Assembly (NCBI GenBank): GCA_903917565.1
Contig: CAIXBB010000002.1
Location: 45,818-109,817, forward strand
Direction: 5' to 3'
Length of the DNA: 64,000 nucleotides
Origin: an uncultured cyanobacterium
Lineage (GTDB): Bacteria > Cyanobacteriota > Cyanobacteriia > PCC-6307 > Cyanobiaceae
Both the position numbers and the translations under genes were made by a program. Positions 1 to 64,000 of this stretch are shown here, in pieces (positions within the stretch are counted from its first letter, which is position 1; every line of letters begins with the position of its first letter). The notes under the pieces were generated by a model. The model was given only the letters and a program-made list of their open reading frames with translations, had not been told where the DNA came from and ran no database searches.

Positions 1-137
1 CCATGGCGGCTCACCAGGGAAAGGCGGGTGCGCGGCGGCTTGGAGCGCGGGCGCATCAGCCAGCGCCGCAGCACCAGCACGTGGCTGTGGCCGCCGCCGG
101 CCAGGACCAGTTGCTGGCGCTCGGGGGCAGCATTCAT
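1..137 (-). CDS. 5' fragment of an FAD/NAD(P)-binding oxidoreductase-like protein; continues off the left edge
   Basis: The minus-strand ATG at 137 overlaps the SulP stop (ATGA). Translation MNAAPERQQLVLAGGGHSHVLVLRRWL has a Rossmann-type dinucleotide-binding N-terminus. Only about 45 codons are visible. Confidence 0.4.
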   Translation of the reverse strand, partial: MNAAPERQQLVLAGGGHSHVLVLRRWLMRPRSKPPRTRLSLVSRH

Positions 138-1843
138 GGGCTGGGCGCCGCGATCGCCCTGGCCTGGAAGGCCGCGATCGCCTTGGGCAGGGTGGGGAAG
201 AAGAGGCGCGCCCCGATCGTCTCCACCAGGCCGGCCCGTTCCAGCTGGATGTAGAGGTCCTGCTTGACCCGCGCCAGGGCAAAGGTGATGCCCTGGGCAG
301 TCAATTCTCGTTGCAGTTCCTCGAGCACGTCGGCGGCCGTGATGTCGATCTCCACGATGGCTTCGGCGTTGAGCACGAACCAGGCCACCGGCTGGGGCTC
401 GGCGGCGATCGTGGCCAGCACCCGCTCGCGGAAATGCTCGGCGTTGGCGAAGCAGAGGGGGGCATCGAAGCGGAACAGCACCAGGCCCGGGATGGTGCGC
501 GCCCCCTCCCAGTCGCGCACGTCGTGCAGGCCCGCCAGCCGGGGCACGATCCCCATCACGGCGTCGTGGGGACGCACCAGCCGGGCGAACAGATCGATCA
601 CCGACAGCCCCACCGCCAGCGCCACACCGGTGAGCAGATCGGTGATAAGCACGCCCGCCATGGTGATCAGGGCGAGCCGGAATTCACTGGGGCGGAAACG
701 GTGCAGCCGCAGGAACTCCGAGATGTCGATCAGGCGCAGGGCGGCGTAGATGACGATCGCCCCCAGGGCCGCGGTGGGGAACAGGGCCAGCACCGGCCGC
801 AGCCACAGCAGCACCGCCAGCACCATCGCCAACGCCACCAGGGAGAACAGCTGGGAGCGGCTGCCGAGGGAATCGCCGATGGCGGTGCGGCTACCGCTGC
901 TGCTCACCGGAAATCCCTGCATCAGGCCATTGCCCAGGTTCAGGGCCCCGAGGGCCAGCAGTTCCTGGTTGGCGTCGATGCGGTAGCCGCCCCGGACGGC
1001 GAAGGCCCGGGCCGTAAGCACGTTGTCGGAGTAGGCCACCAGGGCGATGCCCACCGCCGCCGTCAGCAGGGAACGGAGCTGGGCTGGCGAGACCCAGGGC
1101 GGCAGCGTCGGCCCTGGCAGGCCGGCCGGGATGGCGCCGATCACGGCCACGCCCCGTTGATCGAGATGCCCCACTGCCACCACCGCCATGGCCAGCAGCA
1201 CCGCCACCAGGGGAGCCGGGGCCTGGGGGAAGCGGCGCTGCACCAACAGCAGGAACAGCAGCACCCCCAGGGCCAGCAGCAGGGTGGGCCGGTGGATCTC
1301 CCCCAGCCGGCCCAGCAGCTCCAACAGCTGGCCGGGGCTGGAATCCGCCTGCAGCGTGAGCCCGCTGACCCGGCCCAGCTGGGCGCAGATCATGATCAGG
1401 GCCACGCCGCCCAGGTAGCCCACCAGGATCGGCCGGGAAAGCAGGTCGGCCAGGAAACCGAGCCGGGCCCAGGCTCCGGCGCAGCAGACCAGCCCCACCA
1501 GCAGGGCCAGCAGGCTGCAGAAACCCGCATAGACCAGTGGATCCCCCGCCACCAGCGGCCCCACCGCGGCGGCCGTCATCACGGCGGTGGTGGACTCGGG
1601 CCCCACCGAGAGCTGGGGCGAAGAACCCAGCAGGGCATAAAGGAACAGCGGTGGCAGGATCGCCCACAGGCCCGCCACCGGCGCCAGCCCGGCCACTTCG
1701 GCATAGGCCAGGCACTGGGGCACCAGGTAGGCGGCCACGGTGACTCCCGCCAGCAGGTCCGGCCGCAGCCAGCTGCGCTGGTAGCCCAGCAACTGCGCAA
1801 GGCCCGGCAACACCCTGGCCAGGCCCTGCGGCGACTCCATCAC
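134..1843 (-). CDS. SulP-family anion transporter (sulfate/bicarbonate permease) with C-terminal STAS domain
   Basis: 569-aa ORF with many hydrophobic helices. SulP-like N-terminal motif LLAGVTVAAYLVPQCLAYAEVAGLAPVAGLW. STAS-like C-terminus (LVLFRFDAPLCFANAEHF...VLNAEAIVEIDITAADVLEEL). Confidence 0.9.
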   Translation of the reverse strand: MMESPQGLARVLPGLAQLLGYQRSWLRPDLLAGVTVAAYLVPQCLAYAEVAGLAPVAGLWAILPPLFLYALLGSSPQLSVGPESTTAVMTAAAVGPLVAGDPLVYAGFCSLLALLVGLVCCAGAWARLGFLADLLSRPILVGYLGGVALIMICAQLGRVSGLTLQADSSPGQLLELLGRLGEIHRPTLLLALGVLLFLLLVQRRFPQAPAPLVAVLLAMAVVAVGHLDQRGVAVIGAIPAGLPGPTLPPWVSPAQLRSLLTAAVGIALVAYSDNVLTARAFAVRGGYRIDANQELLALGALNLGNGLMQGFPVSSSGSRTAIGDSLGSRSQLFSLVALAMVLAVLLWLRPVLALFPTAALGAIVIYAALRLIDISEFLRLHRFRPSEFRLALITMAGVLITDLLTGVALAVGLSVIDLFARLVRPHDAVMGIVPRLAGLHDVRDWEGARTIPGLVLFRFDAPLCFANAEHFRERVLATIAAEPQPVAWFVLNAEAIVEIDITAADVLEELQRELTAQGITFALARVKQDLYIQLERAGLVETIGARLFFPTLPKAIAAFQARAIAAPSP

Positions 1844-1859
1844 CCTGCTCCTTGGAACG

Positions 1860-2216
1860 TCACGGCTTGCGTGGTGGCAGCACTTCGCTGGCGCACATGT
1901 CCCTGTCCTCTTCGGTGCCCTTCATACCGGCCAGCACACCCTCCAGGTCGCTCTTCGTCGAGGGGTTGCCGCTGATGACGGAAAGCTGCGCCTTGGCCTG
2001 CTTGGCGCGGGTGGCCTTGGAGATGAAGCCGTCCTTCTCCAGATTGCAGAGGGCGCTCATGTAACCGGAGCCCACTCCCACCAGCACCATGAACTCCTCC
2101 CGGGGGCTGAGTTCCTCCGCTTTCTGCTGGGCCCTGGCCGATCCCGGCGCGACCACCAGCAACGTCAGGAGCAGCAGGGCGAACCGAGGCTTCATGGCGG
2201 AGCCAGGAGGATCCAA
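1860..2216 (-). CDS. small secreted protein of unknown function
   Basis: 118-aa ORF with a clear Sec signal peptide (MKPRFALLLLTLLVVAPGSARA). Co-directional with and 16 nt upstream of the SulP gene. No recognisable domain. Confidence 0.55.
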   Translation of the reverse strand: MDPPGSAMKPRFALLLLTLLVVAPGSARAQQKAEELSPREEFMVLVGVGSGYMSALCNLEKDGFISKATRAKQAKAQLSVISGNPSTKSDLEGVLAGMKGTEEDRDMCASEVLPPRKP

Positions 2217-2259
2217 TCAGGGTAGGAGTGGCCTGTGAGCGGGCCTAGATTGTCGGGTC

Positions 2260-3219
2260 GTGCGGCGGCTTCCTTCCCAAGTGACGCGTCGCGCCAACGC
2301 CATGGCCCCTGACCGCCGTCCACTGCCGTCCTGGCTGATTCTCTGCCTGGCCCTGGGCCTGGCCACGCCCCTCTGGGGGGGCCATCCCGGAGTCGCCGCC
2401 GACGCAGGACGCCAGGCCAGGCCTGAAGCGCCGACGTCGCAGGACGTTCCGACCCCGGTCGCCCTCACCGGAAGCCAGCAGACCTACACCAGCCGCCTGC
2501 TGGGCCAGCAGCGCCGCTACGCGGTGGCCTTGCCCCCCGGCTACGCCGACCATCCGGAGCGGCGCTACCCGGTGATCGTGCTGCTCCATGGCGGCAGCGG
2601 TGATCAGGGCGACTGGTTCGATCCCCTCAAGGGGGATGCCCTCGCCACCCTGCAGACGCTCTACCGGCAGGGAGAACTGCCCCCCAGCATCGTGGTCGCC
2701 CCCGACGGCAACGACCGGCGCGGCCGCAGCCGCTTCTGGGATCCCCAGTACTTCGACGGTCCCAACGGCCCGATGGCCACCGCGCTCGGCGACGAGCTGG
2801 CGACGGTGATCCAGAGCCGTTACCGCACCCTGCCGGCCCCGCGCCACTGGGCCCTGGGGGGGCTGTCCTCGGGAGCCTGGGGCGCCCTGAACATCGGCCT
2901 GAAATGGCCTGACCACTATTCGATCCTGTTCAGCCACAGCGGCTACATGCAGGATGCCAGCGGTCCGGCCAACAGCCCCATGACGGCCCTCCCCGCCCTG
3001 TCGGCCGCCCGGCTCCGCGCCTTGCGGGTCTACCTCGATTCCGGCAGCGACGATGGGCGCTACCGGCAGCAGTCGGCCCGTTTTCATGCCCTGCTCGACC
3101 AACTGGGAGTGACGAACGTCTTCCACGTCTTTCCCGGGTCGCACAGCTGGCGCTACTGGCGGGAGCACCTGGCCGATTCGCTCCGCTTCGTGGGCGCCCA
3201 GTGGTCGGATCTCGGCTGA
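2260..3219 (+). CDS. esterase-family alpha/beta hydrolase (putative esterase / esterase D-like), exported
   Basis: 319-aa ORF with a hydrophobic signal-like N-terminus (PSWLILCLALGLATPLWG). Motifs YPVIVLLHGGSGDQGDWF and GGLSSGAWGAL (GxSxG nucleophile elbow). The start could also be the ATG at 2302. Confidence 0.8.
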   Translation: MRRLPSQVTRRANAMAPDRRPLPSWLILCLALGLATPLWGGHPGVAADAGRQARPEAPTSQDVPTPVALTGSQQTYTSRLLGQQRRYAVALPPGYADHPERRYPVIVLLHGGSGDQGDWFDPLKGDALATLQTLYRQGELPPSIVVAPDGNDRRGRSRFWDPQYFDGPNGPMATALGDELATVIQSRYRTLPAPRHWALGGLSSGAWGALNIGLKWPDHYSILFSHSGYMQDASGPANSPMTALPALSAARLRALRVYLDSGSDDGRYRQQSARFHALLDQLGVTNVFHVFPGSHSWRYWREHLADSLRFVGAQWSDLG

Positions 3220-3231
3220 GCGGTCCCAGGT

Positions 3232-4644
3232 TCAGTCCTCCTGGTACACCGACACGTACACCGTGCCCTTCTCCACCAGGGGCAGCAGTTTGTCGCGCAG
3301 GTCCTGGTTGTGCAGCCGCACGCAGCCCAGGGTGGAATGCAGAGGCTGGAGCGGGGCCCAGGCGCCGGGCCAGCCGCAGGCCGTACCGCCGCCGTGCACC
3401 ATGATCCCGGCCCGGCCGAAGCGTCGCTCCTGCATCTCCAGATCCTCCAGATCGAAGCTGTACCAGCCGTAGCTGCAACGATCGGCCGAATAGGCGGGGC
3501 TGGGATCCTGCTCGTAATCCCGATAGACCTTCTTCGCGATGCGGTAGATCCCCGGAGGGGTGTCGGTGGAGGTCTCCTTGTATTGGTTCTCCTGCCCCTG
3601 GCCGCGGGCCAGTGCAGGGATCTCCCAGAGCAGCCGGCCCTCCACGTCGTAGGCCTTCGCTGTCTCGGCGGCATCGTTGACCACCACGTGGGAGTCGGTT
3701 CCGCTGAAGCCGAAGTCCTGGGGGGTCTTGCTGGGGCCCACCAGGCCGGGCACCACCATGGGGGGCTCGCCGGCTGCCGCTGGTGCTGTGAAGGCCTGCG
3801 CCACCGGGACGACCGGGACGGAGGCCCCCTGCTTCAGCCGTTGCTCCCACGCCTCGCAGTCGGCGGGCGTGCTGATCTCCCGCTCCGCCTGGGCGCAGGC
3901 GACGGCGGGCTCCATGCCGCCCCATACGAGGCCCTCGGCCCGGCGGCGGCGGCCCAGACCCACCTCCACCGTCTCCCCGGGATTGCGGTACAGCATCAGG
4001 GCGCCGGGAACGGCGTCCCAGCGGTGTTCGCTCAGGTGGCGGTCCAGGGTGTCGTGGTAGCCATCGCCGTGGAAATGGGCGCCGTTGTTGTAGGCGAAGC
4101 TGCACAGGGCAGCCCGCTGGCGGTCGGTCATCTCCCCCCAGAAGGGAATGGTGGCCTCGAGAACCTTCCAGAATTTCTCCTGGCAGTTGTGCTCATAGAG
4201 CGCATCGGCCTGCACCTGGCTGATCCCATCCCCCAGGCGGATGGGGGAACCGTCCTGGTAGAAGGTGCTGCCCCAGCCGATCGTGATCGGTTCGCCACCG
4301 GTGCGGGGGTCGGGGTAGGCCTGCAGGCGGCAACCCTCGTAGTGATGGTTGAGCTGGGCCACCTCGGGGGGCAGCTGGCCATCCCCGGCCGCCGGCAACC
4401 AGGCATCGTCGGGAACGATGAAGCGCTCCGGGTTGAGGTAGCGCTGCTCCCCATCCGGCAGGGGCACGCTGCCACCGGGGCACGTGTAGGGCCCCGCCAG
4501 CCGCACGATCGCCAGGGCCGTACCGGGGGCCGACCGCACCCAGGCCACGGCGATGCGGGAGCCTGCCGCCACAAAGGAATCGGCATCGGCGGCGGCGGGG
4601 CTGGGGCTGAGCCCCGCGTCCTGGCGGGCGGTGATGTACGGCAT
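3232..4644 (-). CDS. bifunctional cell-wall enzyme: GH24 (T4/lambda-type) lysozyme domain fused to a YkuD-type L,D-transpeptidase domain
   Basis: 470 aa. Lysozyme motif HHYEGCRLQAYPDPRTGGEPITIGWGSTF...MTDRQRAALCSFAYNNG. C-terminal L,D-transpeptidase catalytic motif IMVHGGG...HSTLGCVRLHN. No N-terminal signal peptide. The start overlaps the stop of the upstream membrane-protein gene (ATGA at 4644). Confidence 0.8.
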   Translation of the reverse strand: MPYITARQDAGLSPSPAAADADSFVAAGSRIAVAWVRSAPGTALAIVRLAGPYTCPGGSVPLPDGEQRYLNPERFIVPDDAWLPAAGDGQLPPEVAQLNHHYEGCRLQAYPDPRTGGEPITIGWGSTFYQDGSPIRLGDGISQVQADALYEHNCQEKFWKVLEATIPFWGEMTDRQRAALCSFAYNNGAHFHGDGYHDTLDRHLSEHRWDAVPGALMLYRNPGETVEVGLGRRRRAEGLVWGGMEPAVACAQAEREISTPADCEAWEQRLKQGASVPVVPVAQAFTAPAAAGEPPMVVPGLVGPSKTPQDFGFSGTDSHVVVNDAAETAKAYDVEGRLLWEIPALARGQGQENQYKETSTDTPPGIYRIAKKVYRDYEQDPSPAYSADRCSYGWYSFDLEDLEMQERRFGRAGIMVHGGGTACGWPGAWAPLQPLHSTLGCVRLHNQDLRDKLLPLVEKGTVYVSVYQED

Positions 4645-5204
4645 CAGAGGCTTCCCCCCAGGCGGATCCGCTCCAGGGGGGTGAGGGCCGCCGCCGGCGG
4701 GGCAACCGGGGTGGCCGCGCTCACCTGGATCGGGGTGCGGCTACGGGTGATCTCGGCGCGCAGGCGCTCCACTTCGCCGCTCAGCTGGAGCACACGGGAA
4801 TCCTCTGTCGCGGGCGTGGCGGGCGCGATGGCCCCGGGCGAGGCGGTGGCCGCCGCTGCCGCCGTGCCGCCGGAGCCGAGCAGCAGCTCCCGCAGGCCGG
4901 TGCCCTTCAGGTCCCCGAGGCGCTGCTCGGCGTACTTCTGCAGCACCTTGGGAGCGAACGCTCCCAGCAGGAACACGAAGGTGAGGGCCATCCCCGTGTC
5001 GTCCCGGGGGGGATAGGTGATGGTCTCCTGCCCGCTCGAGTCCCGGGTCGTCAGCGGCGCACTGCGCACCATCGTCAGCGCACCGAAGCCGATCGCCGCC
5101 AGCAAGGAGATCAGACACATCAGCCGCATCGCGGATCGGTTGCCCGGAGATTCCTCCAGAAACCCAGTCGTCGGTCCGGCGGCGCCACTGGCAAAGGGGG
5201 TCAT
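4644..5204 (-). CDS. small membrane protein with two predicted TM helices and a C-terminal coiled-coil (holin-like topology; function unknown)
   Basis: 186-aa ORF. Hydrophobic segments LMCLISLLAAIGFGALTMV and MALTFVFLLGAFAPKVL, an Ala/Pro-rich linker, then LQLSGEVERLRAEI. Translationally coupled to the lysozyme/LDT gene. Confidence 0.6.
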   Translation of the reverse strand: MTPFASGAAGPTTGFLEESPGNRSAMRLMCLISLLAAIGFGALTMVRSAPLTTRDSSGQETITYPPRDDTGMALTFVFLLGAFAPKVLQKYAEQRLGDLKGTGLRELLLGSGGTAAAAATASPGAIAPATPATEDSRVLQLSGEVERLRAEITRSRTPIQVSAATPVAPPAAALTPLERIRLGGSL

Positions 5205-5358
5205 GGGGGCGGATTCGCAATGGATTGGCGTCCTAGCCGATTCTGATGGCGGCGACCTGGGCCTTGGACGATCAACCGGTTTCTTGATCTGCGCCGTGGG
5301 TCGAACCGACTCCTTGCCATGCCATCGCCAGGGGGATTGGCCTCGCTGGCGGCATCGG

Positions 5359-5838
5359 TTAGCCCATCGGATCCACGGCCAGGTTGTCGCCGCGTTTTTT
5401 CAGGTTCCCGCGACGGAGATCCAGATTGGCCCTCAGGGTGCCGACCACTTGTTCCAGGTTCGAGTTATCACCGATCAGGCCTTGCAGGATGTCGCCACCC
5501 ACCTGGTCGACCAGCTCGAGTTGGCGATCGATTACCTTTTGCGCCTCGGCCACGGCGCCCCCCAACTCCTGTCGGTAAGCCTCCAGATCGGCACGGATCT
5601 GCCCACGCATCCGGTCCTGGGGATCGTCCTTCTGCACGTCCGGGGTGTTCGTGATCCCTGGGAAGGTGGGAACGGTCAGCAGGGCACCTCTGGGAAGCCG
5701 GCCGATGGCCTCCAGCCCTGGATTGGCCTTCAGCAGGAGCGTTTCGGCCCGTTGCTTCTGTTCCCCGTGCAGGCATCCGTACAGACGTTCGGTGAGCTCC
5801 TGGAGCGTCTTTTCTCCGCGCAGGGTGGTGGTGTCCAT
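5359..5838 (-). CDS. LysM-like N-terminal domain plus coiled-coil protein (CIS-associated, function unknown)
   Basis: 159-aa ORF starting 5 nt after the beta-helix gene stop. LysM-like pattern TLQELTERLYG...LLLKANPGLEAIGRLPRGALLTVP, then a helical/coiled-coil C-terminus. Confidence 0.55.
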   Translation of the reverse strand: MDTTTLRGEKTLQELTERLYGCLHGEQKQRAETLLLKANPGLEAIGRLPRGALLTVPTFPGITNTPDVQKDDPQDRMRGQIRADLEAYRQELGGAVAEAQKVIDRQLELVDQVGGDILQGLIGDNSNLEQVVGTLRANLDLRRGNLKKRGDNLAVDPMG

Positions 5839-5843
5839 GGTCG

Positions 5844-8800
5844 TCAGACTCCGATGAGGTTGGTGAGATCGATCTCCACGGGGATCGAGAGGTTGTCGTC
5901 AATGCTGAAGCGCCCCGAACTCGTGTTGCCCATCACGATCGCGGCCCTTCGGGCCACGGGCTGCAGCCGCATGGTCGGGACCTGGGGGTTGGCCATCAGC
6001 AGATTGTCCGTGGCGCTGATCGAGTCGCCGCTCAGTTCCACCAGCAGCCCCATGGGGGACCCTTCTGGATCCTGTCGTCGCAGAACGTTCCCGGCCAGCC
6101 GCACGTGGCCCGCCAGCAGCGTGCTCATCAACGGTGCCGAACTGGCCACCGCTTCCACTGTGTTGGCCTCGATCGAGGCGTCCCTGGCTCCGCGTTCCAC
6201 CGCCGCCAGGCGATGCTCCGTGAGCAGCCAGGCCACCGTCCCTGGGCGGCTGAGGGGGCGTCCTGGATCAAGAAGGATGGCGGCGAAGGGCCGATAGCGG
6301 ACCGAGCGGTCCAGATCCGGACCCACCAGGAGCGCACCCCAGGACGGAAACAGACCCGGTCGCTCCGAGGCATTCCTCTGCAGCATCCGGTTGCCGCGGA
6401 TGGCGACGCGATCGAAGGGGATGGCCACCCTCAGGCAGTGATACTGCCCGATCCCCTCCGGCGGCCCGATGGCCTCGAACCGGTTGTCGACCAGCTGCAG
6501 GTCCCCCACCGCAAGGACGCGCACCGCGTCCACCGCCGTGATCGATCGAGCCTCGGGGGCGACGTCGTCGAAGGCGTTGCCGCGCAGCTCCGCCTGCCGG
6601 ACGGCCATCAGCTGCACCGCCGCAAACGCCACGTTGCCTTCCCTCTGGCCCAGCCCGAGCTGGCTGAAGTGATTGCCCTCGCACACCAGATGCTCGGCCG
6701 TCGCCGCCTCCGCCATCACCAGGCCCCCGGCCCCCATCCGCTCCACCTGGTTGCCCCGCAGCAGCAGGTGACCCAGGGGGAAGGTCTGATGGATGCCGTG
6801 GCGCTGGAACCCCTCGATGCGGTTGCCCTCCACGGTGACGCGCCGCGGCCCGCGGGGATCGAGTCCCTCCAGCAGCCGGAGGCCATCGCCCCTCCCGGAC
6901 CTGTTCCCCACGATCGTGTTGGCGGTGATCACCAGTCCATCCACCCCTGCCTGCACCCCATCGCCGGCGCTGTCGATGAGATTGGCTTCGATCCGGAAGT
7001 CCCCCTTCGGGAGCACGCCGCCAAGGGCGACCACCCCCGCGGAGCCCTCCGCCGAGGCGACCAGGATCACGTTGTGACGCAGGAGGGTATGGCCCAGATG
7101 GAAGCTCATGTCGTCGAGGGACACCCCTCGCTGGCGGCCCACCAGCACGCAGTTCTCCAGCCGCAGTTCGGCACTCACCAGTTCCCGGCTCACCCCACGA
7201 GCGGCCAGGACGAAGCCCGGCTGGCCCAGGACAGGCACCCGCCCCAGCCCCCAGCCGGCGGCGATGGCGCAGTGGCGGATCGTGGCCCCCAGGATGGTGC
7301 CATTGAGGCCGATGCCCACGCTCGTGCCGCCTTCGCTCTCCAGGCCGAGCAGGTTGCAGCGCTCCACCCGCAGATCCACCACGTTGCGGGCCAGCAGCAT
7401 CGAAGTGGGCAGGTCGGCATTGGCGGCCGATCCCATCAAGGTGAGGTTCTCGACCGTGACGCCGTTGCCGTCGGCGATCGCGAGCACCGGCCCCGGCACG
7501 CGTGCGATCAGCTGGGTGGCCCATCCCTGGCCCCTGATCCGCAGGGAGCGGGCGCCCACCACGGAGATCGGTTCATCCAGGTCGTAGCGGCCGGCGCCCA
7601 GGCACACCGTGCCGCCGCTCTCCTTCACCCGGTTGATCGCCTGCTGCAGGGTGGCGGTTCCTTGGTTGTGGCCTTCGGCCGTGACACAGACGCTGCAGTC
7701 GCAGCCGCCCTGGGCCTGGGGCGGCCAGAGGGTGCGGCAATCGGTGACGCCACCGGTGGAAAAATCGACGACCGCGAGCCGGGCGTAGTGATGGTGAGTG
7801 CCCAGCGGTGGCGCTTTCACCAGGGGCACAGGGATCGAGGCGGTTCCGGAGCGGGCGGCGAACACCCAGTGGGTTCCGGTGGGGATCAGGCCACCGGGGG
7901 GGTCGTGGAAGAACTCCACCGCAATGCCCTGCTCCAGCGGGAGCTTTTCCCCCTTCCCTGGTAGCGGCAAAGCTCCGGATGCCATCAGAGGGTCGTTGTC
8001 CCATTGGCGCACGAGCGTGTTGCGCAGGGCATCCGTTTTCTGTTCCGCATCGGTGGGAAACAATCCCGCTGGCAGGGCGCGGTCGAGCTCAAGTTGATGG
8101 GTCTCCGGCAGAATCTGCTTGATACGGCACAGTTCACCCGGGCGTCCCGCCAGGAGGCACCAGTCATCGGTGACTTCCACCCAGCTGCCCGGACGAAAAC
8201 AGAGGTAGTCGTCCTTCTTCAGTGACTCGACCGTCAGCGTCTGCCGGGCAGGATCCAGATGGCTGACACGGGAAGCCACGATGCCATTGTCCCGCGACCA
8301 CTTCAGTGTGGCCTTGTCGGCAGTGCCGGCATCATGCACTTCGACGCGATACAGCTGGTTCTCAAGCCCCGTGTAGTCGGCATTGGGCGCTACATCGCAG
8401 CGATCATCAATCAGCTCGGAATCGCCCGTGTGGGTGGAGAGACGCACCGAAACCGGTGCCAGGATCTCCTTCCATCCCGGGATCTCATCCTCTTTGCTGG
8501 CGCAGGAGATCGCTACACCATTTTCGTTTGGCAACACTTTCACCTGCCAGACGGTCTGGCGCCTGCCGGTGGTGTCGCTACCCACCGCCGGTTCGATCAA
8601 TCCTGGATCCTGCAGGGCCGTGACGTCGCGCCTCCAGACATCGAGATAAATCAGATGCTGGCCTTTCTCCGGTAGGCCAGCATCGCTGCCCAGATGCTGC
8701 TTGATGTAGCTGCTGTCCTTCAGATAGGGCTGATAGGGCTGCTCCTCGTAGGGGATTGGATCCACTCCCGCCAGCTCCTCCAGTCGCGGATCCCACTGAT

Positions 8801-9083
8801 CCGGCGGCGCGCCATGGTTTTCGGCCAGCAGCCCATCCACGTAGATCCGGCCAGGGCCGATGCTGATCCTGCCGCCGGAAACCTTGATCTCAAAGCCGTT
8901 CGGAGTGGTGCGTGGAACAACGGTGCCGTTGAGGCCATCGAGGGATCCGGCCTGCAGCCTGCGGCTCAGCTGAGCCACCCATTCATTCCAGTCGGAGTCG
9001 AGCTGCACCCGGCCCTGCTGCAGGATCACCTCGTGGAAATCACGGCGGGCATCGAAGTTGATGCGACTGAGATCAAAACTCAT
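5844..9083 (-). CDS. large right-handed parallel beta-helix repeat protein; candidate tail-fibre, receptor-binding or anchoring component of the CIS
   Basis: 1079 aa. Conserved-looking N-terminus MSFDLSRINFDARRDFHEVILQQGRVQLDSDWNEW. C-terminal half has repeated PbH1-like units (GNRIEGFQRHGI, GNQVERMG, GNHFSQLG, DNRFEAIG, GNRMLQ, GNVLRR). Sits where Afp13-type fibre genes sit, directly after the gpI-like gene. Confidence 0.75.
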   Translation of the reverse strand: MSFDLSRINFDARRDFHEVILQQGRVQLDSDWNEWVAQLSRRLQAGSLDGLNGTVVPRTTPNGFEIKVSGGRISIGPGRIYVDGLLAENHGAPPDQWDPRLEELAGVDPIPYEEQPYQPYLKDSSYIKQHLGSDAGLPEKGQHLIYLDVWRRDVTALQDPGLIEPAVGSDTTGRRQTVWQVKVLPNENGVAISCASKEDEIPGWKEILAPVSVRLSTHTGDSELIDDRCDVAPNADYTGLENQLYRVEVHDAGTADKATLKWSRDNGIVASRVSHLDPARQTLTVESLKKDDYLCFRPGSWVEVTDDWCLLAGRPGELCRIKQILPETHQLELDRALPAGLFPTDAEQKTDALRNTLVRQWDNDPLMASGALPLPGKGEKLPLEQGIAVEFFHDPPGGLIPTGTHWVFAARSGTASIPVPLVKAPPLGTHHHYARLAVVDFSTGGVTDCRTLWPPQAQGGCDCSVCVTAEGHNQGTATLQQAINRVKESGGTVCLGAGRYDLDEPISVVGARSLRIRGQGWATQLIARVPGPVLAIADGNGVTVENLTLMGSAANADLPTSMLLARNVVDLRVERCNLLGLESEGGTSVGIGLNGTILGATIRHCAIAAGWGLGRVPVLGQPGFVLAARGVSRELVSAELRLENCVLVGRQRGVSLDDMSFHLGHTLLRHNVILVASAEGSAGVVALGGVLPKGDFRIEANLIDSAGDGVQAGVDGLVITANTIVGNRSGRGDGLRLLEGLDPRGPRRVTVEGNRIEGFQRHGIHQTFPLGHLLLRGNQVERMGAGGLVMAEAATAEHLVCEGNHFSQLGLGQREGNVAFAAVQLMAVRQAELRGNAFDDVAPEARSITAVDAVRVLAVGDLQLVDNRFEAIGPPEGIGQYHCLRVAIPFDRVAIRGNRMLQRNASERPGLFPSWGALLVGPDLDRSVRYRPFAAILLDPGRPLSRPGTVAWLLTEHRLAAVERGARDASIEANTVEAVASSAPLMSTLLAGHVRLAGNVLRRQDPEGSPMGLLVELSGDSISATDNLLMANPQVPTMRLQPVARRAAIVMGNTSSGRFSIDDNLSIPVEIDLTNLIGV

Positions 9084-9096
9084 GACGTGAACTCCT

Positions 9097-11346
9097 TCAG
9101 GATTCGTAGAAGATTCCGGCAGACAGGCCGACTCTCAGGTATTCAGCGATCCGCAACCTCAGATTGTTTTCCCTTTGGGGCATCCAGAGATGGTGGAAAA
9201 CGCCCATCTCGCCATCGTCCGTCCCGCCACTCAGGATGGCATCGGGAGTCTGGCGGCTCAGCCTTCCGTAAGCAGGGTTCCCATAACGCAGCGAGGTGAA
9301 CACGGGTCTGGCAGGGACGGGCGCTTCTCCCTTGGGCAGGCAGTGGAAGGGGGCCGGCAGCCTGGAGCCGGGAGGGATCCAGGAGAAGCGAACGCAACCC
9401 ACCTGCCGGCGTGCCGCCCGCACCGGCGCCGCCCAGCCGGCACCGGGCGCCGCCAGCAGGATGCAGTCGGAGATCACGTCCACCGCCGCGGTGAAGATCC
9501 GGCCGATCACGGTGCATCCGAGCAGCGTCAGCTCAGGGCCAGCGACCGGTGGCGAGCCGCTGGCAGGCTCGCTGCCCATCAGAGCCACCAGCGTGGGAGC
9601 GGTGGCGTCGATCAGGCAGGCCGTGGCCTGGAGTGTTGCCGTGGCAGGAGCGCGGATGGCACCCACGATGCAACGCTCAAGCACCAGCGCCTTCAGCGCA
9701 GCGGCCTTGAGCGCATCGTCCGTCACCGTGAGGCTGGCAACGAGCGGATCTCTGGGAGACCCGTCGGGGCGGAGGGCCAGACCAGGCACCAGGGTGCAGT
9801 GGCGAAGTTCCAGCCGTTCCAGACGGTTGTCGACCAGCACCGGCCCACCGGTGATCAACAGGCCCTCGAGCACACAGCAGCTGCCCTGCTCTCCCTCCAG
9901 GGTGAGCCGATCGATGAGCAGCACGGGCCTGAAGCGATTGGCGGCACGGATCGTCACCGTGCTCTCGGCGTTCACCGCCACCGTCAGGGAGCCGAGGGAA
10001 TGGGTGGCGTTGTCGGTGATCTCCACGATCCCTTGCCCGCCGAGGGCTTGCAGGGCGTCCGCGATCGTGGGGAAGACCGGCCAGGGGGAATCCAGCGTGG
10101 CGGGCACGGGCACCTGCACCAGCGGCGTTGGGCCTCCATCCGGTCCCGGTTCGACGCTCAGCGGTCGGTCGTACTCCCCCCCACCGAGATCGGCCTGGGC
10201 GGTGAAACCCTCGTGCCAGCTGAGCCGCACCTCGGCGGGGGTGTCGTCGGGGTCGGGGATCGAGGCGGGCAGGACGATGCGACCCAGCACCGGATCGATG
10301 GCATAGAAGCCGGCAGGCGGCGGCGTGTGGGCCCAGCCCAGGCCGTCATCACCCAGGTGGCAGATGCGGATCTTGGCGCGATCGATGGTCATGTACTCCC
10401 CCTTCTCCTTCACCCAGAGGCAAAGGCTCGGATACGGATCCGTGTCGTTGCCGGGCGGCGGCCCGTACAGGCGCTCCAGATGCTCCTTCGCGTAGCGCCG
10501 GCCGAGGGGCAGCGGCACATTCTGAGGCTGTGTCAGATGGCTGATGGCCTCCTCCCGTTCCGGTCGCTGGAAGAGCGGGGTGTCGTGTCCGAGGGGACTG
10601 GCCCGGTAGCGGCCACTCCCCACCCGGGTAACGCTGCTCTGGGTACGGGGGCAGGCCTCGATCCGCCAGAGGTGAATACCGACGTGGGGGATGTTGTGCC
10701 GGCCCCGTTCAGGATCAATCGGACGCACGTCCACGCTGCGTTGGGCGGTTTCGAAGGGAGTGCCGAGCCAGGCGAGGTCAGCCCCCCGGCGGAGGTCCGG
10801 CGTCTGCCGGACCATGGGCCGCAGGTGGTTCATGTGCTGGCTGGCGATGAGCCGCTGGAAGTACTCCACCGCGCGCGCGGGCAGGCCGATACCGTCCTGG
10901 GCCAGTTGCTCCAGCACCGGGGCCGTGCCCTTGCGCCGGCGCAGAGCGATGGTGCGGGCCACCTCGGAGCGGGAACGATCGCGTGCCTGACCCAGGGGAT
11001 GGAGGGGCTCGTAGCCGACCAGATCGCCGATGTAGGGAATCATCCAATCGGCGCAGGTTTCGATGAAGAAGTCGTCGTAGAGCTGGGCAAAGGATTCCTC
11101 CAGCACCGCCAGTTCAGCGGCGAAGACCTCCAGCAGCGAAGCCAGGGGGCCGCGCGACGCCTTGGCCCGCAACCGGTTCGCCCGTTGCTGTTCGAGGGGT
11201 GTCGGGGCATCGAGCGCCGAGAGTGCCGCGAGCTCGGCGGCTTCGGCTGGGGTGAGCAGCCCCTCCATCGCAGCGGCGCTCTCCTCGTCCCGGAGGCGGT
11301 AGAGCGCCGGGAGCAGGCCCAGGAGGGTTTCGGCGTCGAAGCTCAT
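9097..11346 (-). CDS. baseplate protein, P2 gpI-like N-terminus (Afp12/Cis12-like) with a large C-terminal extension
   Basis: 749 aa. N-terminus MSFDAETLLGLLPALYRLRDEE...DWMIPYIGDLVGY is typical of the phage tail protein I family. Start overlaps the upstream gpJ-like gene (11343-11346). Confidence 0.8.
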   Translation of the reverse strand: MSFDAETLLGLLPALYRLRDEESAAAMEGLLTPAEAAELAALSALDAPTPLEQQRANRLRAKASRGPLASLLEVFAAELAVLEESFAQLYDDFFIETCADWMIPYIGDLVGYEPLHPLGQARDRSRSEVARTIALRRRKGTAPVLEQLAQDGIGLPARAVEYFQRLIASQHMNHLRPMVRQTPDLRRGADLAWLGTPFETAQRSVDVRPIDPERGRHNIPHVGIHLWRIEACPRTQSSVTRVGSGRYRASPLGHDTPLFQRPEREEAISHLTQPQNVPLPLGRRYAKEHLERLYGPPPGNDTDPYPSLCLWVKEKGEYMTIDRAKIRICHLGDDGLGWAHTPPPAGFYAIDPVLGRIVLPASIPDPDDTPAEVRLSWHEGFTAQADLGGGEYDRPLSVEPGPDGGPTPLVQVPVPATLDSPWPVFPTIADALQALGGQGIVEITDNATHSLGSLTVAVNAESTVTIRAANRFRPVLLIDRLTLEGEQGSCCVLEGLLITGGPVLVDNRLERLELRHCTLVPGLALRPDGSPRDPLVASLTVTDDALKAAALKALVLERCIVGAIRAPATATLQATACLIDATAPTLVALMGSEPASGSPPVAGPELTLLGCTVIGRIFTAAVDVISDCILLAAPGAGWAAPVRAARRQVGCVRFSWIPPGSRLPAPFHCLPKGEAPVPARPVFTSLRYGNPAYGRLSRQTPDAILSGGTDDGEMGVFHHLWMPQRENNLRLRIAEYLRVGLSAGIFYES

Positions 11347-14237
11347 GGCAGTGGCTCCAGCACGAGGTTGCCGGCCTCCAGCCGCAGCAGTTCGGCCGGG
11401 GCGGGCAGGGTGATCGCCTGGGCCTGCGGCAGCCGCGGGCGCAGGCGGGTGATCCTGCCCGGCGGCTCGGGCGGGTCGGTGACCCGATGCAGGGCGAGGA
11501 TGTTGCAGGCCTCCACCCCTGGCACCGCCAGGGTGAGGGCGGCGATCTCATCGGCGGACACGCCCTGGCCGAAGTCGCGGGCCTCGAACCCCAGGGCATC
11601 GAGCAACCGGCGGGCCAGCGCCGGCATCACCAGGGTGGGGTCGGCGTCGGCCATCACCTTCACCTGCAGGCGCAGACGAATGGCTCCGGCCGTGGGATCG
11701 AAACTGCGCAGGCGCAGGGGCAGCTGAGCATCGCCGAAGGTGCGCAGGTTCGCCAGGAGGTCGCTGGTGGACAGCACCGCCTTCCCCTCTTCTGCCGCCA
11801 CCGTGAGGAACACCCCCCGGGCGGGGCCGTGGGGGATCCAGAGGGCATGGGCCTTGGCGATCCCGGGGAACCCCCGGGCGATATCGCGGTAATCCCGCAG
11901 AGAAGCCGCCCGATCCAGGGTGCGCACGGTGAGGGGGGCATTGGTGCGGGCCTTGGCGAAGGGTTCCGGGTCCTCGCCGCCACTGGCCGCCTCCGGGTTC
12001 GTGACAGCCGTCACCCCCAGGGGCCTGGTGAGCAGGGTGGTGAGGGAGCCGGCCGGCACGTTGCCGCCAAGGCCCAGCCCCTTTCGATAGATGGCCCGGA
12101 GGTTGTGATCGCCTGACGGTGGCAGGGCTCCTTCGCTGCCATCACCGAAATGGACGCTGGTGCGTCCCTGGTCGTCGGTGGTGAGGGCGTAGACCCGTTC
12201 ACCGCCACCACGATCGAGAAGGCTTGGCACCTCCTGCCAGAGCAGATCGTTGATCCGCAGTTCCAGCGTCGAGCGCCGCCCGCTGGCGCTGCCGGCAGCG
12301 GTGACGAAGGTGAGCGGTCCCTGGCGCAGGCGATGGCGGGCATGGGGCCGTCGGGCGTCGCCGCTGCCGAGCAGCTCCGAAACGGTTTCGCCGTGGGTGG
12401 CCGGCGCCACGTTGAGATTCACCGTGGTGGTGTCGCGGTCGTAGACATGGCGAAGGGGTTTCTGGAGCCGGAAGGCGCTGTGGTCCGGCTCGAGTGGGTC
12501 GACCGGCAGAACTGAGGCGACAACGGAGATCTCCTGGAGCACAGGATCATCCTTTTCGGCCGGCATCGCCTCGATCCTGGCGGCAGCCACGAGCAGGCGG
12601 CCTTGACGACCGGCCCGATCGAGCACCTCCAGCCGCAGCAGGCTGCTGCCTGGGGAGGCCAGAAGGGCACCGAATCGGGAGGGCTCCAGCTGCTGGCCAA
12701 TGGTGCCGAGCATCTGCTCCGGCGGGCCCATCAGCCGCAGCGCGTCGCCTTCCTGGAGGGGCAGCTTGTCACCTGCAGCGGTGATGAGAACGGCGGCCGC
12801 CCCCGGCCGCAACAGCACCCGGGCGGCCTTGCCGCGCAGGGCAATCACCCGCCCAGCCTCGATGTCCTCCAGCCGGTGCGCCAGCACGAGGGTGTCGCCA
12901 TGGAGGGGGGTGTGGAGGGGGGTGCCGCTCACCTCCAGCTGCTCGGACTGGCCGAGCACCAGGGATTGTTGCAACCCTCCACGCCGGGGACCGAGCTTGG
13001 TGGCCGGGATATCTGCCTGGATCCGGGTGATGCGGCCGGAGAGTCCGAAATCGGTGCGGGAAGGGAAGGCGACGCCGACGGCACGGAAGAGGTCCATCTG
13101 AGCCGCCAGGCCGGAACGATCGCTGCCGTCGCCGTAAGAGCACAGAGCGATCCAACTCCCTGGTAGGAGGCGGGGGTAGGCGGCATCGAGGTCGAGGGTC
13201 TCGCCGCTGATGAAGAAATCGGCCCAGATCAGCCCAACAGCGGAAATTTTGGCGCCGGTGACGTCTCTGGCCGCGGAAACGAACCGGCTCTTCCCAGGGC
13301 CGGAAGGCCCGGCCGATGCGGCTGCGGCCTTGGTGGAGGGGGGGGGTGGCTCGTCCTCCCTGAGCCGGATGAGCCGCCGGTCCGGGGCGTTGTGCCCGAA
13401 CAAGCCCGCCCGCTGCCGGAACACGAACACCCTGACGCCGACGCTGGGCGGCTGGCCGGAGGGATTGATCCCATCCAGCCCGTTCTGCCAGCTGAGGCGG
13501 GTGCGCTGATGGTCCCGGTCTTCCATCACCTGCGTGAGCAGGCGGATGTCGAAGCGGGAGCTGGTGGGCTGCTCGGTGCGCTCCAGGCCCACGATCAGGA
13601 TCACATCGCCGGCCGTCAGGCCGGTGCCGATCCCATCCAGCCACAGGGAGGTATCGCCCTGAAGCGGGCGCCAGGGGTGGGTGGTCTGCACCGGCACGGC
13701 GTTCCAGGCGACCCGGGCTTCCCGGGGTGCCACCGTTTCGAAGGTCTGGGCCTGCTCGCCCGGACCCGGCACGCTCTGCACCCGGGTTCCGGCGGGGATC
13801 ACCACCGGGCCCGGCGCCTGGCTGGGATCGGCCGGGGAGTCCTGAAGGGTGAAGGCCAGCCAGGTGGAGGCCGCCACACCGGGAGCCGGCCGGTAGCCGA
13901 TCAGCCGGGAGAGTTCATGGATCGAGCGCAGCTCGGTGGCCGTTCGCAGAGGGGATTCGTTGGCGATGCGCTCCCCGTGGAACGTGAGCACATCGAGGGT
14001 GGTGGCCAAGGCATCGCAGAGCGCGAGGCTGAAGTCGGATTCGGCACGGCTGAGCAGTCCGCGGAGGGCAGGAAGGGCGGGGTCGGAAAGCCTGGCCAGG
14101 AGGGATTCCTTGAAGCGGGCGTAGGTGCCGGCGCGATAGGCGATCGTTGGCTGTCCGGGAGGATTGTGGAGGCGGAGGGGGGTCTCGGTGTCGATCCCGG
14201 CGCAGCCGCCACAGATGTCGGTGGGGTTGGGGTCCAT
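11343..14237 (-). CDS. putative baseplate assembly protein, gpJ-like (Afp11/Cis11-like), copy 2
   Basis: 964 aa. N-terminus MDPNPTDICGGCAGIDTETPLRLHNPPGQPTIAYRAGTYARFKESLLARLS is typical of the 'putative baseplate assembly protein' family. Baseplate_J-like block LDRAASLRDYRDIARGFPGIAKAHALW...VFLTV. ATGA overlap at 14237. Confidence 0.85.
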   Translation of the reverse strand: MDPNPTDICGGCAGIDTETPLRLHNPPGQPTIAYRAGTYARFKESLLARLSDPALPALRGLLSRAESDFSLALCDALATTLDVLTFHGERIANESPLRTATELRSIHELSRLIGYRPAPGVAASTWLAFTLQDSPADPSQAPGPVVIPAGTRVQSVPGPGEQAQTFETVAPREARVAWNAVPVQTTHPWRPLQGDTSLWLDGIGTGLTAGDVILIVGLERTEQPTSSRFDIRLLTQVMEDRDHQRTRLSWQNGLDGINPSGQPPSVGVRVFVFRQRAGLFGHNAPDRRLIRLREDEPPPPSTKAAAASAGPSGPGKSRFVSAARDVTGAKISAVGLIWADFFISGETLDLDAAYPRLLPGSWIALCSYGDGSDRSGLAAQMDLFRAVGVAFPSRTDFGLSGRITRIQADIPATKLGPRRGGLQQSLVLGQSEQLEVSGTPLHTPLHGDTLVLAHRLEDIEAGRVIALRGKAARVLLRPGAAAVLITAAGDKLPLQEGDALRLMGPPEQMLGTIGQQLEPSRFGALLASPGSSLLRLEVLDRAGRQGRLLVAAARIEAMPAEKDDPVLQEISVVASVLPVDPLEPDHSAFRLQKPLRHVYDRDTTTVNLNVAPATHGETVSELLGSGDARRPHARHRLRQGPLTFVTAAGSASGRRSTLELRINDLLWQEVPSLLDRGGGERVYALTTDDQGRTSVHFGDGSEGALPPSGDHNLRAIYRKGLGLGGNVPAGSLTTLLTRPLGVTAVTNPEAASGGEDPEPFAKARTNAPLTVRTLDRAASLRDYRDIARGFPGIAKAHALWIPHGPARGVFLTVAAEEGKAVLSTSDLLANLRTFGDAQLPLRLRSFDPTAGAIRLRLQVKVMADADPTLVMPALARRLLDALGFEARDFGQGVSADEIAALTLAVPGVEACNILALHRVTDPPEPPGRITRLRPRLPQAQAITLPAPAELLRLEAGNLVLEPLP

Positions 14238-16876
14238 CAGTTGCCTCCGTTGAGATCGAGCAGGAGCACCCCGCGATCGGGATGGTTGCGGTCGTTGTCG
14301 AGGCGCGGGATCTCCAGGCGGGAGAGCGCCAGAAACCCCCGCTCACGATGGCTGGGATCGGCGAGACCCTGACGCTGGAAGGTGGTGACGTCCACCGACG
14401 CCACACCAGCCACCGCACGGGCTGCCGCCTGGATCCCGCTGAGATAAACGGTCTGGCCGAAGCTCCAGCGGTCGGGGTGGAAATGGCCCAGCTGGCCGTC
14501 TGCGAGCCGGCGGTTTCCGAGGACGGCCAGCAGACGAGCCCTGACGTGGGCCCGCAGGTGGCCAGGCTTGACGCAGACATGCAACCCCACCTCCAGGGGC
14601 ACGGGGATCGGATCGTTGATGTCCAGGTCGTGGCCGGCCATGCGGTACGGCTCCAGGTGCAGGAGCAGGGCGGCTTCGAAGGCGGCGTCGATGGCAACAC
14701 CGCCCAGGCGATCGACAGTAAGGAACACGGTGTGCCAGCTGCCGGTCCAGCGCAGGCTGGCGGCGGCCCGCTGCACGCCCGGGAAGCGCTCGGCGAAAAA
14801 GGCATAGTCGGCGGGGGTGACGGCGCGCATCTGGCTGCGGAAGGCCTGGGGGGCCCGCCGCCGCACCGCAGCGGCATCCTCCGGGTCCCTCCCGCCGAAG
14901 GCCGGCAGGGGGTTGCGAATCCCGCTGGCATCGAGGCTCTCGACGGCTGGTCCACTGGCCACCAGGTGGGCGATGGCACCGGCGCCGACGTTGCCGGATC
15001 GGCCGTTGCCGATCCGGCCATGGGCCAGGAAACGGGTGCCGGGGTCGGGGCGACGGCCATGAACGCCATCCCCGAAGCGCAGGCGGGTGGTGCCGTCGTG
15101 TTCCACTTCCGCCACGAAGCAGCGGTCGTCGGCGCCGCAGGAAAGCAGATCGGGCAGGGGAAACCAACGCGGTGGGGTGGTGCCGAGCTCATCGGGGACG
15201 ACTTCTTCGAGCCACAGCGCCGCCGTGGTGCCGAGCCCGGGCCCTGCCAGGGTGGCAACCGGCTGGGTGGGATCGACCGGCGGCGCCACGAAGGTGAGCG
15301 GCGCCCGGGAGAGGCCGGGGTTGTAACGCGGGGCGATCGGCTCGCTTGCGGGCACCTCGCAGCGGCCTTGGTCCCGCTCCGGCGGGTAGCTGAGGCGGGG
15401 CTGCGGGACAGCTCCCAGATCCTCCGGTGGCAGGGAGAGGCCATGGTCGGCGAGCACGAGATTGCCGCGGGCCACGCTCACGTTGGTCACCGTCCGGCCG
15501 TCCTCGCTCCTGGAGGAAAGACAGAGAGGAAAGGGGAGGGCATCCTCCGGCGCCCAGGCCACGTCGGTGATCATCAAGGGCGGATCGGGCAGTGGATCCT
15601 GGAGGGGAAGGGCGACAGCGCCAAGGGCGGGATCAGGGGGGGCGAAGGCCTGCACGGAGGTGAGCCGCACCACGTGGCGATGGCGTGGGTCGGCCTCCGC
15701 CGCTGTGCCGGTGAGAGGGCCCAGCACCTCCTCGAACAGCAGCGCGTTGCCCGGCTTCAGGTTGGGCAGATGACCCACGAGCGTGGCGCGGGTCGACCCG
15801 GCCGGCAGACAGCAGCGGTCATCGCCCCAGGTGTGCAGATCGATCCGGTTGTGGGCGGGATGGAGGGTGGCCGGATGGGTGGCCGGGAGGGATTCGAAGA
15901 CCAGGGGATCGGCCGCCATCGCCTCCTGCTCCTCGCGACTGCCGGGAACGAGGCGCCGGGGCAGGTCGGGCAGGCGGGTGAGGAAGCGAAGCGGCTTCGG
16001 CGGCAGCGCGATGCCGCTCTCCGGGGCCTGGGCCCCGGTGGGCAGGTGCAGCCACACCCGGGCATTGCAGCCGTCGTCGAGGTGGTAGTCGACCAGCAGG
16101 GCATGGCGCCGCAGGGAAGTGCGCAGCCGGGCGGTGTCGAGGTAGGCCTCGGTGCCGATGGCATCCAGCTGGTAGGAGAGCTGGTCGGCCACGTAGGCGA
16201 TCAGTTCGGCCAGCACCACGCCGAGATCCGCGGCGCTGCGCTCGCGCCAGTCCGGCACCAGCTGGGTGAGCCGATCGAGCACCAGGCGCCGCAGGCTCGG
16301 ATAATCCCGCGCCAGATAGTCGATCGGCGGCTCCAGCAGCGGCTGGGGCGGGCAGGCGTGATCGGGAAGGCAGTCGAGCTCGCTGGGGCATTCCACCTTG
16401 AAGGAAAAGGCCACCTCGGCCAGCTGGGGATCCAGCCAGGCAGGGGGGGCCTCGTCGTTGTCGGCCCGCTGCAGACGCAGGCGATAGGTGGAGAAGTCGC
16501 CCCGTTCGCGGCAACGGATCACCAGCACCTGCTCCGGTTCCGGCAGGGCCGCCACCAGCTCATGCACGGCCTTCTCCTCGGGGTGGGAGAGGGGATCGAG
16601 CTCGGGGGGCGGTGAACTGGCGAGGGCCACCCAGCTCACCACCGGGTCGATGCGACGCTCACCGCCGCGGATCACCACCTTGAAGGAGATGTCGGGCTGA
16701 CCCGCTGAAGTCGGCTTCGGAGGAGGCTTCAGCAGCCGCACCAGCAGGGTGCGCTGCCGCAGGGGATCCCCACTCGGGAGATCGGCATCGACCACTTCGA
16801 GATGGTCGATGCCGTTGAGGGTGGGATGGTCCGCCACCAGCCGGCGACGGTTCTGATCGCAGCAGTGGAGCGTCAT
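14237..16876 (-). CDS. putative baseplate assembly protein, gpJ-like (Afp11/Cis11-like), copy 1
   Basis: 879 aa. N-terminus MTLHCCDQNRRRLVADHPTLNGIDHLEVVD. Baseplate_J-like block MRAVTPADYAFFAERFPGVQRAAASLRWTGSWHTVFLTVD. Overlaps the gp25-like gene (16873-16876). Confidence 0.85.
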   Translation of the reverse strand: MTLHCCDQNRRRLVADHPTLNGIDHLEVVDADLPSGDPLRQRTLLVRLLKPPPKPTSAGQPDISFKVVIRGGERRIDPVVSWVALASSPPPELDPLSHPEEKAVHELVAALPEPEQVLVIRCRERGDFSTYRLRLQRADNDEAPPAWLDPQLAEVAFSFKVECPSELDCLPDHACPPQPLLEPPIDYLARDYPSLRRLVLDRLTQLVPDWRERSAADLGVVLAELIAYVADQLSYQLDAIGTEAYLDTARLRTSLRRHALLVDYHLDDGCNARVWLHLPTGAQAPESGIALPPKPLRFLTRLPDLPRRLVPGSREEQEAMAADPLVFESLPATHPATLHPAHNRIDLHTWGDDRCCLPAGSTRATLVGHLPNLKPGNALLFEEVLGPLTGTAAEADPRHRHVVRLTSVQAFAPPDPALGAVALPLQDPLPDPPLMITDVAWAPEDALPFPLCLSSRSEDGRTVTNVSVARGNLVLADHGLSLPPEDLGAVPQPRLSYPPERDQGRCEVPASEPIAPRYNPGLSRAPLTFVAPPVDPTQPVATLAGPGLGTTAALWLEEVVPDELGTTPPRWFPLPDLLSCGADDRCFVAEVEHDGTTRLRFGDGVHGRRPDPGTRFLAHGRIGNGRSGNVGAGAIAHLVASGPAVESLDASGIRNPLPAFGGRDPEDAAAVRRRAPQAFRSQMRAVTPADYAFFAERFPGVQRAAASLRWTGSWHTVFLTVDRLGGVAIDAAFEAALLLHLEPYRMAGHDLDINDPIPVPLEVGLHVCVKPGHLRAHVRARLLAVLGNRRLADGQLGHFHPDRWSFGQTVYLSGIQAAARAVAGVASVDVTTFQRQGLADPSHRERGFLALSRLEIPRLDNDRNHPDRGVLLLDLNGGN

Positions 16877-17238
16877 GGCCCGGTACCCCCGCGCTCGAAG
16901 CTGGCGGTCTGGGGGGTCTGGCTGCGCAGGATCACGTAGCTCACCGACACCTTCAGAGTGGAGTCAATCGCCTCCACCTCCACCGCCTCCAGGGCGATCA
17001 GGCCGCCAAGCCACTGCTGCAGGGCGCCCTGCACCAGGAACTGGGTGGTGGAGGCCAGCTCGGGGCTGTTGGGGGCGAACACCAGCTGCATCAGGCCGCT
17101 GCCGAAGTCGGGCCGCATCACCCGCTCCCCCGGGGCGGTGAACAGCACCTGCTCGATCAGGCCGCGGATCCAGGCCTCCTCGCCATCGGTGGCGGTGGCG
17201 CCGCGGCCGTTGAATCCGTAGGGGTGATGGAGGTCCAT
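16873..17238 (-). CDS. GPW/gp25-family baseplate wedge protein (Afp9/Cis9-like)
   Basis: 121 aa. Hallmark motif IRGLIEQVLFTAPGERVMRPDFGSGLMQLVF. Confidence 0.9.
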   Translation of the reverse strand: MDLHHPYGFNGRGATATDGEEAWIRGLIEQVLFTAPGERVMRPDFGSGLMQLVFAPNSPELASTTQFLVQGALQQWLGGLIALEAVEVEAIDSTLKVSVSYVILRSQTPQTASFERGGTGP

Positions 17239-17241
17239 GGT

Positions 17242-17562
17242 TCAGGTGCCGATCACGCGGGTCTGGGCGGCCAGGGGCAGCAGGGGCGTGCCGTTGGGGA
17301 TGCACACCGAGAGGCTGGAGAGGAGCACCAGGGGCTGGCCCTGGGAGAACACCCGGGTGGCGGCCACGGTCCACTGGCCGGTGACACAGGGCACCGGAGC
17401 ACCGGACACGTTGAAGAGACACCCGGCGATGACATAGGGGGCGCTCATCAGGATCGTGGGCTGGCCGCTCACCAGCACGCGGGGATTGGGCACGGTGGGC
17501 GTGGCGAAGCCGCCGTGGCTGCAGAGCACCTGGGCACCGACGTGGAGGAGGGGGCCGGGCAT
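17242..17562 (-). CDS. PAAR-like / DUF4280-like spike tip protein (Afp10/Cis10-like)
   Basis: 106 aa, Cys/Gly/Val-rich (VLCSHGGFATP...NPRVLVSGQP...VPCVTGQW). Located between the VgrG-like and gp25-like genes. Confidence 0.7.
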   Translation of the reverse strand: MPGPLLHVGAQVLCSHGGFATPTVPNPRVLVSGQPTILMSAPYVIAGCLFNVSGAPVPCVTGQWTVAATRVFSQGQPLVLLSSLSVCIPNGTPLLPLAAQTRVIGT

Positions 17563-17563
17563 G

Positions 17564-18133
17564 TCAGATCACCGTGAGGGCGCCGGTGTTCACCGTCACG
17601 GCGGGGCCCACCATCGTGATCGAGGCGCCCTTGCCGTTCTGGATGTAGATGCCGGTGTCGTTGACGATCAAGGTGGCGCCGGTGGCGCTCTTGAGCACGA
17701 TGCCGCCGGTGGGTCCGGGCAGATCGGAGATGGTGAGGCCGTTCTGCAGGGGGGTCTGCAGGGTGATGGCCGGCACGGCGGGAGGCGTGAGCCGTGAGAG
17801 GGCGGGCAGTTCGGCGGCGCTGCCCCAGAAACAACCCACCCAGATGGGGTGCGTGGGGCGGCCCTGCTCGAATTCGATCCACACGCCGGAGCCGATCATC
17901 GGCAGCGCCACCATGCCGTTCTGGATACCCGCCACCGGCACGCAGGGCATGGCCCAGGTGAGGGGGATGACCCCAGCCACATCCGGCACCTGCACCTGCA
18001 GGCGGCCCTTCTGAAGTGGGTCGACGTTGTTGAGCACAACACCGCGATATTTGCCGAGATAATTCTTCCCGGACCTCCCGGCGGCCAGGTCGCTGGCCTT
18101 AGCGGAAGAACGTGTGTGGCCGTTGGTCGTCAT
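17564..18133 (-). CDS. VgrG/gp5/gpV-like baseplate spike protein (Afp8/Cis8-like), short form without effector extension
   Basis: 189 aa. OB-fold spike motif GKYRGVVLNNVDPLQKGRLQVQVPDV...WAMPCVPVAG...GSGVWIEFEQGRPTHPIWVGCFW. Confidence 0.85.
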   Translation of the reverse strand: MTTNGHTRSSAKASDLAAGRSGKNYLGKYRGVVLNNVDPLQKGRLQVQVPDVAGVIPLTWAMPCVPVAGIQNGMVALPMIGSGVWIEFEQGRPTHPIWVGCFWGSAAELPALSRLTPPAVPAITLQTPLQNGLTISDLPGPTGGIVLKSATGATLIVNDTGIYIQNGKGASITMVGPAVTVNTGALTVI

Positions 18134-19272
18134 GGCAGCACATTCGGGGTGAGGGAAACAATGCCGTTGCGGGTGAGTTCGAAGCTCTGCTTGAACTGAC
18201 CGCGCTTCAAGCTGCTGGTGACGCTGCTGACGAAATAGAGCCCGTCGAAGGCGATCCCCACGCCGCGAACCCCCACTAGGTGCCTGGCCTTGAGGACCCG
18301 CCCGTAGCGCAGCACATCCAGGCTGCCACTGGCCTTCACCGCATCCTGCGAAGCGGCGGCCACGGCCACGCCGGCGGCCAGGGCGTGCTGGGGTTTGAGC
18401 CTGGCGGTGCCGCTGAGCATGGTGACGTTGGCAACAGGGGTGGGCAGCGCGGCCAGGGGCGGCTGGAGCGGATTGAGTTTGGGGACGGGAAGGGGTATCG
18501 GCAGCCGCGTCACCTCATTCTGGATGAATACAATCGGCAGTACGGCTTGATCGGCATCGAAGGAGAAACTTAACGATTCGACGTTGGTGAGGGCATCCAT
18601 GTCCACGTTCAGCGCGGGCTGGGGAATGCCGATCTTGATCTCGGGTCCGAAATAGGCAATGTTGGTGCCGGCAACGGGTCCGGGTTCCACGTAGAAGATG
18701 TAGCCCACCTCTTCAGCGAGCTGCTGGATGTAGGCCAGGTCGGTGCCTTCCTGGGCCGGGATGGATTCGATTGGAATCGGTACATCGGGGAACAGCACGG
18801 GGATCACCAGTGGGATCATTCCGTAGGGGGCGTACTTGGCACACAACAGGGCCACGCGGGCCTCGATCGGCAGGGCCGGAAAGGGCAGGCCGCTCCAGTC
18901 GATCGTGTCCATCACCCGGGTGAGATCGACGCCGAACACGGTGATCGTGCCGGCTGACCCAAGACTGCCCGGCTGGGCCTGGATGCGGGTCATCACCCCG
19001 TCGAACAGGGGCTGGGGGGTGCCGTTGAGGGTGACGATCAGGATCAGCCGCAGGGCCGGGGTGGCTGGGCTGGTGCCCTGGGCGCCAACGATCAGGAACA
19101 GCTGGTTGAGGTCGGATTTCGAGCTGAACTGAAAGCTGAGCCGAAAGCCGCTGGCGGCGCCCGTGGCACTGGTCACTTCCACACTGTCGAGGGCGTCGAT
19201 CACCACCCGCGGCGCCGGAACCACCACCACGGGCCCCATCAGCAGCGTCATCTGGATGCCGCTAGTTAGCAT
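18130..19272 (-). CDS. gpD / late-control-D-like baseplate hub protein (Afp7/Cis7-like)
   Basis: The track ORF runs to 19395. I call the internal ATG at 19272 (MLTSGIQMTLLMGP...) because the extension overlaps the LysM gene. Motif EGTDLAYIQQLAEEVGYIFYVEPGP is typical of gpD-like hub proteins. Confidence 0.75.
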   Translation of the reverse strand: MLTSGIQMTLLMGPVVVVPAPRVVIDALDSVEVTSATGAASGFRLSFQFSSKSDLNQLFLIVGAQGTSPATPALRLILIVTLNGTPQPLFDGVMTRIQAQPGSLGSAGTITVFGVDLTRVMDTIDWSGLPFPALPIEARVALLCAKYAPYGMIPLVIPVLFPDVPIPIESIPAQEGTDLAYIQQLAEEVGYIFYVEPGPVAGTNIAYFGPEIKIGIPQPALNVDMDALTNVESLSFSFDADQAVLPIVFIQNEVTRLPIPLPVPKLNPLQPPLAALPTPVANVTMLSGTARLKPQHALAAGVAVAAASQDAVKASGSLDVLRYGRVLKARHLVGVRGVGIAFDGLYFVSSVTSSLKRGQFKQSFELTRNGIVSLTPNVLP

Positions 19273-19624
19273 CACCAACTCCTGGAATCCCCTCGGGCAG
19301 GGTGATGCGCAACCGGCGACCGATGGTTTCGGTGAGTTCGGCGGGCCGCATGGCGCCGTTGGCATCGGCGATGCGCCAGTACTGCAGCGGATCACCGAGG
19401 TAACGGGCGGCGATGGCGTCGATGCGTTCGCTTTCCTCGACGCGATGCTCCTGCAGCAGGGTGAGCTCGTCGGGTTGGGGCAGGAACCGCCGCTCCGAGT
19501 AGCTCACCACGGTGCCATCGGCCAGGGTGTGCTGGCGAAGGGAAAGGCCGTGATATCGGCTGCCGGGTGGATAGAGGGGAGTGGTGAGGCCATTGGCCTG
19601 CAGGAAGGCATCGCGGGGATCCAT
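19262..19624 (-). CDS. LysM-domain tail protein X-like protein (Afp6/Cis6-like)
   Basis: 120 aa. C-terminal LysM pattern ERIDAIAARYLGDPLQYWRIADANGAMRPAELTETIGRRLRITLP. ATGA overlap with the upstream gene at 19624. Confidence 0.75.
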   Translation of the reverse strand: MDPRDAFLQANGLTTPLYPPGSRYHGLSLRQHTLADGTVVSYSERRFLPQPDELTLLQEHRVEESERIDAIAARYLGDPLQYWRIADANGAMRPAELTETIGRRLRITLPEGIPGVGDAN

Positions 19625-20289
19625 CAGCCGATGCCTCCGATGCCGAGGGCGGAGAAGCTGCCGGCCCGGGCCAGGCCGGCGAGCCGTTCCTTGGTCTGCA
19701 GATAGCCGAGGAACAGACCACTGCCGACGTGGCTGAAGCCGAGGTCGTCGACGCTGAGCACCCGCAGGCCGAGGCTCACCTTGGCGCGCAGGGGATTGAG
19801 GGAGGGGTCGAAGGCCTCCTCGGTGATCGAGAAATCACTGAGGCGCACCGGCACGATGCGGCTTTTGCTCCATACGAAAAGCATCAGCGGCGCCTCCATC
19901 GGGGCGATCTCGAGGGTGCCGGAGCTGGCCTGGCGATCGACGCGGCGCAGCTGGGCGCTGGTGGGATGGGCGAGGGCTTCGAGCACCGCCAGCTGGGGCT
20001 GGATGCCGTTCTCCACCGTGGTGCGGTGCTGGTCGGGAAATTCGAGCTGATCGGCGGCATCGATCTCAGCCTCAAGCTTGATCGTTTCCACCGCCGGCCC
20101 CTTGAAGCGCATCGGCTCGGAGCGGTTGCCCCCCTCACCGCCGACGTTGGTGGTCTGCACCTGCAGCGACCTTGAGAGTGAATCGGGGTTGTACTGAAGC
20201 GAGATGATCCGCAACACCCGCGCCGATTCCGGATCGATCAGCACCAGACCGCCTTTGAGGATTCGGGGGGAGTTGGGGAAGGTGGTCAT
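19624..20289 (-). CDS. CIS tube-like / tube-initiator protein (Afp5/Cis5-like)
   Basis: 221 aa. N-terminus MTTFPNSPRILKGGLVLIDPES...SLQYNPDSLSRSL fits the contractile-injection-system tube-protein family found at this position in eCIS loci. High GC like the rest of the operon. Confidence 0.75.
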   Translation of the reverse strand: MTTFPNSPRILKGGLVLIDPESARVLRIISLQYNPDSLSRSLQVQTTNVGGEGGNRSEPMRFKGPAVETIKLEAEIDAADQLEFPDQHRTTVENGIQPQLAVLEALAHPTSAQLRRVDRQASSGTLEIAPMEAPLMLFVWSKSRIVPVRLSDFSITEEAFDPSLNPLRAKVSLGLRVLSVDDLGFSHVGSGLFLGYLQTKERLAGLARAGSFSALGIGGIG

Positions 20290-20399
20290 TGCGGCTACCT
20301 ATAGGTTCTGATGGTCCACGTTTTCGTTGTAGCGAGGTGGGTTGCAGTTTACTGCTGAATTCTCTACTGCTATTTACGGGTGCACTCAGCAGACTTGTA

Positions 20400-20900
20400 T
20401 CACAGGCAACTCTTCGTCAGGAAGATTCCCTTGCCAAAAGCGCCGAAAGCACCACTCATCGAGCTGTTGGGCGGAGCAGCCCCTCCTGCTGCACGTAGCT
20501 TAAAACTAGCGCCATCCTGTTTCTCAAGTTCAGATCTTCTAGCTTCTTCACGCACTGGCACCACGCGACTCTTGTTCCGATTGAACATCAACATAGGCGC
20601 CTCGGCCGGCAGGATTTCCAGCGTGCCCGTCTGTGTCAGCGCATTCAGTGCCAGCAGCTCGGCACTGCTCAGCTTCAGCAGACTCTCCAGAGCTGCGAGT
20701 TGCGGCGCGACTCCAAAGGGAAAGGCATTCGCGTTCTGGTCCGGATGCTCCAGCGAATAGGTGGCGTCGATCTCCTCGTCGCGCCTGATCGACTCGATGG
20801 CCGGCTCTTTGAGACGGAACGGCTGAGCGTACGCAGGGTCATGGATGACAAAGCCACCTTTGATCAGCTTGGGGCTACCGGGGAAGGCGCTGGTGTGTGA
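20400..20900 (-). pseudogene. decayed second copy of the Afp5/Cis5-like tube gene (no start codon, internal deletion, frame disruption)
   Basis: The in-frame part of track ORF 20400-21134 reads ..HTSAFPGSPKLIKGGFVIHDPAYAQPFRLKEPAIESIRRDEEIDA...GVAPQLAALESL...TGTLEILPAEAPMLMFNRNKSRVVPV. It aligns block by block with the intact neighbour (MTTFPNSPRILKGGLVLIDPES...RFKGPAVETIKLEAEIDA...GIQPQLAVLEAL...SGTLEIAPMEAPLMLFVWSKSRIVPV). It lacks the ATG (CAC in its place), lacks about 35 codons (SLQYNPDSLS... block), and diverges after VPV. Lower GC than the intact copy. Confidence 0.65.
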
Positions 20901-20910
20901 CTTCAGGTCG

Positions 20911-21582
20911 TCAATCAGGCACTTGGCCGAAACCCAGCAGAATGACCATCCGGCTGAACACATAAGAGAAGCCCTGCACCTTCGGGCTCTGGTTGCCCTT
21001 GATGGTTTCTTGCCTGACGGCAACAACTCGCGCCACCACAACTGAGTCCAGCCCTGGTTCCTGAACTCCCGCAGCACATCGCGCTCCATCGGTGTAGGGG
21101 AACGGGATACCAGACGGGAATTGTGAAGAGCCAAAGCTCACGGAGCCCGAGCACCACGGATTACCCTCGGGCACGATGCCGTGCAGATAGTTCTTCACGA
21201 TCGGCGCGCGATGATTGCCGGCAATTTGATCTGCGCCCGCTTTTAACTCATCGATTGCCACCGCCAACGCAGCGCGCCCGTGCTTGTTACTACTCATGCT
21301 AGCCGCCGGCATCTGCAAGAAATCAACTGCGCTTGTGGTCTGGATGATCGGTTTCGGGTGATGCAGGCTCCATCACGTCATCTCCCCGTCCTTCCCGTCC
21401 ACCGTCAGTAGCTGACGGTTCTGGTCCAGGTTCTGCGCTTGGAACAACCCTACCGCGCGATAGGTCTCGTTATCGAAGACCCCATTGGATCCGTCGTCGG
21501 CAAGATAGCCCCTGTGCGCCAGCAAGCTCTGGACTTCCTTGACCTCGGGGATTGGATCGCCTGTTTTAAGCAGTCTTGCCAT
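20911..21582 (-). pseudogene. decayed peptidoglycan-binding (PG_binding_1-like) + TIGR02594/NlpC-like cell-wall hydrolase gene
   Basis: ORF 21373-21582 (KEVQSLLAHRGYLADDGSNGVFDNETYRAVGLFQAQNL...VDGKDGEMT) is a PG-binding repeat. It ends at a TGA (21373-21375) that is in the same frame as ORF 20911-21318, separated by 18 sense codons. The second part carries NHRAPIVKNYLHG..EGNPWCSGSV (hydrolase-family motif). Expected downstream motifs are split between frames (NQGW in one frame, KGNQSPKV in another). Confidence 0.6.
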
Positions 21583-21914
21583 TTCCGCACCCTTTTCCTG
21601 TCATATTCGTATTTCAAAATTGAGCCTGACCCCGTTGATACTTGCCATGCGAGTCAACTCGATGACTGATTTAATATTTCAAAATTTCCGGAATACACCT
21701 TTCACGCTTGCATCCCTGAGGTGCTCTCGCCCCTAATCCCGGTTTCGTAATATGGTTTGGAAAGTCATTTTTATCCTTCACTTATCTCCATTAAGTCCGA
21801 TTATCGCACCTTGCCGCTCGCTATTAACGTGGTCCCCAATTCCCATGCTTCCCAGCTATTGCTTTCTATATGGATCCCAATTGCTGCTCGAGAGAGGGTT
21901 ATCTCAAACCATGC

Positions 21915-22442
21915 TTACTCGACACCGCAGGCGAATTGAAGTACGACTTCAAAGTCATGCTTTAGGTCTAGAATCTTGCCAAGTTGTGTATCGTAGGTTG
22001 AAAACCCGCCTACGGACTCGAGAATCTCAAGACAATCCCAAAGAACCCGAAGGGCGTGAATGCATGCGTGCGCCTCCCCCACGAAAGAAAAGGAAGCTCC
22101 AGCTCCCTCATCAAAGATCAGGATTTGGATCCACAGCTTCTCCTCATTGAGTTCCACGGTTCTGAAGAGTCGTCGCGCCTCCGCCTCGGTAATACCTCGA
22201 GCTTTCGCAATCCCAAAATAATCACGCTTATACAACTCCAGCGTAGGATGTCGAGCGATTAAATCAGATGCAAGCCGTTGCTTTAGTTGTTCTTTGTTCG
22301 GATCAATTGAGTCTAGATCGGCCGAATCTGGCGCTTTATCCGAAGTTCTTTTCAGCTCTTCCATTTTCTGATGGTATGCCTTATGCCGATCAAGGCCCGC
22401 TGGAAGGCGAATTAGATCAAATCCGTAGCTCATTAGCTTCAA
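21915..22442 (-). CDS. hypothetical cytoplasmic protein; candidate immunity/antidote for the adjacent effector
   Basis: 175-aa intact ORF, low GC, 34 nt downstream of the effector stop, same strand. No signal peptide or TM helix. No recognisable domain. Confidence 0.6.
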   Translation of the reverse strand: MKLMSYGFDLIRLPAGLDRHKAYHQKMEELKRTSDKAPDSADLDSIDPNKEQLKQRLASDLIARHPTLELYKRDYFGIAKARGITEAEARRLFRTVELNEEKLWIQILIFDEGAGASFSFVGEAHACIHALRVLWDCLEILESVGGFSTYDTQLGKILDLKHDFEVVLQFACGVE

Positions 22443-22476
22443 TCCTCTTTCAGTGAAAACAACAATTTCTTTGTTA

Positions 22477-25002
22477 TCATTTTATCACCGCTCCAATGCC
22501 AGCTTTGTCTAGTGCCTCCTTAAGTGGGGAATTTGGACCAATTTCTCCGTTACTTGGGTTTTCATAGAAGTGCCATTCGGTACGACTGACCTTGCCAGCC
22601 TTCATCAGTTCAACATCCTTGTCGATCTCCTCTTGAAGGCGTGTTGACCAGTTCTGTTTGCCGAACTTCGCTTCTCGTGAAACGCGATCACCATGGGTAA
22701 AACAATCGATGTCTCGCCGTCCCGAATCCGCGGAGAGAGCTTGCTTTTGCCCGCCAAATTCTTTGCGTAGCGCATCCTCGGCTTCTGGCCAAGATTTAGG
22801 AGCTAACGGAGGAGGCGCTAATCGGCCTTCTTCATCCCTCAGTCTGTTGTTGCGGATTCGCTCCGCATCGCGTTCGTTTTTCCACTTCTCTGCAGACTCT
22901 CTATTCCGCGCCGTTTTCTCGAGCAAGGCCTTACGTTCTTCTCCTTGAGCATTAACCGCTTTCAAGCTTGCTTCTCTTGATCTTTCTTCTGCATTCAAAC
23001 GCTTTATATCCAGATCCCTGATCTTTGCATCACTTAGATTCCGTTCTTGCTCGATCTCCTCTAGACGCTGCGCTCTGGATCTAGTCGGCACTTCAGCCTT
23101 CGGCTCAGTCTTGACTGCCGTAGGTTCTGTGGACTTAGGATCGGGCTTGGCCGGATCGGGCTTCACCGGCTCGCTCTTGCCGACCGGCTCGCTCTTGACG
23201 ACCGGGTCTGACTTGACGACTGGTTCCGGCTGGATCGGTTTAGGGTTGACGACCGAGTCTGACTTGACGACTGGTTCCGGCTTGAACGGTTTGGGGCTGA
23301 CGACCGAGTCTGACTTGACGACTGGTTCCGGCGTGACCGGTTTGGGGTTGACGAACGAGTCTGACTTGACGACTGGATCCGGCTTGACCGGTTTGGGATT
23401 GACGACCGGGTCTGACTTGACGACTGGATCCGTCTTGGCCCGGTTGGGTGCGGATAGTTCAGTAGCTTCAGATACTGCCGAAGGTCGCGCGCCGCCACCC
23501 GCGCCAAGACTTAACATAATAATTGGTTCCATCCATGTCATAAACAAGCCCCGAACCTTCGCCTCCTCGAGAGCATGATCATTTACCTGATGGAAGGTAA
23601 CGTGGTGATGGCCTGAATCGACCCAATCCTCTAACCAGTTTAAAATCGTGGTCTGCTCGTTGAGGAATGTATTACAAGTGTCCAGTTGATTGGCCGCTTT
23701 TTCATAAGTGGGGCCAAGGGCATCCCGCTTATTATAATTGTCGAATAGATCCTTGTTATTAGCATAAGCCACTTTGTCTTTTTTCGCAATTGCTTCCCTA
23801 AGCTGCTTTTCGGCATCAACGGCAATATTGCAAGCCTCGATCCAGTACTGAAACCATATTTGGAAATGTTGGTGACCGTTAAGCAGGTTAGACGGGTCTG
23901 AGGCGGCCAACAGAAACGCATCTCGCCTAGATTTCCATTGTATGGCAATATCAGCTGTGGGTATTTGATCAATGGGACGAAGTGTGGTCGCATCCAAGTT
24001 ACCAACCTTAGCTACTCCTGAAGCACCTGCGACAGCGTCCGCTACCGGCGAAGACTTGGTAACGGCTGAGCCCGAAAGCGGCCCCGGAGTGGATTTTGTG
24101 ACGGCCTGCGTTTCCACGGAATCTATGAGCCTCGCGACACGATTGCTTGGCAAGGGATCAATTTGCAGAGCTATGGTAAGAAGCTTCTGGCGAGCATACA
24201 AGTTCAGCGCCGATAGCTCCTCATGTGCATCGCTGTCACTCATTTCAGCCACGGCGCGCACTGCGCCCGACCAGTCACTTGAATTTATCGCGTCATTGAA
24301 TAGCAAGGCGAGTTTGGCCCCCTCTCGTTGCAGTCTTGGTGCATTGATGGACGTCGGAAATGGTGTTTTATCGGACTCTCTTGCGAGTGAATGTTCGATT
24401 TGCGAACTGCTGCCCGACTGTTGCACCACATGCGTCAATTCATGGGCAATCAAGCGTCGGCCCTCATGCGCCTGCGGACCGTAGTGCCCTGCGCCGAACA
24501 CAATGCTGTTGCCTACCGTATAGGCATGAGCGTTCACCTCCCGAGCCGATAGGTCGGCAGCCGCATCCACATGCACCCGTACGCTCGAAAAGTTGTGGCC
24601 GAAGCGCTGTGCCATGTCCTGCTGCAACGTCGGTTCTAGCGGCCTCCCCGGCCTGGCGAGAACGCGATCTACGCTGGCTGGAGCTGTTTCTTCCTGTCCG
24701 GTTACTTGTTCCGTGAAGCGCCGGATGCGCGGGGATGTGTCGCTGACGGCAGGATTTGAAGGCTTAGCCATCACCTCATCCGCAACCCGATCCGCTTCCT
24801 GTTCCAGCGGGTCGTTGCTCGCGCCGATGGTGAGCTTGGTCTGGATGAGTTTCTTGCTCGTGCTTTCCGCACAATCGCCGGTCAGCGACGAAGTCGGCGA
24901 GCCGCAGGCGCGCTTGCGATGCAGCAGCAAACCGGTAGGTGTCGAACTGCTCAACGACTGTGGCTTGGCGCCTTGTGTCTGCAAGGGTGCGGTGGTGCTC
25001 AT
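22477..25002 (-). CDS. DUF4157-domain (zincin-like HExxH) CIS cargo/effector protein with tandem-repeat linker, coiled-coil and C-terminal PD-(D/E)xK-like toxin module
   Basis: 841 aa. DUF4157 hallmarks DPLEQEADRVADEVM, LEPTLQQDMAQRFGHNFSSVRVHVD..A..AYTVGNSIVFG and LIAHELTHVVQQ (HExxH codons about 24430-24444). Five 17-aa Pro-rich repeats, then a Lys/Glu/Arg-rich coiled-coil. The last ~106 aa contain GRRDIDCF...RVSREAKFGKQ. Confidence 0.85.
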   Translation of the reverse strand: MSTTAPLQTQGAKPQSLSSSTPTGLLLHRKRACGSPTSSLTGDCAESTSKKLIQTKLTIGASNDPLEQEADRVADEVMAKPSNPAVSDTSPRIRRFTEQVTGQEETAPASVDRVLARPGRPLEPTLQQDMAQRFGHNFSSVRVHVDAAADLSAREVNAHAYTVGNSIVFGAGHYGPQAHEGRRLIAHELTHVVQQSGSSSQIEHSLARESDKTPFPTSINAPRLQREGAKLALLFNDAINSSDWSGAVRAVAEMSDSDAHEELSALNLYARQKLLTIALQIDPLPSNRVARLIDSVETQAVTKSTPGPLSGSAVTKSSPVADAVAGASGVAKVGNLDATTLRPIDQIPTADIAIQWKSRRDAFLLAASDPSNLLNGHQHFQIWFQYWIEACNIAVDAEKQLREAIAKKDKVAYANNKDLFDNYNKRDALGPTYEKAANQLDTCNTFLNEQTTILNWLEDWVDSGHHHVTFHQVNDHALEEAKVRGLFMTWMEPIIMLSLGAGGGARPSAVSEATELSAPNRAKTDPVVKSDPVVNPKPVKPDPVVKSDSFVNPKPVTPEPVVKSDSVVSPKPFKPEPVVKSDSVVNPKPIQPEPVVKSDPVVKSEPVGKSEPVKPDPAKPDPKSTEPTAVKTEPKAEVPTRSRAQRLEEIEQERNLSDAKIRDLDIKRLNAEERSREASLKAVNAQGEERKALLEKTARNRESAEKWKNERDAERIRNNRLRDEEGRLAPPPLAPKSWPEAEDALRKEFGGQKQALSADSGRRDIDCFTHGDRVSREAKFGKQNWSTRLQEEIDKDVELMKAGKVSRTEWHFYENPSNGEIGPNSPLKEALDKAGIGAVIK
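23190..23440. repeat. tandem repeat, 51-nt period, about 5 copies, inside the effector CDS
   Basis: The string tctgacttgacgac recurs starting at 23207, 23258, 23309, 23360 and 23411 (exact 51-nt spacing). It encodes 17-aa units KSD(S/P)VVNPKPxxPEPVV on the minus strand. Confidence 0.9.
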
Positions 25003-25259
25003 GTCCCGATCTCCTTGCCGATGCCCTGCGCCACGTTCTCCCCGACGCGCTGGGGCTTTGATCCCTGCTCAAACTGCACGCCGTTCACGTGCATCCGCGA
25101 CAGGTCTCCCCTGTCCCTCAGGTCTGAAATCACATCACGATCCGCGAAAACCCGCCCCAGCTCCTCCCGCAGCCCCTCGGCAATAGCGTGCCGATGTTCA
25201 CTGGGAAAGCCGTTGAGCACCAGCCGGTCGATGTGAATGATCACCCGCTTCATGGCCAA
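24999..25259 (-). CDS. small conserved-looking CIS-associated protein (possible effector adaptor/chaperone)
   Basis: 86-aa ORF. Stop overlaps the effector start (ATGA at 24999-25002). Start overlaps the end of the AAA+ ATPase gene. N-terminus MAMKRVIIHIDRLVLNGF. Confidence 0.6.
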   Translation of the reverse strand: MAMKRVIIHIDRLVLNGFPSEHRHAIAEGLREELGRVFADRDVISDLRDRGDLSRMHVNGVQFEQGSKPQRVGENVAQGIGKEIGT

Positions 25260-27187
25260 CCCCGGGTTTCTGCTGCGGCCAGCGGCCGCTCCCGCTTGCT
25301 GGCCTCGCTCTGGGCCGCCGCGAACAGCTGCTCCATGCCCACGGGCGTGCCGGCTTCGGCGGCCAGGAAGGCAGCGGCGAGGGCGATGTTGCGGATGTTA
25401 CCGCCGGCCATCTGCAGGCGGGCCAGTTGGTTGGGGTCGACCCCATCGAGCGGCGTGCCCGCCGGGAACACCCGCCGCCAGATGGCCGCGCGCTGCTCGG
25501 CATCCGGGAAGGGGAAGCTGACCACGAAGCGCAGCCGCCGTTGGAACGCCGTATCGAGCGCATCCTTCTGGTTGGTGGTGAGGATCGCCAGGCCCCGGTA
25601 GCTCTCCATCCGCTGCAGCAGATAGCTCACTTCGATATTGGCGTGGCGGTCGTGGCTGTCCTTCACCTCGCTGCGTTTGCCGAACAGGGCATCGGCTTCA
25701 TCGAACAACAGAATGGCGCCACTGTCTTCGGCGGCTTCGAACACCTGGGCCAGGTTCTTTTCGGTTTCGCCGATGTACTTGCTCACCACCGCCGCCAGAT
25801 TGATGCGGTAGAGATCCAGCTGCAGCTCCCGCGCCAGCACCTCGGCGGCCATCGTCTTGCCGGTGCCGCTCTCGCCGGCGAACAGCACGGAGATTCCCAG
25901 GCCTCGGTTCCCCTGGCTGGCGAAGCCCCAGTGCTCATACACCGTCAGCCGGTGCTGCACCTGGGAGGCGATCTGGCGCAGGGTGTCCTGCTGCGCCTCC
26001 GGCAGGATCAGATCGTCCCAACAGGCCGCGGACTCGATCCGCTGGGCGAGATGTCCCAGCTGCGAGCGGTGATGCCCCCGGCAGGCGCGCCAGAGCTGGG
26101 CGGCCCCTGCCTCCGCTGGCTCGCTGGCGCCGCCGCTCAGGCTGCGGGCCAGGCGCTGGATCTCATCGCTGCTGAAGCGGAATTCGGCCGCCAACCCCTC
26201 CAGCACCGGGCCCAGCTTCGGTGCGGCCTGGCCAACGGCCTGCTGCCACAGGGCGCGCTGCTCGGTGCGCGTTGGTTTGGGCACCGCCGCGCGCAGATCG
26301 TCCCGCCGGCAGGGCAGCGGCTCCGGCCCCGCCACCAGGGTGACCCCCACCACCCGTTCGAGAAACGTCAGGGCCGCGTGGCCGGTGGTGGCATCCTGCT
26401 GCTCCACCAGCAGGGCGGCGCTGATCAGGCTGGCCTCCCGCTCCCACAGCCGCTCCAGGGCGTGCCGCTCCATGGGGTTGGCGGGGATGTCGTCAGCCGC
26501 CAGAACGAACAGGCGCAGGCCCAGCTGGGCGGCCACCGCCGCCGCCACATCCCGCTGGCCCGGCCCATCGTTGCCGGTGAGCTGCACCAGGGGCAGCGGC
26601 GATCCCCGCCGTTGCAGGGCCTCGGCGATCCGCTCGGCCAGCAGGGCCTGGGAGGGGGCCATCACCGTGGGGCAGGGCACCGGCAGGAGCAGCGGCGTCA
26701 GACGGGGGTCCGGATCGTCCACCCCGGCCAGGTGGTGCAGCACCCGCTCATCGATGCGCAGACGGGCGTTCACCACGGTGGCGTCGTCGCTGGCTTCGAT
26801 CAGGCGCCAGTGCCGCAGCGGCCGGCCCGGTGAGAGGGCACTCCAGTGCGGCTCGCCCAGCACCGCCAGGGCCAGCCCGAAGCTCGCCCACGGGCGTTGA
26901 TTGCCGGCCTGGGAGTGGGCGCAGAGGGCGGCGATCTCCCCATCCATCTCAACCCCGGCCGTGAGCAGCAGCAGCTCGCGCTCAAATGGCGACAGGCCGA
27001 AATCGGCGCAGAGACGATCGATCGCCGCGGGCTGCTCCATGGCCTGGCGCGCCGCTGCGATCGCCGCTTCAGCGGCGCGGCCATCGCCGCCCTCGAGCAG
27101 CTCCTTGATCCGGGCCAGTTCCCCCGAGAGCACCCGCTGGTTGGCCTCGCTCCAGGTGGTGTTGCGGATGCCGGTGGCGACGCTCAT
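25250..27187 (-). CDS. AAA+ ATPase (Afp15/Cis15-like CIS assembly ATPase)
   Basis: 645 aa. Walker A GESGTGKTMAAEVLA, Walker B AILLFDEADALFGKR, sensor/arginine-finger region ILTTNQKDALDTAFQRRLRFVVSFPFP. Large N-terminal non-ATPase region, as in eCIS ATPases. Confidence 0.9.
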   Translation of the reverse strand: MSVATGIRNTTWSEANQRVLSGELARIKELLEGGDGRAAEAAIAAARQAMEQPAAIDRLCADFGLSPFERELLLLTAGVEMDGEIAALCAHSQAGNQRPWASFGLALAVLGEPHWSALSPGRPLRHWRLIEASDDATVVNARLRIDERVLHHLAGVDDPDPRLTPLLLPVPCPTVMAPSQALLAERIAEALQRRGSPLPLVQLTGNDGPGQRDVAAAVAAQLGLRLFVLAADDIPANPMERHALERLWEREASLISAALLVEQQDATTGHAALTFLERVVGVTLVAGPEPLPCRRDDLRAAVPKPTRTEQRALWQQAVGQAAPKLGPVLEGLAAEFRFSSDEIQRLARSLSGGASEPAEAGAAQLWRACRGHHRSQLGHLAQRIESAACWDDLILPEAQQDTLRQIASQVQHRLTVYEHWGFASQGNRGLGISVLFAGESGTGKTMAAEVLARELQLDLYRINLAAVVSKYIGETEKNLAQVFEAAEDSGAILLFDEADALFGKRSEVKDSHDRHANIEVSYLLQRMESYRGLAILTTNQKDALDTAFQRRLRFVVSFPFPDAEQRAAIWRRVFPAGTPLDGVDPNQLARLQMAGGNIRNIALAAAFLAAEAGTPVGMEQLFAAAQSEASKRERPLAAAETRGWP

Positions 27188-28524
27188 TTCACCGCCATCC
27201 GCTTGTTGAGAAATTCGGGCGGTTGCTTGGTCCTATCCACCGATGGACTCTCAATGCCGTCGATCCGCAGCCGCACCAGATGACCCAGCGTGCCCGTGGG
27301 GGTGAGCTCTGCTTCCTTCATCAGGAACTCCAGCTTGTCGGTGCTGTCGCTGGGGATCGCTTTGGGCTTCACGCCCCGCCCACCGACCAGCGCCATGACC
27401 TGCTGCCCCGGCCGCAGGCGGGGCTGGAACTTCACCGTGAAGCTGATGGCGCCGCTGGCGTCTCGAGAGACGCTGGTGGGCAGGCTTGTGATCTCCGGAG
27501 CCAGCACCAGCGCCAGATCATTCGAGTGCTGCAGCTCGGTGGCAGCGGCCCCCACGGTCCGCTCCATCCGCACACCCACCCGGTAGATCCCCACGGGGAA
27601 ATCCGCCGCCCTTGCCACCGGCACCTGGAACCGGAGGGTTCGTGCCGGGTCGTCGGTCGACTCGGCCGGCCCCTCCGCAAGTCTGACGGCATCGATCTGG
27701 AAGCGATCATTGCTGAGCACGGCCACACGGTTGCTGCCATCGAGGTGATGGCCCTGCAACTCGATCGTCGCCCCCAGGCGCGTCATCGGCTGCCCGTCTG
27801 CCGGCACCACCGCCGTGAGGGTGGGCACCGCGGGCTCCATGGTGGCCTGCACGTCCACGCCGGGATCGCGCGGTTGCCCGGGCACCACCCTGCCGCGGCT
27901 GAGCACCGGCAGCGGAGCCCGCGCCGGCTCGTCGGTCTGGATCAGAACAACGCTCGCCCGGTAGGTGGTGGAAGGCCTGAAATTGCTGAGCGTGGCTGAC
28001 CACAGCTTGGTGAGTTCTTCGCTGCTCAGCATGTCCGGGGTGATCCGGATCCGCTCGATCTGGTGTTCCAGGCCCGAGGCGGCGAGCGCCTTTCCGAGGG
28101 CCGTCGCTGGGGGGCTCGAGGGCGGATCGAGCAGCGTGCGAATCCTGGTCCGTGAGAACTCCGGCCGTTCGTGCAGTTCCTGCATCGCCAGGCCCAGCAG
28201 GATCTCTCCCTGCAGATCGGCGGCGCTGTAGGCGGAGAGCAGGTAGTGCAGATCGATCGCCAGCGGCCTCTGGCTCAACCGCTGGCGACCCGAGGCATCA
28301 CGGCTGGGCAGATCCTGATTGCACCAGCCGGCGTTGGTGGTCACCTGGTGCAGAAACAGATTCAGCTGTGGCACCTCCGTGCCGCGCACCACGCGGTCGG
28401 GAGGCAGCACACTCACCTTCACGCCGTTGCCAAGAATCCTGATCGTGGCATCAGCACTCAGCACTTCACTCAGCTGCTTCTGCATCACGGAGGTCACCGC
28501 CGCGATGGCCATGGCATTGCTCAT
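27184..28524 (-). CDS. DUF4255-domain protein (Afp16/Cis16-like tail terminator/cap) with long C-terminal extension
   Basis: 446 aa. N-terminus MSNAMAIAAVTSVMQKQL...LNLFLHQVTTNAGWCNQDLP...PLAIDLHYLLSAY matches the DUF4255 pattern. About 250 extra beta-rich residues follow. Confidence 0.8.
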   Translation of the reverse strand: MSNAMAIAAVTSVMQKQLSEVLSADATIRILGNGVKVSVLPPDRVVRGTEVPQLNLFLHQVTTNAGWCNQDLPSRDASGRQRLSQRPLAIDLHYLLSAYSAADLQGEILLGLAMQELHERPEFSRTRIRTLLDPPSSPPATALGKALAASGLEHQIERIRITPDMLSSEELTKLWSATLSNFRPSTTYRASVVLIQTDEPARAPLPVLSRGRVVPGQPRDPGVDVQATMEPAVPTLTAVVPADGQPMTRLGATIELQGHHLDGSNRVAVLSNDRFQIDAVRLAEGPAESTDDPARTLRFQVPVARAADFPVGIYRVGVRMERTVGAAATELQHSNDLALVLAPEITSLPTSVSRDASGAISFTVKFQPRLRPGQQVMALVGGRGVKPKAIPSDSTDKLEFLMKEAELTPTGTLGHLVRLRIDGIESPSVDRTKQPPEFLNKRMAVK

Positions 28525-29270
28525 CGGCCCGCTCCTTTGCGGCCCGCCAGGTAGTCCTCCAGCGTGGTGATGCGCTGTTGCGGCGCTCCGGCGACCCGGG
28601 GTGCGGCCGGCTCCGGGGCCGCCGTCACATCGATCCGTCCGATGTGCACATGCACTTCCGTGGTTTCCTCCACGGCTTGGCCGTTCCTGTTCCGCTCCAA
28701 GCCATGGGTGTCGGCGGCCGGCGGCTGGGGTTGCTGCCAGGAGGGCCCGGTCGCATCCACCGCGAGCAGCGGCGCCAGCTGCTGGGCGATGGCGGCCAGA
28801 TCCAGCGGCCCTTGCGGCTCGCTCCCGTGGTCGCCAGAAGGAACGATCCGCTCTTCGAGCGCTGTGGCCGCCAGCTCAGGAAGCGCCCGTTCGGTGCTGG
28901 ATCGATCGGCGGCGGGAGGTGGTATCGCGCCATCTGGCCCGGGCTTCTCCAGTGGGGCCACCGGTCCGGGTCCCACGCGGGTTGAAGCGGGCGCGGCTCC
29001 AGGCCGATGGCTGGGTTCGGGGGGCGGCATCCGGTCCGTGCCCGTCGACCCTTCCCTGCCGATGCGGCGACCCTGGCTCGTGTTGCTGTCTGGCCTGGCG
29101 CCAGGGGGGCCGGGTTCCAGCGCCAACCCGAGCGCGCCCTCGGCGGCATCGATGGGAGCCGCGGCTGCCGCCATCTCGGGCACCGGGGCGAACGGCAACC
29201 CATGGGCCGAGTGCACCCGAGGTGTGTCGCCCTGGGCGCGGGAGACCAGCCGCTGCAGGAAGCCGCTCAT
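28521..29270 (-). CDS. Pro/Ala-rich CIS-associated protein (possible tape-measure-like / assembly protein)
   Basis: 249-aa ORF, translationally coupled on both sides. N-terminus MSGFLQRLVSRAQG, a low-complexity middle, and C-terminus EVHVHIGRIDVTAAPEP...ITTLEDYLAGRK. Confidence 0.6.
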   Translation of the reverse strand: MSGFLQRLVSRAQGDTPRVHSAHGLPFAPVPEMAAAAAPIDAAEGALGLALEPGPPGARPDSNTSQGRRIGREGSTGTDRMPPPEPSHRPGAAPASTRVGPGPVAPLEKPGPDGAIPPPAADRSSTERALPELAATALEERIVPSGDHGSEPQGPLDLAAIAQQLAPLLAVDATGPSWQQPQPPAADTHGLERNRNGQAVEETTEVHVHIGRIDVTAAPEPAAPRVAGAPQQRITTLEDYLAGRKGAGR

Positions 29271-29998
29271 GGCCCCACCAGGGAGAGGTACGCCGCGCGG
29301 CGTTGCCGGCTCAGGCCCAGGATCTCAGCCTCTCGCCAGCCATAGGCCCTGGCGAGCCGATGCACCTCCAGCAGCAGGGAGCGCACCCTGCTGCCCAGCT
29401 CCTCCCACAGCAGCGAGAGCACATCGAGATGGAGCTCTCCTTGATGCCCACAGGCTCCGCAGTCCACCGTCAGGGCAAGGTCCGCGGCGGGATCCAGCTC
29501 TTCCAGGGCGGCGCTCACCGCCTCGATGGGCGGCGCTGCAGCGGGGATGGCGTCCCCCGCCGCTGCCTCCCGATCAGGGGAGCCGATGCGGCAACGCTCC
29601 ATGAGTAGCGTTGCGGCGCCTGGTGGATCGTGCACCGCGTTCAGGGCGGCCAGGTCGCGGCTGGTGGGGGCGCGGAAGCGCTGGCCTGCCACCACGACGC
29701 TGGCCTCGGCGGTGGCTGGCTGCCCTGCCTGGAGCAGCTGGCCGGCATCGAGCGGCAGATCCAGGCGAACGCCGCAGGCTTCGCAGTCGGCATAGCCCTC
29801 GATCCTGTTGCCGAAGATGGCCCGCCGCAACTGAACCAGCGCCAGATGGATCTGGCCCAGCGGCAGATCGGGCAGGGAGGCGGGGGGCTGCTCCGGGTGC
29901 ATCCAGGCATAGAGCAGCAAGGCTCGGTCGATCGGATGCCGCAGCGATCCGATCTCCCAGAGGTGGAGCAGATCAAGGTCGCTGGGGGGGCGGATCAT
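29267..29998 (-). CDS. CIS-associated protein with two CxxC motifs (zinc-ribbon-like), function unknown
   Basis: 243-aa ORF between the tube gene and the Pro-rich gene. Motifs YADCEACGVRLDL and VDCGACGHQGELHLD. Overlaps the downstream gene. Confidence 0.65.
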   Translation of the reverse strand: MIRPPSDLDLLHLWEIGSLRHPIDRALLLYAWMHPEQPPASLPDLPLGQIHLALVQLRRAIFGNRIEGYADCEACGVRLDLPLDAGQLLQAGQPATAEASVVVAGQRFRAPTSRDLAALNAVHDPPGAATLLMERCRIGSPDREAAAGDAIPAAAPPIEAVSAALEELDPAADLALTVDCGACGHQGELHLDVLSLLWEELGSRVRSLLLEVHRLARAYGWREAEILGLSRQRRAAYLSLVGP

Positions 29999-30000
29999 GC

Positions 30001-30525
30001 TCAGGCGGGCTCGGAATACTCGACTTCGCTGGGCTCGGTCACGTCGTAGTCACGCTCCCAGCCTTCGTTCTCGAGCTTGATGTGCTGAATCGCCACGGCG
30101 TTGGCGTTGGCGTCGAGGTCGGGCAGGGCCTGGAATTCCGACACCCAGCAGCGGAACAGCTTGTAGGCCAGCGCCAGCTGGCCGGCCTCGTTGTAGACCT
30201 CCAGGATCAGATCCTTGCGGAAATTCTTCAGCGATACTTCCGCTCCCAGACCCGAACCGAAGTTCCACACCTTGTTGGCCCACTTCTCGAACTCGGTGTC
30301 ATGGGTGACACCACGCTCTAGCTGAATCGCCTCGAACTTGGTGCGGCCGGGCGATTTTCGAGACGTGGAAGGATCGCCGCCCTCGCGGTGCTCCACAAGC
30401 TCCGTGCTGCGCTTGAGTGCCCCCACCTTGGAGATCCCGGCCACGTAGCGGCCATCCCACTTCACCCGGAACTTGAAGTTCTTGTAAGGGTCGAAACGCT
30501 GGGCATTGACACTGAACTGGGCCAT
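30001..30525 (-). CDS. phage tail tube protein, T4 gp19-like (Afp1/Cis1-like inner tube)
   Basis: I call the internal start at 30525 (MAQFSVNAQRFDPYKNFKFRVKWDGRYVAGISKVGALKRSTE...), preceded by AGGAGAC. The longer track ORF (to 30918) overlaps the sheath gene. FKFRV..DG....G.SKV is the hallmark of this tube family. Confidence 0.9.
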   Translation of the reverse strand: MAQFSVNAQRFDPYKNFKFRVKWDGRYVAGISKVGALKRSTELVEHREGGDPSTSRKSPGRTKFEAIQLERGVTHDTEFEKWANKVWNFGSGLGAEVSLKNFRKDLILEVYNEAGQLALAYKLFRCWVSEFQALPDLDANANAVAIQHIKLENEGWERDYDVTEPSEVEYSEPA

Positions 30526-30536
30526 GGGGGTGTCTC

Positions 30537-33176
30537 CTAGGTGGCGATCTGGCCGGCGATCTGCTGGAAGCTGATCACCACGAATTCGGCGGGTTTGAGG
30601 GGAGCGAAGCCCACCAGGATGTTGACCACCCCCAGGTTGATGTCGTTCTGGGTGGTGGTCTCCCGGTCGCACCTCACGAAGTAGGCCTCGCGGGGACTGC
30701 GCCCCTGGAAGGCCCCCTGCCGGAACAGGTTCTGCAGGAAGGCGCCGATGTTGAGCCGGATCTGGGCCCAGAGCGGTTCGTCGTTGGGTTCGAACACCAC
30801 CCACTGGGTGCCCCGGTAGAGGCTCTCCTCCAGGAACAGGGCCAGCCGCCGCACGGGCACGTACTTCCACTCGGAGGCCCGCTGATCGCTGCCGTCGAGG
30901 GTGCGGGCGCCCCAGCACACCTTGCCGTAGGCGGGGAAGGTGCGCAGGCAGTTGATGGCGATCGGGTTGAGCACGCCGTTCTGGCCATCGTTCAGGGGCA
31001 CCTCCATCTGTTGCACGTTTTTCAGGCTGGCCTCAGTGCCGGCAGGAGCTTTCCACACCCCCCGGTCGCTGTCGGTGCGGGCATAGAGGCCGGCCATGGT
31101 GCCGCTCGGGCCAACGTTGCGCAGGCGGTAGTCATTGAGCGGATCGGGGATCAGCAGCCGGGGGAAGTAGAGCGCGGCATTGCGGCTGCGCAGATCACCG
31201 TCGCCATTGAGCCAGTTCCTCACCTCCTCCACCGAGTCGAGATCGTTCGGGGGATCCACCAGCAACATGGCCCGTCGATCGCTGCAGTAGTTGGCCGCGG
31301 CCTTGATCAGCGTGGCGCTCTTGATCCGGGCGGCGGCAGGGATGGCATCGAGGGCATTCGGTTCGATCACCATCGAGGCCCTGGGGATGCAGAGGATGTT
31401 GAACAGGTCGATGTCATCCAGCATCCGCATGGCGGCGATGAGCTCAGGCACCCCCGGCAGGTCTCCGTCGACACCCTCCGTGCCTGCCTTCTGGGCCGTT
31501 GGCTGGGCCGTTGAACCAACTTTTCCTCCCCCCAGCCGGTAGGACTGGACGTTGGCGCTGGCGCTGTCGAGCGCCAGATCTGTGACGGTGGTGGTGTCTG
31601 GGGCAGCAAAGCGGACCTGCGCGGCTGTGGTGCCGCCAGCCATCATCACCAGGTGCTTCCCCGCACCTGACTCCTCCTGCACCAGCACCCGGGCCTCGGT
31701 GAAGCTAGGACGGCGAGCGGGGTTCGCTGCCCGGATCGCCTCCTGCAATCCTGCGGCGGCGGCGCTCGGGTCGGTAGCGGGAGCGGCATTCGCGAAGGTG
31801 GCTTTGAAAGGGCCATCCGCTCCGATGCTCACCTGAACCGCCTGGCCGGCGGCAATGGAGAAAGTGGTTGGCAGGGTATCGGAGAGCGTCGCCTCGATAG
31901 TGTCCGGGGCAGCAAAGCCGAGATTGTCGAAGAGGGCATCAGAATCCTTCTTGCTAAGCGCCAGGGTCTTGGCCGGATCCCCTGAGAGCACCAGCAGCTG
32001 CTTGAGGGAGCCGGTTTCAAGGGGCAGCACGATGGCCTTTTTCAGAGCGTCGGAACCAGTGGCGGCGCGGATTTCCTTCTGGAGTTCCACGGCGGCCGCG
32101 TTGAGATCAGCCATCGGTCCGGCGAGATTGAGCGTCTGCGTCGTGCCTCCTGGCGATTCGGTCACATCCACGTTGCCAGCGCTCAGCGGCAGATTGGCGG
32201 CGATGTCTGTGGAGAGCAGCCCCTTGAGGGTTTGCGCCTTCGCCGTGAGGCCGAGCTGGTCTGCGATCGATGCGGGCTCAGCCTCAAAGCGGATCCTGGC
32301 TCCGGGCAGGCTGGGGCCGGCAAGAATCCGCAGCTTCTCGTTCACGATCTGCACCCGTGCCTGGGCGAAGGCCCGATCGTCAGGCCGGCAGGACTGGATC
32401 GCCTGCTCCAGCTGAAGCCGCGCCTCCACCAGGGTCCTGGGTTGGCCGCTCAGCTGGGCGGTTCCGCTTCGCCCCTCCTCCCCGATAAGGCTCACCAGAA
32501 GGTTCCCCTGCTTCGCCCTGACCCCGGTGAAGCCGCTGAGATCACGCGAGAGCGTGCCGGTGGCCAGTGGCGGTTCCGTTCCATTCACCGTTTTGATCCT
32601 GATCAGCTTCGAGCCGCTGGTGTCGTCGTTCACCAGCGTCTTCACGAAGCTGGGGGAGGCTGGATCCATCGAGAGGTTGAAGAAACTCTCGGAGGTCACC
32701 ACCTGTTCCTTGCCCCCTGCCGATCGGACGAGAGCCACGGTGAGGTTGAACCGCTTGGGAAGCGACGCCGGTGGGTCATCGATGCTGATCCGCAGTCCTT
32801 GCAGCCCGTCGTTGGCGCCCCCCCAGGCTCCAGGGTTGATCGCGGACACCTTGAGGACCGTCGAGCCGCCGATGGCGCTGGCGATCTCGACATCCGCGGT
32901 GCTCGTGCTCGAGGAGACGGCCCTGGCGATCCAGGCCTCGGCGCCACCGTTCTGGAAGAACTGATGGATGGCATAGCTCGCCTCGCTGCGCGGATCGAGA
33001 CCACCGAACAGCCGCTCGAACTCCGCCAGGCTGAGCACCTGCACGGCCCCATCGCTGGGCCCTTGCGCAAAGTGGTCCACGAAGGCCGTGATTGAGGTGG
33101 CCACGCCGGTGATGGTGCGGACACCGCTGGAAACTTCCTGGATGTAGACCCCTGGATGGGTCAGGGGAATCGGCAT
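30537..33176 (-). CDS. contractile tail sheath protein (Afp2-4/Cis2-like) with a large internal triplicated insertion
   Basis: I call the start at 33176 (MPIPLTHPGVYIQEVSSGVRTITGVATSITAFV, canonical sheath N-terminus). C-terminal sheath block KAPAGTEASL...LNPIAINCLRTFPAYGKVCWGARTL..., ending REAYFVRCDRETTTQNDINLGVVNILVGFAPLKPAEFVVI. 879 aa. Confidence 0.9.
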   Translation of the reverse strand: MPIPLTHPGVYIQEVSSGVRTITGVATSITAFVDHFAQGPSDGAVQVLSLAEFERLFGGLDPRSEASYAIHQFFQNGGAEAWIARAVSSSTSTADVEIASAIGGSTVLKVSAINPGAWGGANDGLQGLRISIDDPPASLPKRFNLTVALVRSAGGKEQVVTSESFFNLSMDPASPSFVKTLVNDDTSGSKLIRIKTVNGTEPPLATGTLSRDLSGFTGVRAKQGNLLVSLIGEEGRSGTAQLSGQPRTLVEARLQLEQAIQSCRPDDRAFAQARVQIVNEKLRILAGPSLPGARIRFEAEPASIADQLGLTAKAQTLKGLLSTDIAANLPLSAGNVDVTESPGGTTQTLNLAGPMADLNAAAVELQKEIRAATGSDALKKAIVLPLETGSLKQLLVLSGDPAKTLALSKKDSDALFDNLGFAAPDTIEATLSDTLPTTFSIAAGQAVQVSIGADGPFKATFANAAPATDPSAAAAGLQEAIRAANPARRPSFTEARVLVQEESGAGKHLVMMAGGTTAAQVRFAAPDTTTVTDLALDSASANVQSYRLGGGKVGSTAQPTAQKAGTEGVDGDLPGVPELIAAMRMLDDIDLFNILCIPRASMVIEPNALDAIPAAARIKSATLIKAAANYCSDRRAMLLVDPPNDLDSVEEVRNWLNGDGDLRSRNAALYFPRLLIPDPLNDYRLRNVGPSGTMAGLYARTDSDRGVWKAPAGTEASLKNVQQMEVPLNDGQNGVLNPIAINCLRTFPAYGKVCWGARTLDGSDQRASEWKYVPVRRLALFLEESLYRGTQWVVFEPNDEPLWAQIRLNIGAFLQNLFRQGAFQGRSPREAYFVRCDRETTTQNDINLGVVNILVGFAPLKPAEFVVISFQQIAGQIAT

Positions 33177-36024
<2,848 letters not shown>

Positions 36025-36029
36025 ACGCC

Positions 36030-37361
36030 TCAGTGCGGTGGCATCGGGATGTAAAGGGGGGGCTCACCAGGGAAGCCGTTGCGGGCGACGTTCTCGTTGT
36101 CCGGCACCGGGGGCAGGAGATGGACGAAGAACGAATCGCGCCGCTCCACCGGCATCTGCTCGGGGTCGGGACGATCGGCAATGGCATAGGTCACATCGAT
36201 GCGGACATGCATGTATCCAGGCACCAGTTCGGTGTGGCTCGAGGGGGTGTCGGAGAAATCGAAATGCAGCGGCCGCAGGCCCTCCACCGCCAGCACATGC
36301 TGTTGGTTGTCACTCCAGTGGGCCGGAAAGGGATTCCAGCGTGAGCCCTGCTGGATGTAGAGCTGCACGTCGAGGGGCAGCAGGTACAGCGACTGGCTGG
36401 CCTCGAGATTCTCGACAGCGATCGTGCCTTGATAACGCTCCTGCCCCGTTCTTTCCACCGCCACGAGTTGGGCGGAGAGGCCGCTGAAGGCCAGCCGCTG
36501 CAGCCGGTCTTGCCGGGTCCTGGCGGTGCGCTGCTGCTGCTGGCGCCATTGCCAGAGCGAGGTGCCCCCCACCAGGGACAGCACCCCCGCCAGGGCCCCG
36601 ACCAGCAGGCGGCGGCGCGTCGGAGCGGCCTCCCGGGCAAGCGGTAGGGGCGGCAAGGGGGCGACCTGCGCGGAAGGCTCCCGCAGGACCCCGGCCTCCA
36701 GGTCGAACCAGCGGTCGCAGCGCCGGGCCAGGTCCTCGCTGTGGGTCACCATCAGCAGGGCCGTGCCGCTGCTGGCGCAGAGGCTCTCCAGCAGGGCCAC
36801 GATCTCCGCCTCACTGCGGCCGTCGAGGTTGCTGGTGGGTTCGTCGGCGAGCAGCAGGCTGGGCCGGTTCACCAGGGCACGGGCCAGGATGGCCCTGCGG
36901 ATTTCACCCCCCGAGAGCTGGCCCGGGCGGCTGTCGCGGCGATCGCCCAACCCCACGGCCTCCAGCCAGTGCTCGGCATCGGCCAGCAGTTCGGTGGCAC
37001 TGCGGCGGCCCTCCAGCTGGCCTGGCAGCAGCAGGTTCTCCAGGGTCGAGAGGGTGGGCAGCAGGCTGGTGAACTGGCTCACGAACCCCACCGGCCCCCG
37101 CCGCAGACGGCAGCGCTCGGCCGCCGGCAGGCTCCAGAGGTCGATGGGGCCATCGACCCCCATGCCGATCCGCAGTTCGACCCTGCCCGCATCCGGCCGG
37201 CTGAGGCCCGCCAGCATGGCCAGAAGGGTCGACTTGCCCGATCCCGAGCGACCCAGGATCGCCACCCGCTCACCGGCCTCCAGCTGCAGGCTGGCCTGAA
37301 GCACCCCGGCGCTGCCGAACCAGCGCTGCAACCCTTCAGCCCGCAGCAGGGGGTCAGTCAT
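36030..37361 (-). CDS. ABC transporter ATP-binding protein (MacB/LolD-type) fused to a TM helix and a ~190-aa extracytoplasmic C-terminal domain
   Basis: I call the start at 37361 (MTDPLLRAEGL...), overlapping the permease stop (GATGACTGA). Walker A GRSGSGKST, signature LSGGEIRR, Walker B LLLADEPTSNLD. Then RRRLLVGALAGVLSLVGGTSLWQW (TM) and a non-ABC domain. Confidence 0.85.
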   Translation of the reverse strand: MTDPLLRAEGLQRWFGSAGVLQASLQLEAGERVAILGRSGSGKSTLLAMLAGLSRPDAGRVELRIGMGVDGPIDLWSLPAAERCRLRRGPVGFVSQFTSLLPTLSTLENLLLPGQLEGRRSATELLADAEHWLEAVGLGDRRDSRPGQLSGGEIRRAILARALVNRPSLLLADEPTSNLDGRSEAEIVALLESLCASSGTALLMVTHSEDLARRCDRWFDLEAGVLREPSAQVAPLPPLPLAREAAPTRRRLLVGALAGVLSLVGGTSLWQWRQQQQRTARTRQDRLQRLAFSGLSAQLVAVERTGQERYQGTIAVENLEASQSLYLLPLDVQLYIQQGSRWNPFPAHWSDNQQHVLAVEGLRPLHFDFSDTPSSHTELVPGYMHVRIDVTYAIADRPDPEQMPVERRDSFFVHLLPPVPDNENVARNGFPGEPPLYIPMPPH

Positions 37362-38565
37362 CGCCCTGCACCAGCACGAGGGGATCGAGGCGCAGCACGG
37401 GCGCCATCGCCAGGGCCGCCGCCAGGGCGCCGATGCCCGTGACCAGCAGCCACAGCCCGGCCGCCAGCTCAGACTGGGGCGCAAAGGCGGGCCAGGGGAA
37501 CGGCATGCCGCTGGCCGCCAGCCGTTCCCCCAGCAGCGTGTGGATGGGCGGACCGAGCAGGGCGGCGACCACAAGACCAAGACCGCCTCCGCTGCCGCAG
37601 ACCAGGCACGCTTCCCCCACCATCAGCCCCAGCACCTCATTGGGCAGGGCCCCCAGGCTGAGCAGCAGGCCCAGCTCCCGGCGGCGTTCGGAGGCGATTC
37701 CGGTGTACATGAGCGTGAGCAGCAGGGCGAAACAGAGCAGCAGGGTGACGCTGAGCAGCACCAGCACGGTCGCCATCGAGGCGCCGGCCTGGCGCACCAT
37801 CGCGAACAGGGTGCGGCTGCCCACCACCTGCACCTCCTCCAGACGGGCCAGCAGGCTGAAGCGCAGCCGTTCGATCGCCATCCCCTCCGGCGCCTGCACC
37901 AACAACCCGTTCACCCCGAGCGTGGCCGGACTGTCGCTGGGGACGAGCCGCTCCAGGTCCTGCAGGGTGAAAAAGAGACCGTGCTCATGGGAGGCGATGC
38001 CGGTGGAGGCGAGGCGGCCGTGGATCCGGAAGGTCTGGCCCAGAAGCGACAGGCGATCCCCCAGGCGGCCGCGGAGGCGGGAGCCGAGGATCACCTGGCC
38101 ATCCTGAAAGTCGATGCCCCGGCTGCTCTCCAGCCAAGGGATCACGGTGCTGTCCCGTTGGGGGTCGATGCCATAGAGCGGCAGGCCCGTGGGGGAGGGC
38201 AGCCCGGCCTCCATTGCCACCCGTCCGCTGCCGCGCACGGCCCGTTGGGGGTTCATCTGGATCGGGGCCGCGATCGCCGCGGCCTGCTCCAGGGTGGCGG
38301 AACTGAGGGGAGGGGCCTCGGGCTCCACGGCCAGGAGCGCCTGGGTGAGGTTCACCGTCGCCCCCTGCCGCACCACCAGAAGATCGGCCCCCAGCCGGGA
38401 AAAGCTGCCCTCGAGCGACTGCTCCAGGGACCCCAGCAACACCACGGTGAGGAAGCTGAGACCCGTGGCCAGGCCCACCGCCGCGGCCAGCAACCCCGTC
38501 CGCAGGGATCGGCGTGTGACGTTGCTGGCGATCAGCCGAAGCTGGGCGCGGAACCGCCGGTTCAC
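37354..38565 (-). CDS. ABC transporter permease, FtsX/MacB-type
   Basis: I call a GTG start at 38565 (VNRRFRAQLRLIASNVTRRSLRTGLLAAAVGL...), overlapping the upstream stop. N-terminal TM helix, a large periplasmic domain, and a C-terminal FtsX-like 3-TM bundle (...ASERRRELGLLLSLGALPNEVLGLMVGEA...). Confidence 0.8.
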   Translation of the reverse strand: MNRRFRAQLRLIASNVTRRSLRTGLLAAAVGLATGLSFLTVVLLGSLEQSLEGSFSRLGADLLVVRQGATVNLTQALLAVEPEAPPLSSATLEQAAAIAAPIQMNPQRAVRGSGRVAMEAGLPSPTGLPLYGIDPQRDSTVIPWLESSRGIDFQDGQVILGSRLRGRLGDRLSLLGQTFRIHGRLASTGIASHEHGLFFTLQDLERLVPSDSPATLGVNGLLVQAPEGMAIERLRFSLLARLEEVQVVGSRTLFAMVRQAGASMATVLVLLSVTLLLCFALLLTLMYTGIASERRRELGLLLSLGALPNEVLGLMVGEACLVCGSGGGLGLVVAALLGPPIHTLLGERLAASGMPFPWPAFAPQSELAAGLWLLVTGIGALAAALAMAPVLRLDPLVLVQGDD

Positions 38566-40232
38566 ATCGCGCAGGAGCGGGAGAAGCGCAGTTGCTCCAC
38601 GCTTGTCGGCACCAGGGTGAGGTCGTGGTGCCCACCGGGATTGGGGATGAAGCCCACGGGCGCATCCTTGGCCGTGTCGAGCACGAAGATGCCCGACGCG
38701 TAGCGTTGGAAGCCACCGACGGCCACCAACAGGAACTTGCCGTCCGGCGTGACCGTGCAGGACTGCATGTCCTGGGTGATGTTCTGCAGCTCCTTGATCG
38801 GTGTCCAGGTGGCCGTATCCACCACCATGATGCCGCTGCGGCCCGGGGCGGGGTTCAGCACCACCACATACATCTTCTTGCTGTCGGGTGTGAACGCCAT
38901 GTGGAAGGGGCTGGGATAGCGCTTGCCCCAGGTGGGATCGATGATCTGCCGGATCTTGCGCCACTGGCTGGGATCGGGATCGGAGCTGTCAAAGATCCCG
39001 ACGCTGTTCTCCAGCCCGTTATTCATCATCACCAGGTTGTGGCCATCCGGTGAGAAGCCCAGTTCATGGCCGGGGGAGTACACCCGATCGATCACCACTT
39101 TCCAGGTATCCCCATCCACCTGCTCCACCGGGTAGGTGTCGGGCGACTGGCTGGGGAAGGCGCAATAGGCCACCGGAACCATGCCGTTCTGGCTGTCGTG
39201 GATGACGCAGCCGCCGAGCATGCGGATGATCTCCGCCCCCCAGCGGCCATCGGGGTGCCACACGAAGGCGTCGGCTCCGGTGAGGGCCCGCACGTTGGGG
39301 CCGGGGATCTGCCCCTCGGGGACGAAGAGCTCGCCCATCGGCACCATTTCCCAGTTGATCTTGAGACCCTTGGTGCCGCGGAGGTCAAACAGTCCTGTGG
39401 CAGGGTCCGGCTTGATGCGGCTGATCAGAAGCGTTCCGCCTCCGGTCCAGCAGTCCGCCAGGTTCGAAGAGTTGCCCTGCCAGTCGTAACGAAACGCCTG
39501 GAGCACACGGGTGGAGGCACGATCAAACCAGCCGAAGATGTCCTTCTGGCCGTCGGAGATGCAGTAGCTCTTGGCATCGGAGGGACGGATGGTGGTGTGC
39601 ACACCCAGGCCCAGACCTGTGGTTTCGGCGATATTTTCCTCCAGCTCCAGTACATCGCCATTGAAGCGAACCCGGTACATGTTGAAACCGGGCGGGGGAT
39701 CCGTCACCGCCGTCGGCATGCCATAGATGAGGGAATTCATACCGCCTTGGCAGCTGTTGATGAACTCAAACTCCTGGTAAGGGTTTGCGCTTGGAAACGC
39801 CTGGATGTGGTGGCTGATGGGGTTGTAATCCCCATAGTTCCAGTACCACAGCGAGGCCAGGGCCCGGCCGCTGCCGAGATCAATCAAGTTCACACCGCCG
39901 CCCATCTTCTGGGGCATCACCACAATGTGACGGCCCAAAGTATAGCCGTTGAGCTGGAAAGGGATGTCACTGAAGTTGATGATCTCACGATCAACCTTGA
40001 GGCCCTTGGGTGTGACGTAATCCTTGGGCCGATCGGTGACGCGCACGCCATGGTCTGGCGCGTGCGTATCGCCGGGGCCCTTCTGGGCGCCCTGGCCAAC
40101 GGCGGCGGCGGCAGGCTCCGCAGCTGCGGCGGGCCCCACCCCCGCCGCCAGCAGGCCGAGGGCGGAGAGGGCGCCGGCCTGAAGGGCATCCCGACGGCTG
40201 AGGCCTGGCCCTTTGGAGGAGGGATCTGTCAT
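38562..40232 (-). CDS. Tat-exported beta-propeller protein, His-rich (YVTN-type blades; NosZ N-terminal / thiocyanate-dehydrogenase-like?)
   Basis: I call the start at 40232 (MTDPSSKGPGLSRRDALQAGALSALGLLAAGVGPAAA, twin-arginine signal). Blade-like motifs FSPDGHNLVMMNN, FTPDSKKMYVVVLN, VTPDGKFLLVAVGG. Conserved-looking His sites NPISHHIQAF, GVHTTIRP, FVWHPDGRW, CVIHDSQ, SPGHELGF, PFHMAF, GGHHDLTL. No cupredoxin/CuA C-terminal domain. Confidence 0.7.
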   Translation of the reverse strand: MTDPSSKGPGLSRRDALQAGALSALGLLAAGVGPAAAAEPAAAAVGQGAQKGPGDTHAPDHGVRVTDRPKDYVTPKGLKVDREIINFSDIPFQLNGYTLGRHIVVMPQKMGGGVNLIDLGSGRALASLWYWNYGDYNPISHHIQAFPSANPYQEFEFINSCQGGMNSLIYGMPTAVTDPPPGFNMYRVRFNGDVLELEENIAETTGLGLGVHTTIRPSDAKSYCISDGQKDIFGWFDRASTRVLQAFRYDWQGNSSNLADCWTGGGTLLISRIKPDPATGLFDLRGTKGLKINWEMVPMGELFVPEGQIPGPNVRALTGADAFVWHPDGRWGAEIIRMLGGCVIHDSQNGMVPVAYCAFPSQSPDTYPVEQVDGDTWKVVIDRVYSPGHELGFSPDGHNLVMMNNGLENSVGIFDSSDPDPSQWRKIRQIIDPTWGKRYPSPFHMAFTPDSKKMYVVVLNPAPGRSGIMVVDTATWTPIKELQNITQDMQSCTVTPDGKFLLVAVGGFQRYASGIFVLDTAKDAPVGFIPNPGGHHDLTLVPTSVEQLRFSRSCAM

Positions 40233-40447
40233 GACAAGGACGCTGCAGCGAGAGGAGCGTGTTGGGATGGCCCTGACGCCATGCTGATTCCTCCGGTGCT
40301 GGTTGTCAGACCCCCCGGGGGAGGCCGACATGGGCCGGCAGGAACAGGTCATCGATGGCGGCGGACCGGCATGCGCATCACCGAACGGCCCCATGGACGG
40401 CGTGCTGCGGCGAAGATCACCCCAGCACCCTGCCACCGTTATCCGCC

Positions 40448-41419
40448 ATGGGTCCCCTCCTCTCCCTGCAACCGCCTCCGGAGCGACGCGAGGCCATCGG
40501 CCGGGCCGGCCTGGGCAGCCTGCTGGCGATCGCCGCCGAGGGCGGGCCGCCCAGCCCGATCGCCCTGCGCACGATCACCGCCATCCGTGATCACCTGATC
40601 CGGCTGCCCATCCCCCTCGACAGCCTGGACCCCCTCGACCCGGCCCAGCTGGCGGCGGCGGTGCCGGAGCCCGAGTGGCGCCAGCGGATCCTGCGCGGCA
40701 TGACCGTGCTGGCCCTGCTCGAGGACGAACCCGACAAGGCCCGCCTGGCCCGGCTCGAGGCCACGGCCCGGGCCCTGGAGATCGACGACGCTCCGGTGCA
40801 GGCCTTCCGCCACGTGCTCGACCACCAGTTCAACCTGGTGCGCCTCGACATCGTCCGGCGGGGGTTCCAGAGGGGGGCCGCCGCGGCCTATCTCCGGGAT
40901 GAGGGCCCCGCCGGCGCCCTGCAGCTCGCCCGCTCGCTGCTGAAGCGGGAGGACCCTGCCCTCGCCGGCCGCTACCGGGCCCTGGCGACACTGCCCGAGG
41001 GCAGCCTCGGCCGTGCCTATCTGGCCTTCATCGACAGCAACGGCTTCAGCGTTCCCGGCGAGGTCGGCGGGCCGCCGCCGCCGGTGGTGCGCCACGACTG
41101 CTGCCACGTGCTCGGCGGCTACGGCACCAGCGCCAGCGAGGAGTGCGGCATGCTCGGCTTCCAGGCTGGCTTCGGCCGCAACGACCCCTTTTTCACGATC
41201 CTGTTCGCCCTGGCCCAGTTCCAGCTGGGGATCGGCTCCACCCCGGTCACGGCGGCCGAGACCGGCCAGGCCGATCCGGAGGTGATCTTCCGCGGCCTGG
41301 AGCACGGCCTCGGCGTCAGCCGTGACCTGATCAGCGACTGGGACCCCTGGGAGGACTTCCCCCATCCCCTGGAGGAGGTGCGCCGCCGCTATGGCATCAG
41401 GCCACGCCAGGCCGTCTGA
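40448..41419 (+). CDS. Coq4-like protein (HDxxH...E metal-binding motif), function unknown here
   Basis: I call the start at 40448 (MGPLLSLQPPPE...). Motif VVRHDCCHVLGGYGTSASEECGMLGFQAGF resembles the Coq4 family HDxxH-x(10-13)-E zinc site. Confidence 0.6.
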   Translation: MGPLLSLQPPPERREAIGRAGLGSLLAIAAEGGPPSPIALRTITAIRDHLIRLPIPLDSLDPLDPAQLAAAVPEPEWRQRILRGMTVLALLEDEPDKARLARLEATARALEIDDAPVQAFRHVLDHQFNLVRLDIVRRGFQRGAAAAYLRDEGPAGALQLARSLLKREDPALAGRYRALATLPEGSLGRAYLAFIDSNGFSVPGEVGGPPPPVVRHDCCHVLGGYGTSASEECGMLGFQAGFGRNDPFFTILFALAQFQLGIGSTPVTAAETGQADPEVIFRGLEHGLGVSRDLISDWDPWEDFPHPLEEVRRRYGIRPRQAV

Positions 41420-41428
41420 GGCCACCCC

Positions 41429-42697
41429 TCAGCCAGCCGATCGCCCTGGAACCGGGCCTGCCGCGGCATCCTGGCCCTGTGCAACATGCCTCAGGAACGC
41501 CCGCACCGCTGGATCTTTGGCCAGGGCGATGGCGCGGCGGTAGGCCTGCAGCGCCTCGCCGGCCTGGCCGCTCCGTTGCAGCAGATGGGCGCGCAGGGCC
41601 CACCAGGGCTGATGGTCCCCCAGGGCGGGGTCGGCGGTGGCCAGCCCGTCCAGCTCGGCCAGGGCTCCCTCGGGACCCGCCAGCTCGGCCAGCACCGCCA
41701 CCCGGCTCACCCGGGCACCCGCGCTCGGGGCCAGCGCCAGCAGGGCGTCGTAGAGCCGCAGCAGGGCCGGCCAGTCGACCGTGCCGCTGACGGCCCGGTG
41801 GGCATGGACCGACTGGATCGCCGCCTCCAGCTGGAAGCGCCCCGGCCGCCCAGCCAGGGAGGCCTGGGTCAGTTCCGCCTCCGCTTCGGCGATCAGTGCG
41901 GCGTCCCAGAGGCCCGGGTCCTGCTCCAGCAGCGGCACGTAGCTCCCGTCGGCGGCCCGCCGGGCTCCGTGGCGCGCCTGGCAATGCAGCAGCAGGGCCA
42001 GCAGGCCGCGGGCCTCCGGCTCCTGGGGCAGCAGGGCGGCGCACAGCCGCGCCAGCAGCACCGCCTCCTGCGTCAGCACCTCGACCTGGGCGGCCTCCGC
42101 GGCGGTGTCCCAGCCGGTGCTGTAGGCCGCATAGATCGCCTGCAGCACCGCCGCCGAACGCGCCGGCAGCGCCTCGGGGCCCGGCAGCACGAAGGGGATG
42201 CGGGCCTGGCGGATCTTGGCCTTGGCCCGCACGAGCCGCTGGCCCATGGTGGCCGGTGCCACCAGGAAGGCCGCCGCGATGCGGGAGGCGTTGAGCCCCA
42301 GAACGGTCTGGAGCATCAGGGGGGCCTGGATCCCCGGATCGATCGCCGGGTGGGAGCAGAGAAACAGCAGCCGCAGCCGCTCGTCGGGAAACTCCATGGC
42401 GTTCTGGGGCGTTTCGGGATCCATGCCGGGGATCGCGGCGCCCAGCTCCGGCAGCAGGCGCTCCAGGGTCTGGTCACGCCGGGCCCTGTCGATCAGACGC
42501 CGGCGTGCCGCCACCAGAAGCCAGGCCTCGGGTGCCCGGGGTACCCCCTGCTCCGGCCACTGCTTCAGGGCGGAGAGGAAGGCGTCGCCGAGGGCGTCCT
42601 CGGCCGCGGCCACATCGCCGCAGCGGGCGGTGAGCCAGGCCACCAGCTTGCCGAAGGACTGCCGTGCCGCCAGTTCCGCCGCCCGCCGCCCCTCCAT
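41429..42697 (-). CDS. ECF-type RNA polymerase sigma factor with C-terminal TPR-like extension
   Basis: I call the start at 42697 (MEGRRAAELAARQSFGKLVAWLTARCGDVAAAEDALGDAFLSAL...). Region 2 and region 4 patterns (LLFLCSHPAIDPGIQAPLMLQTVLGLNASRIAAAFLVAPATMGQRLVRAK). Immediately downstream of a YciI-family gene, a commonly observed pairing. Confidence 0.8.
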   Translation of the reverse strand: MEGRRAAELAARQSFGKLVAWLTARCGDVAAAEDALGDAFLSALKQWPEQGVPRAPEAWLLVAARRRLIDRARRDQTLERLLPELGAAIPGMDPETPQNAMEFPDERLRLLFLCSHPAIDPGIQAPLMLQTVLGLNASRIAAAFLVAPATMGQRLVRAKAKIRQARIPFVLPGPEALPARSAAVLQAIYAAYSTGWDTAAEAAQVEVLTQEAVLLARLCAALLPQEPEARGLLALLLHCQARHGARRAADGSYVPLLEQDPGLWDAALIAEAEAELTQASLAGRPGRFQLEAAIQSVHAHRAVSGTVDWPALLRLYDALLALAPSAGARVSRVAVLAELAGPEGALAELDGLATADPALGDHQPWWALRAHLLQRSGQAGEALQAYRRAIALAKDPAVRAFLRHVAQGQDAAAGPVPGRSAG

Positions 42698-42698
42698 C

Positions 42699-43040
42699 TC
42701 AGGGGGCTTCCCTGGCGAGCACGGGCCGCACCTCCACGGCGCAGCGCTCCGCCGCCGGGCAGCGGGCGGCCCAGGTGAGGGCGGCGTCCAGGTCGGGCAC
42801 ATCGATCAGGAAGAAGCCGCCCAGCTGCTCCTTGCTGTCGGGGAAGGGCCCGTCCTGCACCTGCCGCTCCCCGTGGCGCAGGCGCACGGTGGTGGCAGTG
42901 TGGGTGGACTGCAGGGCCTCGCCGCCGGCCATGTGGCCGGCCTCGGCCAGGGCCTGGGAGTAGGCGGCATAGGCCGGCATCAGGCTGGGACGGTCGGCGA
43001 AGTCCTGCTCGCTTTCGTAGATCAGAACGGCGTACTGCAT
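42699..43040 (-). CDS. YciI-family (DGPF-domain) protein
   Basis: 113 aa. MQYAVLIYESE...DGPFPDSKEQLGGFFLIDVPDLDAALTWAARCP is the typical YciI/DGPF signature. Confidence 0.85.
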   Translation of the reverse strand: MQYAVLIYESEQDFADRPSLMPAYAAYSQALAEAGHMAGGEALQSTHTATTVRLRHGERQVQDGPFPDSKEQLGGFFLIDVPDLDAALTWAARCPAAERCAVEVRPVLAREAP

Positions 43041-43162
43041 GGTGGGGAACCAGAGGGTTGGTGGGTCGCGCCCGCCCCCGGAGGGCGTGCGTCATCTCCA
43101 TGACGACCGGAGGGCCGCCGTTTCGACAGAATCAGAGCAATCCGCCCCACCCCGTGCCCTCC

Positions 43163-43429
43163 ATGCCCAAGGTCGAGATCTACACCTGGCGCTTCTGCCC
43201 GTTCTGCATCCGGGCCAAGCAGCTGCTGGACCGTAAGGGCGTGACCTACACCGAATACGTCATCGATGGCGACGAGGACGCCCGCGACGCCATGGTGGCC
43301 CGGGGCAGCGATGGCCGCCGCTCGGTGCCCCAGACCTTCATCGACGGGGCCCATGTGGGGGGGTGCGACGACCTCTACGCCCTGGAGCGCCAGGGGCGGC
43401 TGGATGCCCTGCTGGCCGTCACGCACTAG
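43163..43429 (+). CDS. grxC: glutaredoxin 3
   Basis: I call the start at 43163 (MPKVEIYTWRFCPFCIRAKQLLDRKGV...). CPFC active site, TVPQ-like SVPQTFIDGAHVGGCDDL. Confidence 0.9.
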   Translation: MPKVEIYTWRFCPFCIRAKQLLDRKGVTYTEYVIDGDEDARDAMVARGSDGRRSVPQTFIDGAHVGGCDDLYALERQGRLDALLAVTH

Positions 43430-43884
43430 GAATTGACGCCAGCCTTCCATTCCGCCAGCTCCACGGTGATGCCCTCCGGACCGCGGAGAAAGACCAGCTT
43501 GCGGTGATGGAACTCCATCACCGCGTTGCGGAGCTAGACACCCGCGCCCTGCAGCCGGACCACCTCCGCCTCCAGATCGTCGACGGCGAAGCAGACATGG
43601 TTGAACCCCACCCGCGCCAGGTTGTCCATGGCCGGCTCGGCCAGCGGTTCCGGGTGGTGGTACTGCAGCAGCTGCACCTCCAGCCGCGGCGTGGCCCCGG
43701 CCAGGACGAGGGTGACGTGCTCCGCCTCGATGCCCTCCACGCCCATGTACTCGGCGAACTGAGGCCCGCTGATCCGCACGGCCTTGTCCTCCACGAACCC
43801 GAGCAGGCCGAAGAAACGCCGGGCCGCCCCGAGATCCCTCACCACGATGGTGACGTGGTCGAAATGCCGGATCATGGGCGCCAC
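43426..43884 (-). pseudogene. VOC (glyoxalase/bleomycin-resistance/dioxygenase) family gene interrupted by one in-frame TAG
   Basis: The 116-aa ORF 43534-43884 (MIRHFDHVTIVVRDLGAARRFF...FNHVCFAVDDLEAEVVRLQGAGV) stops at TAG 43534-43536. The same frame continues LRNAVMEFHHRKLVFLRGPEGITVELAEWKAGVNS to TAG 43426-43428, which is the expected VOC C-terminus. It could also be a sequencing error or a truncated functional protein. Confidence 0.5.
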
Positions 43885-44082
43885 TTCTGTCCGCTGCTGG
43901 AAAGGGCCATCAGCCGTCAGGATTGCAGGGCGTCACGATGCTCGCAGTGGCCTGCGTCACGCACTCCGCTCGCGACTCCTCAAGGGAGCGGACGGACTGA
44001 CACTCCTCACGTCAGGCCAGTGGCCCAGGCCCCCACAGCGAAGGTCCAGCGGCCAGAGTGAGGGCCACTTCCGGCCGGCCCC

Positions 44083-46371
44083 ATGAGCGACGACGCCAGC
44101 CCCGCCGATGCCGCCACGCCCGACCAGGGCGGCGGCTGGCCCCTGATCGACGGCTGGGCAAAGGCCACCCTCTCGCCGCGGGGGCCGAAGCTCTGGCAGA
44201 CCCTCAACCACCGCAGCGCCTGCCTCTCCTGCGCCTGGGGCACCGGTGGCCAGCACGGCGGCTTCCGCGATGAGCTGGGGGAGCCGTTGCAGCGGTGCCT
44301 CAAGAGCGTCGAGGCGATCATGGCCGAGCTGCAACCGGCGGTGAGCGAGGGCGTCTTCGGGACCCGCAGCCTCCCCGAGCTGCAGCAGCTCTCCTCGATG
44401 GAGGCCGACCGCCTCGGCCGCCTCAGCTATCCCCTGCTGCTGCGCGAAGGCCACAACCACTACGAGCGCATCGGTTGGGACGACGTTTTCGACATCGCCG
44501 AGGCCGCCTTCCGGGCCCCGCCGGAGCGGGTGGCCTCCTACAGCTCGGGCCGCTCCTCCAACGAGGCCGCCTACCTGCTGCAGCTGCTGCTGCGGGCCAT
44601 GGGCTCCAACAACCTGGCCGACTGCTCCGACCTCTGCCACGCCCCCTCCACCGTGGGGCTCAACGCCGTGTTCGGCTCCGGCACCTCGATGGTGAGCCTG
44701 GAGAGCCTGCAGCAGGCCGACTGCGTGGTGCTGGTGGGCTCCAACGCCCCGGCCAACCACCCGCGGCTGATGAACGAGCTGATCAAGCTGCGCCAGCGGG
44801 GCGGCTCGGTGATCGTCATCAACCCGGTGATCGAGGTGGGCTTGCTCAAGTTCGGCTCGCCGGCCTTCCCTCTCACGTCGATGCTGGGGGGCTCGGAGAT
44901 CGCTTCGCTGTTCCTGCAGCCCGTGCCGGGCAGCGACACGGCCGTGTTCCTGGGGCTGCAGAAGGCCCTGCTGGAGGCGGGTGCCGTCAAACGCGATTTC
45001 CTGGCGGCCCACGCCGAAGGCTGGGAAGCGCTGCTGAAGCAGCTGGAGGTCACCTCCTGGGAGGCGATCACCACGACGTGCGGGATCAGCCGCCAGGAGC
45101 TGGAGCACACCGCCAACGTGATCGCCCGCGCCCGCGGCGTGGTGTTCGCCTGGGCGATGGGCATCACCCACCACGCCAACGGCATCGACAACGTGCAGGC
45201 GATCGCCAACACCGCCCTGCTCAGCGGCAACGTGGGCCGGCCCGGTGCCGGCACCATGCCGATCCGGGGCCACTCCAACGTGCAGGGCTTCGGCTCGATG
45301 GGCGTCACCGTCAAGCTGCGCCAGGAGATGCAGCAGGCCCTCGAGCAGCTGCTGGGCCGGCCCCTCAGCCGGGTGCCCGGCTACGACACCCGCGCCCTGA
45401 TCGAGGCCGCAGGCGCCGGCCGGGTCGACAGCCTGCTGTGCCTGGGGGGCAACCTCTGGGGCGCCAACCCCGATGCCACCGAAGCCAGACGCGCCCTGGG
45501 CCGGATCGACACGATCCTGTATCTCGCCACCAAGCCCAACCAGGGCCATTTCCACGGCCTGGCGGCCCGCCAGACCCTGGTGCTGCCGGTGTTCAACCGC
45601 TTCGAGACCCCCCACCGCACCACCACCGAATCGGGCAACAACTACGTGCGGCTGAACGAGCCGGGCTCCACCCACCTGCGCCACGCCGATCTGATCAGCG
45701 AGGTGGCGTTCCTGGCCGAACTGGCCCGGCGGCTGATGGGCACTGATCCGATCGACTGGGGGCGGCTGCAGGATCCGTCCTACGTGCGGGTACTGATCGG
45801 CCGCACCGTGCCCGGCTACGGCCCGATCGCCCGCATCGATGCCACCCGAGCGGAGTTCAGCGTCGAGGGGCGTCTGTTCGAGCGCCCCCACTTCCCCACC
45901 CCCAGCGGTCGGGCCAAGGTGGCGCTCACCCCCCTGCCCGAGCTGGCGTTACCGGCGCCGGAGCACTTCGGTGGCCTCACGCCGGGGGAAGGGGGCCTGG
46001 TGCTGGCCCTGATCACGGCCCGCAGCTACGGCCAGCACAACACCGTCGTCTACCAGCCCGGCGACAGCTACCGGGGCATGCCCCACCGCCACACGATCCT
46101 GATGAACCGCGCCGACCTGCACCGCTGTGGCCTGGCGGCCCACCAGCGGGTGACGGTGCAGGGGGAGGCGGGCGCCCTCGAGCAGGTGGAGATCATCCCC
46201 GGCGAGATCCGCGAGGGCGCGGCGCTGATGTTCTACCCGGAGGTGAACGTGATCATGAAGGCCGTGATCGACCCCCGCTGCGGCACGCCCGCCTTCAAGC
46301 GGGTGCCGGTGCTGGTGCGAGGGCCGGTGTCGGTCACTCAACCCACCGGAGCCGCTCAACCCCCCAGATAG
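44083..46371 (+). CDS. molybdopterin oxidoreductase, FdhF/YdeP family
   Basis: 762 aa. N-terminal LNHRSACLSCAWGTGGQHGGFRDE pattern typical of the YdeP/Fdh-alpha-like family. Molybdopterin-binding blocks (VLVGSNAPANHPRL, ITHHANG, RGHSNVQG). C-terminal MopB barrel. Confidence 0.85.
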   Translation: MSDDASPADAATPDQGGGWPLIDGWAKATLSPRGPKLWQTLNHRSACLSCAWGTGGQHGGFRDELGEPLQRCLKSVEAIMAELQPAVSEGVFGTRSLPELQQLSSMEADRLGRLSYPLLLREGHNHYERIGWDDVFDIAEAAFRAPPERVASYSSGRSSNEAAYLLQLLLRAMGSNNLADCSDLCHAPSTVGLNAVFGSGTSMVSLESLQQADCVVLVGSNAPANHPRLMNELIKLRQRGGSVIVINPVIEVGLLKFGSPAFPLTSMLGGSEIASLFLQPVPGSDTAVFLGLQKALLEAGAVKRDFLAAHAEGWEALLKQLEVTSWEAITTTCGISRQELEHTANVIARARGVVFAWAMGITHHANGIDNVQAIANTALLSGNVGRPGAGTMPIRGHSNVQGFGSMGVTVKLRQEMQQALEQLLGRPLSRVPGYDTRALIEAAGAGRVDSLLCLGGNLWGANPDATEARRALGRIDTILYLATKPNQGHFHGLAARQTLVLPVFNRFETPHRTTTESGNNYVRLNEPGSTHLRHADLISEVAFLAELARRLMGTDPIDWGRLQDPSYVRVLIGRTVPGYGPIARIDATRAEFSVEGRLFERPHFPTPSGRAKVALTPLPELALPAPEHFGGLTPGEGGLVLALITARSYGQHNTVVYQPGDSYRGMPHRHTILMNRADLHRCGLAAHQRVTVQGEAGALEQVEIIPGEIREGAALMFYPEVNVIMKAVIDPRCGTPAFKRVPVLVRGPVSVTQPTGAAQPPR

Positions 46372-47423
46372 GCCATCTCCGCCGGTGCCGGGCGGTGCTC
46401 GGCCGCCTCCTGGCGCTCCTCGCTCCAGCGATCGCGGCGGGCGCGCCACAGCCCCTGCAGTGCCTGCCGCAGCCGGGCCGGCTCAGGCCGGGGGCGAAGC
46501 CAGGGCCGCAGGTCGGTGCCGCTGCCGGCGAACAGGCAGCTGTACGCCACGCCATCGGCGGTGATCCGCAGCCGGTTGCAGTCGCCGCAGAAGGGCGCCG
46601 AGATCGAGGCCACCACCGCCAGGTGGGCCCCACCACCATCGCAGGCGGCCCGGTCGCGGTAGCGCCAGCGGCTGGCGGTGCCATGGGGCGAGCGGCCCAC
46701 GGGCTCCAGCGGCCAGACCGCCCCGATGCGGGCCACCATCTCCGCCGCCGGCAGCACCTGCTCCGGCGCCCAGCCGTTGCGGTTGCCCACGTCCATGAAT
46801 TCGATCAGGCGCAGTTCCAGCCCCTGCTCACGGGCCAGCTCCGCCAGGGGCAGCAGCTGGTCGGCATTGCCCGAGCGGGTGATCACCGCATTGAGCTTCA
46901 ACGCGCCGCGGGCCGGATCGAAGCCGGCCTGGCGGGCGTGGCCGATCGCCGCCAGCACCTTCTCCAGCACGGCGCCACCGGCGGCCGCACCCCCCAGGCC
47001 GGCCATGCGGGCCACGCTGTCCCCATCGGTGCCATCGAGGCTGAGGGTGATCCGGTCGAGCCCCGCCGCCTTCAGCTGCCGGGCCCGATCGGCGCCCAGC
47101 AGCACCCCGTTGCTGGTGAGGGCGATCTCCCGCAGGGCGCCGCGGGGATCGCTGGGATGCCGCCTCCGCAGCGGCTGCAGGGCGGCGATCAGCTCCTCCA
47201 GCTGCCGGTGCAGCAGGGGCTCGCCGCCGGTGAGGCGCAGGGTGTGCACCCCCAGGCCCACGGTCGCCTCCACCAGGGCCACCCGTTCCGGCAGGGTCAG
47301 CAACCCGGGGGGATCCTCGGCATCGGGGCAGCAGTAGGGGCAGGCCAGGTTGCAGCGGGCCGTGAGCGACAGCCGCAGCACCCCCAGGGGCCGGCCATGC
47401 AGATCCAGAGGACGCTCCGCCAT
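46356..47423 (-). CDS. moaA: GTP 3',8-cyclase (molybdenum cofactor biosynthesis protein A)
   Basis: I call the start at 47423 (MAERPLDLHGRPLGVLRLSLTARCNLACPYCCPD, radical-SAM CxxxCxxC). C-terminal FCGDCNRLRITADG second-cluster motif. Confidence 0.9.
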   Translation of the reverse strand: MAERPLDLHGRPLGVLRLSLTARCNLACPYCCPDAEDPPGLLTLPERVALVEATVGLGVHTLRLTGGEPLLHRQLEELIAALQPLRRRHPSDPRGALREIALTSNGVLLGADRARQLKAAGLDRITLSLDGTDGDSVARMAGLGGAAAGGAVLEKVLAAIGHARQAGFDPARGALKLNAVITRSGNADQLLPLAELAREQGLELRLIEFMDVGNRNGWAPEQVLPAAEMVARIGAVWPLEPVGRSPHGTASRWRYRDRAACDGGGAHLAVVASISAPFCGDCNRLRITADGVAYSCLFAGSGTDLRPWLRPRPEPARLRQALQGLWRARRDRWSEERQEAAEHRPAPAEMAYLGG

Positions 47424-47433
47424 GGCAGGAAAG

Positions 47434-48051
47434 CTAGGGCCACAGGCCGGTGGCGTCGTCGGGCCGGTTGGCATTGCGCAGGCCCGCGGGCGGCAGCGGC
47501 ACCGCCACCACCTCCTGGCCGGCCAGCCAGTCCTGCAGCCGGCGGCCACCGGCCGCCGTGAAGGCGCGCAGCCCCTGGCGGCGGCTGGCATGGGCGGGGT
47601 AGACCCCCAGCAGCGGCTGCAGCCGCCGGCCGTCATGGGCCAGGTGGATGGCCGTTGGGGCCGCCGGGATCGTGGCGGCGGCGGCGGTGGCAGCAGCGAC
47701 CAGGGCCTCGAGAGCGGCCGTCTCCAGCCAGGGCATGTCCACCGGGCAGAGCAGCAGATCCTCATCGGGGTAGCGCTGCATCAACCGGTCGAGGGCCAGC
47801 AGCGGCCCCTCCCGGGGCGGCGGCTCCTCCAGGACGCTGATCGCGTCGCCCAGCTCGTCCCGCAGGGACCGAGCCAGGGCGTGGTGGGCCCGGTGGTGGC
47901 TGACCAGGGTGATGGGCAGCGGCAAGGCCGCCAGCTGCGTCAGGCTGAACTCCAGCCAGGTGCCCCCGGCGGGATGGGGCAGCAGCGCCTTGTCCCTGCC
48001 CATGCGGCGGCTGGCGCCGCCGCTGAGCAGGCAGGCCCGCAGGCCACTCAT
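47434..48051 (-). CDS. mobA: molybdenum cofactor guanylyltransferase
   Basis: 205 aa. N-terminal LLSGGASRRMGRDKALL motif. Confidence 0.8.
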   Translation of the reverse strand: MSGLRACLLSGGASRRMGRDKALLPHPAGGTWLEFSLTQLAALPLPITLVSHHRAHHALARSLRDELGDAISVLEEPPPREGPLLALDRLMQRYPDEDLLLCPVDMPWLETAALEALVAAATAAAATIPAAPTAIHLAHDGRRLQPLLGVYPAHASRRQGLRAFTAAGGRRLQDWLAGQEVVAVPLPPAGLRNANRPDDATGLWP

Positions 48052-48509
48052 GCCAGCAGGCCGAACTCGGCGAGGGCCCGCGGCAGGTTGCGGTGCTCAT
48101 GGCCCGGATGACTGAGCTTCACCAGGGCAAAGCGCTGCAGCTCATCGAGCTTGCCCCAGGCGTGCGGGGGCAGGCACAGCCCCAGCTGCTGGCACGAGGC
48201 GAGCACCACCTGGGGGAGGGCGTCGTCCTGTTGCCACGGGGCGCCACAGGCGGGCTGCAGCCGCCCGGCGGCCCCAGCCGCCATGGCGGCGGTGCGCTGG
48301 TCGAGCCAGTGGTCCAGCGCCACCAGCGCGCCAGGGTCATCCGGCCAGGCCAGCAGCCGCTGCCGCTCCGGGTCGCTGAGCTCGCCCCAGTGGCTCAACT
48401 TCAACTTGACGCCCACCAGATCCAGCTTCCGGCGCACGGCCATGGGGAGGCAGCGCAGGTCGCCGACGAAGTCGGCCTCGAAGCCGAAACAGTGGTCGTG
48501 GCGGCCCAT
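48048..48509 (-). CDS. nitrate-reductase-associated protein family (cyanobacterial NarM-like)
   Basis: 153 aa. FGFEADFVGDLRCLPMAVRRKLDLVGVKLKLSHW. Context next to mobA/moaA. Family recognised from memory only. Confidence 0.55.
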   Translation of the reverse strand: MGRHDHCFGFEADFVGDLRCLPMAVRRKLDLVGVKLKLSHWGELSDPERQRLLAWPDDPGALVALDHWLDQRTAAMAAGAAGRLQPACGAPWQQDDALPQVVLASCQQLGLCLPPHAWGKLDELQRFALVKLSHPGHEHRNLPRALAEFGLLA

Positions 48510-48579
48510 TTCGCCGGCACCTGAGGCCTTCTCACCCTAGGCAGCCCTAGCGTTCGTTCTCAGGCGCTTTCCTCGGTCC

Positions 48580-49224
48580 ATGCCCCGGGCTCCCGCAACC
48601 CCTGCCACCGAGCGCCGGGCCGATGCGGTCAGGGCCCTGCTGGAGCTGGCCGCCGACACGGCCCCCGACCAGATCAGCACCGCTGCCGTGGCCGGGCGCA
48701 TGGGGGTGAGCCACGGGGCCCTCTTCCGCCATTTCCCCAGCCGCGAGGCCCTCTGGACCGAAGCGGTTCATTGGTCGACAGGGGAGCTGGAGCGCCGCAT
48801 CGAGGCCCTTGCCGGCCGGGCCTTCCTCGATCCAGACGGCGAGGTGATGGCGCTGCTGAAGGCCCATGCCGCCCTGGTCCAGGCCCATCCGGGGTTGCTC
48901 CGCCTCTGGTTCGCGGAGTTGCAGCGGCCGGGCACGAGCCCGGCGCGGGAGGAGGGCAAGGCGTTCATGGCCCGCTTCCGGCGGAAGCTCCAGGAGGTGA
49001 TCGCCGCGGGACAGGCCCGGCACTGGTTTGAGCCGGGTCTGGATCCGGCCGAGCTCGCCGGGCTCCTGGTGGCCGTCTACCAGGGGCTGATGTTGCAGGG
49101 CCTGGCCCACGACAGCCTGGATCAGCTCGGGGAGCGCACGGAGAAGGCCGTGGGCCTGATCCTCAGGGGGTGGCATCTGCGGCCTCCGGGCGAGGCCGCC
49201 CCAGCAGCAGCACCAGGGGAATGA
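48580..49224 (+). CDS. TetR/AcrR-family transcriptional regulator
   Basis: 214 aa. HTH ISTAAVAGRMGVSHGALFRHFPSREALW. The 3' end overlaps the convergent MFS gene by about 60 nt. Confidence 0.85.
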   Translation: MPRAPATPATERRADAVRALLELAADTAPDQISTAAVAGRMGVSHGALFRHFPSREALWTEAVHWSTGELERRIEALAGRAFLDPDGEVMALLKAHAALVQAHPGLLRLWFAELQRPGTSPAREEGKAFMARFRRKLQEVIAAGQARHWFEPGLDPAELAGLLVAVYQGLMLQGLAHDSLDQLGERTEKAVGLILRGWHLRPPGEAAPAAAPGE

Positions 49225-50734
49225 CGGCCAGGAACAGCACGCCCACCACCCGGAACACGTCGCCGTAGGCCAGCAGCGCCGCCTGCCGGTCCACCTGCAG
49301 GCTCAGCAGCTGCAGGGACTGGGCGTAGCCCTCGCCGGAGCCAGGAGCCCGTTCCTGCAGCCAGGCCTGCAGGGCGATCAGGCGCTGCTGCAGCAGCGGA
49401 TTGCCGGGCGTCAGATGCTCCACCAGATGGGCCCGGTGCAGGGCGGTGCGCCGTTCCACCACCAGGGTGAGCAGGGCGATGCCGAAGGTGCCTCCCAGCT
49501 GGCGGGAGAGGTTGTAGAAGCCGCTGCCGGAGGCCACCTCCTCGCGGGGCAGGGGACCGAGGCTGGCCAGGCTCAGGGGCAGGAACATCATCACCGTCGT
49601 GGTCCCCCGGGCGATCAGGGGCCAGAACAGGGCTTCTGCGCCGGTGTCCGGTCCGATCGCCGCCATCCAGACCATGGTGAGCACCATGCCGGCGGCCCCG
49701 AGGCCGATCAGCAGGCGGGGATCGATCCGCTGAACCACGCGGCCGAGCAGCGCCATGGTCAAGGCTGAGGCCAGGGCGCCCGGCAGCAACAGCAGCCCGG
49801 TCTGGGTGGCCGTGTATCCCAGCACTGACTGGGCGAAGACCGGTACCACGAAGACCGTGCCGTAGAGCCCCATGCCCAGCACCACCGAAAAGAGACTGCC
49901 GGCCGCCAGATAGCGGTGCCGCAGCACCCGCAGGTCCACGGCCGGTCGTCGCTGCCGCCGTTCCCACCACACGAACACCGGCAGGCTGACGGCGGCGAGG
50001 AGACCCAGCTGGCGCAGGCCAGGATCTTCGAACCAGTCGAGTTGGTGCCCCTGCTCCAGCACCACCTGGAGGCTGGCCAGGCAGGCGGTGAGCAGCAGGA
50101 TGCCCACCCAGTCCACAGGCGTGGATCCTGCGGCCGTCTCCCCATCGGGCTCCAGGAAGGCCAGGGCCATCAGCACCGTGACCAGGCCCACCGGCACGTT
50201 GATGAAGAAGATCCAGCGCCAGCCCAGGCCATCGGTGAGCAGGCCCCCCAGGGTCGGCCCCAGGGCTGGACCCGCCAGCACCACAACGCCGAACATCCCC
50301 TGGGCGACGCCCTGCATCGACGGCGGCACGGCCCGGAACAGAATGGTCTGGGCCTTGGGCAGCAAACCGCCTCCCAGCAGCCCCTGCAGGATGCGGGCGG
50401 CGATGAGCCAGCCCAGGTTCGGCGCCAGCCCACACAGCACCGAGGCGACCGTGAAGCCCGTCAGGCAGAAGATGAAGTAGCTGCGCTCGCCGAACCGTCC
50501 GCTCAGCCAACTGCTCAGCGGGATCATCACCACGGTGGCCATGGCATAGCCGGTGACCACCCAGCCCACCTCCGCCAGGGTGGCGCCCAGGTTGGCCTGG
50601 ATGCTGATCAGGGCCACATTGGTGATGCTGGTGTCGATGATCTCCAGCAAGGCGCCGATCGAGGCGGTCAGCACCACGCCCCACTGGCGAAGAGTGAGCC
50701 CCTCCGTCACAGCCGTCGTCACGGCCACCGTCAC
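49163..50734 (-). CDS. MFS drug:H+ antiporter, DHA2 (EmrB/QacA) family, 14-TMS type
   Basis: 523 aa. LDTSIT-like IIDTSITNVALISIQANLGA, GRFGERSYF, multiple TM helices. Overlaps the HlyD-family gene. Confidence 0.9.
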   Translation of the reverse strand: MTVAVTTAVTEGLTLRQWGVVLTASIGALLEIIDTSITNVALISIQANLGATLAEVGWVVTGYAMATVVMIPLSSWLSGRFGERSYFIFCLTGFTVASVLCGLAPNLGWLIAARILQGLLGGGLLPKAQTILFRAVPPSMQGVAQGMFGVVVLAGPALGPTLGGLLTDGLGWRWIFFINVPVGLVTVLMALAFLEPDGETAAGSTPVDWVGILLLTACLASLQVVLEQGHQLDWFEDPGLRQLGLLAAVSLPVFVWWERRQRRPAVDLRVLRHRYLAAGSLFSVVLGMGLYGTVFVVPVFAQSVLGYTATQTGLLLLPGALASALTMALLGRVVQRIDPRLLIGLGAAGMVLTMVWMAAIGPDTGAEALFWPLIARGTTTVMMFLPLSLASLGPLPREEVASGSGFYNLSRQLGGTFGIALLTLVVERRTALHRAHLVEHLTPGNPLLQQRLIALQAWLQERAPGSGEGYAQSLQLLSLQVDRQAALLAYGDVFRVVGVLFLAVIPLVLLLGRPRPEAADATP

Positions 50735-51861
50735 GGCCGTCGCACCTGCACCCGCACCGAGAGGCCCGGCACCAGGTGGGCCGCGGCCACGTCCCGGGGG
50801 TCCAGGCCGATCCGAGCGGTGACCCGCTGCACCACCTTGGTGAAGTTGCCGGTGGCGTTGTCGGGCGGCAGCAGGGCGAAGCGGGCCCCGGAGGCCGGGG
50901 CGATGCCGAGCACCGTGCCGTGGAAAACCCGGCCGGGGAAGGCATCGACGCGCACCTCGGCCGGCTGCCCCGGCCGCAGCGCGGCCAGCTGGGTCTCCTT
51001 GAAGTGCGCCTCCACCCAGGGCACGCCGCTCACCAGGGTCATCAGAGGCTGGCCCGGCTGCACCTGGCTGCCGGGTTCCGCCTGCCGGTCACCGATGCGC
51101 CCGGCGCTGGGGGCCACCACCCGGTCGTAGGACAGGTCGAGCCGGGCCCTCTCCAGGGCAGCCTGGGCCTGCAGGATGCGGGCCTCGGCGGCGGCGACCT
51201 TCTGCCGGTTGACCGTCACCTGATCGAGGCTGGCCTGGGCACTGCGGCCGCTGGCCTGGCCCCGGAGGGCGGCGCCCCGTGCCTGGCTGTAGCCGGCCCG
51301 GGCCCGGTCCAGTTCCTGGCGGGAGACACCCCCTTCCTGCACCAGGGTCTCCAGACGCCGGACATCGGCCGCGGCCCGAGCCAGTTCGCCTTCGGCGGCG
51401 ATTCCTTCCCCACGGGCCTGGTCGAGGGCCGCGGCCGCCAGGTTGGTGCTCGATCCGGTCGCTGAGCGGAGGGCCAGGGCCTCGCGCCGGGCCTGGATCA
51501 GGTCCGCCTGCGCCTGGCTCAGTCGGGCCTGGGCGTCGCGGGGATCCAGCAGCAGCAGGGGATCGCCCTCCGCCACGGTCTGGTCGTCCTCCACCAACAC
51601 CTTGACGATGGTGCCCGGGATACGACTGGCGATCACCGTGAGGTGGGATTGCAGCTGGGCGTCATCGGTGGACTCCAGTCCCCGCTGGCTCATCAGCCAG
51701 CCGCCCAGGCCTGCGGCGACCCCCAGGCCGAGAAGCGGCAGCAGCCAGCGACCTGCCCGGGAGCCGCTGTGGCTGGGCTTTGCGGGCTGGGGGCGGGCAA
51801 CGGGCTCGGGAGCCACGGCTTCCCTGGGCAGCAGGGCGGAAGGAGGTGATGCGGTCCCCAT
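50731..51861 (-). CDS. HlyD/EmrA-family membrane fusion protein
   Basis: 376 aa. N-terminal TM helix, coiled-coil hairpin (AQADLIQARREALAL...), beta-barrel region FTKVVQRV near the C-terminus. Confidence 0.9.
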   Translation of the reverse strand: MGTASPPSALLPREAVAPEPVARPQPAKPSHSGSRAGRWLLPLLGLGVAAGLGGWLMSQRGLESTDDAQLQSHLTVIASRIPGTIVKVLVEDDQTVAEGDPLLLLDPRDAQARLSQAQADLIQARREALALRSATGSSTNLAAAALDQARGEGIAAEGELARAAADVRRLETLVQEGGVSRQELDRARAGYSQARGAALRGQASGRSAQASLDQVTVNRQKVAAAEARILQAQAALERARLDLSYDRVVAPSAGRIGDRQAEPGSQVQPGQPLMTLVSGVPWVEAHFKETQLAALRPGQPAEVRVDAFPGRVFHGTVLGIAPASGARFALLPPDNATGNFTKVVQRVTARIGLDPRDVAAAHLVPGLSVRVQVRRP

Positions 51862-51876
51862 GGACGATCGCGCCGA

Positions 51877-51892
51877 GTGAGTGCTTACTCAC
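51877..51892. promoter_or_regulatory. inverted repeat GTGAGT-gctt-ACTCAC just upstream of the EmrA-like start; candidate operator or 5'-UTR hairpin
   Basis: Perfect 6-bp arms with a 4-nt spacer, 16 nt upstream of the ATG at 51861. A TetR regulator is encoded at the other end of the operon. Confidence 0.3.
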
Positions 51893-52095
51893 ATCAGGCT
51901 AGGACATGAGCCCACCGTTGCGGTCCTCCGTGCCGATCCGCTGCAGTCGGCTTCGGCCGATGCCACGCCGGCGGAGTCCACTCCACCACCGGAACTGGCC
52001 CAAGCCAAGGGCTTTCGTAGCCGATCTCACCGTGGGACCCCGCCAGGTTTAGGTTCACTGGACAGAACGCAGAGGCTTCTGACGAAGTCGCTCCC

Positions 52096-52653
52096 ATGAC
52101 CGCCACCGTCCCGTCGAGAGACGAGCTGCAAGATCACCGGTCCACCGGAGCCGGCCAGGCACCCCGTCCGGCTCCGATGTTCGAGCTCATCCCCTACGAG
52201 AAGTTCCGCGACACCCCATCGGTGCGGTTCTTCGATATCACGGTGCCCTCCTCGAACAAGCGGGACCTTGTGGTCCACTCGGGCCCGGCGGTGAGTCCAC
52301 CGGACTGCCGGGAGACCGGCAGCTGGCAGTTCTATCTCCATCCCCATCAGGAAGACAACCTGCTGGCCATGCACGGTGGCCGCACCTTCTTCCTGGTGAA
52401 TCTGGGCTGGAACTACCCGTACCACATCGTTCGCCTCGACTGCGGCGGCGACATCCTGCGCATTCCACCCGGCACGTTCCACCGGTCCGTCTCCGATCCC
52501 GATGGCTCCCTGGTGCTCAACCAGGCCGTGCGCGAAGAAGGCGCCAGTGTCGTGCGCGAATTCCGCGTCTACAACAGCCACCGCATCCCGCGGCTCTTCG
52601 CCGTGACCTCCAAGACCGCCCCCCTGCCCAAACTTCACGGGGTGAGCTGGTAG
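52096..52653 (+). CDS. hypothetical protein, possibly cupin-fold
   Basis: 185-aa ORF. WQFYLHPHQEDNLLAMHGGRTFFLV...ILRIPPGTFHRS resembles a cupin two-motif pattern. The start may be an internal Met (MFELIPYEKF). Confidence 0.5.
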   Translation: MTATVPSRDELQDHRSTGAGQAPRPAPMFELIPYEKFRDTPSVRFFDITVPSSNKRDLVVHSGPAVSPPDCRETGSWQFYLHPHQEDNLLAMHGGRTFFLVNLGWNYPYHIVRLDCGGDILRIPPGTFHRSVSDPDGSLVLNQAVREEGASVVREFRVYNSHRIPRLFAVTSKTAPLPKLHGVSW

Positions 52654-52662
52654 CCGCAGGCC

Positions 52663-64000: not shown

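Follow-up and report, generated by a model that had tools for sequence, protein, structure and literature searches.

Introduction

Loci for contractile injection systems (CIS) are abundant in cyanobacteria (PMC6899500). Among described systems, Afp and PVC belong to dbeCIS subtype Ia and the Streptomyces system CIS(Sc) to subtype IId, in which afp11 is single and afp8 contiguous (PMC6899500). CIS(Sc) clusters are devoid of a conventional tail fibre, a TM/sugar-binding adaptor (Sco4242) being used instead, and are also devoid of a recognisable tape-measure gene (PMC10066040). Thylakoid anchoring of the Anabaena tCIS depends on three features: an extension of Cis12, a crown of Cis19 and a TM helix within the fibre-like protein Cis13, the helix being reported only from filamentous cyanobacteria (PMC8894136). 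DUF6519 is the eBAP5 domain, and beta-helix C-termini have been described for eCIS fibres (PMC12923769). Proteins combining an N-terminal DUF4157 with a C-terminal toxin, as well as eCIS toxin/immunity pairs, are documented (PMC8213781). Here, we describe a headless contractile injection system, as opposed to a prophage tail or T6SS, found within a window of 64,000 nucleotides (the whole stretch of DNA analysed).

Extent of the island

Proteins encoded in the flanks (katG, glycogen phosphorylase and FdhF/YdeP) cluster at 90% identity or more with named proteins of Cyanobium/Synechococcus. Judging by these sequences, the host is a picocyanobacterium of the high-GC Cyanobium/Synechococcus kind, and an earlier note on this DNA, which had raised a cyanobacterial host conditionally, guessed correctly. 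When compared by blastn with the eCIS-free Cyanobium genome L119 (GCA_024346455.1), window positions 3230-5209 correspond to L119 7557-9500 (83%) and 33788-41415 to L119 9568-17187 (90%), with 67 bp of intergenic DNA at the empty site where the island stands here. The earlier note took contiguous head genes as the mark of a prophage remnant; here the DNA on either side is that of the host and runs collinear with the eCIS-free genome, and hence the cluster has no neighbouring head genes. The island ends showed neither att repeats nor an integrase or tRNA. The island is horizontally acquired. It includes the leader region 5' of the sheath gene, which is missing from the empty site (blastn), is approximately 85-90% conserved with L120/L121 and matches neither a sigma-70 consensus nor an Rfam family.

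In L119, katG is directly joined to the lysozyme/YkuD and membrane-protein genes. As both adjoin katG in the island-free genome, these are host genes and not eCIS parts; in none of 80 related loci do they lie 3' of the fibre gene. The previously proposed array of about 24 co-directional genes (3232-33176) stands as an operon-like array, of 20 intact genes and one pseudogene running from 33176 down to 5359 on the minus strand, but its left boundary does not. The katG and esterase genes flank it as claimed. ATGA overlaps are present at 24999, 27184, 28521 and 29267, whereas those listed at 4644, 14237 and 19624 are one-base TGATG overlaps. Profile searches, the L119 comparison and the 80 related loci revealed no holin or endolysin belonging to the island.

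Table 1 Features of the island and its flanks (window coordinates; values are E-values unless stated).
Feature	Coordinates	Strand	Size	Basis or remark
katG, flank	33802-36024			
Whole eCIS island	5210-33787	-	28.6 kb	blastn vs eCIS-free Cyanobium L119
Leader/promoter region, part of island	33177-33787	-	611 nt	5' of sheath gene; GC 0.53
Sheath (Cis2/Afp2-like)	30537-33176	-	879 aa	Phage_sheath_1C 1.5e-9
Inner tube (gp19/Afp1-like)	30001-30525	-	174 aa	Phage_T4_gp19 3e-40; model from public gene calls
Conserved subtype-specific protein	29267-29998	-	243 aa	CxxC...CxxC
Pro/Ala-rich conserved protein	28521-29270	-	249 aa	
Tail terminator/cap (Afp16/Pvc16-like, DUF4255)	27184-28524	-	446 aa	Pvc16_N 6.4e-40
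AAA+ ATPase (Afp15/Cis15-like)	25250-27187	-	645 aa	AAA 1.2e-27; WHD 2.6e-16
Small protein	24999-25253	-	84 aa	Public gene calls
Variable cargo cassette	20290-25148	-	4.86 kb	GC 0.45-0.62 vs ~0.70 around
Cargo toxin, DUF4157-headed polymorphic	22477-25002	-	841 aa	eCIS_core 4e-30
Candidate immunity protein	21915-22433	-	172 aa	3' of toxin gene
Tube pseudogene, divergent CIS_tube (Afp5-like) remnant	20550-20891	-		3' edge of cassette
Second tube-family protein (CIS_tube, Afp5/tube-initiator-like)	19624-20289	-	221 aa	CIS_tube 4.6e-9
LysM/tail-protein-X-like baseplate protein	19262-19624	-	120 aa	Weak matches
Presumed gp27-like half of split spike/hub	18130-19272	-	380 aa	Position; split afp8 (PMC6899500)
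Spike OB-fold protein (gp5/VgrG C-terminal-like)	17564-18133	-	189 aa	Phage_base_V 4.6e-19
PAAR-like spike tip	17242-17562	-	106 aa	Weak profile support
gp25-like baseplate wedge	16873-17238	-	121 aa	GPW_gp25 2.5e-16
Baseplate J-like protein 1 (Afp11-like)	14237-16876	-	879 aa	Baseplate_J 1.3e-6
Baseplate J-like protein 2 (Afp11-like)	11343-14237	-	964 aa	Baseplate_J 1.3e-9
Presumed gpI/Afp12-like protein bearing fibre	9097-11346	-	749 aa	
Tail fibre	5844-9083	-	1079 aa	DUF6519 3e-33; Beta_helix 2.3e-5
Last island gene, weak LysM/tail-X-like N-terminus	5359-5838	-	159 aa	
Resident host genes, outside system	3232-5204	-		Adjoin katG in L119
Two-TM protein, host gene	4644-5204	-		TM scan
GH24 lysozyme (Phage_lysozyme) + YkuD L,D-transpeptidase-fold protein, host gene	3232-4644	-		Pfam
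Esterase, flank	2260-3219	+		1.5e-28

Structural genes and classification

The earlier reading as a headless eCIS, marked by a DUF4255 cap-like protein and an AAA+ ATPase, was confirmed in profile searches: both markers as well as the sheath and tube were supported (Table 1), with zero family matches for capsid, portal, terminase, integrase, TssB/C/M or ClpV. The ATPase has a single Cdc48/VCP-type AAA domain, its best PDB matches being VCP/Cdc48 and not ClpV. The gene order seen here recurs in 30 genome loci from several phyla.

The claim that every structural class of a contractile tail is encoded holds firmly for the sheath, tubes, Phage_base_V spike, gp25 and two Baseplate_J proteins, and weakly for the PAAR, LysM and gpI classes. 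With the ortholog profile of the PAAR-like protein, the phiKZ PAAR tip was retrieved from the PDB (E 0.002; DUF4280 0.057). The 120-aa LysM-like protein, conserved in position among related loci, matches the phrog_46 baseplate hub (3.7e-4), Phage_tail_X (0.033) and the LysM of PDB 9gtp_P (0.21); similar hits were obtained for the 159-aa product of the last gene (phrog_46 4e-5, Phage_tail_X 0.011), a gene lying after that of the fibre in 21 of the 80 related loci. The 749-aa protein has no Pfam match itself. Tail_P2_I was detected in 2 of 13 orthologs (best E 0.0012), and the gene precedes that of the DUF6519 fibre in 77 of 80 metagenomic loci; it is presumed, among the position-based assignments, to be gpI/Afp12-like. 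No profile or fold test backs the proposed 'gpD-like hub'. This 380-aa protein has over 7000 homologs (60-84% identity), no match in Pfam, NCBIfam or PDB and an AF2 model of pLDDT 34, and is presumed from its position and the published split afp8 to be the gp27-like half of the hub.

The 243-aa protein keeps both its position and its cysteines invariant in related loci, with sub-threshold matches only (T4_baseplate 0.001, phrog_150 0.005). For the 249-aa Pro/Ala-rich protein, profile searches gave zero family matches and conservation in relatives is confined to the C-terminal part; one might guess at a length-determining or assembly role. No recognisable tape-measure gene was found in the cluster. 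At its N-terminus, the fibre has the baseplate-anchoring DUF6519 (eBAP5) domain; its C-terminal part is a right-handed beta-helix.

Using published gene-content criteria (PMC6899500), as opposed to an Afp11/sheath phylogeny, the locus fits dbeCIS lineage II with a IIa-like content and an eBAP5-type fibre, the subtype following from the two Baseplate_J genes, split spike, PAAR-like gene and DUF6519 fibre. The 'Afp/PVC-type' label given previously therefore has to be dropped. The sheath is encoded by a single gene and Baseplate_J by two; the spike is in separate ORFs, cargo is located mid-operon, the fibre is eBAP5/DUF6519 and no tape-measure gene is recognisable. The closest solved sheaths are those of Streptomyces (8BKY, 7.6e-72) and haloarchaeal CIS (9EZM, 9e-69), ahead of Pvc2 (1e-45), Afp2/3 (~1e-40), Anabaena All3325 (4.5e-37) and the pyocin sheath (1.6e-6). 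A lineage-specific insertion of ~330 aa (aa ~183-560) is present in the sheath, and is not seen in Variovorax or Acidobacteriota orthologs.

Cargo cassette

Located between the AAA+ ATPase and the second tube gene/baseplate module, the cassette is compositionally foreign and exchangeable. Its flanks are 92-93% identical to L004, while inside it blastn detects zero DNA similarity; the breakpoints fall at 25149 and at 20289, the exact start codon of the second tube gene. A different DUF4157 effector occupies the site in the sister lineage (L004/L120), and content also varies at the matching position in related loci. The first ~37 codons of the 84-aa protein, which has no family match, are conserved with L004, and the remainder lies inside the cassette. 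The pseudogene aligns with the intact tube gene over aa 2-149 (tblastn; 37% identity, E 7.5e-27), with a 34-aa internal deletion.

The cargo toxin carries an N-terminal DUF4157/eCIS_core domain with HEXXH, followed by a linker with a 17-aa tandem repeat (23195-23448) and coiled coil. Its C-terminal ~100 aa gave nothing in Pfam under E 0.1, nor did any of 37 sampled relatives yield a Pfam model for this domain. The domain has 687 relatives, C-terminal in all; in the sample of 37, RHS proteins account for 14 and DUF4157 proteins for 11, and the E...RxxD...ExK residues (here E742, R763, D766, E777-x-K779) are invariant. This motif, as opposed to a profile or fold match, suggests a PD-(D/E)xK-like nuclease. 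Homologs of the 172-aa partner (47-67% identity) are encoded directly 3' of DUF4157 genes with the same toxin domain at three independent loci (L035, L036/L037 and L038). The partner has an AF2 model of pLDDT 89 and no significant PDB fold match, and is likely an immunity protein. Separately, a gene arrangement identical to that of the toxin-partner pair was seen at a fourth place, from arrangement alone.

Mode of action

The earlier note left the mode of action open, and it is now less so: the combination of a tail fibre with a toxin/immunity pair points to extracellular antibacterial use. We consider the locus to be, with good probability, a horizontally acquired lineage II eCIS encoding an extracellular, fibre-targeted antibacterial injector with a toxin/immunity cassette, the function being read from its genes. 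Counting against this are the lack of a holin or endolysin within the island and the fact that the systems with the closest solved sheaths, of Streptomyces and haloarchaea, work intracellularly or through contact, and not as released particles.

A cytoplasmic, host-directed system like CIS(Sc), in which particles are kept inside the producer and stress triggers regulated death, would account for the sheath similarity (8BKY/8BL4), for the lack of lysis genes within the island and for the lack of a recognisable tape-measure gene, a trait shared with CIS(Sc). This is nevertheless unlikely, as the locus has a 1079-aa eBAP5/beta-helix fibre in place of Sco4242, two afp11 genes and a split afp8, and no island protein with a clear TM helix in a TM scan; moreover, where a toxin is accompanied by a conserved partner resembling an immunity protein, use against other bacteria is a better fit than killing of the producer itself. 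A thylakoid-anchored tCIS exposed only at the ghost-cell stage has in its favour a thylakoid-bearing host and the wealth of cyanobacterial CIS loci, but is highly improbable: the anchor features tested are absent from the island, the fibre is of eBAP5 and not the tCIS-type eBAP4, and a Kyte-Doolittle scan found no strongly hydrophobic segment within it (best 19-residue window 1.77, in the beta-helix part), while the Anabaena sheath is a much weaker match than those of Streptomyces and haloarchaea.

A defective prophage tail or R-type tailocin, depolarising membranes with no cargo delivery, would explain the contractile-tail genes, a fibre borne by a Tail_P2_I-like protein as in R-pyocins and the adjoining phage-type lysozyme gene. 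It is equally improbable given three eCIS markers that tailocins would not be expected to carry (Pvc16_N, the AAA+ ATPase and the DUF4157 cargo), the lack of head, replication, integrase or regulatory phage genes between two host flanks, the very weak pyocin sheath match and a lysozyme gene already at the site in the island-free genome. Least plausible of all is a misjoining or misbinning of a betaproteobacterial cluster to cyanobacterial DNA, as despite the metagenome source and nearest non-cyanobacterial relatives of similar GC in Hydrogenophaga and other Burkholderiales, the sheath protein occurs on 9 contigs, several assemblies place the hub together with katG and glycogen phosphorylase on contigs as long as 123 kb, each junction is precise when set against the Cyanobium reference, and a second picocyanobacterial lineage (~92-93% identical) has the identical katG-sheath junction on a 130-kb contig.

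As an extracellular antibacterial injector, the particle would assemble in the cytoplasm, with the ATPase and DUF4157 domain possibly assisting toxin loading, and would leave through lysis of a fraction of producer cells. The beta-helix fibre may then bind a surface glycan on the target cell, upon which sheath contraction would push tube and spike through the target envelope and the PD-(D/E)xK-like domain could act as a nuclease inside, the 172-aa partner shielding producer and kin. The system class is already well catalogued, and the island provides a well-formed new example in a freshwater-type picocyanobacterium. A putative nuclease toxin paired with a protective partner suggests that its targets would be bacteria, possibly competing picocyanobacteria.

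Gene content and classification of the cluster

From 33176 down to 5359, 20 intact genes and one pseudogene are tightly packed on the minus strand, in a window of about 70% G+C. The majority of the junctions within the cluster are overlaps or gaps of a few bases, with ATGA overlaps at 29267, 28521, 27184, 24999, 18130, 16873 and 11343 and one-base TGATG overlaps at 19624, 14237 and 4644. An earlier note, made from the sequence alone, had counted the last three as ATGA junctions together with those at 24999, 27184, 28521 and 29267; its reading stands for these four. The components by which an eCIS is defined were all found (sheath, gp19 tube, DUF4255 cap, AAA+ ATPase, gp25, two Baseplate_J genes, spike and a DUF4157 gene), and the DUF4157/eCIS_core domain is itself a marker associated with eCIS cargo (PMC8213781).

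Features of the island, with the family matches obtained for each
Feature	Position	Strand	Match
Sheath	30537-33176	-	Phage_sheath_1C 1.5e-9 (Pfam); PDB CIS sheaths to 7.6e-72
Inner tube	30001-30525	-	Phage_T4_gp19 3e-40 (Pfam)
243-aa protein	29267-29998	-	
Terminator cap	27184-28524	-	Pvc16_N/DUF4255 6.4e-40 over 200 residues (Pfam)
AAA+ ATPase	25250-27187	-	AAA 1.2e-27, WHD 2.6e-16 (Pfam)
Cargo protein, 841 aa	22477-25002	-	eCIS_core/DUF4157 4e-30 (Pfam), HEXXH present
Candidate immunity gene, 172 aa	21915-22433	-	
Second tube-family protein	19624-20289	-	CIS_tube 4.6e-9 (Pfam)
Presumed hub, 380 aa	18130-19272	-	
Spike, 189 aa	17564-18133	-	Phage_base_V 4.6e-19 (Pfam)
gp25	16873-17238	-	GPW_gp25 2.5e-16 (Pfam)
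Baseplate_J gene 1	14237-16876	-	Baseplate_J 1.3e-6 (Pfam)
Baseplate_J gene 2	11343-14237	-	Baseplate_J 1.3e-9 (Pfam)
gpI-like protein, 749 aa	9097-11346	-	
Tail fibre	5844-9083	-	DUF6519 3e-33, Beta_helix 2.3e-5 (Pfam)
Last gene, 159 aa	5359-5838	-	

Both eCIS markers named in the earlier note, the DUF4255 cap and the dedicated AAA+ ATPase, are confirmed in the cluster; the ATPase contains one AAA domain, which is Cdc48/VCP-like and not ClpV-like. Its statement that capsid, portal, terminase, integrase, TssB/C, TssM and ClpV are missing also holds, as no such family was matched. Pfam and PHROGs searches revealed no capsid, portal, terminase or replication genes in the cluster, and a tape-measure gene of the Afp14 type was not matched there either. 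For the PAAR-like, LysM-like and gpI-like classes that had been listed beside these, the matches are weak. An ortholog profile of the 106-aa PAAR-like tip protein matches the phiKZ PAAR tip with an E-value of 0.002 (DUF4280, 0.057), the LysM-like protein matches Phage_tail_X at 0.033 and phrog_46 at 3.7e-4, and Tail_P2_I is matched by 2 of 13 orthologs of the 749-aa protein (best E-value 0.0012). Ten unannotated cluster proteins gave nothing or weak LysM-type matches in NCBIfam and PHROGs, while PDB searches with phmmer and ortholog profiles returned no match for the 380-aa, 749-aa and 243-aa proteins or for the Pvc16-like cap.

The 380-aa protein had been proposed as a gpD-like hub. This finds no family support in Pfam, NCBIfam, PHROGs, PDB sequence and profile searches or structure prediction, the AlphaFold2 model from a 27-sequence alignment having an unusable pLDDT of 34.5. 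More than 7000 homologs exist at 60-84% identity, and the protein is presumed to be the gp27-like half of a split spike on the basis of its position beside a spike with the gp5-type OB fold only. At 17900-19300, a stretch covering the hub gene and the first part (5′) of the spike gene, DNA identity to the corresponding locus of a sister lineage (L004) is 68-78%, inside an alignment of otherwise 92-98%. This segment looks like a second recombination tract, an allelic replacement separate from the cargo cassette.

The 243-aa protein has sub-threshold matches to T4 baseplate and hub proteins only (0.001-0.005). Four of its cysteines (C72, C75, C180 and C183) are invariant in a CxxC...CxxC arrangement, which suggests zinc binding.

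The sheath protein is 879 aa long, compared with approximately 545-550 aa for orthologs from Variovorax and Acidobacteriota. The additional ~330 residues form one insertion (residues ~183-560) within the variable outer domain; it is shared with the sister-lineage locus L120 and has no internal repeat according to self-BLAST. The closest solved sheaths are those of the Streptomyces CIS (8BKY/8BL4, 7.6e-72 over the C-terminal 290 aa) and of a haloarchaeal CIS (9EZM, 9e-69), followed by weaker matches to Pvc2 (1e-45), Afp2/3 (about 1e-40), the Anabaena tCIS (4.5e-37) and AlgoCIS (4.6e-37). As the Streptomyces and haloarchaeal sheaths rank ahead of Pvc2 and Afp2/3, the label "Afp/PVC-type" given to the locus is, in the narrow sense, wrong.

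Gene content allows a more precise placement using the dbeCIS criteria. Two copies of afp11 (Baseplate_J) occur only in subtypes IIa and IIc, and a split afp8, with separate gp27-like and gp5-like ORFs, in IIa, IIb and IIc (PMC6899500). The locus has two afp11 genes, indicating IIa or IIc, and its spike is probably split, since the gp5-like ORF with Phage_base_V has only 189 aa; this would point to IIa, IIb or IIc. As afp10 (PAAR) is missing only in IIb (PMC6899500), the PAAR-like gene speaks against that subtype. Divergent afp12/afp13 genes, for baseplate adaptor and fibre, are found in IIa and IIb (PMC6899500); their counterparts here are the DUF6519/Beta_helix fibre and the upstream 749-aa gene, which immediately precedes the fibre gene in 77 of 80 metagenomic relatives and has weak Tail_P2_I matches in orthologs, again pointing to IIa or IIb. 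The intersection of all the gene-content criteria is IIa, and we thus assign the locus by gene content to lineage II, subtype IIa; lineage II is typically without afp14 (PMC6899500).

The DUF6519 domain has recently been defined as eBAP5, which anchors eCIS tail fibres to the baseplate; such fibres frequently end in a beta-helix and are predicted to bind a Tail_P2_I-type protein (PMC12923769). In the published fibre catalogue, Cyanobacteriota have eBAP2 or eBAP4 and eBAP5 correlates with Actinobacteriota (PMC12923769), so that an eBAP5 system in a cyanobacterium is somewhat unusual.

Island boundaries and host

The host assignment is supported by katG, glycogen phosphorylase and FdhF/YdeP, which fall into clusters of at least 90% identity with proteins of named Cyanobium and freshwater Synechococcus. 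An eCIS-free Cyanobium locus (L119, GCA_024346455.1) matches the window collinearly to the left and right of the cluster, which it lacks. Its positions 7557-9500 align with 3230-5209 of the window at 83% identity and its positions 9568-17187 with 33788-41415 at 90% identity. As only 67 bp lie between the two aligned segments, the acquired unit can be placed at 5210-33787, and the 611 nt that precede the sheath gene, a leader with 53% G+C, belong to it. The ends of the island showed neither tRNA or integrase genes nor boundary repeats, and Rfam, promoter and terminator scans gave nothing informative. In a second picocyanobacterial lineage, represented by a MAG labelled Synechococcus sp. UW140 (L004/L120), the cluster also adjoins katG, with approximately 92-93% DNA identity.

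These boundaries differ on the left from position 3232, where the earlier note had begun the locus. The genes at 3232-4644 and 4644-5204 are resident host genes, because their counterparts, a lysozyme/YkuD gene and a gene for a small two-TM protein, lie directly beside katG in the eCIS-free Cyanobium, and the island starts at 5210. We had considered this pair as a lysis cassette of the eCIS and rejected it, given its presence at the same site in the island-free Cyanobium and downstream of the fibre gene in none of the 80 related metagenomic loci. The 159-aa last gene of the cluster has a homolog in 21 of the 80. The resident pair encodes a two-TM protein of 186 aa and a protein in which a GH24 phage-type lysozyme is fused to a YkuD L,D-transpeptidase-fold domain. 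A scan of IMG/VR with the fusion protein returned only an unrelated viral contig (178 kb, 39% GC; homolog 54% identical).

Smaller differences surround the island. The esterase gene at 2260-3219 (plus strand, PF00756 1.5e-28) lies in a segment of approximately 1 kb, 2184-3229, without a counterpart in L119, where a 111-aa gene takes its place; it represents a small indel beside the island and distinct from it. Collinearity is broken again at 41415-44113, where the extra window DNA, which includes a gene of the sigma-70 family (41429-42802), is missing or rearranged at this position in L119. Further away, 55021-62972 on the minus strand encodes DUF2126 amidoligase-like, transglutaminase-like, Alpha-E and circularly permuted ATP-grasp proteins, a set of conserved host genes unrelated to the eCIS.

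An exchangeable cargo cassette

Between ~20300 and 25150 the G+C content falls to 0.45-0.62. When compared with L004, the flanks of this region have 92-93% DNA identity and no similarity is left from 25148 to 20290. The left breakpoint is located about 37 codons into an 84-aa gene, and the right one coincides exactly with the CIS_tube start codon. At the same site L004/L120 have 2.3 kb encoding a 652-aa DUF4157 protein (L120 15710-17668) with annexin-type repeats (5e-9) and a C-terminal region that is unassigned; it is followed by no immunity-like gene. Across the family this position holds 0.25 to ~5 kb of variable genes, mostly containing DUF4157.

In other eCIS loci (L036/L037 and L038) the DUF4157 effector genes form arrays of two to four that follow the fibre-region genes and are not mid-operon, in L036/L037 directly after the DUF6519 fibre gene; the cargo position thus differs between branches of the family.

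The 841-aa cargo protein consists of an N-terminal DUF4157 domain with HEXXH, a repeat linker, a coiled coil and a C-terminal domain of ~100 aa. The linker contains a 51-nt tandem repeat in five copies (23195-23448), corresponding to 17-aa units of the PVVKSD type, and a 98%-identical sister toxin has exactly one unit fewer, so that the number of copies is variable within the population. In an exhaustive HMMER search the C-terminal domain had 687 representatives, always C-terminal, in proteins of 100-2086 aa; a sample of 37 relatives includes 14 RHS-repeat and 11 DUF4157 proteins, and in these 37 no Pfam model covers the domain. PDB and Pfam profile searches with the domain itself gave no match. 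Among the 37 relatives R763, D766, E777, K779 and D796 never vary and E742 hardly does, and from this motif pattern the domain may be a PD-(D/E)xK nuclease.

The 172-aa gene begins 43 nt downstream of the toxin gene. In three independent eCIS loci (L035, L036/L037 and L038) a homolog of it (47-67% identity) comes immediately after a DUF4157 gene with the same toxin domain (41-64%), which makes it a candidate for the cognate immunity gene. At a fourth place the genes are arranged in the same way. The partner is modelled confidently by AlphaFold2 (pLDDT 89), with no significant neighbour in a PDB fold search (best SirA, E-value 4e-3, TM 0.36) and, like the toxin domain, no family match in Pfam. 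The arrangement resembles polymorphic toxin systems, in which N-terminal RHS or DUF4157 carriers bear exchangeable C-terminal toxin domains and have cognate immunity genes: the ~100-aa domain is shared with RHS and other DUF4157 proteins, and a conserved partner gene lies downstream. Delivery here would rely on an eCIS instead of a T6SS or cell contact.

No recognisable gene is present in the ~1 kb that separates the partner gene from the tube pseudogene, and tblastx of this stretch gave noisy, uninterpretable matches. The pseudogene itself (20891-20550) is a divergent CIS_tube remnant, in which residues 2-149 align at 37% identity (E-value 7.5e-27) and 34 aa have been lost internally. Its presence at the cassette edge indicates that the cassette came from another eCIS locus, of lower G+C, with the same downstream neighbour.

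Relation to known systems

The nearest relatives are uncharacterised loci of lineage II/IIa with eBAP5 fibres, which have the same gene order at 45-90% amino-acid identity: sheath, tube, two small conserved genes, Pvc16 cap, AAA+ ATPase, a small gene and a variable DUF4157 cargo, followed by CIS_tube, LysM-like protein, 380-aa hub, gp5-like spike, PAAR-like protein, gp25, two Baseplate_J proteins, the 749-aa protein and the DUF6519 fibre. This order is found in Hydrogenophaga, Variovorax and other Burkholderiales, Nitrosomonas, Methylococcaceae and Neptunomonas, as well as in MAGs of Acidobacteriota, Actinomycetota, Chloroflexota and Bacteroidota. The present locus differs from these relatives in its picocyanobacterial host, in the sheath insertion, which is missing from two of them, and in its lineage-specific cargo cassette. 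With Afp of Serratia and PVC of Photorhabdus (subtype Ia) it shares the working principle and sheath, gp19 tube, gp25, Baseplate_J, Pvc16_N and AAA+ proteins. Those systems possess multiple sheath genes, a single afp11, a contiguous VgrG, Afp14, adenovirus-like fibres and cargo at the 3′ end, in contrast to the single sheath gene, two Baseplate_J genes, 189-aa spike and mid-operon cargo found here, and their sheaths match more weakly (about 1e-45 to 1e-39).

The CIS(Sc) of Streptomyces coelicolor/venezuelae (subtype IId) likewise belongs to lineage II, has cap and ATPase and lacks an Afp14-type tape measure. It lacks a tail fibre, has one afp11 copy and an unsplit spike gene and acts in the cytoplasm of the producer, and in place of a conventional fibre a TM/sugar-binding adaptor is encoded downstream of the baseplate genes (PMC10066040). 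A comparable cytoplasmic, self-directed role would fit the sheath similarity and an island without lysis genes. We nevertheless consider it unlikely, as the present locus has a fibre, differs in subtype content (two afp11 genes and a probably split spike), carries a putative toxin/immunity cassette and encodes no TM adaptor. In a hydropathy scan the fibre had no strongly hydrophobic segment, its best window scoring 1.77 (the resident 186-aa protein reaches 2.34), and the remaining island proteins had none either.

The tCIS of Anabaena sp. PCC 7120 (7B5H) is also cyanobacterial, with cap and ATPase genes, and its type is recognised by a TM helix in the fibre-like Cis13, together with a Cis19 crown (eBAP4-type) and an extension of Cis12 that contacts the membrane (PMC8894136). 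A thylakoid-anchored system of this kind is highly improbable here, given that the only fibre-type gene found has no TM helix and carries eBAP5 rather than eBAP4, and that the sheath is distant. Equally improbable is a tailocin or prophage remnant, for which contiguous head genes outside the window would have been the sign: the eCIS markers are present, and both flanks are host DNA collinear with the eCIS-free Cyanobium. Misassembly is very unlikely, since several independently assembled metagenome contigs of up to 123 kb match the window concordantly and a second lineage has the same junction.

Proposed mode of action

The sequence shows the parts, their status as an island and the exchangeable module of toxin and partner; from established eCIS knowledge (PMC8213781, PMC8894136, PMC12923769) we infer how such a system would most likely act. 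Particles would assemble in the cytoplasm on the baseplate and be capped by the Pvc16-like protein, with the AAA+ ATPase and the DUF4157 domain taking part in assembly or loading. Following release, the beta-helix fibre would bind the target surface and contraction would deliver the toxin. The conserved immunity-like partner argues that bacteria related enough to call for self-protection are among the targets.

Release is the weak point of this model, as lysis genes are missing from the island. Co-directional with the island, and 154 nt downstream of its last gene, lies the resident lysozyme/YkuD and TM pair, so that read-through from the eCIS operon is conceivable, if speculative. A bolder form of this idea, in which the eCIS has become wired to the resident lysozyme/L,D-transpeptidase and two-TM pair and read-through lyses a subpopulation, freeing nuclease-carrying particles, seems to us unlikely. 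If true, it would describe an altruistic-lysis weapon against competing picocyanobacteria or associated heterotrophs that could contribute to strain turnover in lakes, and the sheath insertion and swapped hub allele would be host adaptations.

Significance

eCIS loci number in the thousands, cyanobacteria are known carriers, and DUF4157-toxin fusions and occasional toxin/immunity pairs have already been described. The current picture of eCIS biology is unchanged by this locus, which adds a well-resolved case. Its novelty is modest and lies in the picocyanobacterial host, the cassette exchange at exact breakpoints and the unannotated toxin and partner families. Our literature search found no report linking picocyanobacteria of the Cyanobium/Synechococcus group to contractile injection systems. 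The C-terminal toxin family (687 representatives, with RHS and DUF4157 carriers) and the candidate immunity family are flagged for testing. Cargo turnover is directly visible, in that lineages approximately 92-93% identical in the flanks carry different DUF4157 effectors at the same exact breakpoints. Picocyanobacteria of this group are major primary producers in lakes and, if active, the system would provide them with a means of interference competition or regulated lysis within their populations.

Follow-up and report, generated by a model that had tools for sequence, protein, structure and literature searches.

The window, as we call the whole 64,000-nucleotide stretch of DNA analysed here, carries one minus-strand operon between 5.8 and 33.2 kb. 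Its Pfam matches include the sheath, tube, tube-initiator/cis5, VgrG-like spike and Baseplate_J, as well as the Pvc16/terminator cap and an AAA+ ATPase, and gp25 is called in the identical locus L001. By this content the operon is assigned to the Afp/PVC-like extracellular contractile injection systems (eCISs). The interval between the ATPase and an intact cis5 gene (20290–25002) probably represents the cargo slot in an eCIS operon of betaproteobacterial type. All island genes and CIS flanks lie on the minus strand:

19624..20289, minus strand: intact resident cis5, the downstream conserved slot flank (Pfam CIS_tube, 4.6e-9)
about 20400..20900, minus strand: second, “type-B” cis5 pseudogene (tblastn 2e-28 to cis5)
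20911..21582, minus strand: PG_binding_1 + CHAP cell-wall hydrolase pseudogene (PG_binding_1, 2.9e-7)
21585..24774, minus strand: exchanged segment of 3.19 kb, holding the DUF4157 domain, the C-terminal part of the effector, the 172-aa ORF and an AT-rich spacer (comparison with sister locus L169)
21915..22433, minus strand: 172-aa immunity candidate (ATG at 22433; the ORF reaches TTG at 22442)
22477..25002, minus strand: 841-aa cargo/effector gene (Pfam eCIS_core, PF13699, DUF4157, 4.1e-30; mosaic homology along its length)
22477..23091, minus strand: predicted C-terminal toxin module, a two-helix hairpin and a PD-(D/E)xK-like core of ~110 aa (homologues, motif, AF2 model)
23195..23448, minus strand: 51-bp tandem repeat in five copies, encoding a 17-aa Pro-rich linker (TRF)
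24775..25002, minus strand: codons 1–76, the resident N-terminal region (85% amino acid and 83–97% nucleotide identity to L169)
24999..25259, minus strand: 86-aa gene after the ATPase (homologues directly after the ATPase in 22 loci)
25250..27187, minus strand: AAA+ ATPase (Cis15/Afp15-like), the upstream conserved slot flank (Pfam AAA, 1.2e-27, and WHD)

This gene content is that given in a preliminary description of the sequence, which listed an effector, a small intact ORF and two decayed genes, flanked by the ATPase and 86-aa genes and by cis5. The same description suspected a variable cargo slot, and across 80 related loci the ATPase-to-cis5 interval indeed ranges from 230 bp to >9 kb and holds 0–4 eCIS_core genes. 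The 86-aa protein matched nothing in Pfam, NCBIfam or PDB sequence searches. No terminal or transposon-like repeats were found at the slot edges, no tRNA gene or Rfam RNA family in the 64-kb window, and no slot ORF matching any mobility-gene family. Thus, we rejected insertion of a mobile element or genomic island.

The interval is compositionally distinct from its surroundings. Its GC content is 53.4%, versus 68.7% in the remainder of the window (z = −7.7 against other 4.7-kb windows, with mean 68.9%, sd 2.0 and minimum 64.0). GC3 is 0.44–0.50 in the C-terminal part of the effector and the small ORF, versus 0.78–0.88 in the flanking CIS genes, and a CAI-like index is 0.30–0.32 in the island, versus 0.61–0.77 in the CIS flanks. 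The abrupt change reported earlier by eye is therefore real on all three measures, and two stretches named as AT-rich (21590–21760 and 22440–22560, guessed at 40–50% GC) compute to 45–46% GC. Slot and flanks normally differ by 0–4 points of GC in related loci (n = 80); here they differ by 15.

Such a dip might reflect no transfer at all, being either an assembly chimera or a quirk of the repetitive, low-complexity effector gene, whose Pro-rich repeat region is of unusual composition. However, GC is also low in coding sequence that is not repetitive, in the small ORF and in the spacer, and L169 shows a clean replacement. The layout is also reproduced at 99.9% identity in two independent metagenome assemblies (L001 and L002), bringing to three the independent assemblies that agree; thus, the arrangement is not an assembly artefact. 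The chance that no transfer occurred is vanishingly small. An apparent frameshift in the 172-aa gene of L001 was rejected, as a scaffold gap of Ns lies there.

The 841-aa protein is a mosaic. It comprises, in order, an N-terminal region, eCIS_core, a middle domain, Pro-rich repeats, a helical hairpin and a toxin tip. PF13699 covers residues 121–197, with the HExxH motif present as HELTH at residue 187. We detected 3488 relatives at E ≤ 1e-5; among the best 120 of these, the local match covers 17–36% of the query (59% in one), and the relatives carry diverse other Pfam domains. Judged from its sequence, it belongs with the eCIS_core (DUF4157) cargo proteins that have a variable C-terminus. The middle domain matched nothing in Pfam, NCBIfam or PDB sequence searches. 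The cargo protein of L002 (P0001) is 824 aa long, with one 51-bp repeat copy fewer.

Codons 1–76 end in the conserved motif TIGASNDPLEQEADRVAD (24778–24831). This region may act both as a system-specific packaging signal and as a left homology arm. The packaging role is suggested because, in AlgoCIS, the disordered N-terminal domain is needed for loading, DUF4157 is dispensable, and an AAA+ protein mediates loading (bioRxiv 10.64898/2026.05.27.728243). Variable toxins carry DUF4157 on the N-terminal side (PMC8213781).

The C-terminal toxin module recurs on other delivery proteins. Its relatives comprise 14 full-length and ~600 core-only sequences, Rhs tips among them, and over its final 100 aa it matches both RHS-repeat protein tips and those of further eCIS_core proteins. 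These matches put an identical kind of tip on unrelated delivery domains, a trait of polymorphic toxin systems. In 25 aligned sequences the core has invariant E13, D37, E48 and K50 (E..D..ExK; residues 742, 766, 777 and 779 of the 841-aa protein), and its predicted layout is alpha-beta-beta-beta-alpha-beta. The AF2 model of the tip (pLDDT 94–96) has AF1548, BstYI, EcoT38I, EndoMS and BamHI as its closest folds, all weak matches (E 0.014–0.13). No significant match was found in Pfam, NCBIfam or PDB sequence searches, the best Tox-REase match being to a single member (E 0.17). The model suggests an uncatalogued PD-(D/E)xK-like predicted toxin domain that also caps Rhs proteins. PoNe DNase is reportedly a PD-(D/E)xK nuclease toxin of polymorphic toxin systems. 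Like those of PoNe and the Tox-REase families, the modelled core of the window tip would have the alpha-beta-beta-beta-alpha-beta layout with E, D and ExK, and its structural neighbours, at weak E-values, are restriction endonucleases; none of the Tox-REase Pfam models, however, matches the tip significantly.

The 172-aa gene is likely an immunity gene that co-varies with this tip. The evidence is a single co-occurrence: in L003, a 175-aa gene that is 56% identical directly follows a toxin tip (P0010) that is 57% identical. The 172-aa protein has no match by Pfam, NCBIfam or PDB sequence search. An earlier suggestion of a foreign module, in which the effector and small ORF act like a toxin and its immunity gene, is supported by the L003 pairing and by the tip shared with Rhs proteins.

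The two remaining slot genes are true pseudogenes. Intact homologues of the dead hydrolase (252–255 aa) carry PF05257. The window copy has an in-frame TGA at 21374–21376, frameshifts and two deletions, which include the catalytic-His region; the Cys motif PWC is still present. With its His region gone, it does not qualify as an intact PG_binding_1 + CHAP protein and reads as a pseudogene of that family. The dead cis5 has lost an internal stretch of 34 residues as well as the C-terminal third, and its tail is out of frame. As proposed earlier, it is a decayed, divergent second copy of the tube-like gene: it is 34–37% identical to the intact neighbour (19624–20289), and 55–76% identical to type-B cis5 proteins. 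The order cargo, hydrolase, cis5 is intact in L085, L087, L089 and L098, with the hydrolase directly upstream of cis5, and DNA homology runs across the hydrolase/cis5 junction. We rejected an origin of the dead cis5 in loci of the L085/L087 type; although their hydrolase is 59–67% identical, their cis5 is only 36–38% identical, and the relic is of type B.

Both relics are shared with the sister genome. P0312 (L169), P0320 and P0325 show the same 34-aa deletion as the dead cis5, along with its out-of-frame tail, and both hydrolase deletions recur in L169. Besides these large shared deletions, each relic has private stops and indels. Relic divergence (0.79–0.85) is similar to the four-fold-site divergence of neighbouring genes (0.82–0.93). 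A related genome carrying these genes intact might have argued against the import proposed earlier; L169 holds both in decayed form. Since the deletions are shared, both genes were already pseudogenes when the two genomes diverged.

Comparison with L169, the one diverged sister locus available as DNA, locates the exchange. Nucleotide identity is 92–98% in the flanking CIS genes down to about 25280 (95% in the ATPase gene), 86% in the 86-aa gene and 82–97% on to codon 76. It falls to 62–67% over codons 85–198 (24740–24409), no nucleotide or translated similarity is found over 24408–21585, and homology restarts at 21584. Downstream, the resident cis5 (GC3 0.86) is 94% identical in nucleotides and 97% in amino acids. 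The left breakpoint thus lies just after the conserved N-terminal motif and the right one at the start of the relic hydrolase. There is no recognisable homology at the right-hand joins, and illegitimate or microhomology end-joining may have formed them. From about codon 77 onward, the L169 effector is unrelated to that of the window, while the relics are common to both. Thus, at least one exchange of effector and immunity gene followed the split. This bears out the payload replacement proposed earlier: L169 holds an unrelated effector at the exact same place. Judged by composition (51.4% GC over the minus-strand segment 21585–24774, and 49–51% GC in the window cassette), the window lineage would be the one that took the later exchange, although the window may instead keep the original cargo and L169 be the locus that changed.

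We suggest that the slot probably records at least two recombination events, an older relic layer and a later swap of effector and immunity gene. The older event would have attached, upstream of the resident cis5, a slot segment whose last genes were a hydrolase and a type-B cis5. Both genes would then have died, leaving remains common to the sister genome, deletions included. In the later event, after the split, ~3.2 kb would have been replaced in at least one lineage. With a left crossover just past TIGASNDPLEQEADRVAD, residues 1–76 would have remained those of the resident gene; the DUF4157 domain, the C-terminal part of the effector and the gene after it would have been swapped as one unit, and the right join would have fallen at the dead hydrolase’s start codon. 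In the resulting system, the ATPase may load the 841-aa protein into the tube via its N-terminus, and the particle may inject target bacteria with it; there the PD-(D/E)xK-like tip would cut nucleic acid, while the 172-aa protein may shield the producer.

The composition of the relics bears on their origin. At 57% GC, the pseudogenes are better explained by AT-biased decay than by a low-GC donor, because polarised substitutions run 57 from GC to AT versus 26 from AT to GC and the closest intact relatives of the dead cis5 sit in 65–71% GC loci. Longer amelioration as the reason for GC-richer relics was dropped, since these changes head to AT, not GC. The preliminary description envisaged a single module from a lower-GC donor. 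Part of this stands, namely the foreign effector and small ORF, and true pseudogenes in the known hydrolase–cis5 order; joint import has become less likely, and a low-GC donor for the relic half is not supported, given the drift towards AT. Under a joint import, effector, immunity gene, hydrolase and cis5 would have entered the common ancestor together, the window keeping the module and L169 later replacing its effector. This takes as many events as our two-event reading, and the cassette (49–51% GC) resembles the loci with the nearest intact hydrolases (49–54% GC), in which cargo lies directly upstream of the hydrolase. However, the drift of the relics implies a source of at least 58% GC, unlike the 49–50% GC cassette; GC-rich loci hold the intact genes most akin to the dead cis5, and in hydrolase-type loci the hydrolase, cis5 and cargo are of one composition. 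As L169 shares the relics and not the effector, a single joint import is not required, and we consider it unlikely. The donor lineage sought earlier did not emerge: no close donor was found for any part in any collection, with best amino acid identities of 57% (tip), 56% (immunity candidate) and 62–70% (hydrolase).

The proposed exchange resembles cassette replacement in polymorphic toxins. Rhs and CDI (CdiA-CT/CdiI) loci are said to undergo replacement of C-terminal toxin/immunity pairs and to hold orphan modules. They likewise have a conserved N-terminal delivery part, a variable tip and an immunity gene directly downstream, with recombination at a conserved motif and remnants of older events in the locus; Rhs proteins bear the same tip. 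Unlike in Rhs/CDI, delivery here is by a phage-tail-like particle, the remnants derive from structural genes that have been truncated (cis5 and hydrolase, and an ATPase piece in L170) rather than from displaced tips, and they lie upstream of the resident gene that they duplicate. Photorhabdus PVC and Serratia Afp reportedly have payload regions too; there, conserved eCIS structural genes likewise accompany payload genes that differ between otherwise similar loci, but the window slot is internal, between ATPase and cis5. Cassette exchange of the polymorphic-toxin sort is already known; an eCIS slot swap with structural-gene relics is a new form of it.

Among eCISs, the nearest counterparts are the DUF4157/eCIS_core toxins (EATs, Geller et al. 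2021, PMC8213781; AlgoCIS Cgo1/Cgo2), which share its layout of a disordered N-terminus, DUF4157 with HExxH, a long linker and a C-terminal toxin that varies. Like those EATs, the window cargo gene sits in an eCIS operon after the AAA+ ATPase; unlike the catalogued ones, its C-terminal domain has no Pfam model. The window has a cognate immunity-like gene, whereas many eCIS toxins tested by Geller et al. 2021 (PMC8213781) lack one. Payload acquisition by eCIS particles is poorly documented: the published work that we found on DUF4157 toxins covers architecture, and in it we found neither in-situ replacement between sister eCIS loci nor structural-gene relics. Together, the window and L169 resolve the breakpoints of a natural payload swap to the base: residues 1–76 remain with the injection machine, while the DUF4157 domain, toxin and immunity gene move together. 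The breakpoint suggests a fusion site for foreign cargo in eCIS protein-delivery engineering.

Cargo slots in other eCIS loci carry comparable scars. We find these in L007, L017, L018, L170 and L173; in the latter two, a relic of this kind sits within the slot, flanked by cargo genes. There is an even chance, in our judgement, that eCIS cargo slots are renewed by capturing, time and again, segments of the slots of other eCIS loci. Conserved sequences, namely the 3′ end of the ATPase gene, the motif in the N-terminal part of the cargo and the 5′ end of cis5, would serve as homology arms, and imprecise joins would stack truncated copies of cis5 and sometimes of ATPase or hydrolase. If so, stacked truncated copies are a readable fossil record of past payloads, and the breakpoint after the N-terminal motif marks the boundary between packaging signal and exchangeable effector. 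Truncated cis5 and ATPase pieces could then mark payload turnover in metagenome surveys.

Recombination in the operon extends beyond the slot. Baseplate genes below 16780 are 65–80% identical to L169, versus 92–96% nearby, so module-level recombination does occur. This would suit a structural chimera, in which the operon’s own upstream half once had the hydrolase and type-B cis5 at its 3′ end; a downstream half (present cis5 to baseplate) recombined in from another eCIS lineage would have displaced them, and they would not be imported cargo baggage. Relic decay from a GC-rich start fits such a resident origin, and type-B cis5 is found in GC-rich Burkholderiales-like loci. However, the present cis5 and its neighbours match the upstream half in GC3 and codon usage and, like it, are highly identical to L169 (93–94%), while the L170 and L173 relics fit import of a cargo segment. 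The chimera has a slim probability, and we retain the two-event reading. Regarding the left junction, kinship of the N-terminal region gave no decision (55% identity to L098, 49% to L005); L169 decided it. Slot remnants in L170 include an ATPase piece. We rejected a “window-like” origin for it, as 77% identity is ordinary for this domain across lineages; the fragment is shown merely to be foreign to L170.

The window is ~68% GC overall, and its minus strand encodes an extracellular contractile injection system (eCIS) operon. Its closest relative in species-representative genomes is L005, a betaproteobacterial MAG locus (ATPase 63% identical, cis5 77%). The genes run in the following order.

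to 33218, minus strand: sheath
30001-30918, minus strand: tube, followed by two small proteins
27184-28524, minus strand: Pvc16_N cap
25250-27187, minus strand: AAA+ ATPase
24999-25259, minus strand: 86-aa gene, followed by the interval in question
19624-20289, minus strand: intact cis5/CIS_tube
after cis5, minus strand: 120-aa and 380-aa genes (a single 421-aa ORF in the mechanical list)
17564-18133, minus strand: VgrG-like spike, then gp25
distal to gp25, minus strand: two Baseplate_J-like proteins and additional large proteins

The interval between the 86-aa gene and cis5 (20290-25002) is compositionally distinct. The preliminary description had noted an abrupt low-GC island here by eye, and computed profiles bear this out: GC is 53.4% against 68.7% in the remainder of the window (z = -7.7), and all other 4.7-kb stretches reach at least 64.0%. 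GC3 falls to 0.44-0.50 in the small ORF and most of the effector, versus 0.78-0.88 in the flanking CIS genes, and the codon-adaptation index (with the CIS genes as reference set) to 0.30-0.32, versus 0.61-0.77. In L001 and L002, loci from independent assemblies of other samples, the interval is 99.9% identical and differs solely in the number of 51-bp repeat units. Thus, the interval is not a chimeric contig.

Two dead genes occupy the cis5-proximal part of the interval. The first (21582-20911) is a hydrolase relic that carries, in a single reading frame, a PG_binding_1 domain (E = 2.9e-7) and then a CHAP-type domain. Frameshifts and a TGA replacing a conserved Trp disrupt it, and of its two internal deletions one removed the catalytic-His region; its intact homologues are 252-255 aa long (PF01471 and PF05257) and 62-70% identical to it. 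The second (~20900-20400) is cis5-like, lacks 34 core residues and has its tail out of frame. The closest intact hydrolases, in L085, L087 (a Nitrosomonas MAG), L089, L092 and L098, are each the immediate upstream neighbour of cis5 in an eCIS locus with the order ATPase, 85/86-aa gene, eCIS_core cargo, hydrolase, cis5, and DNA homology to the window relics persists across the hydrolase/cis5 junction of L087. Hydrolase followed by cis5, proposed earlier as a donor-type arrangement, is therefore native in these five loci. In two 61-66% GC contigs (L095 and L101), a hydrolase homologue immediately follows the 86-aa gene, with no cis5 match downstream in the remaining 0.8 kb and 2.9 kb, respectively. 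This indicates that the position of the hydrolase in the slot differs between lineages.

The relics are shared with a sister locus. Querying with the dead cis5 returned three short proteins (P0312, P0320 and P0325) that are 71-76% identical and have the same out-of-frame tail. The locus of P0312 is L169 (GCA_943368255.1), which is orthologous to the window's eCIS operon and has equal gene sizes; on a third contig, ERZ1426826, the same relic is likewise followed by cis5. Nucleotide identity between the window and L169 changes along the minus strand as follows.

tube to ~25280: 92-98%
86-aa gene and effector codons 1-47: 82-90%
24860-24801, conserved motif: 97%
24740-24409, rest of the N-terminal region and DUF4157 domain: 62-67%
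24408-21585, against L169 6749-9255: no similarity, nucleotide or translated
21584 onward, through relics, cis5 and spike genes: homology returns, 85-96% from ~20980

Homology restarts two bases ahead of the ATG of the relic hydrolase. Identity between the effector proteins (841 aa in the window, 920 aa in L169) is 85% for residues 1-76 and 62% for residues 77-200, and beyond that the two are unrelated. Neutral identity between the two loci, measured at four-fold sites, is 0.82-0.93. The 62-67% nucleotide identity is far below this, so codons 77-200 are not orthologous by descent. In both loci, the relics lack the same two CHAP segments, the same 34 cis5 residues and the cis5 C-terminus, while the TGA and one 2-bp deletion are confined to the window, and a TAA at codon 7 and a different 2-bp deletion to L169. 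Relic divergence (0.79-0.85) equals neutral divergence. From this comparison, we infer that the relics predate the split of the two genomes and that at least one replacement of ~24774-21585 followed it. The interval had been described as a snapshot of a payload swap; this holds for the effector segment relative to L169. An import of cassette and relics as one unit is not required and is the less likely reading, as the relics predate the split and are common to L169.

The exchanged segment spans 3.19 kb (51.4% GC) and, besides a spacer, contains the DUF4157 domain and C-terminus of the effector together with the immunity candidate. Its left breakpoint directly follows the motif TIGASNDPLEQEADRVAD, which ranks among the most conserved nucleotide stretches common to distant loci and is thus a plausible homology arm. 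At the right-hand join no homology is visible, and an illegitimate or microhomology end would account for it. We saw no sign of a transposon or integrase. The window lineage is favoured as recipient of the new unit because its cassette is compositionally alien, the L169 effector is closer to host composition, and GC drops in the same way in L003, the locus of the related tip and immunity pair (from 0.63 in DUF4157 to 0.50 in the C-terminus).

A lower-GC donor for the relics, as first proposed, is not borne out. When window/L169 differences were polarised with outgroups, GC-to-AT changes outnumbered AT-to-GC changes in both the hydrolase relic (38 versus 23) and the cis5 relic (19 versus 3). 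GC is therefore being lost, from an ancestor at least as GC-rich as the present relics. The closest intact type-B cis5 genes (the relic's type) with available DNA are 65-71% GC (L172 from Rhizobacter, L008, L020 and L070). Together, these observations indicate that the relics' 57% GC reflects decay and is no donor signature. This decay, and the mismatch with the effector cassette (49-50% GC), argue against one common origin of cassette and relics, which is disfavoured, though not strongly given the small counts.

The effector has a modular layout: an S/T/P-rich N-terminus, an eCIS_core (DUF4157) domain (residues 121-197, containing HELTH), a middle domain, five 17-aa Pro-rich repeats and a C-terminal module. 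It has 3488 relatives at E <= 1e-5, similar chiefly to its first ~200 residues. Among the best 120 of these, the local match covers 17-36% of the query (59% in one), mostly at 50-73% identity, and the other Pfam domains are diverse. The middle domain is matched by only two other proteins, one of them in a cyanobacterial eCIS. The 51-bp tandem repeat (23195-23448) that encodes the Pro-rich unit differs in copy number between otherwise identical assemblies, giving 841 aa in the window and 824 aa in L002 (P0001).

The toxin tip has no match among Pfam models or PDB sequences. With the last 204 residues as query, an exhaustive search yielded 14 cluster representatives that match over the full length. 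Another ~600 sequences match the last 100 residues only, and in many of these the match forms the very C-terminal end of an RHS-repeat protein. Aligning 25 tips shows E13, R34, D37, E48, K50, K66 and D67 to be invariant or almost so. Confident AlphaFold models of the module (pLDDT 94 and 96) consist of a two-helix hairpin and then an alpha-beta-beta-beta-alpha-beta-alpha-beta core. The top structural neighbours with sensible rmsd have the restriction-endonuclease fold (AF1548, BstYI, EcoT38I, EndoMS and BamHI), with weak E-values. We read the tip as an uncatalogued polymorphic toxin domain, probably of PD-(D/E)xK-type fold. The small ORF starts with ATG at 22433 and encodes 172 aa. P0010, in L003, is the single database protein that shares the whole tip (57%), and a counterpart of the small ORF (56% identical) lies directly 3' of its gene. 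This one co-occurrence carries the signature of a toxin/immunity pair, and the presence of an immunity candidate suggests a bacterial target.

DUF4157 is an established N-terminal partner of variable toxins (PMC8213781, PMC11297309). In AlgoCIS, an AAA+ protein mediates loading into the tube lumen, which depends on the cargo's disordered N-terminal region, and DUF4157 is dispensable (bioRxiv 10.64898/2026.05.27.728243). By analogy, residues 1-76, kept through the swap, would act as a system-specific packaging signal, with which their retention is consistent. Both this architecture and, in general terms, cassette exchange among polymorphic toxins have precedents. We found no paper that maps the breakpoints of an effector replaced in situ between sister eCIS loci, nor one treating relic structural genes as scars in eCIS loci.

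The slot is variable for cargo family-wide. Across 80 loci recovered with the ATPase, the ATPase-to-cis5 distance ranges from 230 bp to > 9 kb, with 0-4 eCIS_core genes. Slot GC is usually within 0-4 points of the flanks, making the window's 15-point drop an outlier. Cis5 fragments recur: L007, L017 and L018 each have one 45-106-aa N-terminal fragment, 78-91% identical to their own cis5, and at least one ORF, by eye resembling eCIS_core cargo genes, between it and the intact copy. The cargo and cis5 native to L170 are preceded by a foreign block comprising a 259-aa ATPase C-terminal fragment (6099-6878, 67% identical to the native ATPase), an 84-aa gene, two eCIS_core genes and a 165-aa type-B cis5 fragment (10001-10498, 43% identical to the native cis5); the two fragments flank the imported cargo genes, leaving scars at both slot boundaries. 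In L173 (693-1333), three pieces are stacked before the intact cis5, which is a different one: a type-B cis5 fragment (residues 1-140) and the final 26 residues of the CHAP hydrolase, joined in a chimeric ORF, and then a second cis5 fragment of 32 residues. Evidently, slot segments travel between eCIS loci along with parts of flanking structural genes. The sole cis5 copy is broken by a frameshift in L050 (16940-17591) and L171 (3958-4622), which could be sequencing error or genuine inactivation.

Other parts of the operon also diverge from L169. The Baseplate_J-like genes (14237-16876 and 11343-14237; 879/964 aa versus 861/956 aa in L169) show only 64-83% identity over 12011-16780, versus 90-96% for the adjoining upstream cis5-gp25 genes. 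This region has the appearance of another module that recombines or evolves fast, possibly with a role in target recognition. Four-fold-site identity is just 0.63 in the tube (30001-30525) and 120-aa gene (19262-19624), versus 0.82-0.93 in their neighbours; these stretches may be local divergence hotspots or small recombination patches. Past the distal end of the operon, the minus strand encodes a 470-aa protein (3232-4644) that combines a Phage_lysozyme with a YkuD (L,D-transpeptidase) domain. It may contribute to lysis, act on the cell wall or serve as a second effector; YkuD is also found at the C-terminus of several DUF4157 relatives of the effector. A catalase-peroxidase (katG-like) gene (33802-36024, plus strand) lies divergently beside the sheath gene, as in L002, and the 500-bp windows starting at 33001-33301 between the two genes are 51-56% GC, probably marking a promoter region.

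Follow-up and report, generated by a model that had tools for sequence, protein, structure and literature searches.

DUF4157 is a reported marker of eCIS toxins, as the first-pass annotation of this locus had stated, and in the proteins that carry it a long linker separates the N-terminal marker domain from a toxin at the C-terminus (PMC8213781, PMC11297309). These DUF4157-led eCIS-associated toxins (EATs; Geller et al. 2021, Danov et al. 2024) are equivalent to the polymorphic toxins that appear in Zhang et al. 2012 as “PVC-metallopeptidase”. For 983 of 1130 DUF4157-marked eCIS proteins the C-terminus is without annotation (Danov et al. 2024, PMC11297309). Some EATs have adjoining immunity genes, which points to antibacterial use, and the lack of such genes beside antibacterial eCIS toxins has been described as puzzling (Geller et al. 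2021, PMC8213781). In AlgoCIS, the DUF4157 proteins Cgo1 and Cgo2 occupy the lumen of the tube (PMC8894135), and it is their disordered N-terminus that is needed for loading, DUF4157 being dispensable (bioRxiv 10.64898/2026.05.27.728243). Nuclease toxins provide a second point of reference. The Tox-REase families (Zhang et al. 2012) are small C-terminal polymorphic-toxin domains of the restriction-endonuclease fold, with an E, D, ExK arrangement, on Rhs and filamentous haemagglutinin proteins. PoNe (Jana et al. 2019, PMC6688995) is a PD-(D/E)xK polymorphic toxin domain used across several secretion systems, and a demonstrated Mg-dependent DNase with a cognate immunity protein.

The window (the whole stretch of DNA analysed, 64 kb in length) includes an eCIS operon in which we find an 841-aa ORF, present as first annotated; it is on the minus strand and starts with ATG. 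Its product is most likely an eCIS cargo toxin with a nuclease-like tip, and the next gene probably encodes the antidote. On the minus strand, the genes run in the order sheath, gp19 tube, Pvc16_N, AAA+ ATPase, an 86-aa ORF, the effector, a 172-aa ORF and CIS_tube, and beyond CIS_tube come the spike, gp25 and Baseplate_J. The effector gene is therefore inside the structural operon, with the AAA+ ATPase gene on one side and a second tube gene on the other. It is the only DUF4157 gene within the window. The spike protein (189 aa) has indeed no toxin extension, Phage_base_V being its only domain, while the 106-aa ORF described as PAAR-like has as its sole match a weak one to DUF4280 (E = 0.057). 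The features of the locus are collected in the table.

Table. Features of the effector locus. Residue numbers refer to the 841-aa protein and coordinates to the window.
Feature	Residues or size	Coordinates	Strand	Basis
Whole effector gene	841 aa + stop codon	22477..25002	-	ORF list, ATG start
N-terminal region, putative loading sequence	aa 1-120	24643..25002	-	AF2, composition, AlgoCIS analogy
eCIS_core (DUF4157) domain; HELTH zinc-binding motif at 24430-24444	aa 121-197	24412..24642	-	Pfam
Variable middle region	aa 198-518	23449..24411	-	AF2, homolog comparison
Proline-rich disordered linker, including repeats at 23195-23448	aa 519-639	23086..23448	-	TRF, AF2
Charged helical hairpin	aa 640-728	22819..23085	-	AF2, relatives
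C-terminal toxin domain, PD-(D/E)xK-like fold	aa 729-841	22480..22818	-	family search, AF2, Foldseek
Putative catalytic residue	E742	22777-22779	-	
Putative catalytic residue	D766	22705-22707	-	
Putative catalytic residue	E777	22672-22674	-	
Putative catalytic residue	K779	22666-22668	-	
Candidate cognate immunity gene, starts 43 nt past the toxin stop codon	172 aa	21915..22433	-	homolog synteny
Small ORF, overlaps ATPase stop and effector start, possibly accessory	86 aa	24999..25259	-	ORF list
Apparent decayed rest of the putative imported cassette		20400..21582	-	Pfam scan, comparison with intact tube gene

The architecture had been called unusual, a description we do not keep: published proteins of this kind normally have a disordered N-terminus, then DUF4157, and a long linker that leads to a C-terminal toxin. 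The design is already known, and it is the toxin and antidote families that are unnamed. The effector resembles Cgo1 and Cgo2 of AlgoCIS in that DUF4157 is central, between a disordered N-terminus and a C-terminal part that varies, and in that its gene lies inside an eCIS cluster beside an AAA+ ATPase gene. The C-terminal parts are unrelated, Cgo1 is a predicted metalloprotease, and the accessible part of the AlgoCIS description mentions no immunity gene; the effector, in contrast, has a nuclease-like tip and, ahead of it, a repeat-containing linker and a helical hairpin. Relative to the DUF4157-led EATs, it has the same N-terminal DUF4157 marker, long linker and C-terminal toxin domain, but EATs are mostly reported without a recognisable immunity gene, whereas here there is a conserved partner gene.

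At the N-terminus, the first 62 residues are predicted to be disordered (AF2 pLDDT <50, no secondary structure). They are followed by a predicted helix, DPLEQEADRVADEVM, at aa 65-79, and S, T, A and P are abundant in the region. A disordered N-terminus ahead of DUF4157, as in lumen cargo of the Cgo1/Cgo2 type, is thus the AF2 prediction for this protein, and by analogy aa 1-120 may serve as the loading sequence through which the effector would be packed into particles. The DUF4157 motifs listed in the first-pass annotation are all found (DPLEQEADRVA, QQDMAQRFGHNFSSVRVHVD, YTVGNSIVFG and IAHELTHVVQQ). Pfam assigns this zincin-like domain to PF13699, eCIS_core (the former DUF4157, PVC-metallopeptidase), with E = 4.1e-30 and 104.2 bits against a cut-off of 22, and the match covers profile positions 1-77 of 79. 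The HExxH is intact (H187-E-L-T-H191), the AF2 pLDDT of the domain is 78-89, and the gene with this PF13699 match is encoded within an eCIS gene cluster. Following a proposal of Zhang et al. 2012, the domain may act in toxin processing or release, and it is probably unneeded for loading.

The Pfam name of PF13699 is now “eCIS core domain”, and the effector gene is found mid-operon among the structural genes and not at the 3' end. Both facts would suit a protein that is a structural or assembly part. A related possibility is that it acts inside the producer, for instance by degrading DNA before lytic release, and Geller et al. float that eCIS toxins contribute to producer lysis (PMC8213781). 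We consider this explanation improbable. Loci that are otherwise syntenic do not conserve the region past DUF4157, the same slot carries one to three DUF4157 genes with differing C-termini, and the C-terminal domain is common to Rhs and CdiA toxins, all of which argues against it. In AlgoCIS, the DUF4157 proteins are cargo of the lumen and dispensable for particle assembly (PMC8894135). As for killing of the producer, a dedicated immunity gene would argue for its protection.

The middle region of the effector has no Pfam or PDB match, and AF2 places helices in it at low confidence (pLDDT 26-54). A homolog in locus L007 has the two ends in common with the effector (56% identity), but this region is not retained. 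A module at about aa 365-502 is common to the effector and an unrelated PG_binding_1 protein, P0176 (aa 367-502, 50% identity); it is predicted to be helical and to end in a hydrophobic helix. The hydrophobic stretch at 483-503 is unconvincing as a membrane helix because its hydropathy is too low, the Kyte-Doolittle 19-residue window peaking at 1.16 only. In the linker, the five 17-aa repeats reported in the first pass are recovered by Tandem Repeats Finder as a 51-bp period with 5.0 copies and 91% matches; a near-identical locus, L013, has 4 copies. AF2 gives the linker pLDDT <40 and no secondary structure. Where a charged coiled-coil had been described, AF2 predicts a pair of long helices (640-684 and 688-728; pLDDT 83-92). 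This hairpin is conserved (37-55% identity) beside the C-terminal domain in DUF4157-linked relatives; it travels with the toxin domain within the eCIS clade, where this ~90-aa segment precedes the domain in every case, and is absent from the short Rhs-/CdiA-linked carriers checked. A Foldseek search with the full-length model, which is of low confidence outside three regions, matches nothing but BstYI and generic helical hairpins.

The C-terminal domain is compact (about 106-113 aa), as anticipated, and AF2 models it with pLDDT 96.9 and pTM 0.88. Its elements occur in the order H10-21, E24-30, E33-41, E46-52, H59-73, E79-85, and the model has the PD-(D/E)xK core topology alpha-beta-beta-beta-alpha-beta, in agreement with the restriction-endonuclease-like D...ExK arrangement noticed from the sequence. 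E742 is predicted to be in helix 1, D766 in strand 2, and E777 and K779 in strand 3. Amongst 150 listed members of the family, D766 is conserved in 100%, R763, E777 and K779 in 99% each and E742 in 93%, and the family motif is E-x20-R-x2-D-x10-E-x-K-x-G over about 106 aa. Two details of the first description change. The strings of RRDIDCF-x10-REAKFGK are present, but the gap between them is 7 residues, and x10 is instead the spacing from D766 to E777. Of the two aspartates of DID, D766 is conserved but D764 is not, since the commonest family residue at 764 is Y (23%).

Foldseek with the C-terminal domain has PD-(D/E)xK enzymes as its best PDB matches, but none has E <= 1e-3 and the TM values are borderline. 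These weak matches are SfsA (4dav, E = 8e-3, TM 0.54), AF1548 (1y88, TM 0.52), EcoT38I, EndoMS, BstYI (TM 0.56) and BamHI; their TM is 0.52-0.56 and their probability at most 0.99. In BFVD, a “Type VII secretion protein” and PD-(D/E)XK nucleases match with borderline TM of 0.59-0.61, also none at E <= 1e-3. Sequence searches of the PDB with the whole protein, with the C-terminal domain and with a 52-sequence profile return nothing useful, the profile matches being by chance (E >= 0.4).

From the predicted fold and the conserved residues we infer a nuclease activity. The fold assignment leaves the substrate unfixed. PD-(D/E)xK toxins include tRNases, and some CdiA-CT toxins of this fold cleave tRNA, e.g. 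those of Burkholderia pseudomallei 1026b and E479. The domain could thus be an RNase (such as a tRNase) and not a DNase, with the logic of delivery and immunity unchanged, and its occurrence on CdiA-like proteins of Burkholderia is in line with that. We find this unlikely, however, given that DNA enzymes lead the structural matches (restriction endonucleases, EndoMS and a DNA-bound SfsA), that a solved CdiA-CT tRNase is absent from the best 50 PDB matches, and that the PoNe toxins, which are characterised members of the PD-(D/E)xK superfamily, are DNases (PMC6688995).

The family of the C-terminal domain has at least 687 representatives (clusters at 50% identity) in an exhaustive HMMER search at E <= 1e-3, and was found by that search alone; a word-indexed protein search with the domain returns no family. 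In 150 of the 150 listed members (of 687 representatives), the domain ends 13 residues or fewer from the C-terminus, and the host proteins of these listed members range from 99 to 2086 aa. The delivery modules identified amongst 146 full-length carriers include RHS repeats (16), eCIS_core (10) and the teneurin YD-shell (3). SpvB/TcaC-type (SpvB/TcaC-N) plasmid proteins are also among the carriers, and the domain caps CdiA-like haemagglutinin proteins encoded by plasmids of Burkholderia and Rhizobium. One C-terminal domain on varied N-terminal delivery modules marks a polymorphic toxin system (Zhang et al. 2012). The comparison of carriers, with the domain at the tip of Rhs, CdiA-like and DUF4157 proteins, supports its reading as a polymorphic toxin.

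Pfam and NCBIfam scans of 52 members find no model that covers the domain and no consistent family, and PADLOC has no match. The family consensus, G-x3-E ... [VI]D ... ExK ... Q, resembles Tox-REase-7 (PF15649; GxxxE, IxD, ExK, Q), but PF15649 is touched by just one of the 52 members, far below the cut-off. That match (E = 0.061, not significant) is the best single match to any Tox-REase. None of the 52 members scores above gathering for Pfam Tox-REase-2, -3, -5, -7 or -9, and no Tox-REase matches the effector's own domain even at E <= 10. The accessible part of Zhang et al. 2012 lists PVC-type delivery for none of Tox-REase-1 to -7, whereas here a predicted REase-fold tip is on a DUF4157 protein. 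PoNe belongs to the superfamily predicted for the C-terminal domain and, like it, is used across delivery systems, but it has a toxic fragment of ~166 aa with the motif Kx3GExnGIDx2YxnYx3ExK (PMC6688995), against about 106 aa here, and when the published motif is compared by eye, the family consensus is without GID or Y-x3-ExK and has other spacing. We also considered the DUF4157-linked toxin PT6 (Nachmias et al.). Judged by its description, PT6 is a poor fit to a nuclease, as its toxicity is confined to the periplasm and leads to filamentation.

The downstream ORF reported at 175 aa exists, but its likelier start is the ATG at 22433 (172 aa) and not the TTG at 22442 (175 aa), because the ATG is preceded by AGAGGA at a distance of 9 nt and is the start used in the P0151 metagenome gene call. 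The family of the 172-aa protein has 25 homologs. In all eight related loci examined (L001-L004, L006-L009) a homolog with 40-67% identity is directly 3' of the toxin gene, which makes an immunity protein the likely identity of the ORF; loci with other DUF4157 effectors are without it. The Rhs-/CdiA-linked copies of the domain are followed, in four of four loci, by a conserved family of their own of ~190 aa, so that the site directly 3' of the domain is a partner slot across the family. BLAST and HMM comparisons detect no homology between the 172-aa and ~190-aa families, and neither matches a Pfam Imm family. The 172-aa family has no match in Pfam as a whole, the PDB (profile) or PADLOC. From this synteny, the 172-aa ORF probably encodes the cognate immunity protein.

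A small adjacent protein might instead help to load the effector, as a chaperone or adaptor. Danov et al. speculate on chaperone-like functions around DUF4157 effectors (PMC11297309), and the 172-aa family is unlike any known immunity family. The gene, however, co-varies with the toxin domain rather than the N-terminal part that would serve for loading, and its GC3 (0.47) is like that of the toxin module. In the Rhs/CdiA copies a different small protein has the same position, as expected of toxin-specific immunity. A chaperone role seems to us quite improbable, and we keep the immunity reading in what follows.

In the explanation that we prefer, contraction of the particle would expel the effector into a target cell, where the C-terminal domain would cut nucleic acid, most likely DNA, in a metal-dependent manner. 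The 172-aa protein, in the cytosol, would bind the toxin domain and shield the producer and its kin. If an immunity gene protects producer and kin, the targets include bacteria, and the locus therefore suggests that this eCIS targets bacteria. The locus places one unannotated eCIS C-terminus in a widespread nuclease-like family that is absent from Pfam and NCBIfam. It also offers a compact candidate toxin-immunity pair (about 110 aa and 172 aa) with four obvious residues for mutation. These results are useful for annotation and for eCIS cargo engineering, and leave the current picture unchanged.

A more speculative proposal, on balance doubtful, is that the eCIS clade of the nuclease may be adapted for delivery from the tube lumen into bacteria, with the hairpin as a packing or membrane-translocation device, perhaps together with the aa 365-502 module. 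As part of the same proposal, and with as little confidence, the clade may have swapped the ~190-aa Rhs/CdiA immunity family for the unrelated 172-aa family. If true, this would be a clear and testable antibacterial eCIS, with an effector-immunity cassette exchanged by recombination inside the DUF4157 gene.

Base composition sets this end of the gene apart. The hairpin, toxin domain and immunity gene have a GC3 of 0.44-0.47, compared to 0.82-0.88 in the structural genes. The toxin end and the immunity gene together look like an exchanged cassette, which may have recombined in from a donor of lower G+C. Further downstream, at 20400..21582, there are a lone 69-aa PG_binding_1 ORF (E = 2e-8), overlapping ORFs without a Pfam match and a truncated copy of the tube gene, with 37% identity to the intact tube gene and a 34-aa deletion. 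A motif had suggested a decayed cell-wall amidase gene for the ORFs at 20911-21318, to which Pfam gives no support. The layout of the region is identical in L013 and in the P0151 contig. With a truncated tube-gene copy and orphan ORFs directly downstream, and a base composition foreign to the locus, the cassette could be a decaying, non-functional remnant of a foreign eCIS locus. But the 841-aa and 172-aa frames are intact, every near-invariant family residue is present, as is the HExxH, and the genes are identical or near-identical across independent assemblies; we regard a remnant as very improbable.

An identical 841-aa protein, P0177, is present in public collections. By exact look-up, the 841-aa protein has no contig record, while its 4-repeat variant P0001 has one. 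The same locus occurs in another metagenome, as L013, with 99.7-99.9% DNA identity. The 86-aa ORF has a weak homolog in the same slot of L006/L007 (30% identity, E = 2e-7), and its counterpart in L013 is a gene call of 84 aa.

We describe a widespread toxin family of predicted restriction-endonuclease fold that is new in detail: Pfam and NCBIfam models do not describe it, it is used by eCIS besides Rhs and CdiA systems, and it has two unannotated partner families. In the 841-aa effector it forms the toxin domain (aa 729-841). A word-indexed protein search with this domain gives no matches, and an exhaustive HMMER search covering 1.84 billion representatives finds 687 proteins at E <= 1e-3, 68 of them at E <= 1e-10. 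In all 150 listed proteins, which range from 99 to 2086 aa, the domain ends at most 13 residues from the protein C-terminus. The 146 full-length carriers include 16 with RHS repeats, 10 with eCIS_core and 3 with a teneurin-type YD-shell. On plasmids, tblastn also finds the domain in CdiA-like haemagglutinin proteins (Burkholderia cenocepacia and Rhizobium beringeri) and in SpvB/TcaC-N proteins (Aliiroseovarius). Because of this spread over the C-termini of diverse carriers, we classify it as a polymorphic-toxin tip. Neither Pfam nor NCBIfam has a model for it; single members have sub-threshold matches to restriction-enzyme families, the best to DpnII-MboI (E = 0.006), others to Tox-REase-7 (E = 0.061) and MvaI_BcnI (E = 0.08). 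As to named toxins, identity with PoNe (PMC6688995) fails by motif, the Pfam Tox-REase families fail by their models, and PT6, a DUF4157-linked toxin compared by description, acts in the periplasm and is a poor fit.

Across 150 members, D766, G781 and F812 are 100% conserved, R763, E777 and K779 99%, W810 98%, D796 97%, E742 93%, K795 92% and H811 85%. The first-pass annotation had reported RRDIDCF-x10-REAKFGK; both strings are present, but seven residues separate them, the x10 being the distance from D766 to E777, and the aspartate conserved in the family is D766, not D764. An AlphaFold2 model of the domain built with a 52-sequence alignment (pLDDT 96.9, pTM 0.88) predicts the order helix, three strands, helix, strand, helix, strand, with E742 in helix 1, D766 in strand 2, and E777 and K779 in strand 3, as modelled a canonical PD-(D/E)xK arrangement. 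The best PDB matches by Foldseek are PD-(D/E)xK superfamily enzymes, SfsA (probability 0.99, TM 0.54), AF1548 (probability 0.99, TM 0.52), BstYI (TM 0.56), EcoT38I, EndoMS and BamHI, and the best in a viral library are a "Type VII secretion protein" (TM 0.59) and annotated PD-(D/E)XK nucleases (TM 0.61), with none in either set at E <= 1e-3. Three lines of evidence thus carry the fold assignment, namely topology, residue placement and structural neighbours; they agree, and each is of moderate strength.

The candidate immunity gene lies 3' of the effector. Its reading frame was already noted as a 175-aa ORF; the start is most likely the ATG at 22433, which gives 172 aa. A reference-genome scan with a close alignment identifies four loci, in MAGs labelled Paracoccaceae, Candidatus Sulfotelmatobacter, unclassified bacterium and Terracidiphilus, and a further four were reached through homologs of the 172-aa protein. 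In all eight, a 172-aa homolog (40-67% identity, E 1e-39 to 1e-87) lies directly 3' of a gene for a DUF4157 protein whose C-terminal part is the hairpin (aa 640-728 of the effector) plus the toxin domain, and the family is not found 3' of the DUF4157 genes with other C-termini in these loci. A large protein collection holds 25 homologs, all unnamed, and Pfam, PDB and PADLOC give no match to the family. The sequence of the 172-aa protein, inspected by eye, has no obvious signal peptide, which fits a toxin acting in the cytoplasm. Where the toxin domain is Rhs- or CdiA-linked, the gene directly after it belongs to one family of ~190 aa, conserved (28-37% identity) between four loci from unrelated contexts. 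This family is not matched by Pfam, nor is any similarity to the 172-aa family detectable. It probably represents another, undescribed kind of immunity protein. An arrangement in which each of two toxin clades has a conserved partner of its own at the same position is what toxin-immunity pairs would be expected to show.

The architecture, at first called unusual, is typical. As outlined in PMC8213781, PMC11297309 and Zhang et al. 2012, eCIS toxins consist of a DUF4157 marker, a long linker and a C-terminal toxin, sometimes with an immunity gene, and the effector shares this layout, including a candidate immunity gene. We regard it as a further case of the published design, for which we infer activity, immunity and loading. 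In AlgoCIS, the tube lumen is filled with DUF4157 proteins that exit on contraction (PMC8894135), and cargo loading needs a disordered N-terminus and not DUF4157 (bioRxiv 10.64898/2026.05.27.728243). By analogy, the effector would be loaded via its N-terminus, aided by the adjacent ATPase, would be expelled by contraction, and would cleave the target's nucleic acid. The DUF4157 domain may process the toxin, as proposed for the "PVC-metallopeptidase" by Zhang et al. 2012. A candidate immunity gene implies a toxin able to act against the producer's own kind, which makes bacteria the likely targets.

For the effector gene itself, the reading frame of the first-pass annotation is confirmed, with all the motifs it quoted. 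The DUF4157 domain recognised in the N-terminal third matches Pfam PF13699 (aa 121-197, E = 4.1e-30), now renamed eCIS_core, and its zinc-binding-type HELTH is intact. The five 17-aa repeats correspond to five 51-bp units (91% matches, Tandem Repeats Finder), and the hydrophobic stretch at 483-503 reaches only 1.16 in a 19-residue Kyte-Doolittle window. With HMMs built here, the DUF4157 domain, the toxin domain and the 172-aa family each occur once in the 64-kb window. An identical protein (P0177) is present in public collections, and a locus from another metagenome (L013) is 99.7-99.9% identical, with four repeat units instead of five. Either the copy number of this proline-rich repeat is polymorphic or the repeat has collapsed in assembly.

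The AlphaFold2 model of the full-length effector has a mean pLDDT of 55. The hairpin accompanies the toxin domain in DUF4157-linked relatives (37-55% identity). Aligned with the 844-aa homolog from a related eCIS locus (L007), the effector has 56% identity over aa 1-209 and again over aa 619-841, with an unrelated middle, and its aa 367-502 share 50% identity with a portion of P0176 (516 aa, PG_binding_1 at the N-terminus); together these identify the middle of the effector as a swappable module. The helical segment aa 365-502 (GHQxFQIWFQxWI, AYANNK, ILNWLEDWVDS, and a moderately hydrophobic last helix), which P0176 has in common before a different C-terminus, appears to be a mobile pre-toxin module.

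The effector gene sits within an eCIS operon. In related loci, one to three DUF4157 effectors are encoded in the same slot, bounded by the ATPase gene and the second tube gene. L004, L006/L007 and L009 have two or three in tandem with differing C-termini, one Aspzincin_M35-like, and in L006/L007 they occupy the slot along with a Peptidase_S8 gene and a UPF0175/DUF3368 pair. The 86-aa ORF shares 10 nt with the end of the ATPase gene and 4 nt with the start of the effector gene; it has no family match, and a weak homolog (30% identity) is in the same slot of L006/L007 and absent in L003.

Features of the effector operon in operon order, regions of the effector, and the ~190-aa family at other loci
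Feature	Position	Strand	GC3	pLDDT	Remark
Structural genes			0.82-0.88
Sheath	30537-33218	minus			first
gp19-type tube		minus
Two ORFs		minus
Pvc16_N	27184-28524	minus
AAA+ ATPase	25250-27187	minus
86-aa ORF	24999-25259	minus
Effector	22477-25002	minus			841 aa
 no structure predicted	aa 1-62			below 50
 helix	aa 65-79			62-74	motif DPLEQEADRVADEVM
 eCIS_core domain	aa 109-197		0.69 (aa 1-200)	78-89
 helices, unreliable	aa 198-500		0.49 (aa 201-520)	26-54
 pre-toxin module	23497-23908				aa 365-502
 no structure predicted	aa about 500-639			below 40
 51-bp repeats	23195-23448				5 copies
 two long helices (hairpin)	aa 640-684, 688-728		0.44-0.46 (with toxin domain)	83-92
 toxin domain	aa 729-841			about 90	folded
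172-aa ORF	21915-22433	minus	0.47		candidate immunity gene
Decayed stretch		minus
 PG_binding_1 and overlapping ORFs	20911-21582	minus
 CIS_tube copy	20400-21134	minus			truncated
CIS_tube	19624-20289	minus			intact
421-aa ORF		minus
Spike (Phage_base_V)		minus
106-aa ORF		minus
gp25		minus
Two Baseplate_J proteins		minus
DUF6519/beta-helix protein		minus			last
~190-aa family, L010	7155-7754
~190-aa family, L011	8635-9225
~190-aa family, L014	2806-3384
~190-aa family, L015	2793-3362

G+C is about 70% in this operon and drops in a mosaic fashion at window 20200-24400, where the composition suggests a recombined foreign cassette. The CIS_tube copy, diverged to 37% identity with the intact gene, with a 34-aa internal deletion and without the C-terminus, was probably left over from the donor locus. 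The decayed stretch also has a lone 69-aa PG_binding_1 ORF, then overlapping ORFs in two frames with no Pfam family match; this layout recurs in two other assemblies and is thus not a sequencing error, and the ORFs may be what is left of another effector, one directed at the cell wall. On the simplest interpretation, recombination brought in part of a foreign eCIS locus; one boundary would fall within or just after the DUF4157 domain, and the other would since have decayed. Milder G+C dips (0.62-0.66 versus about 0.70) occur at window 8001-10000, 30001-34000, 38001-40000 and 52001-56000, and include the sheath gene region.
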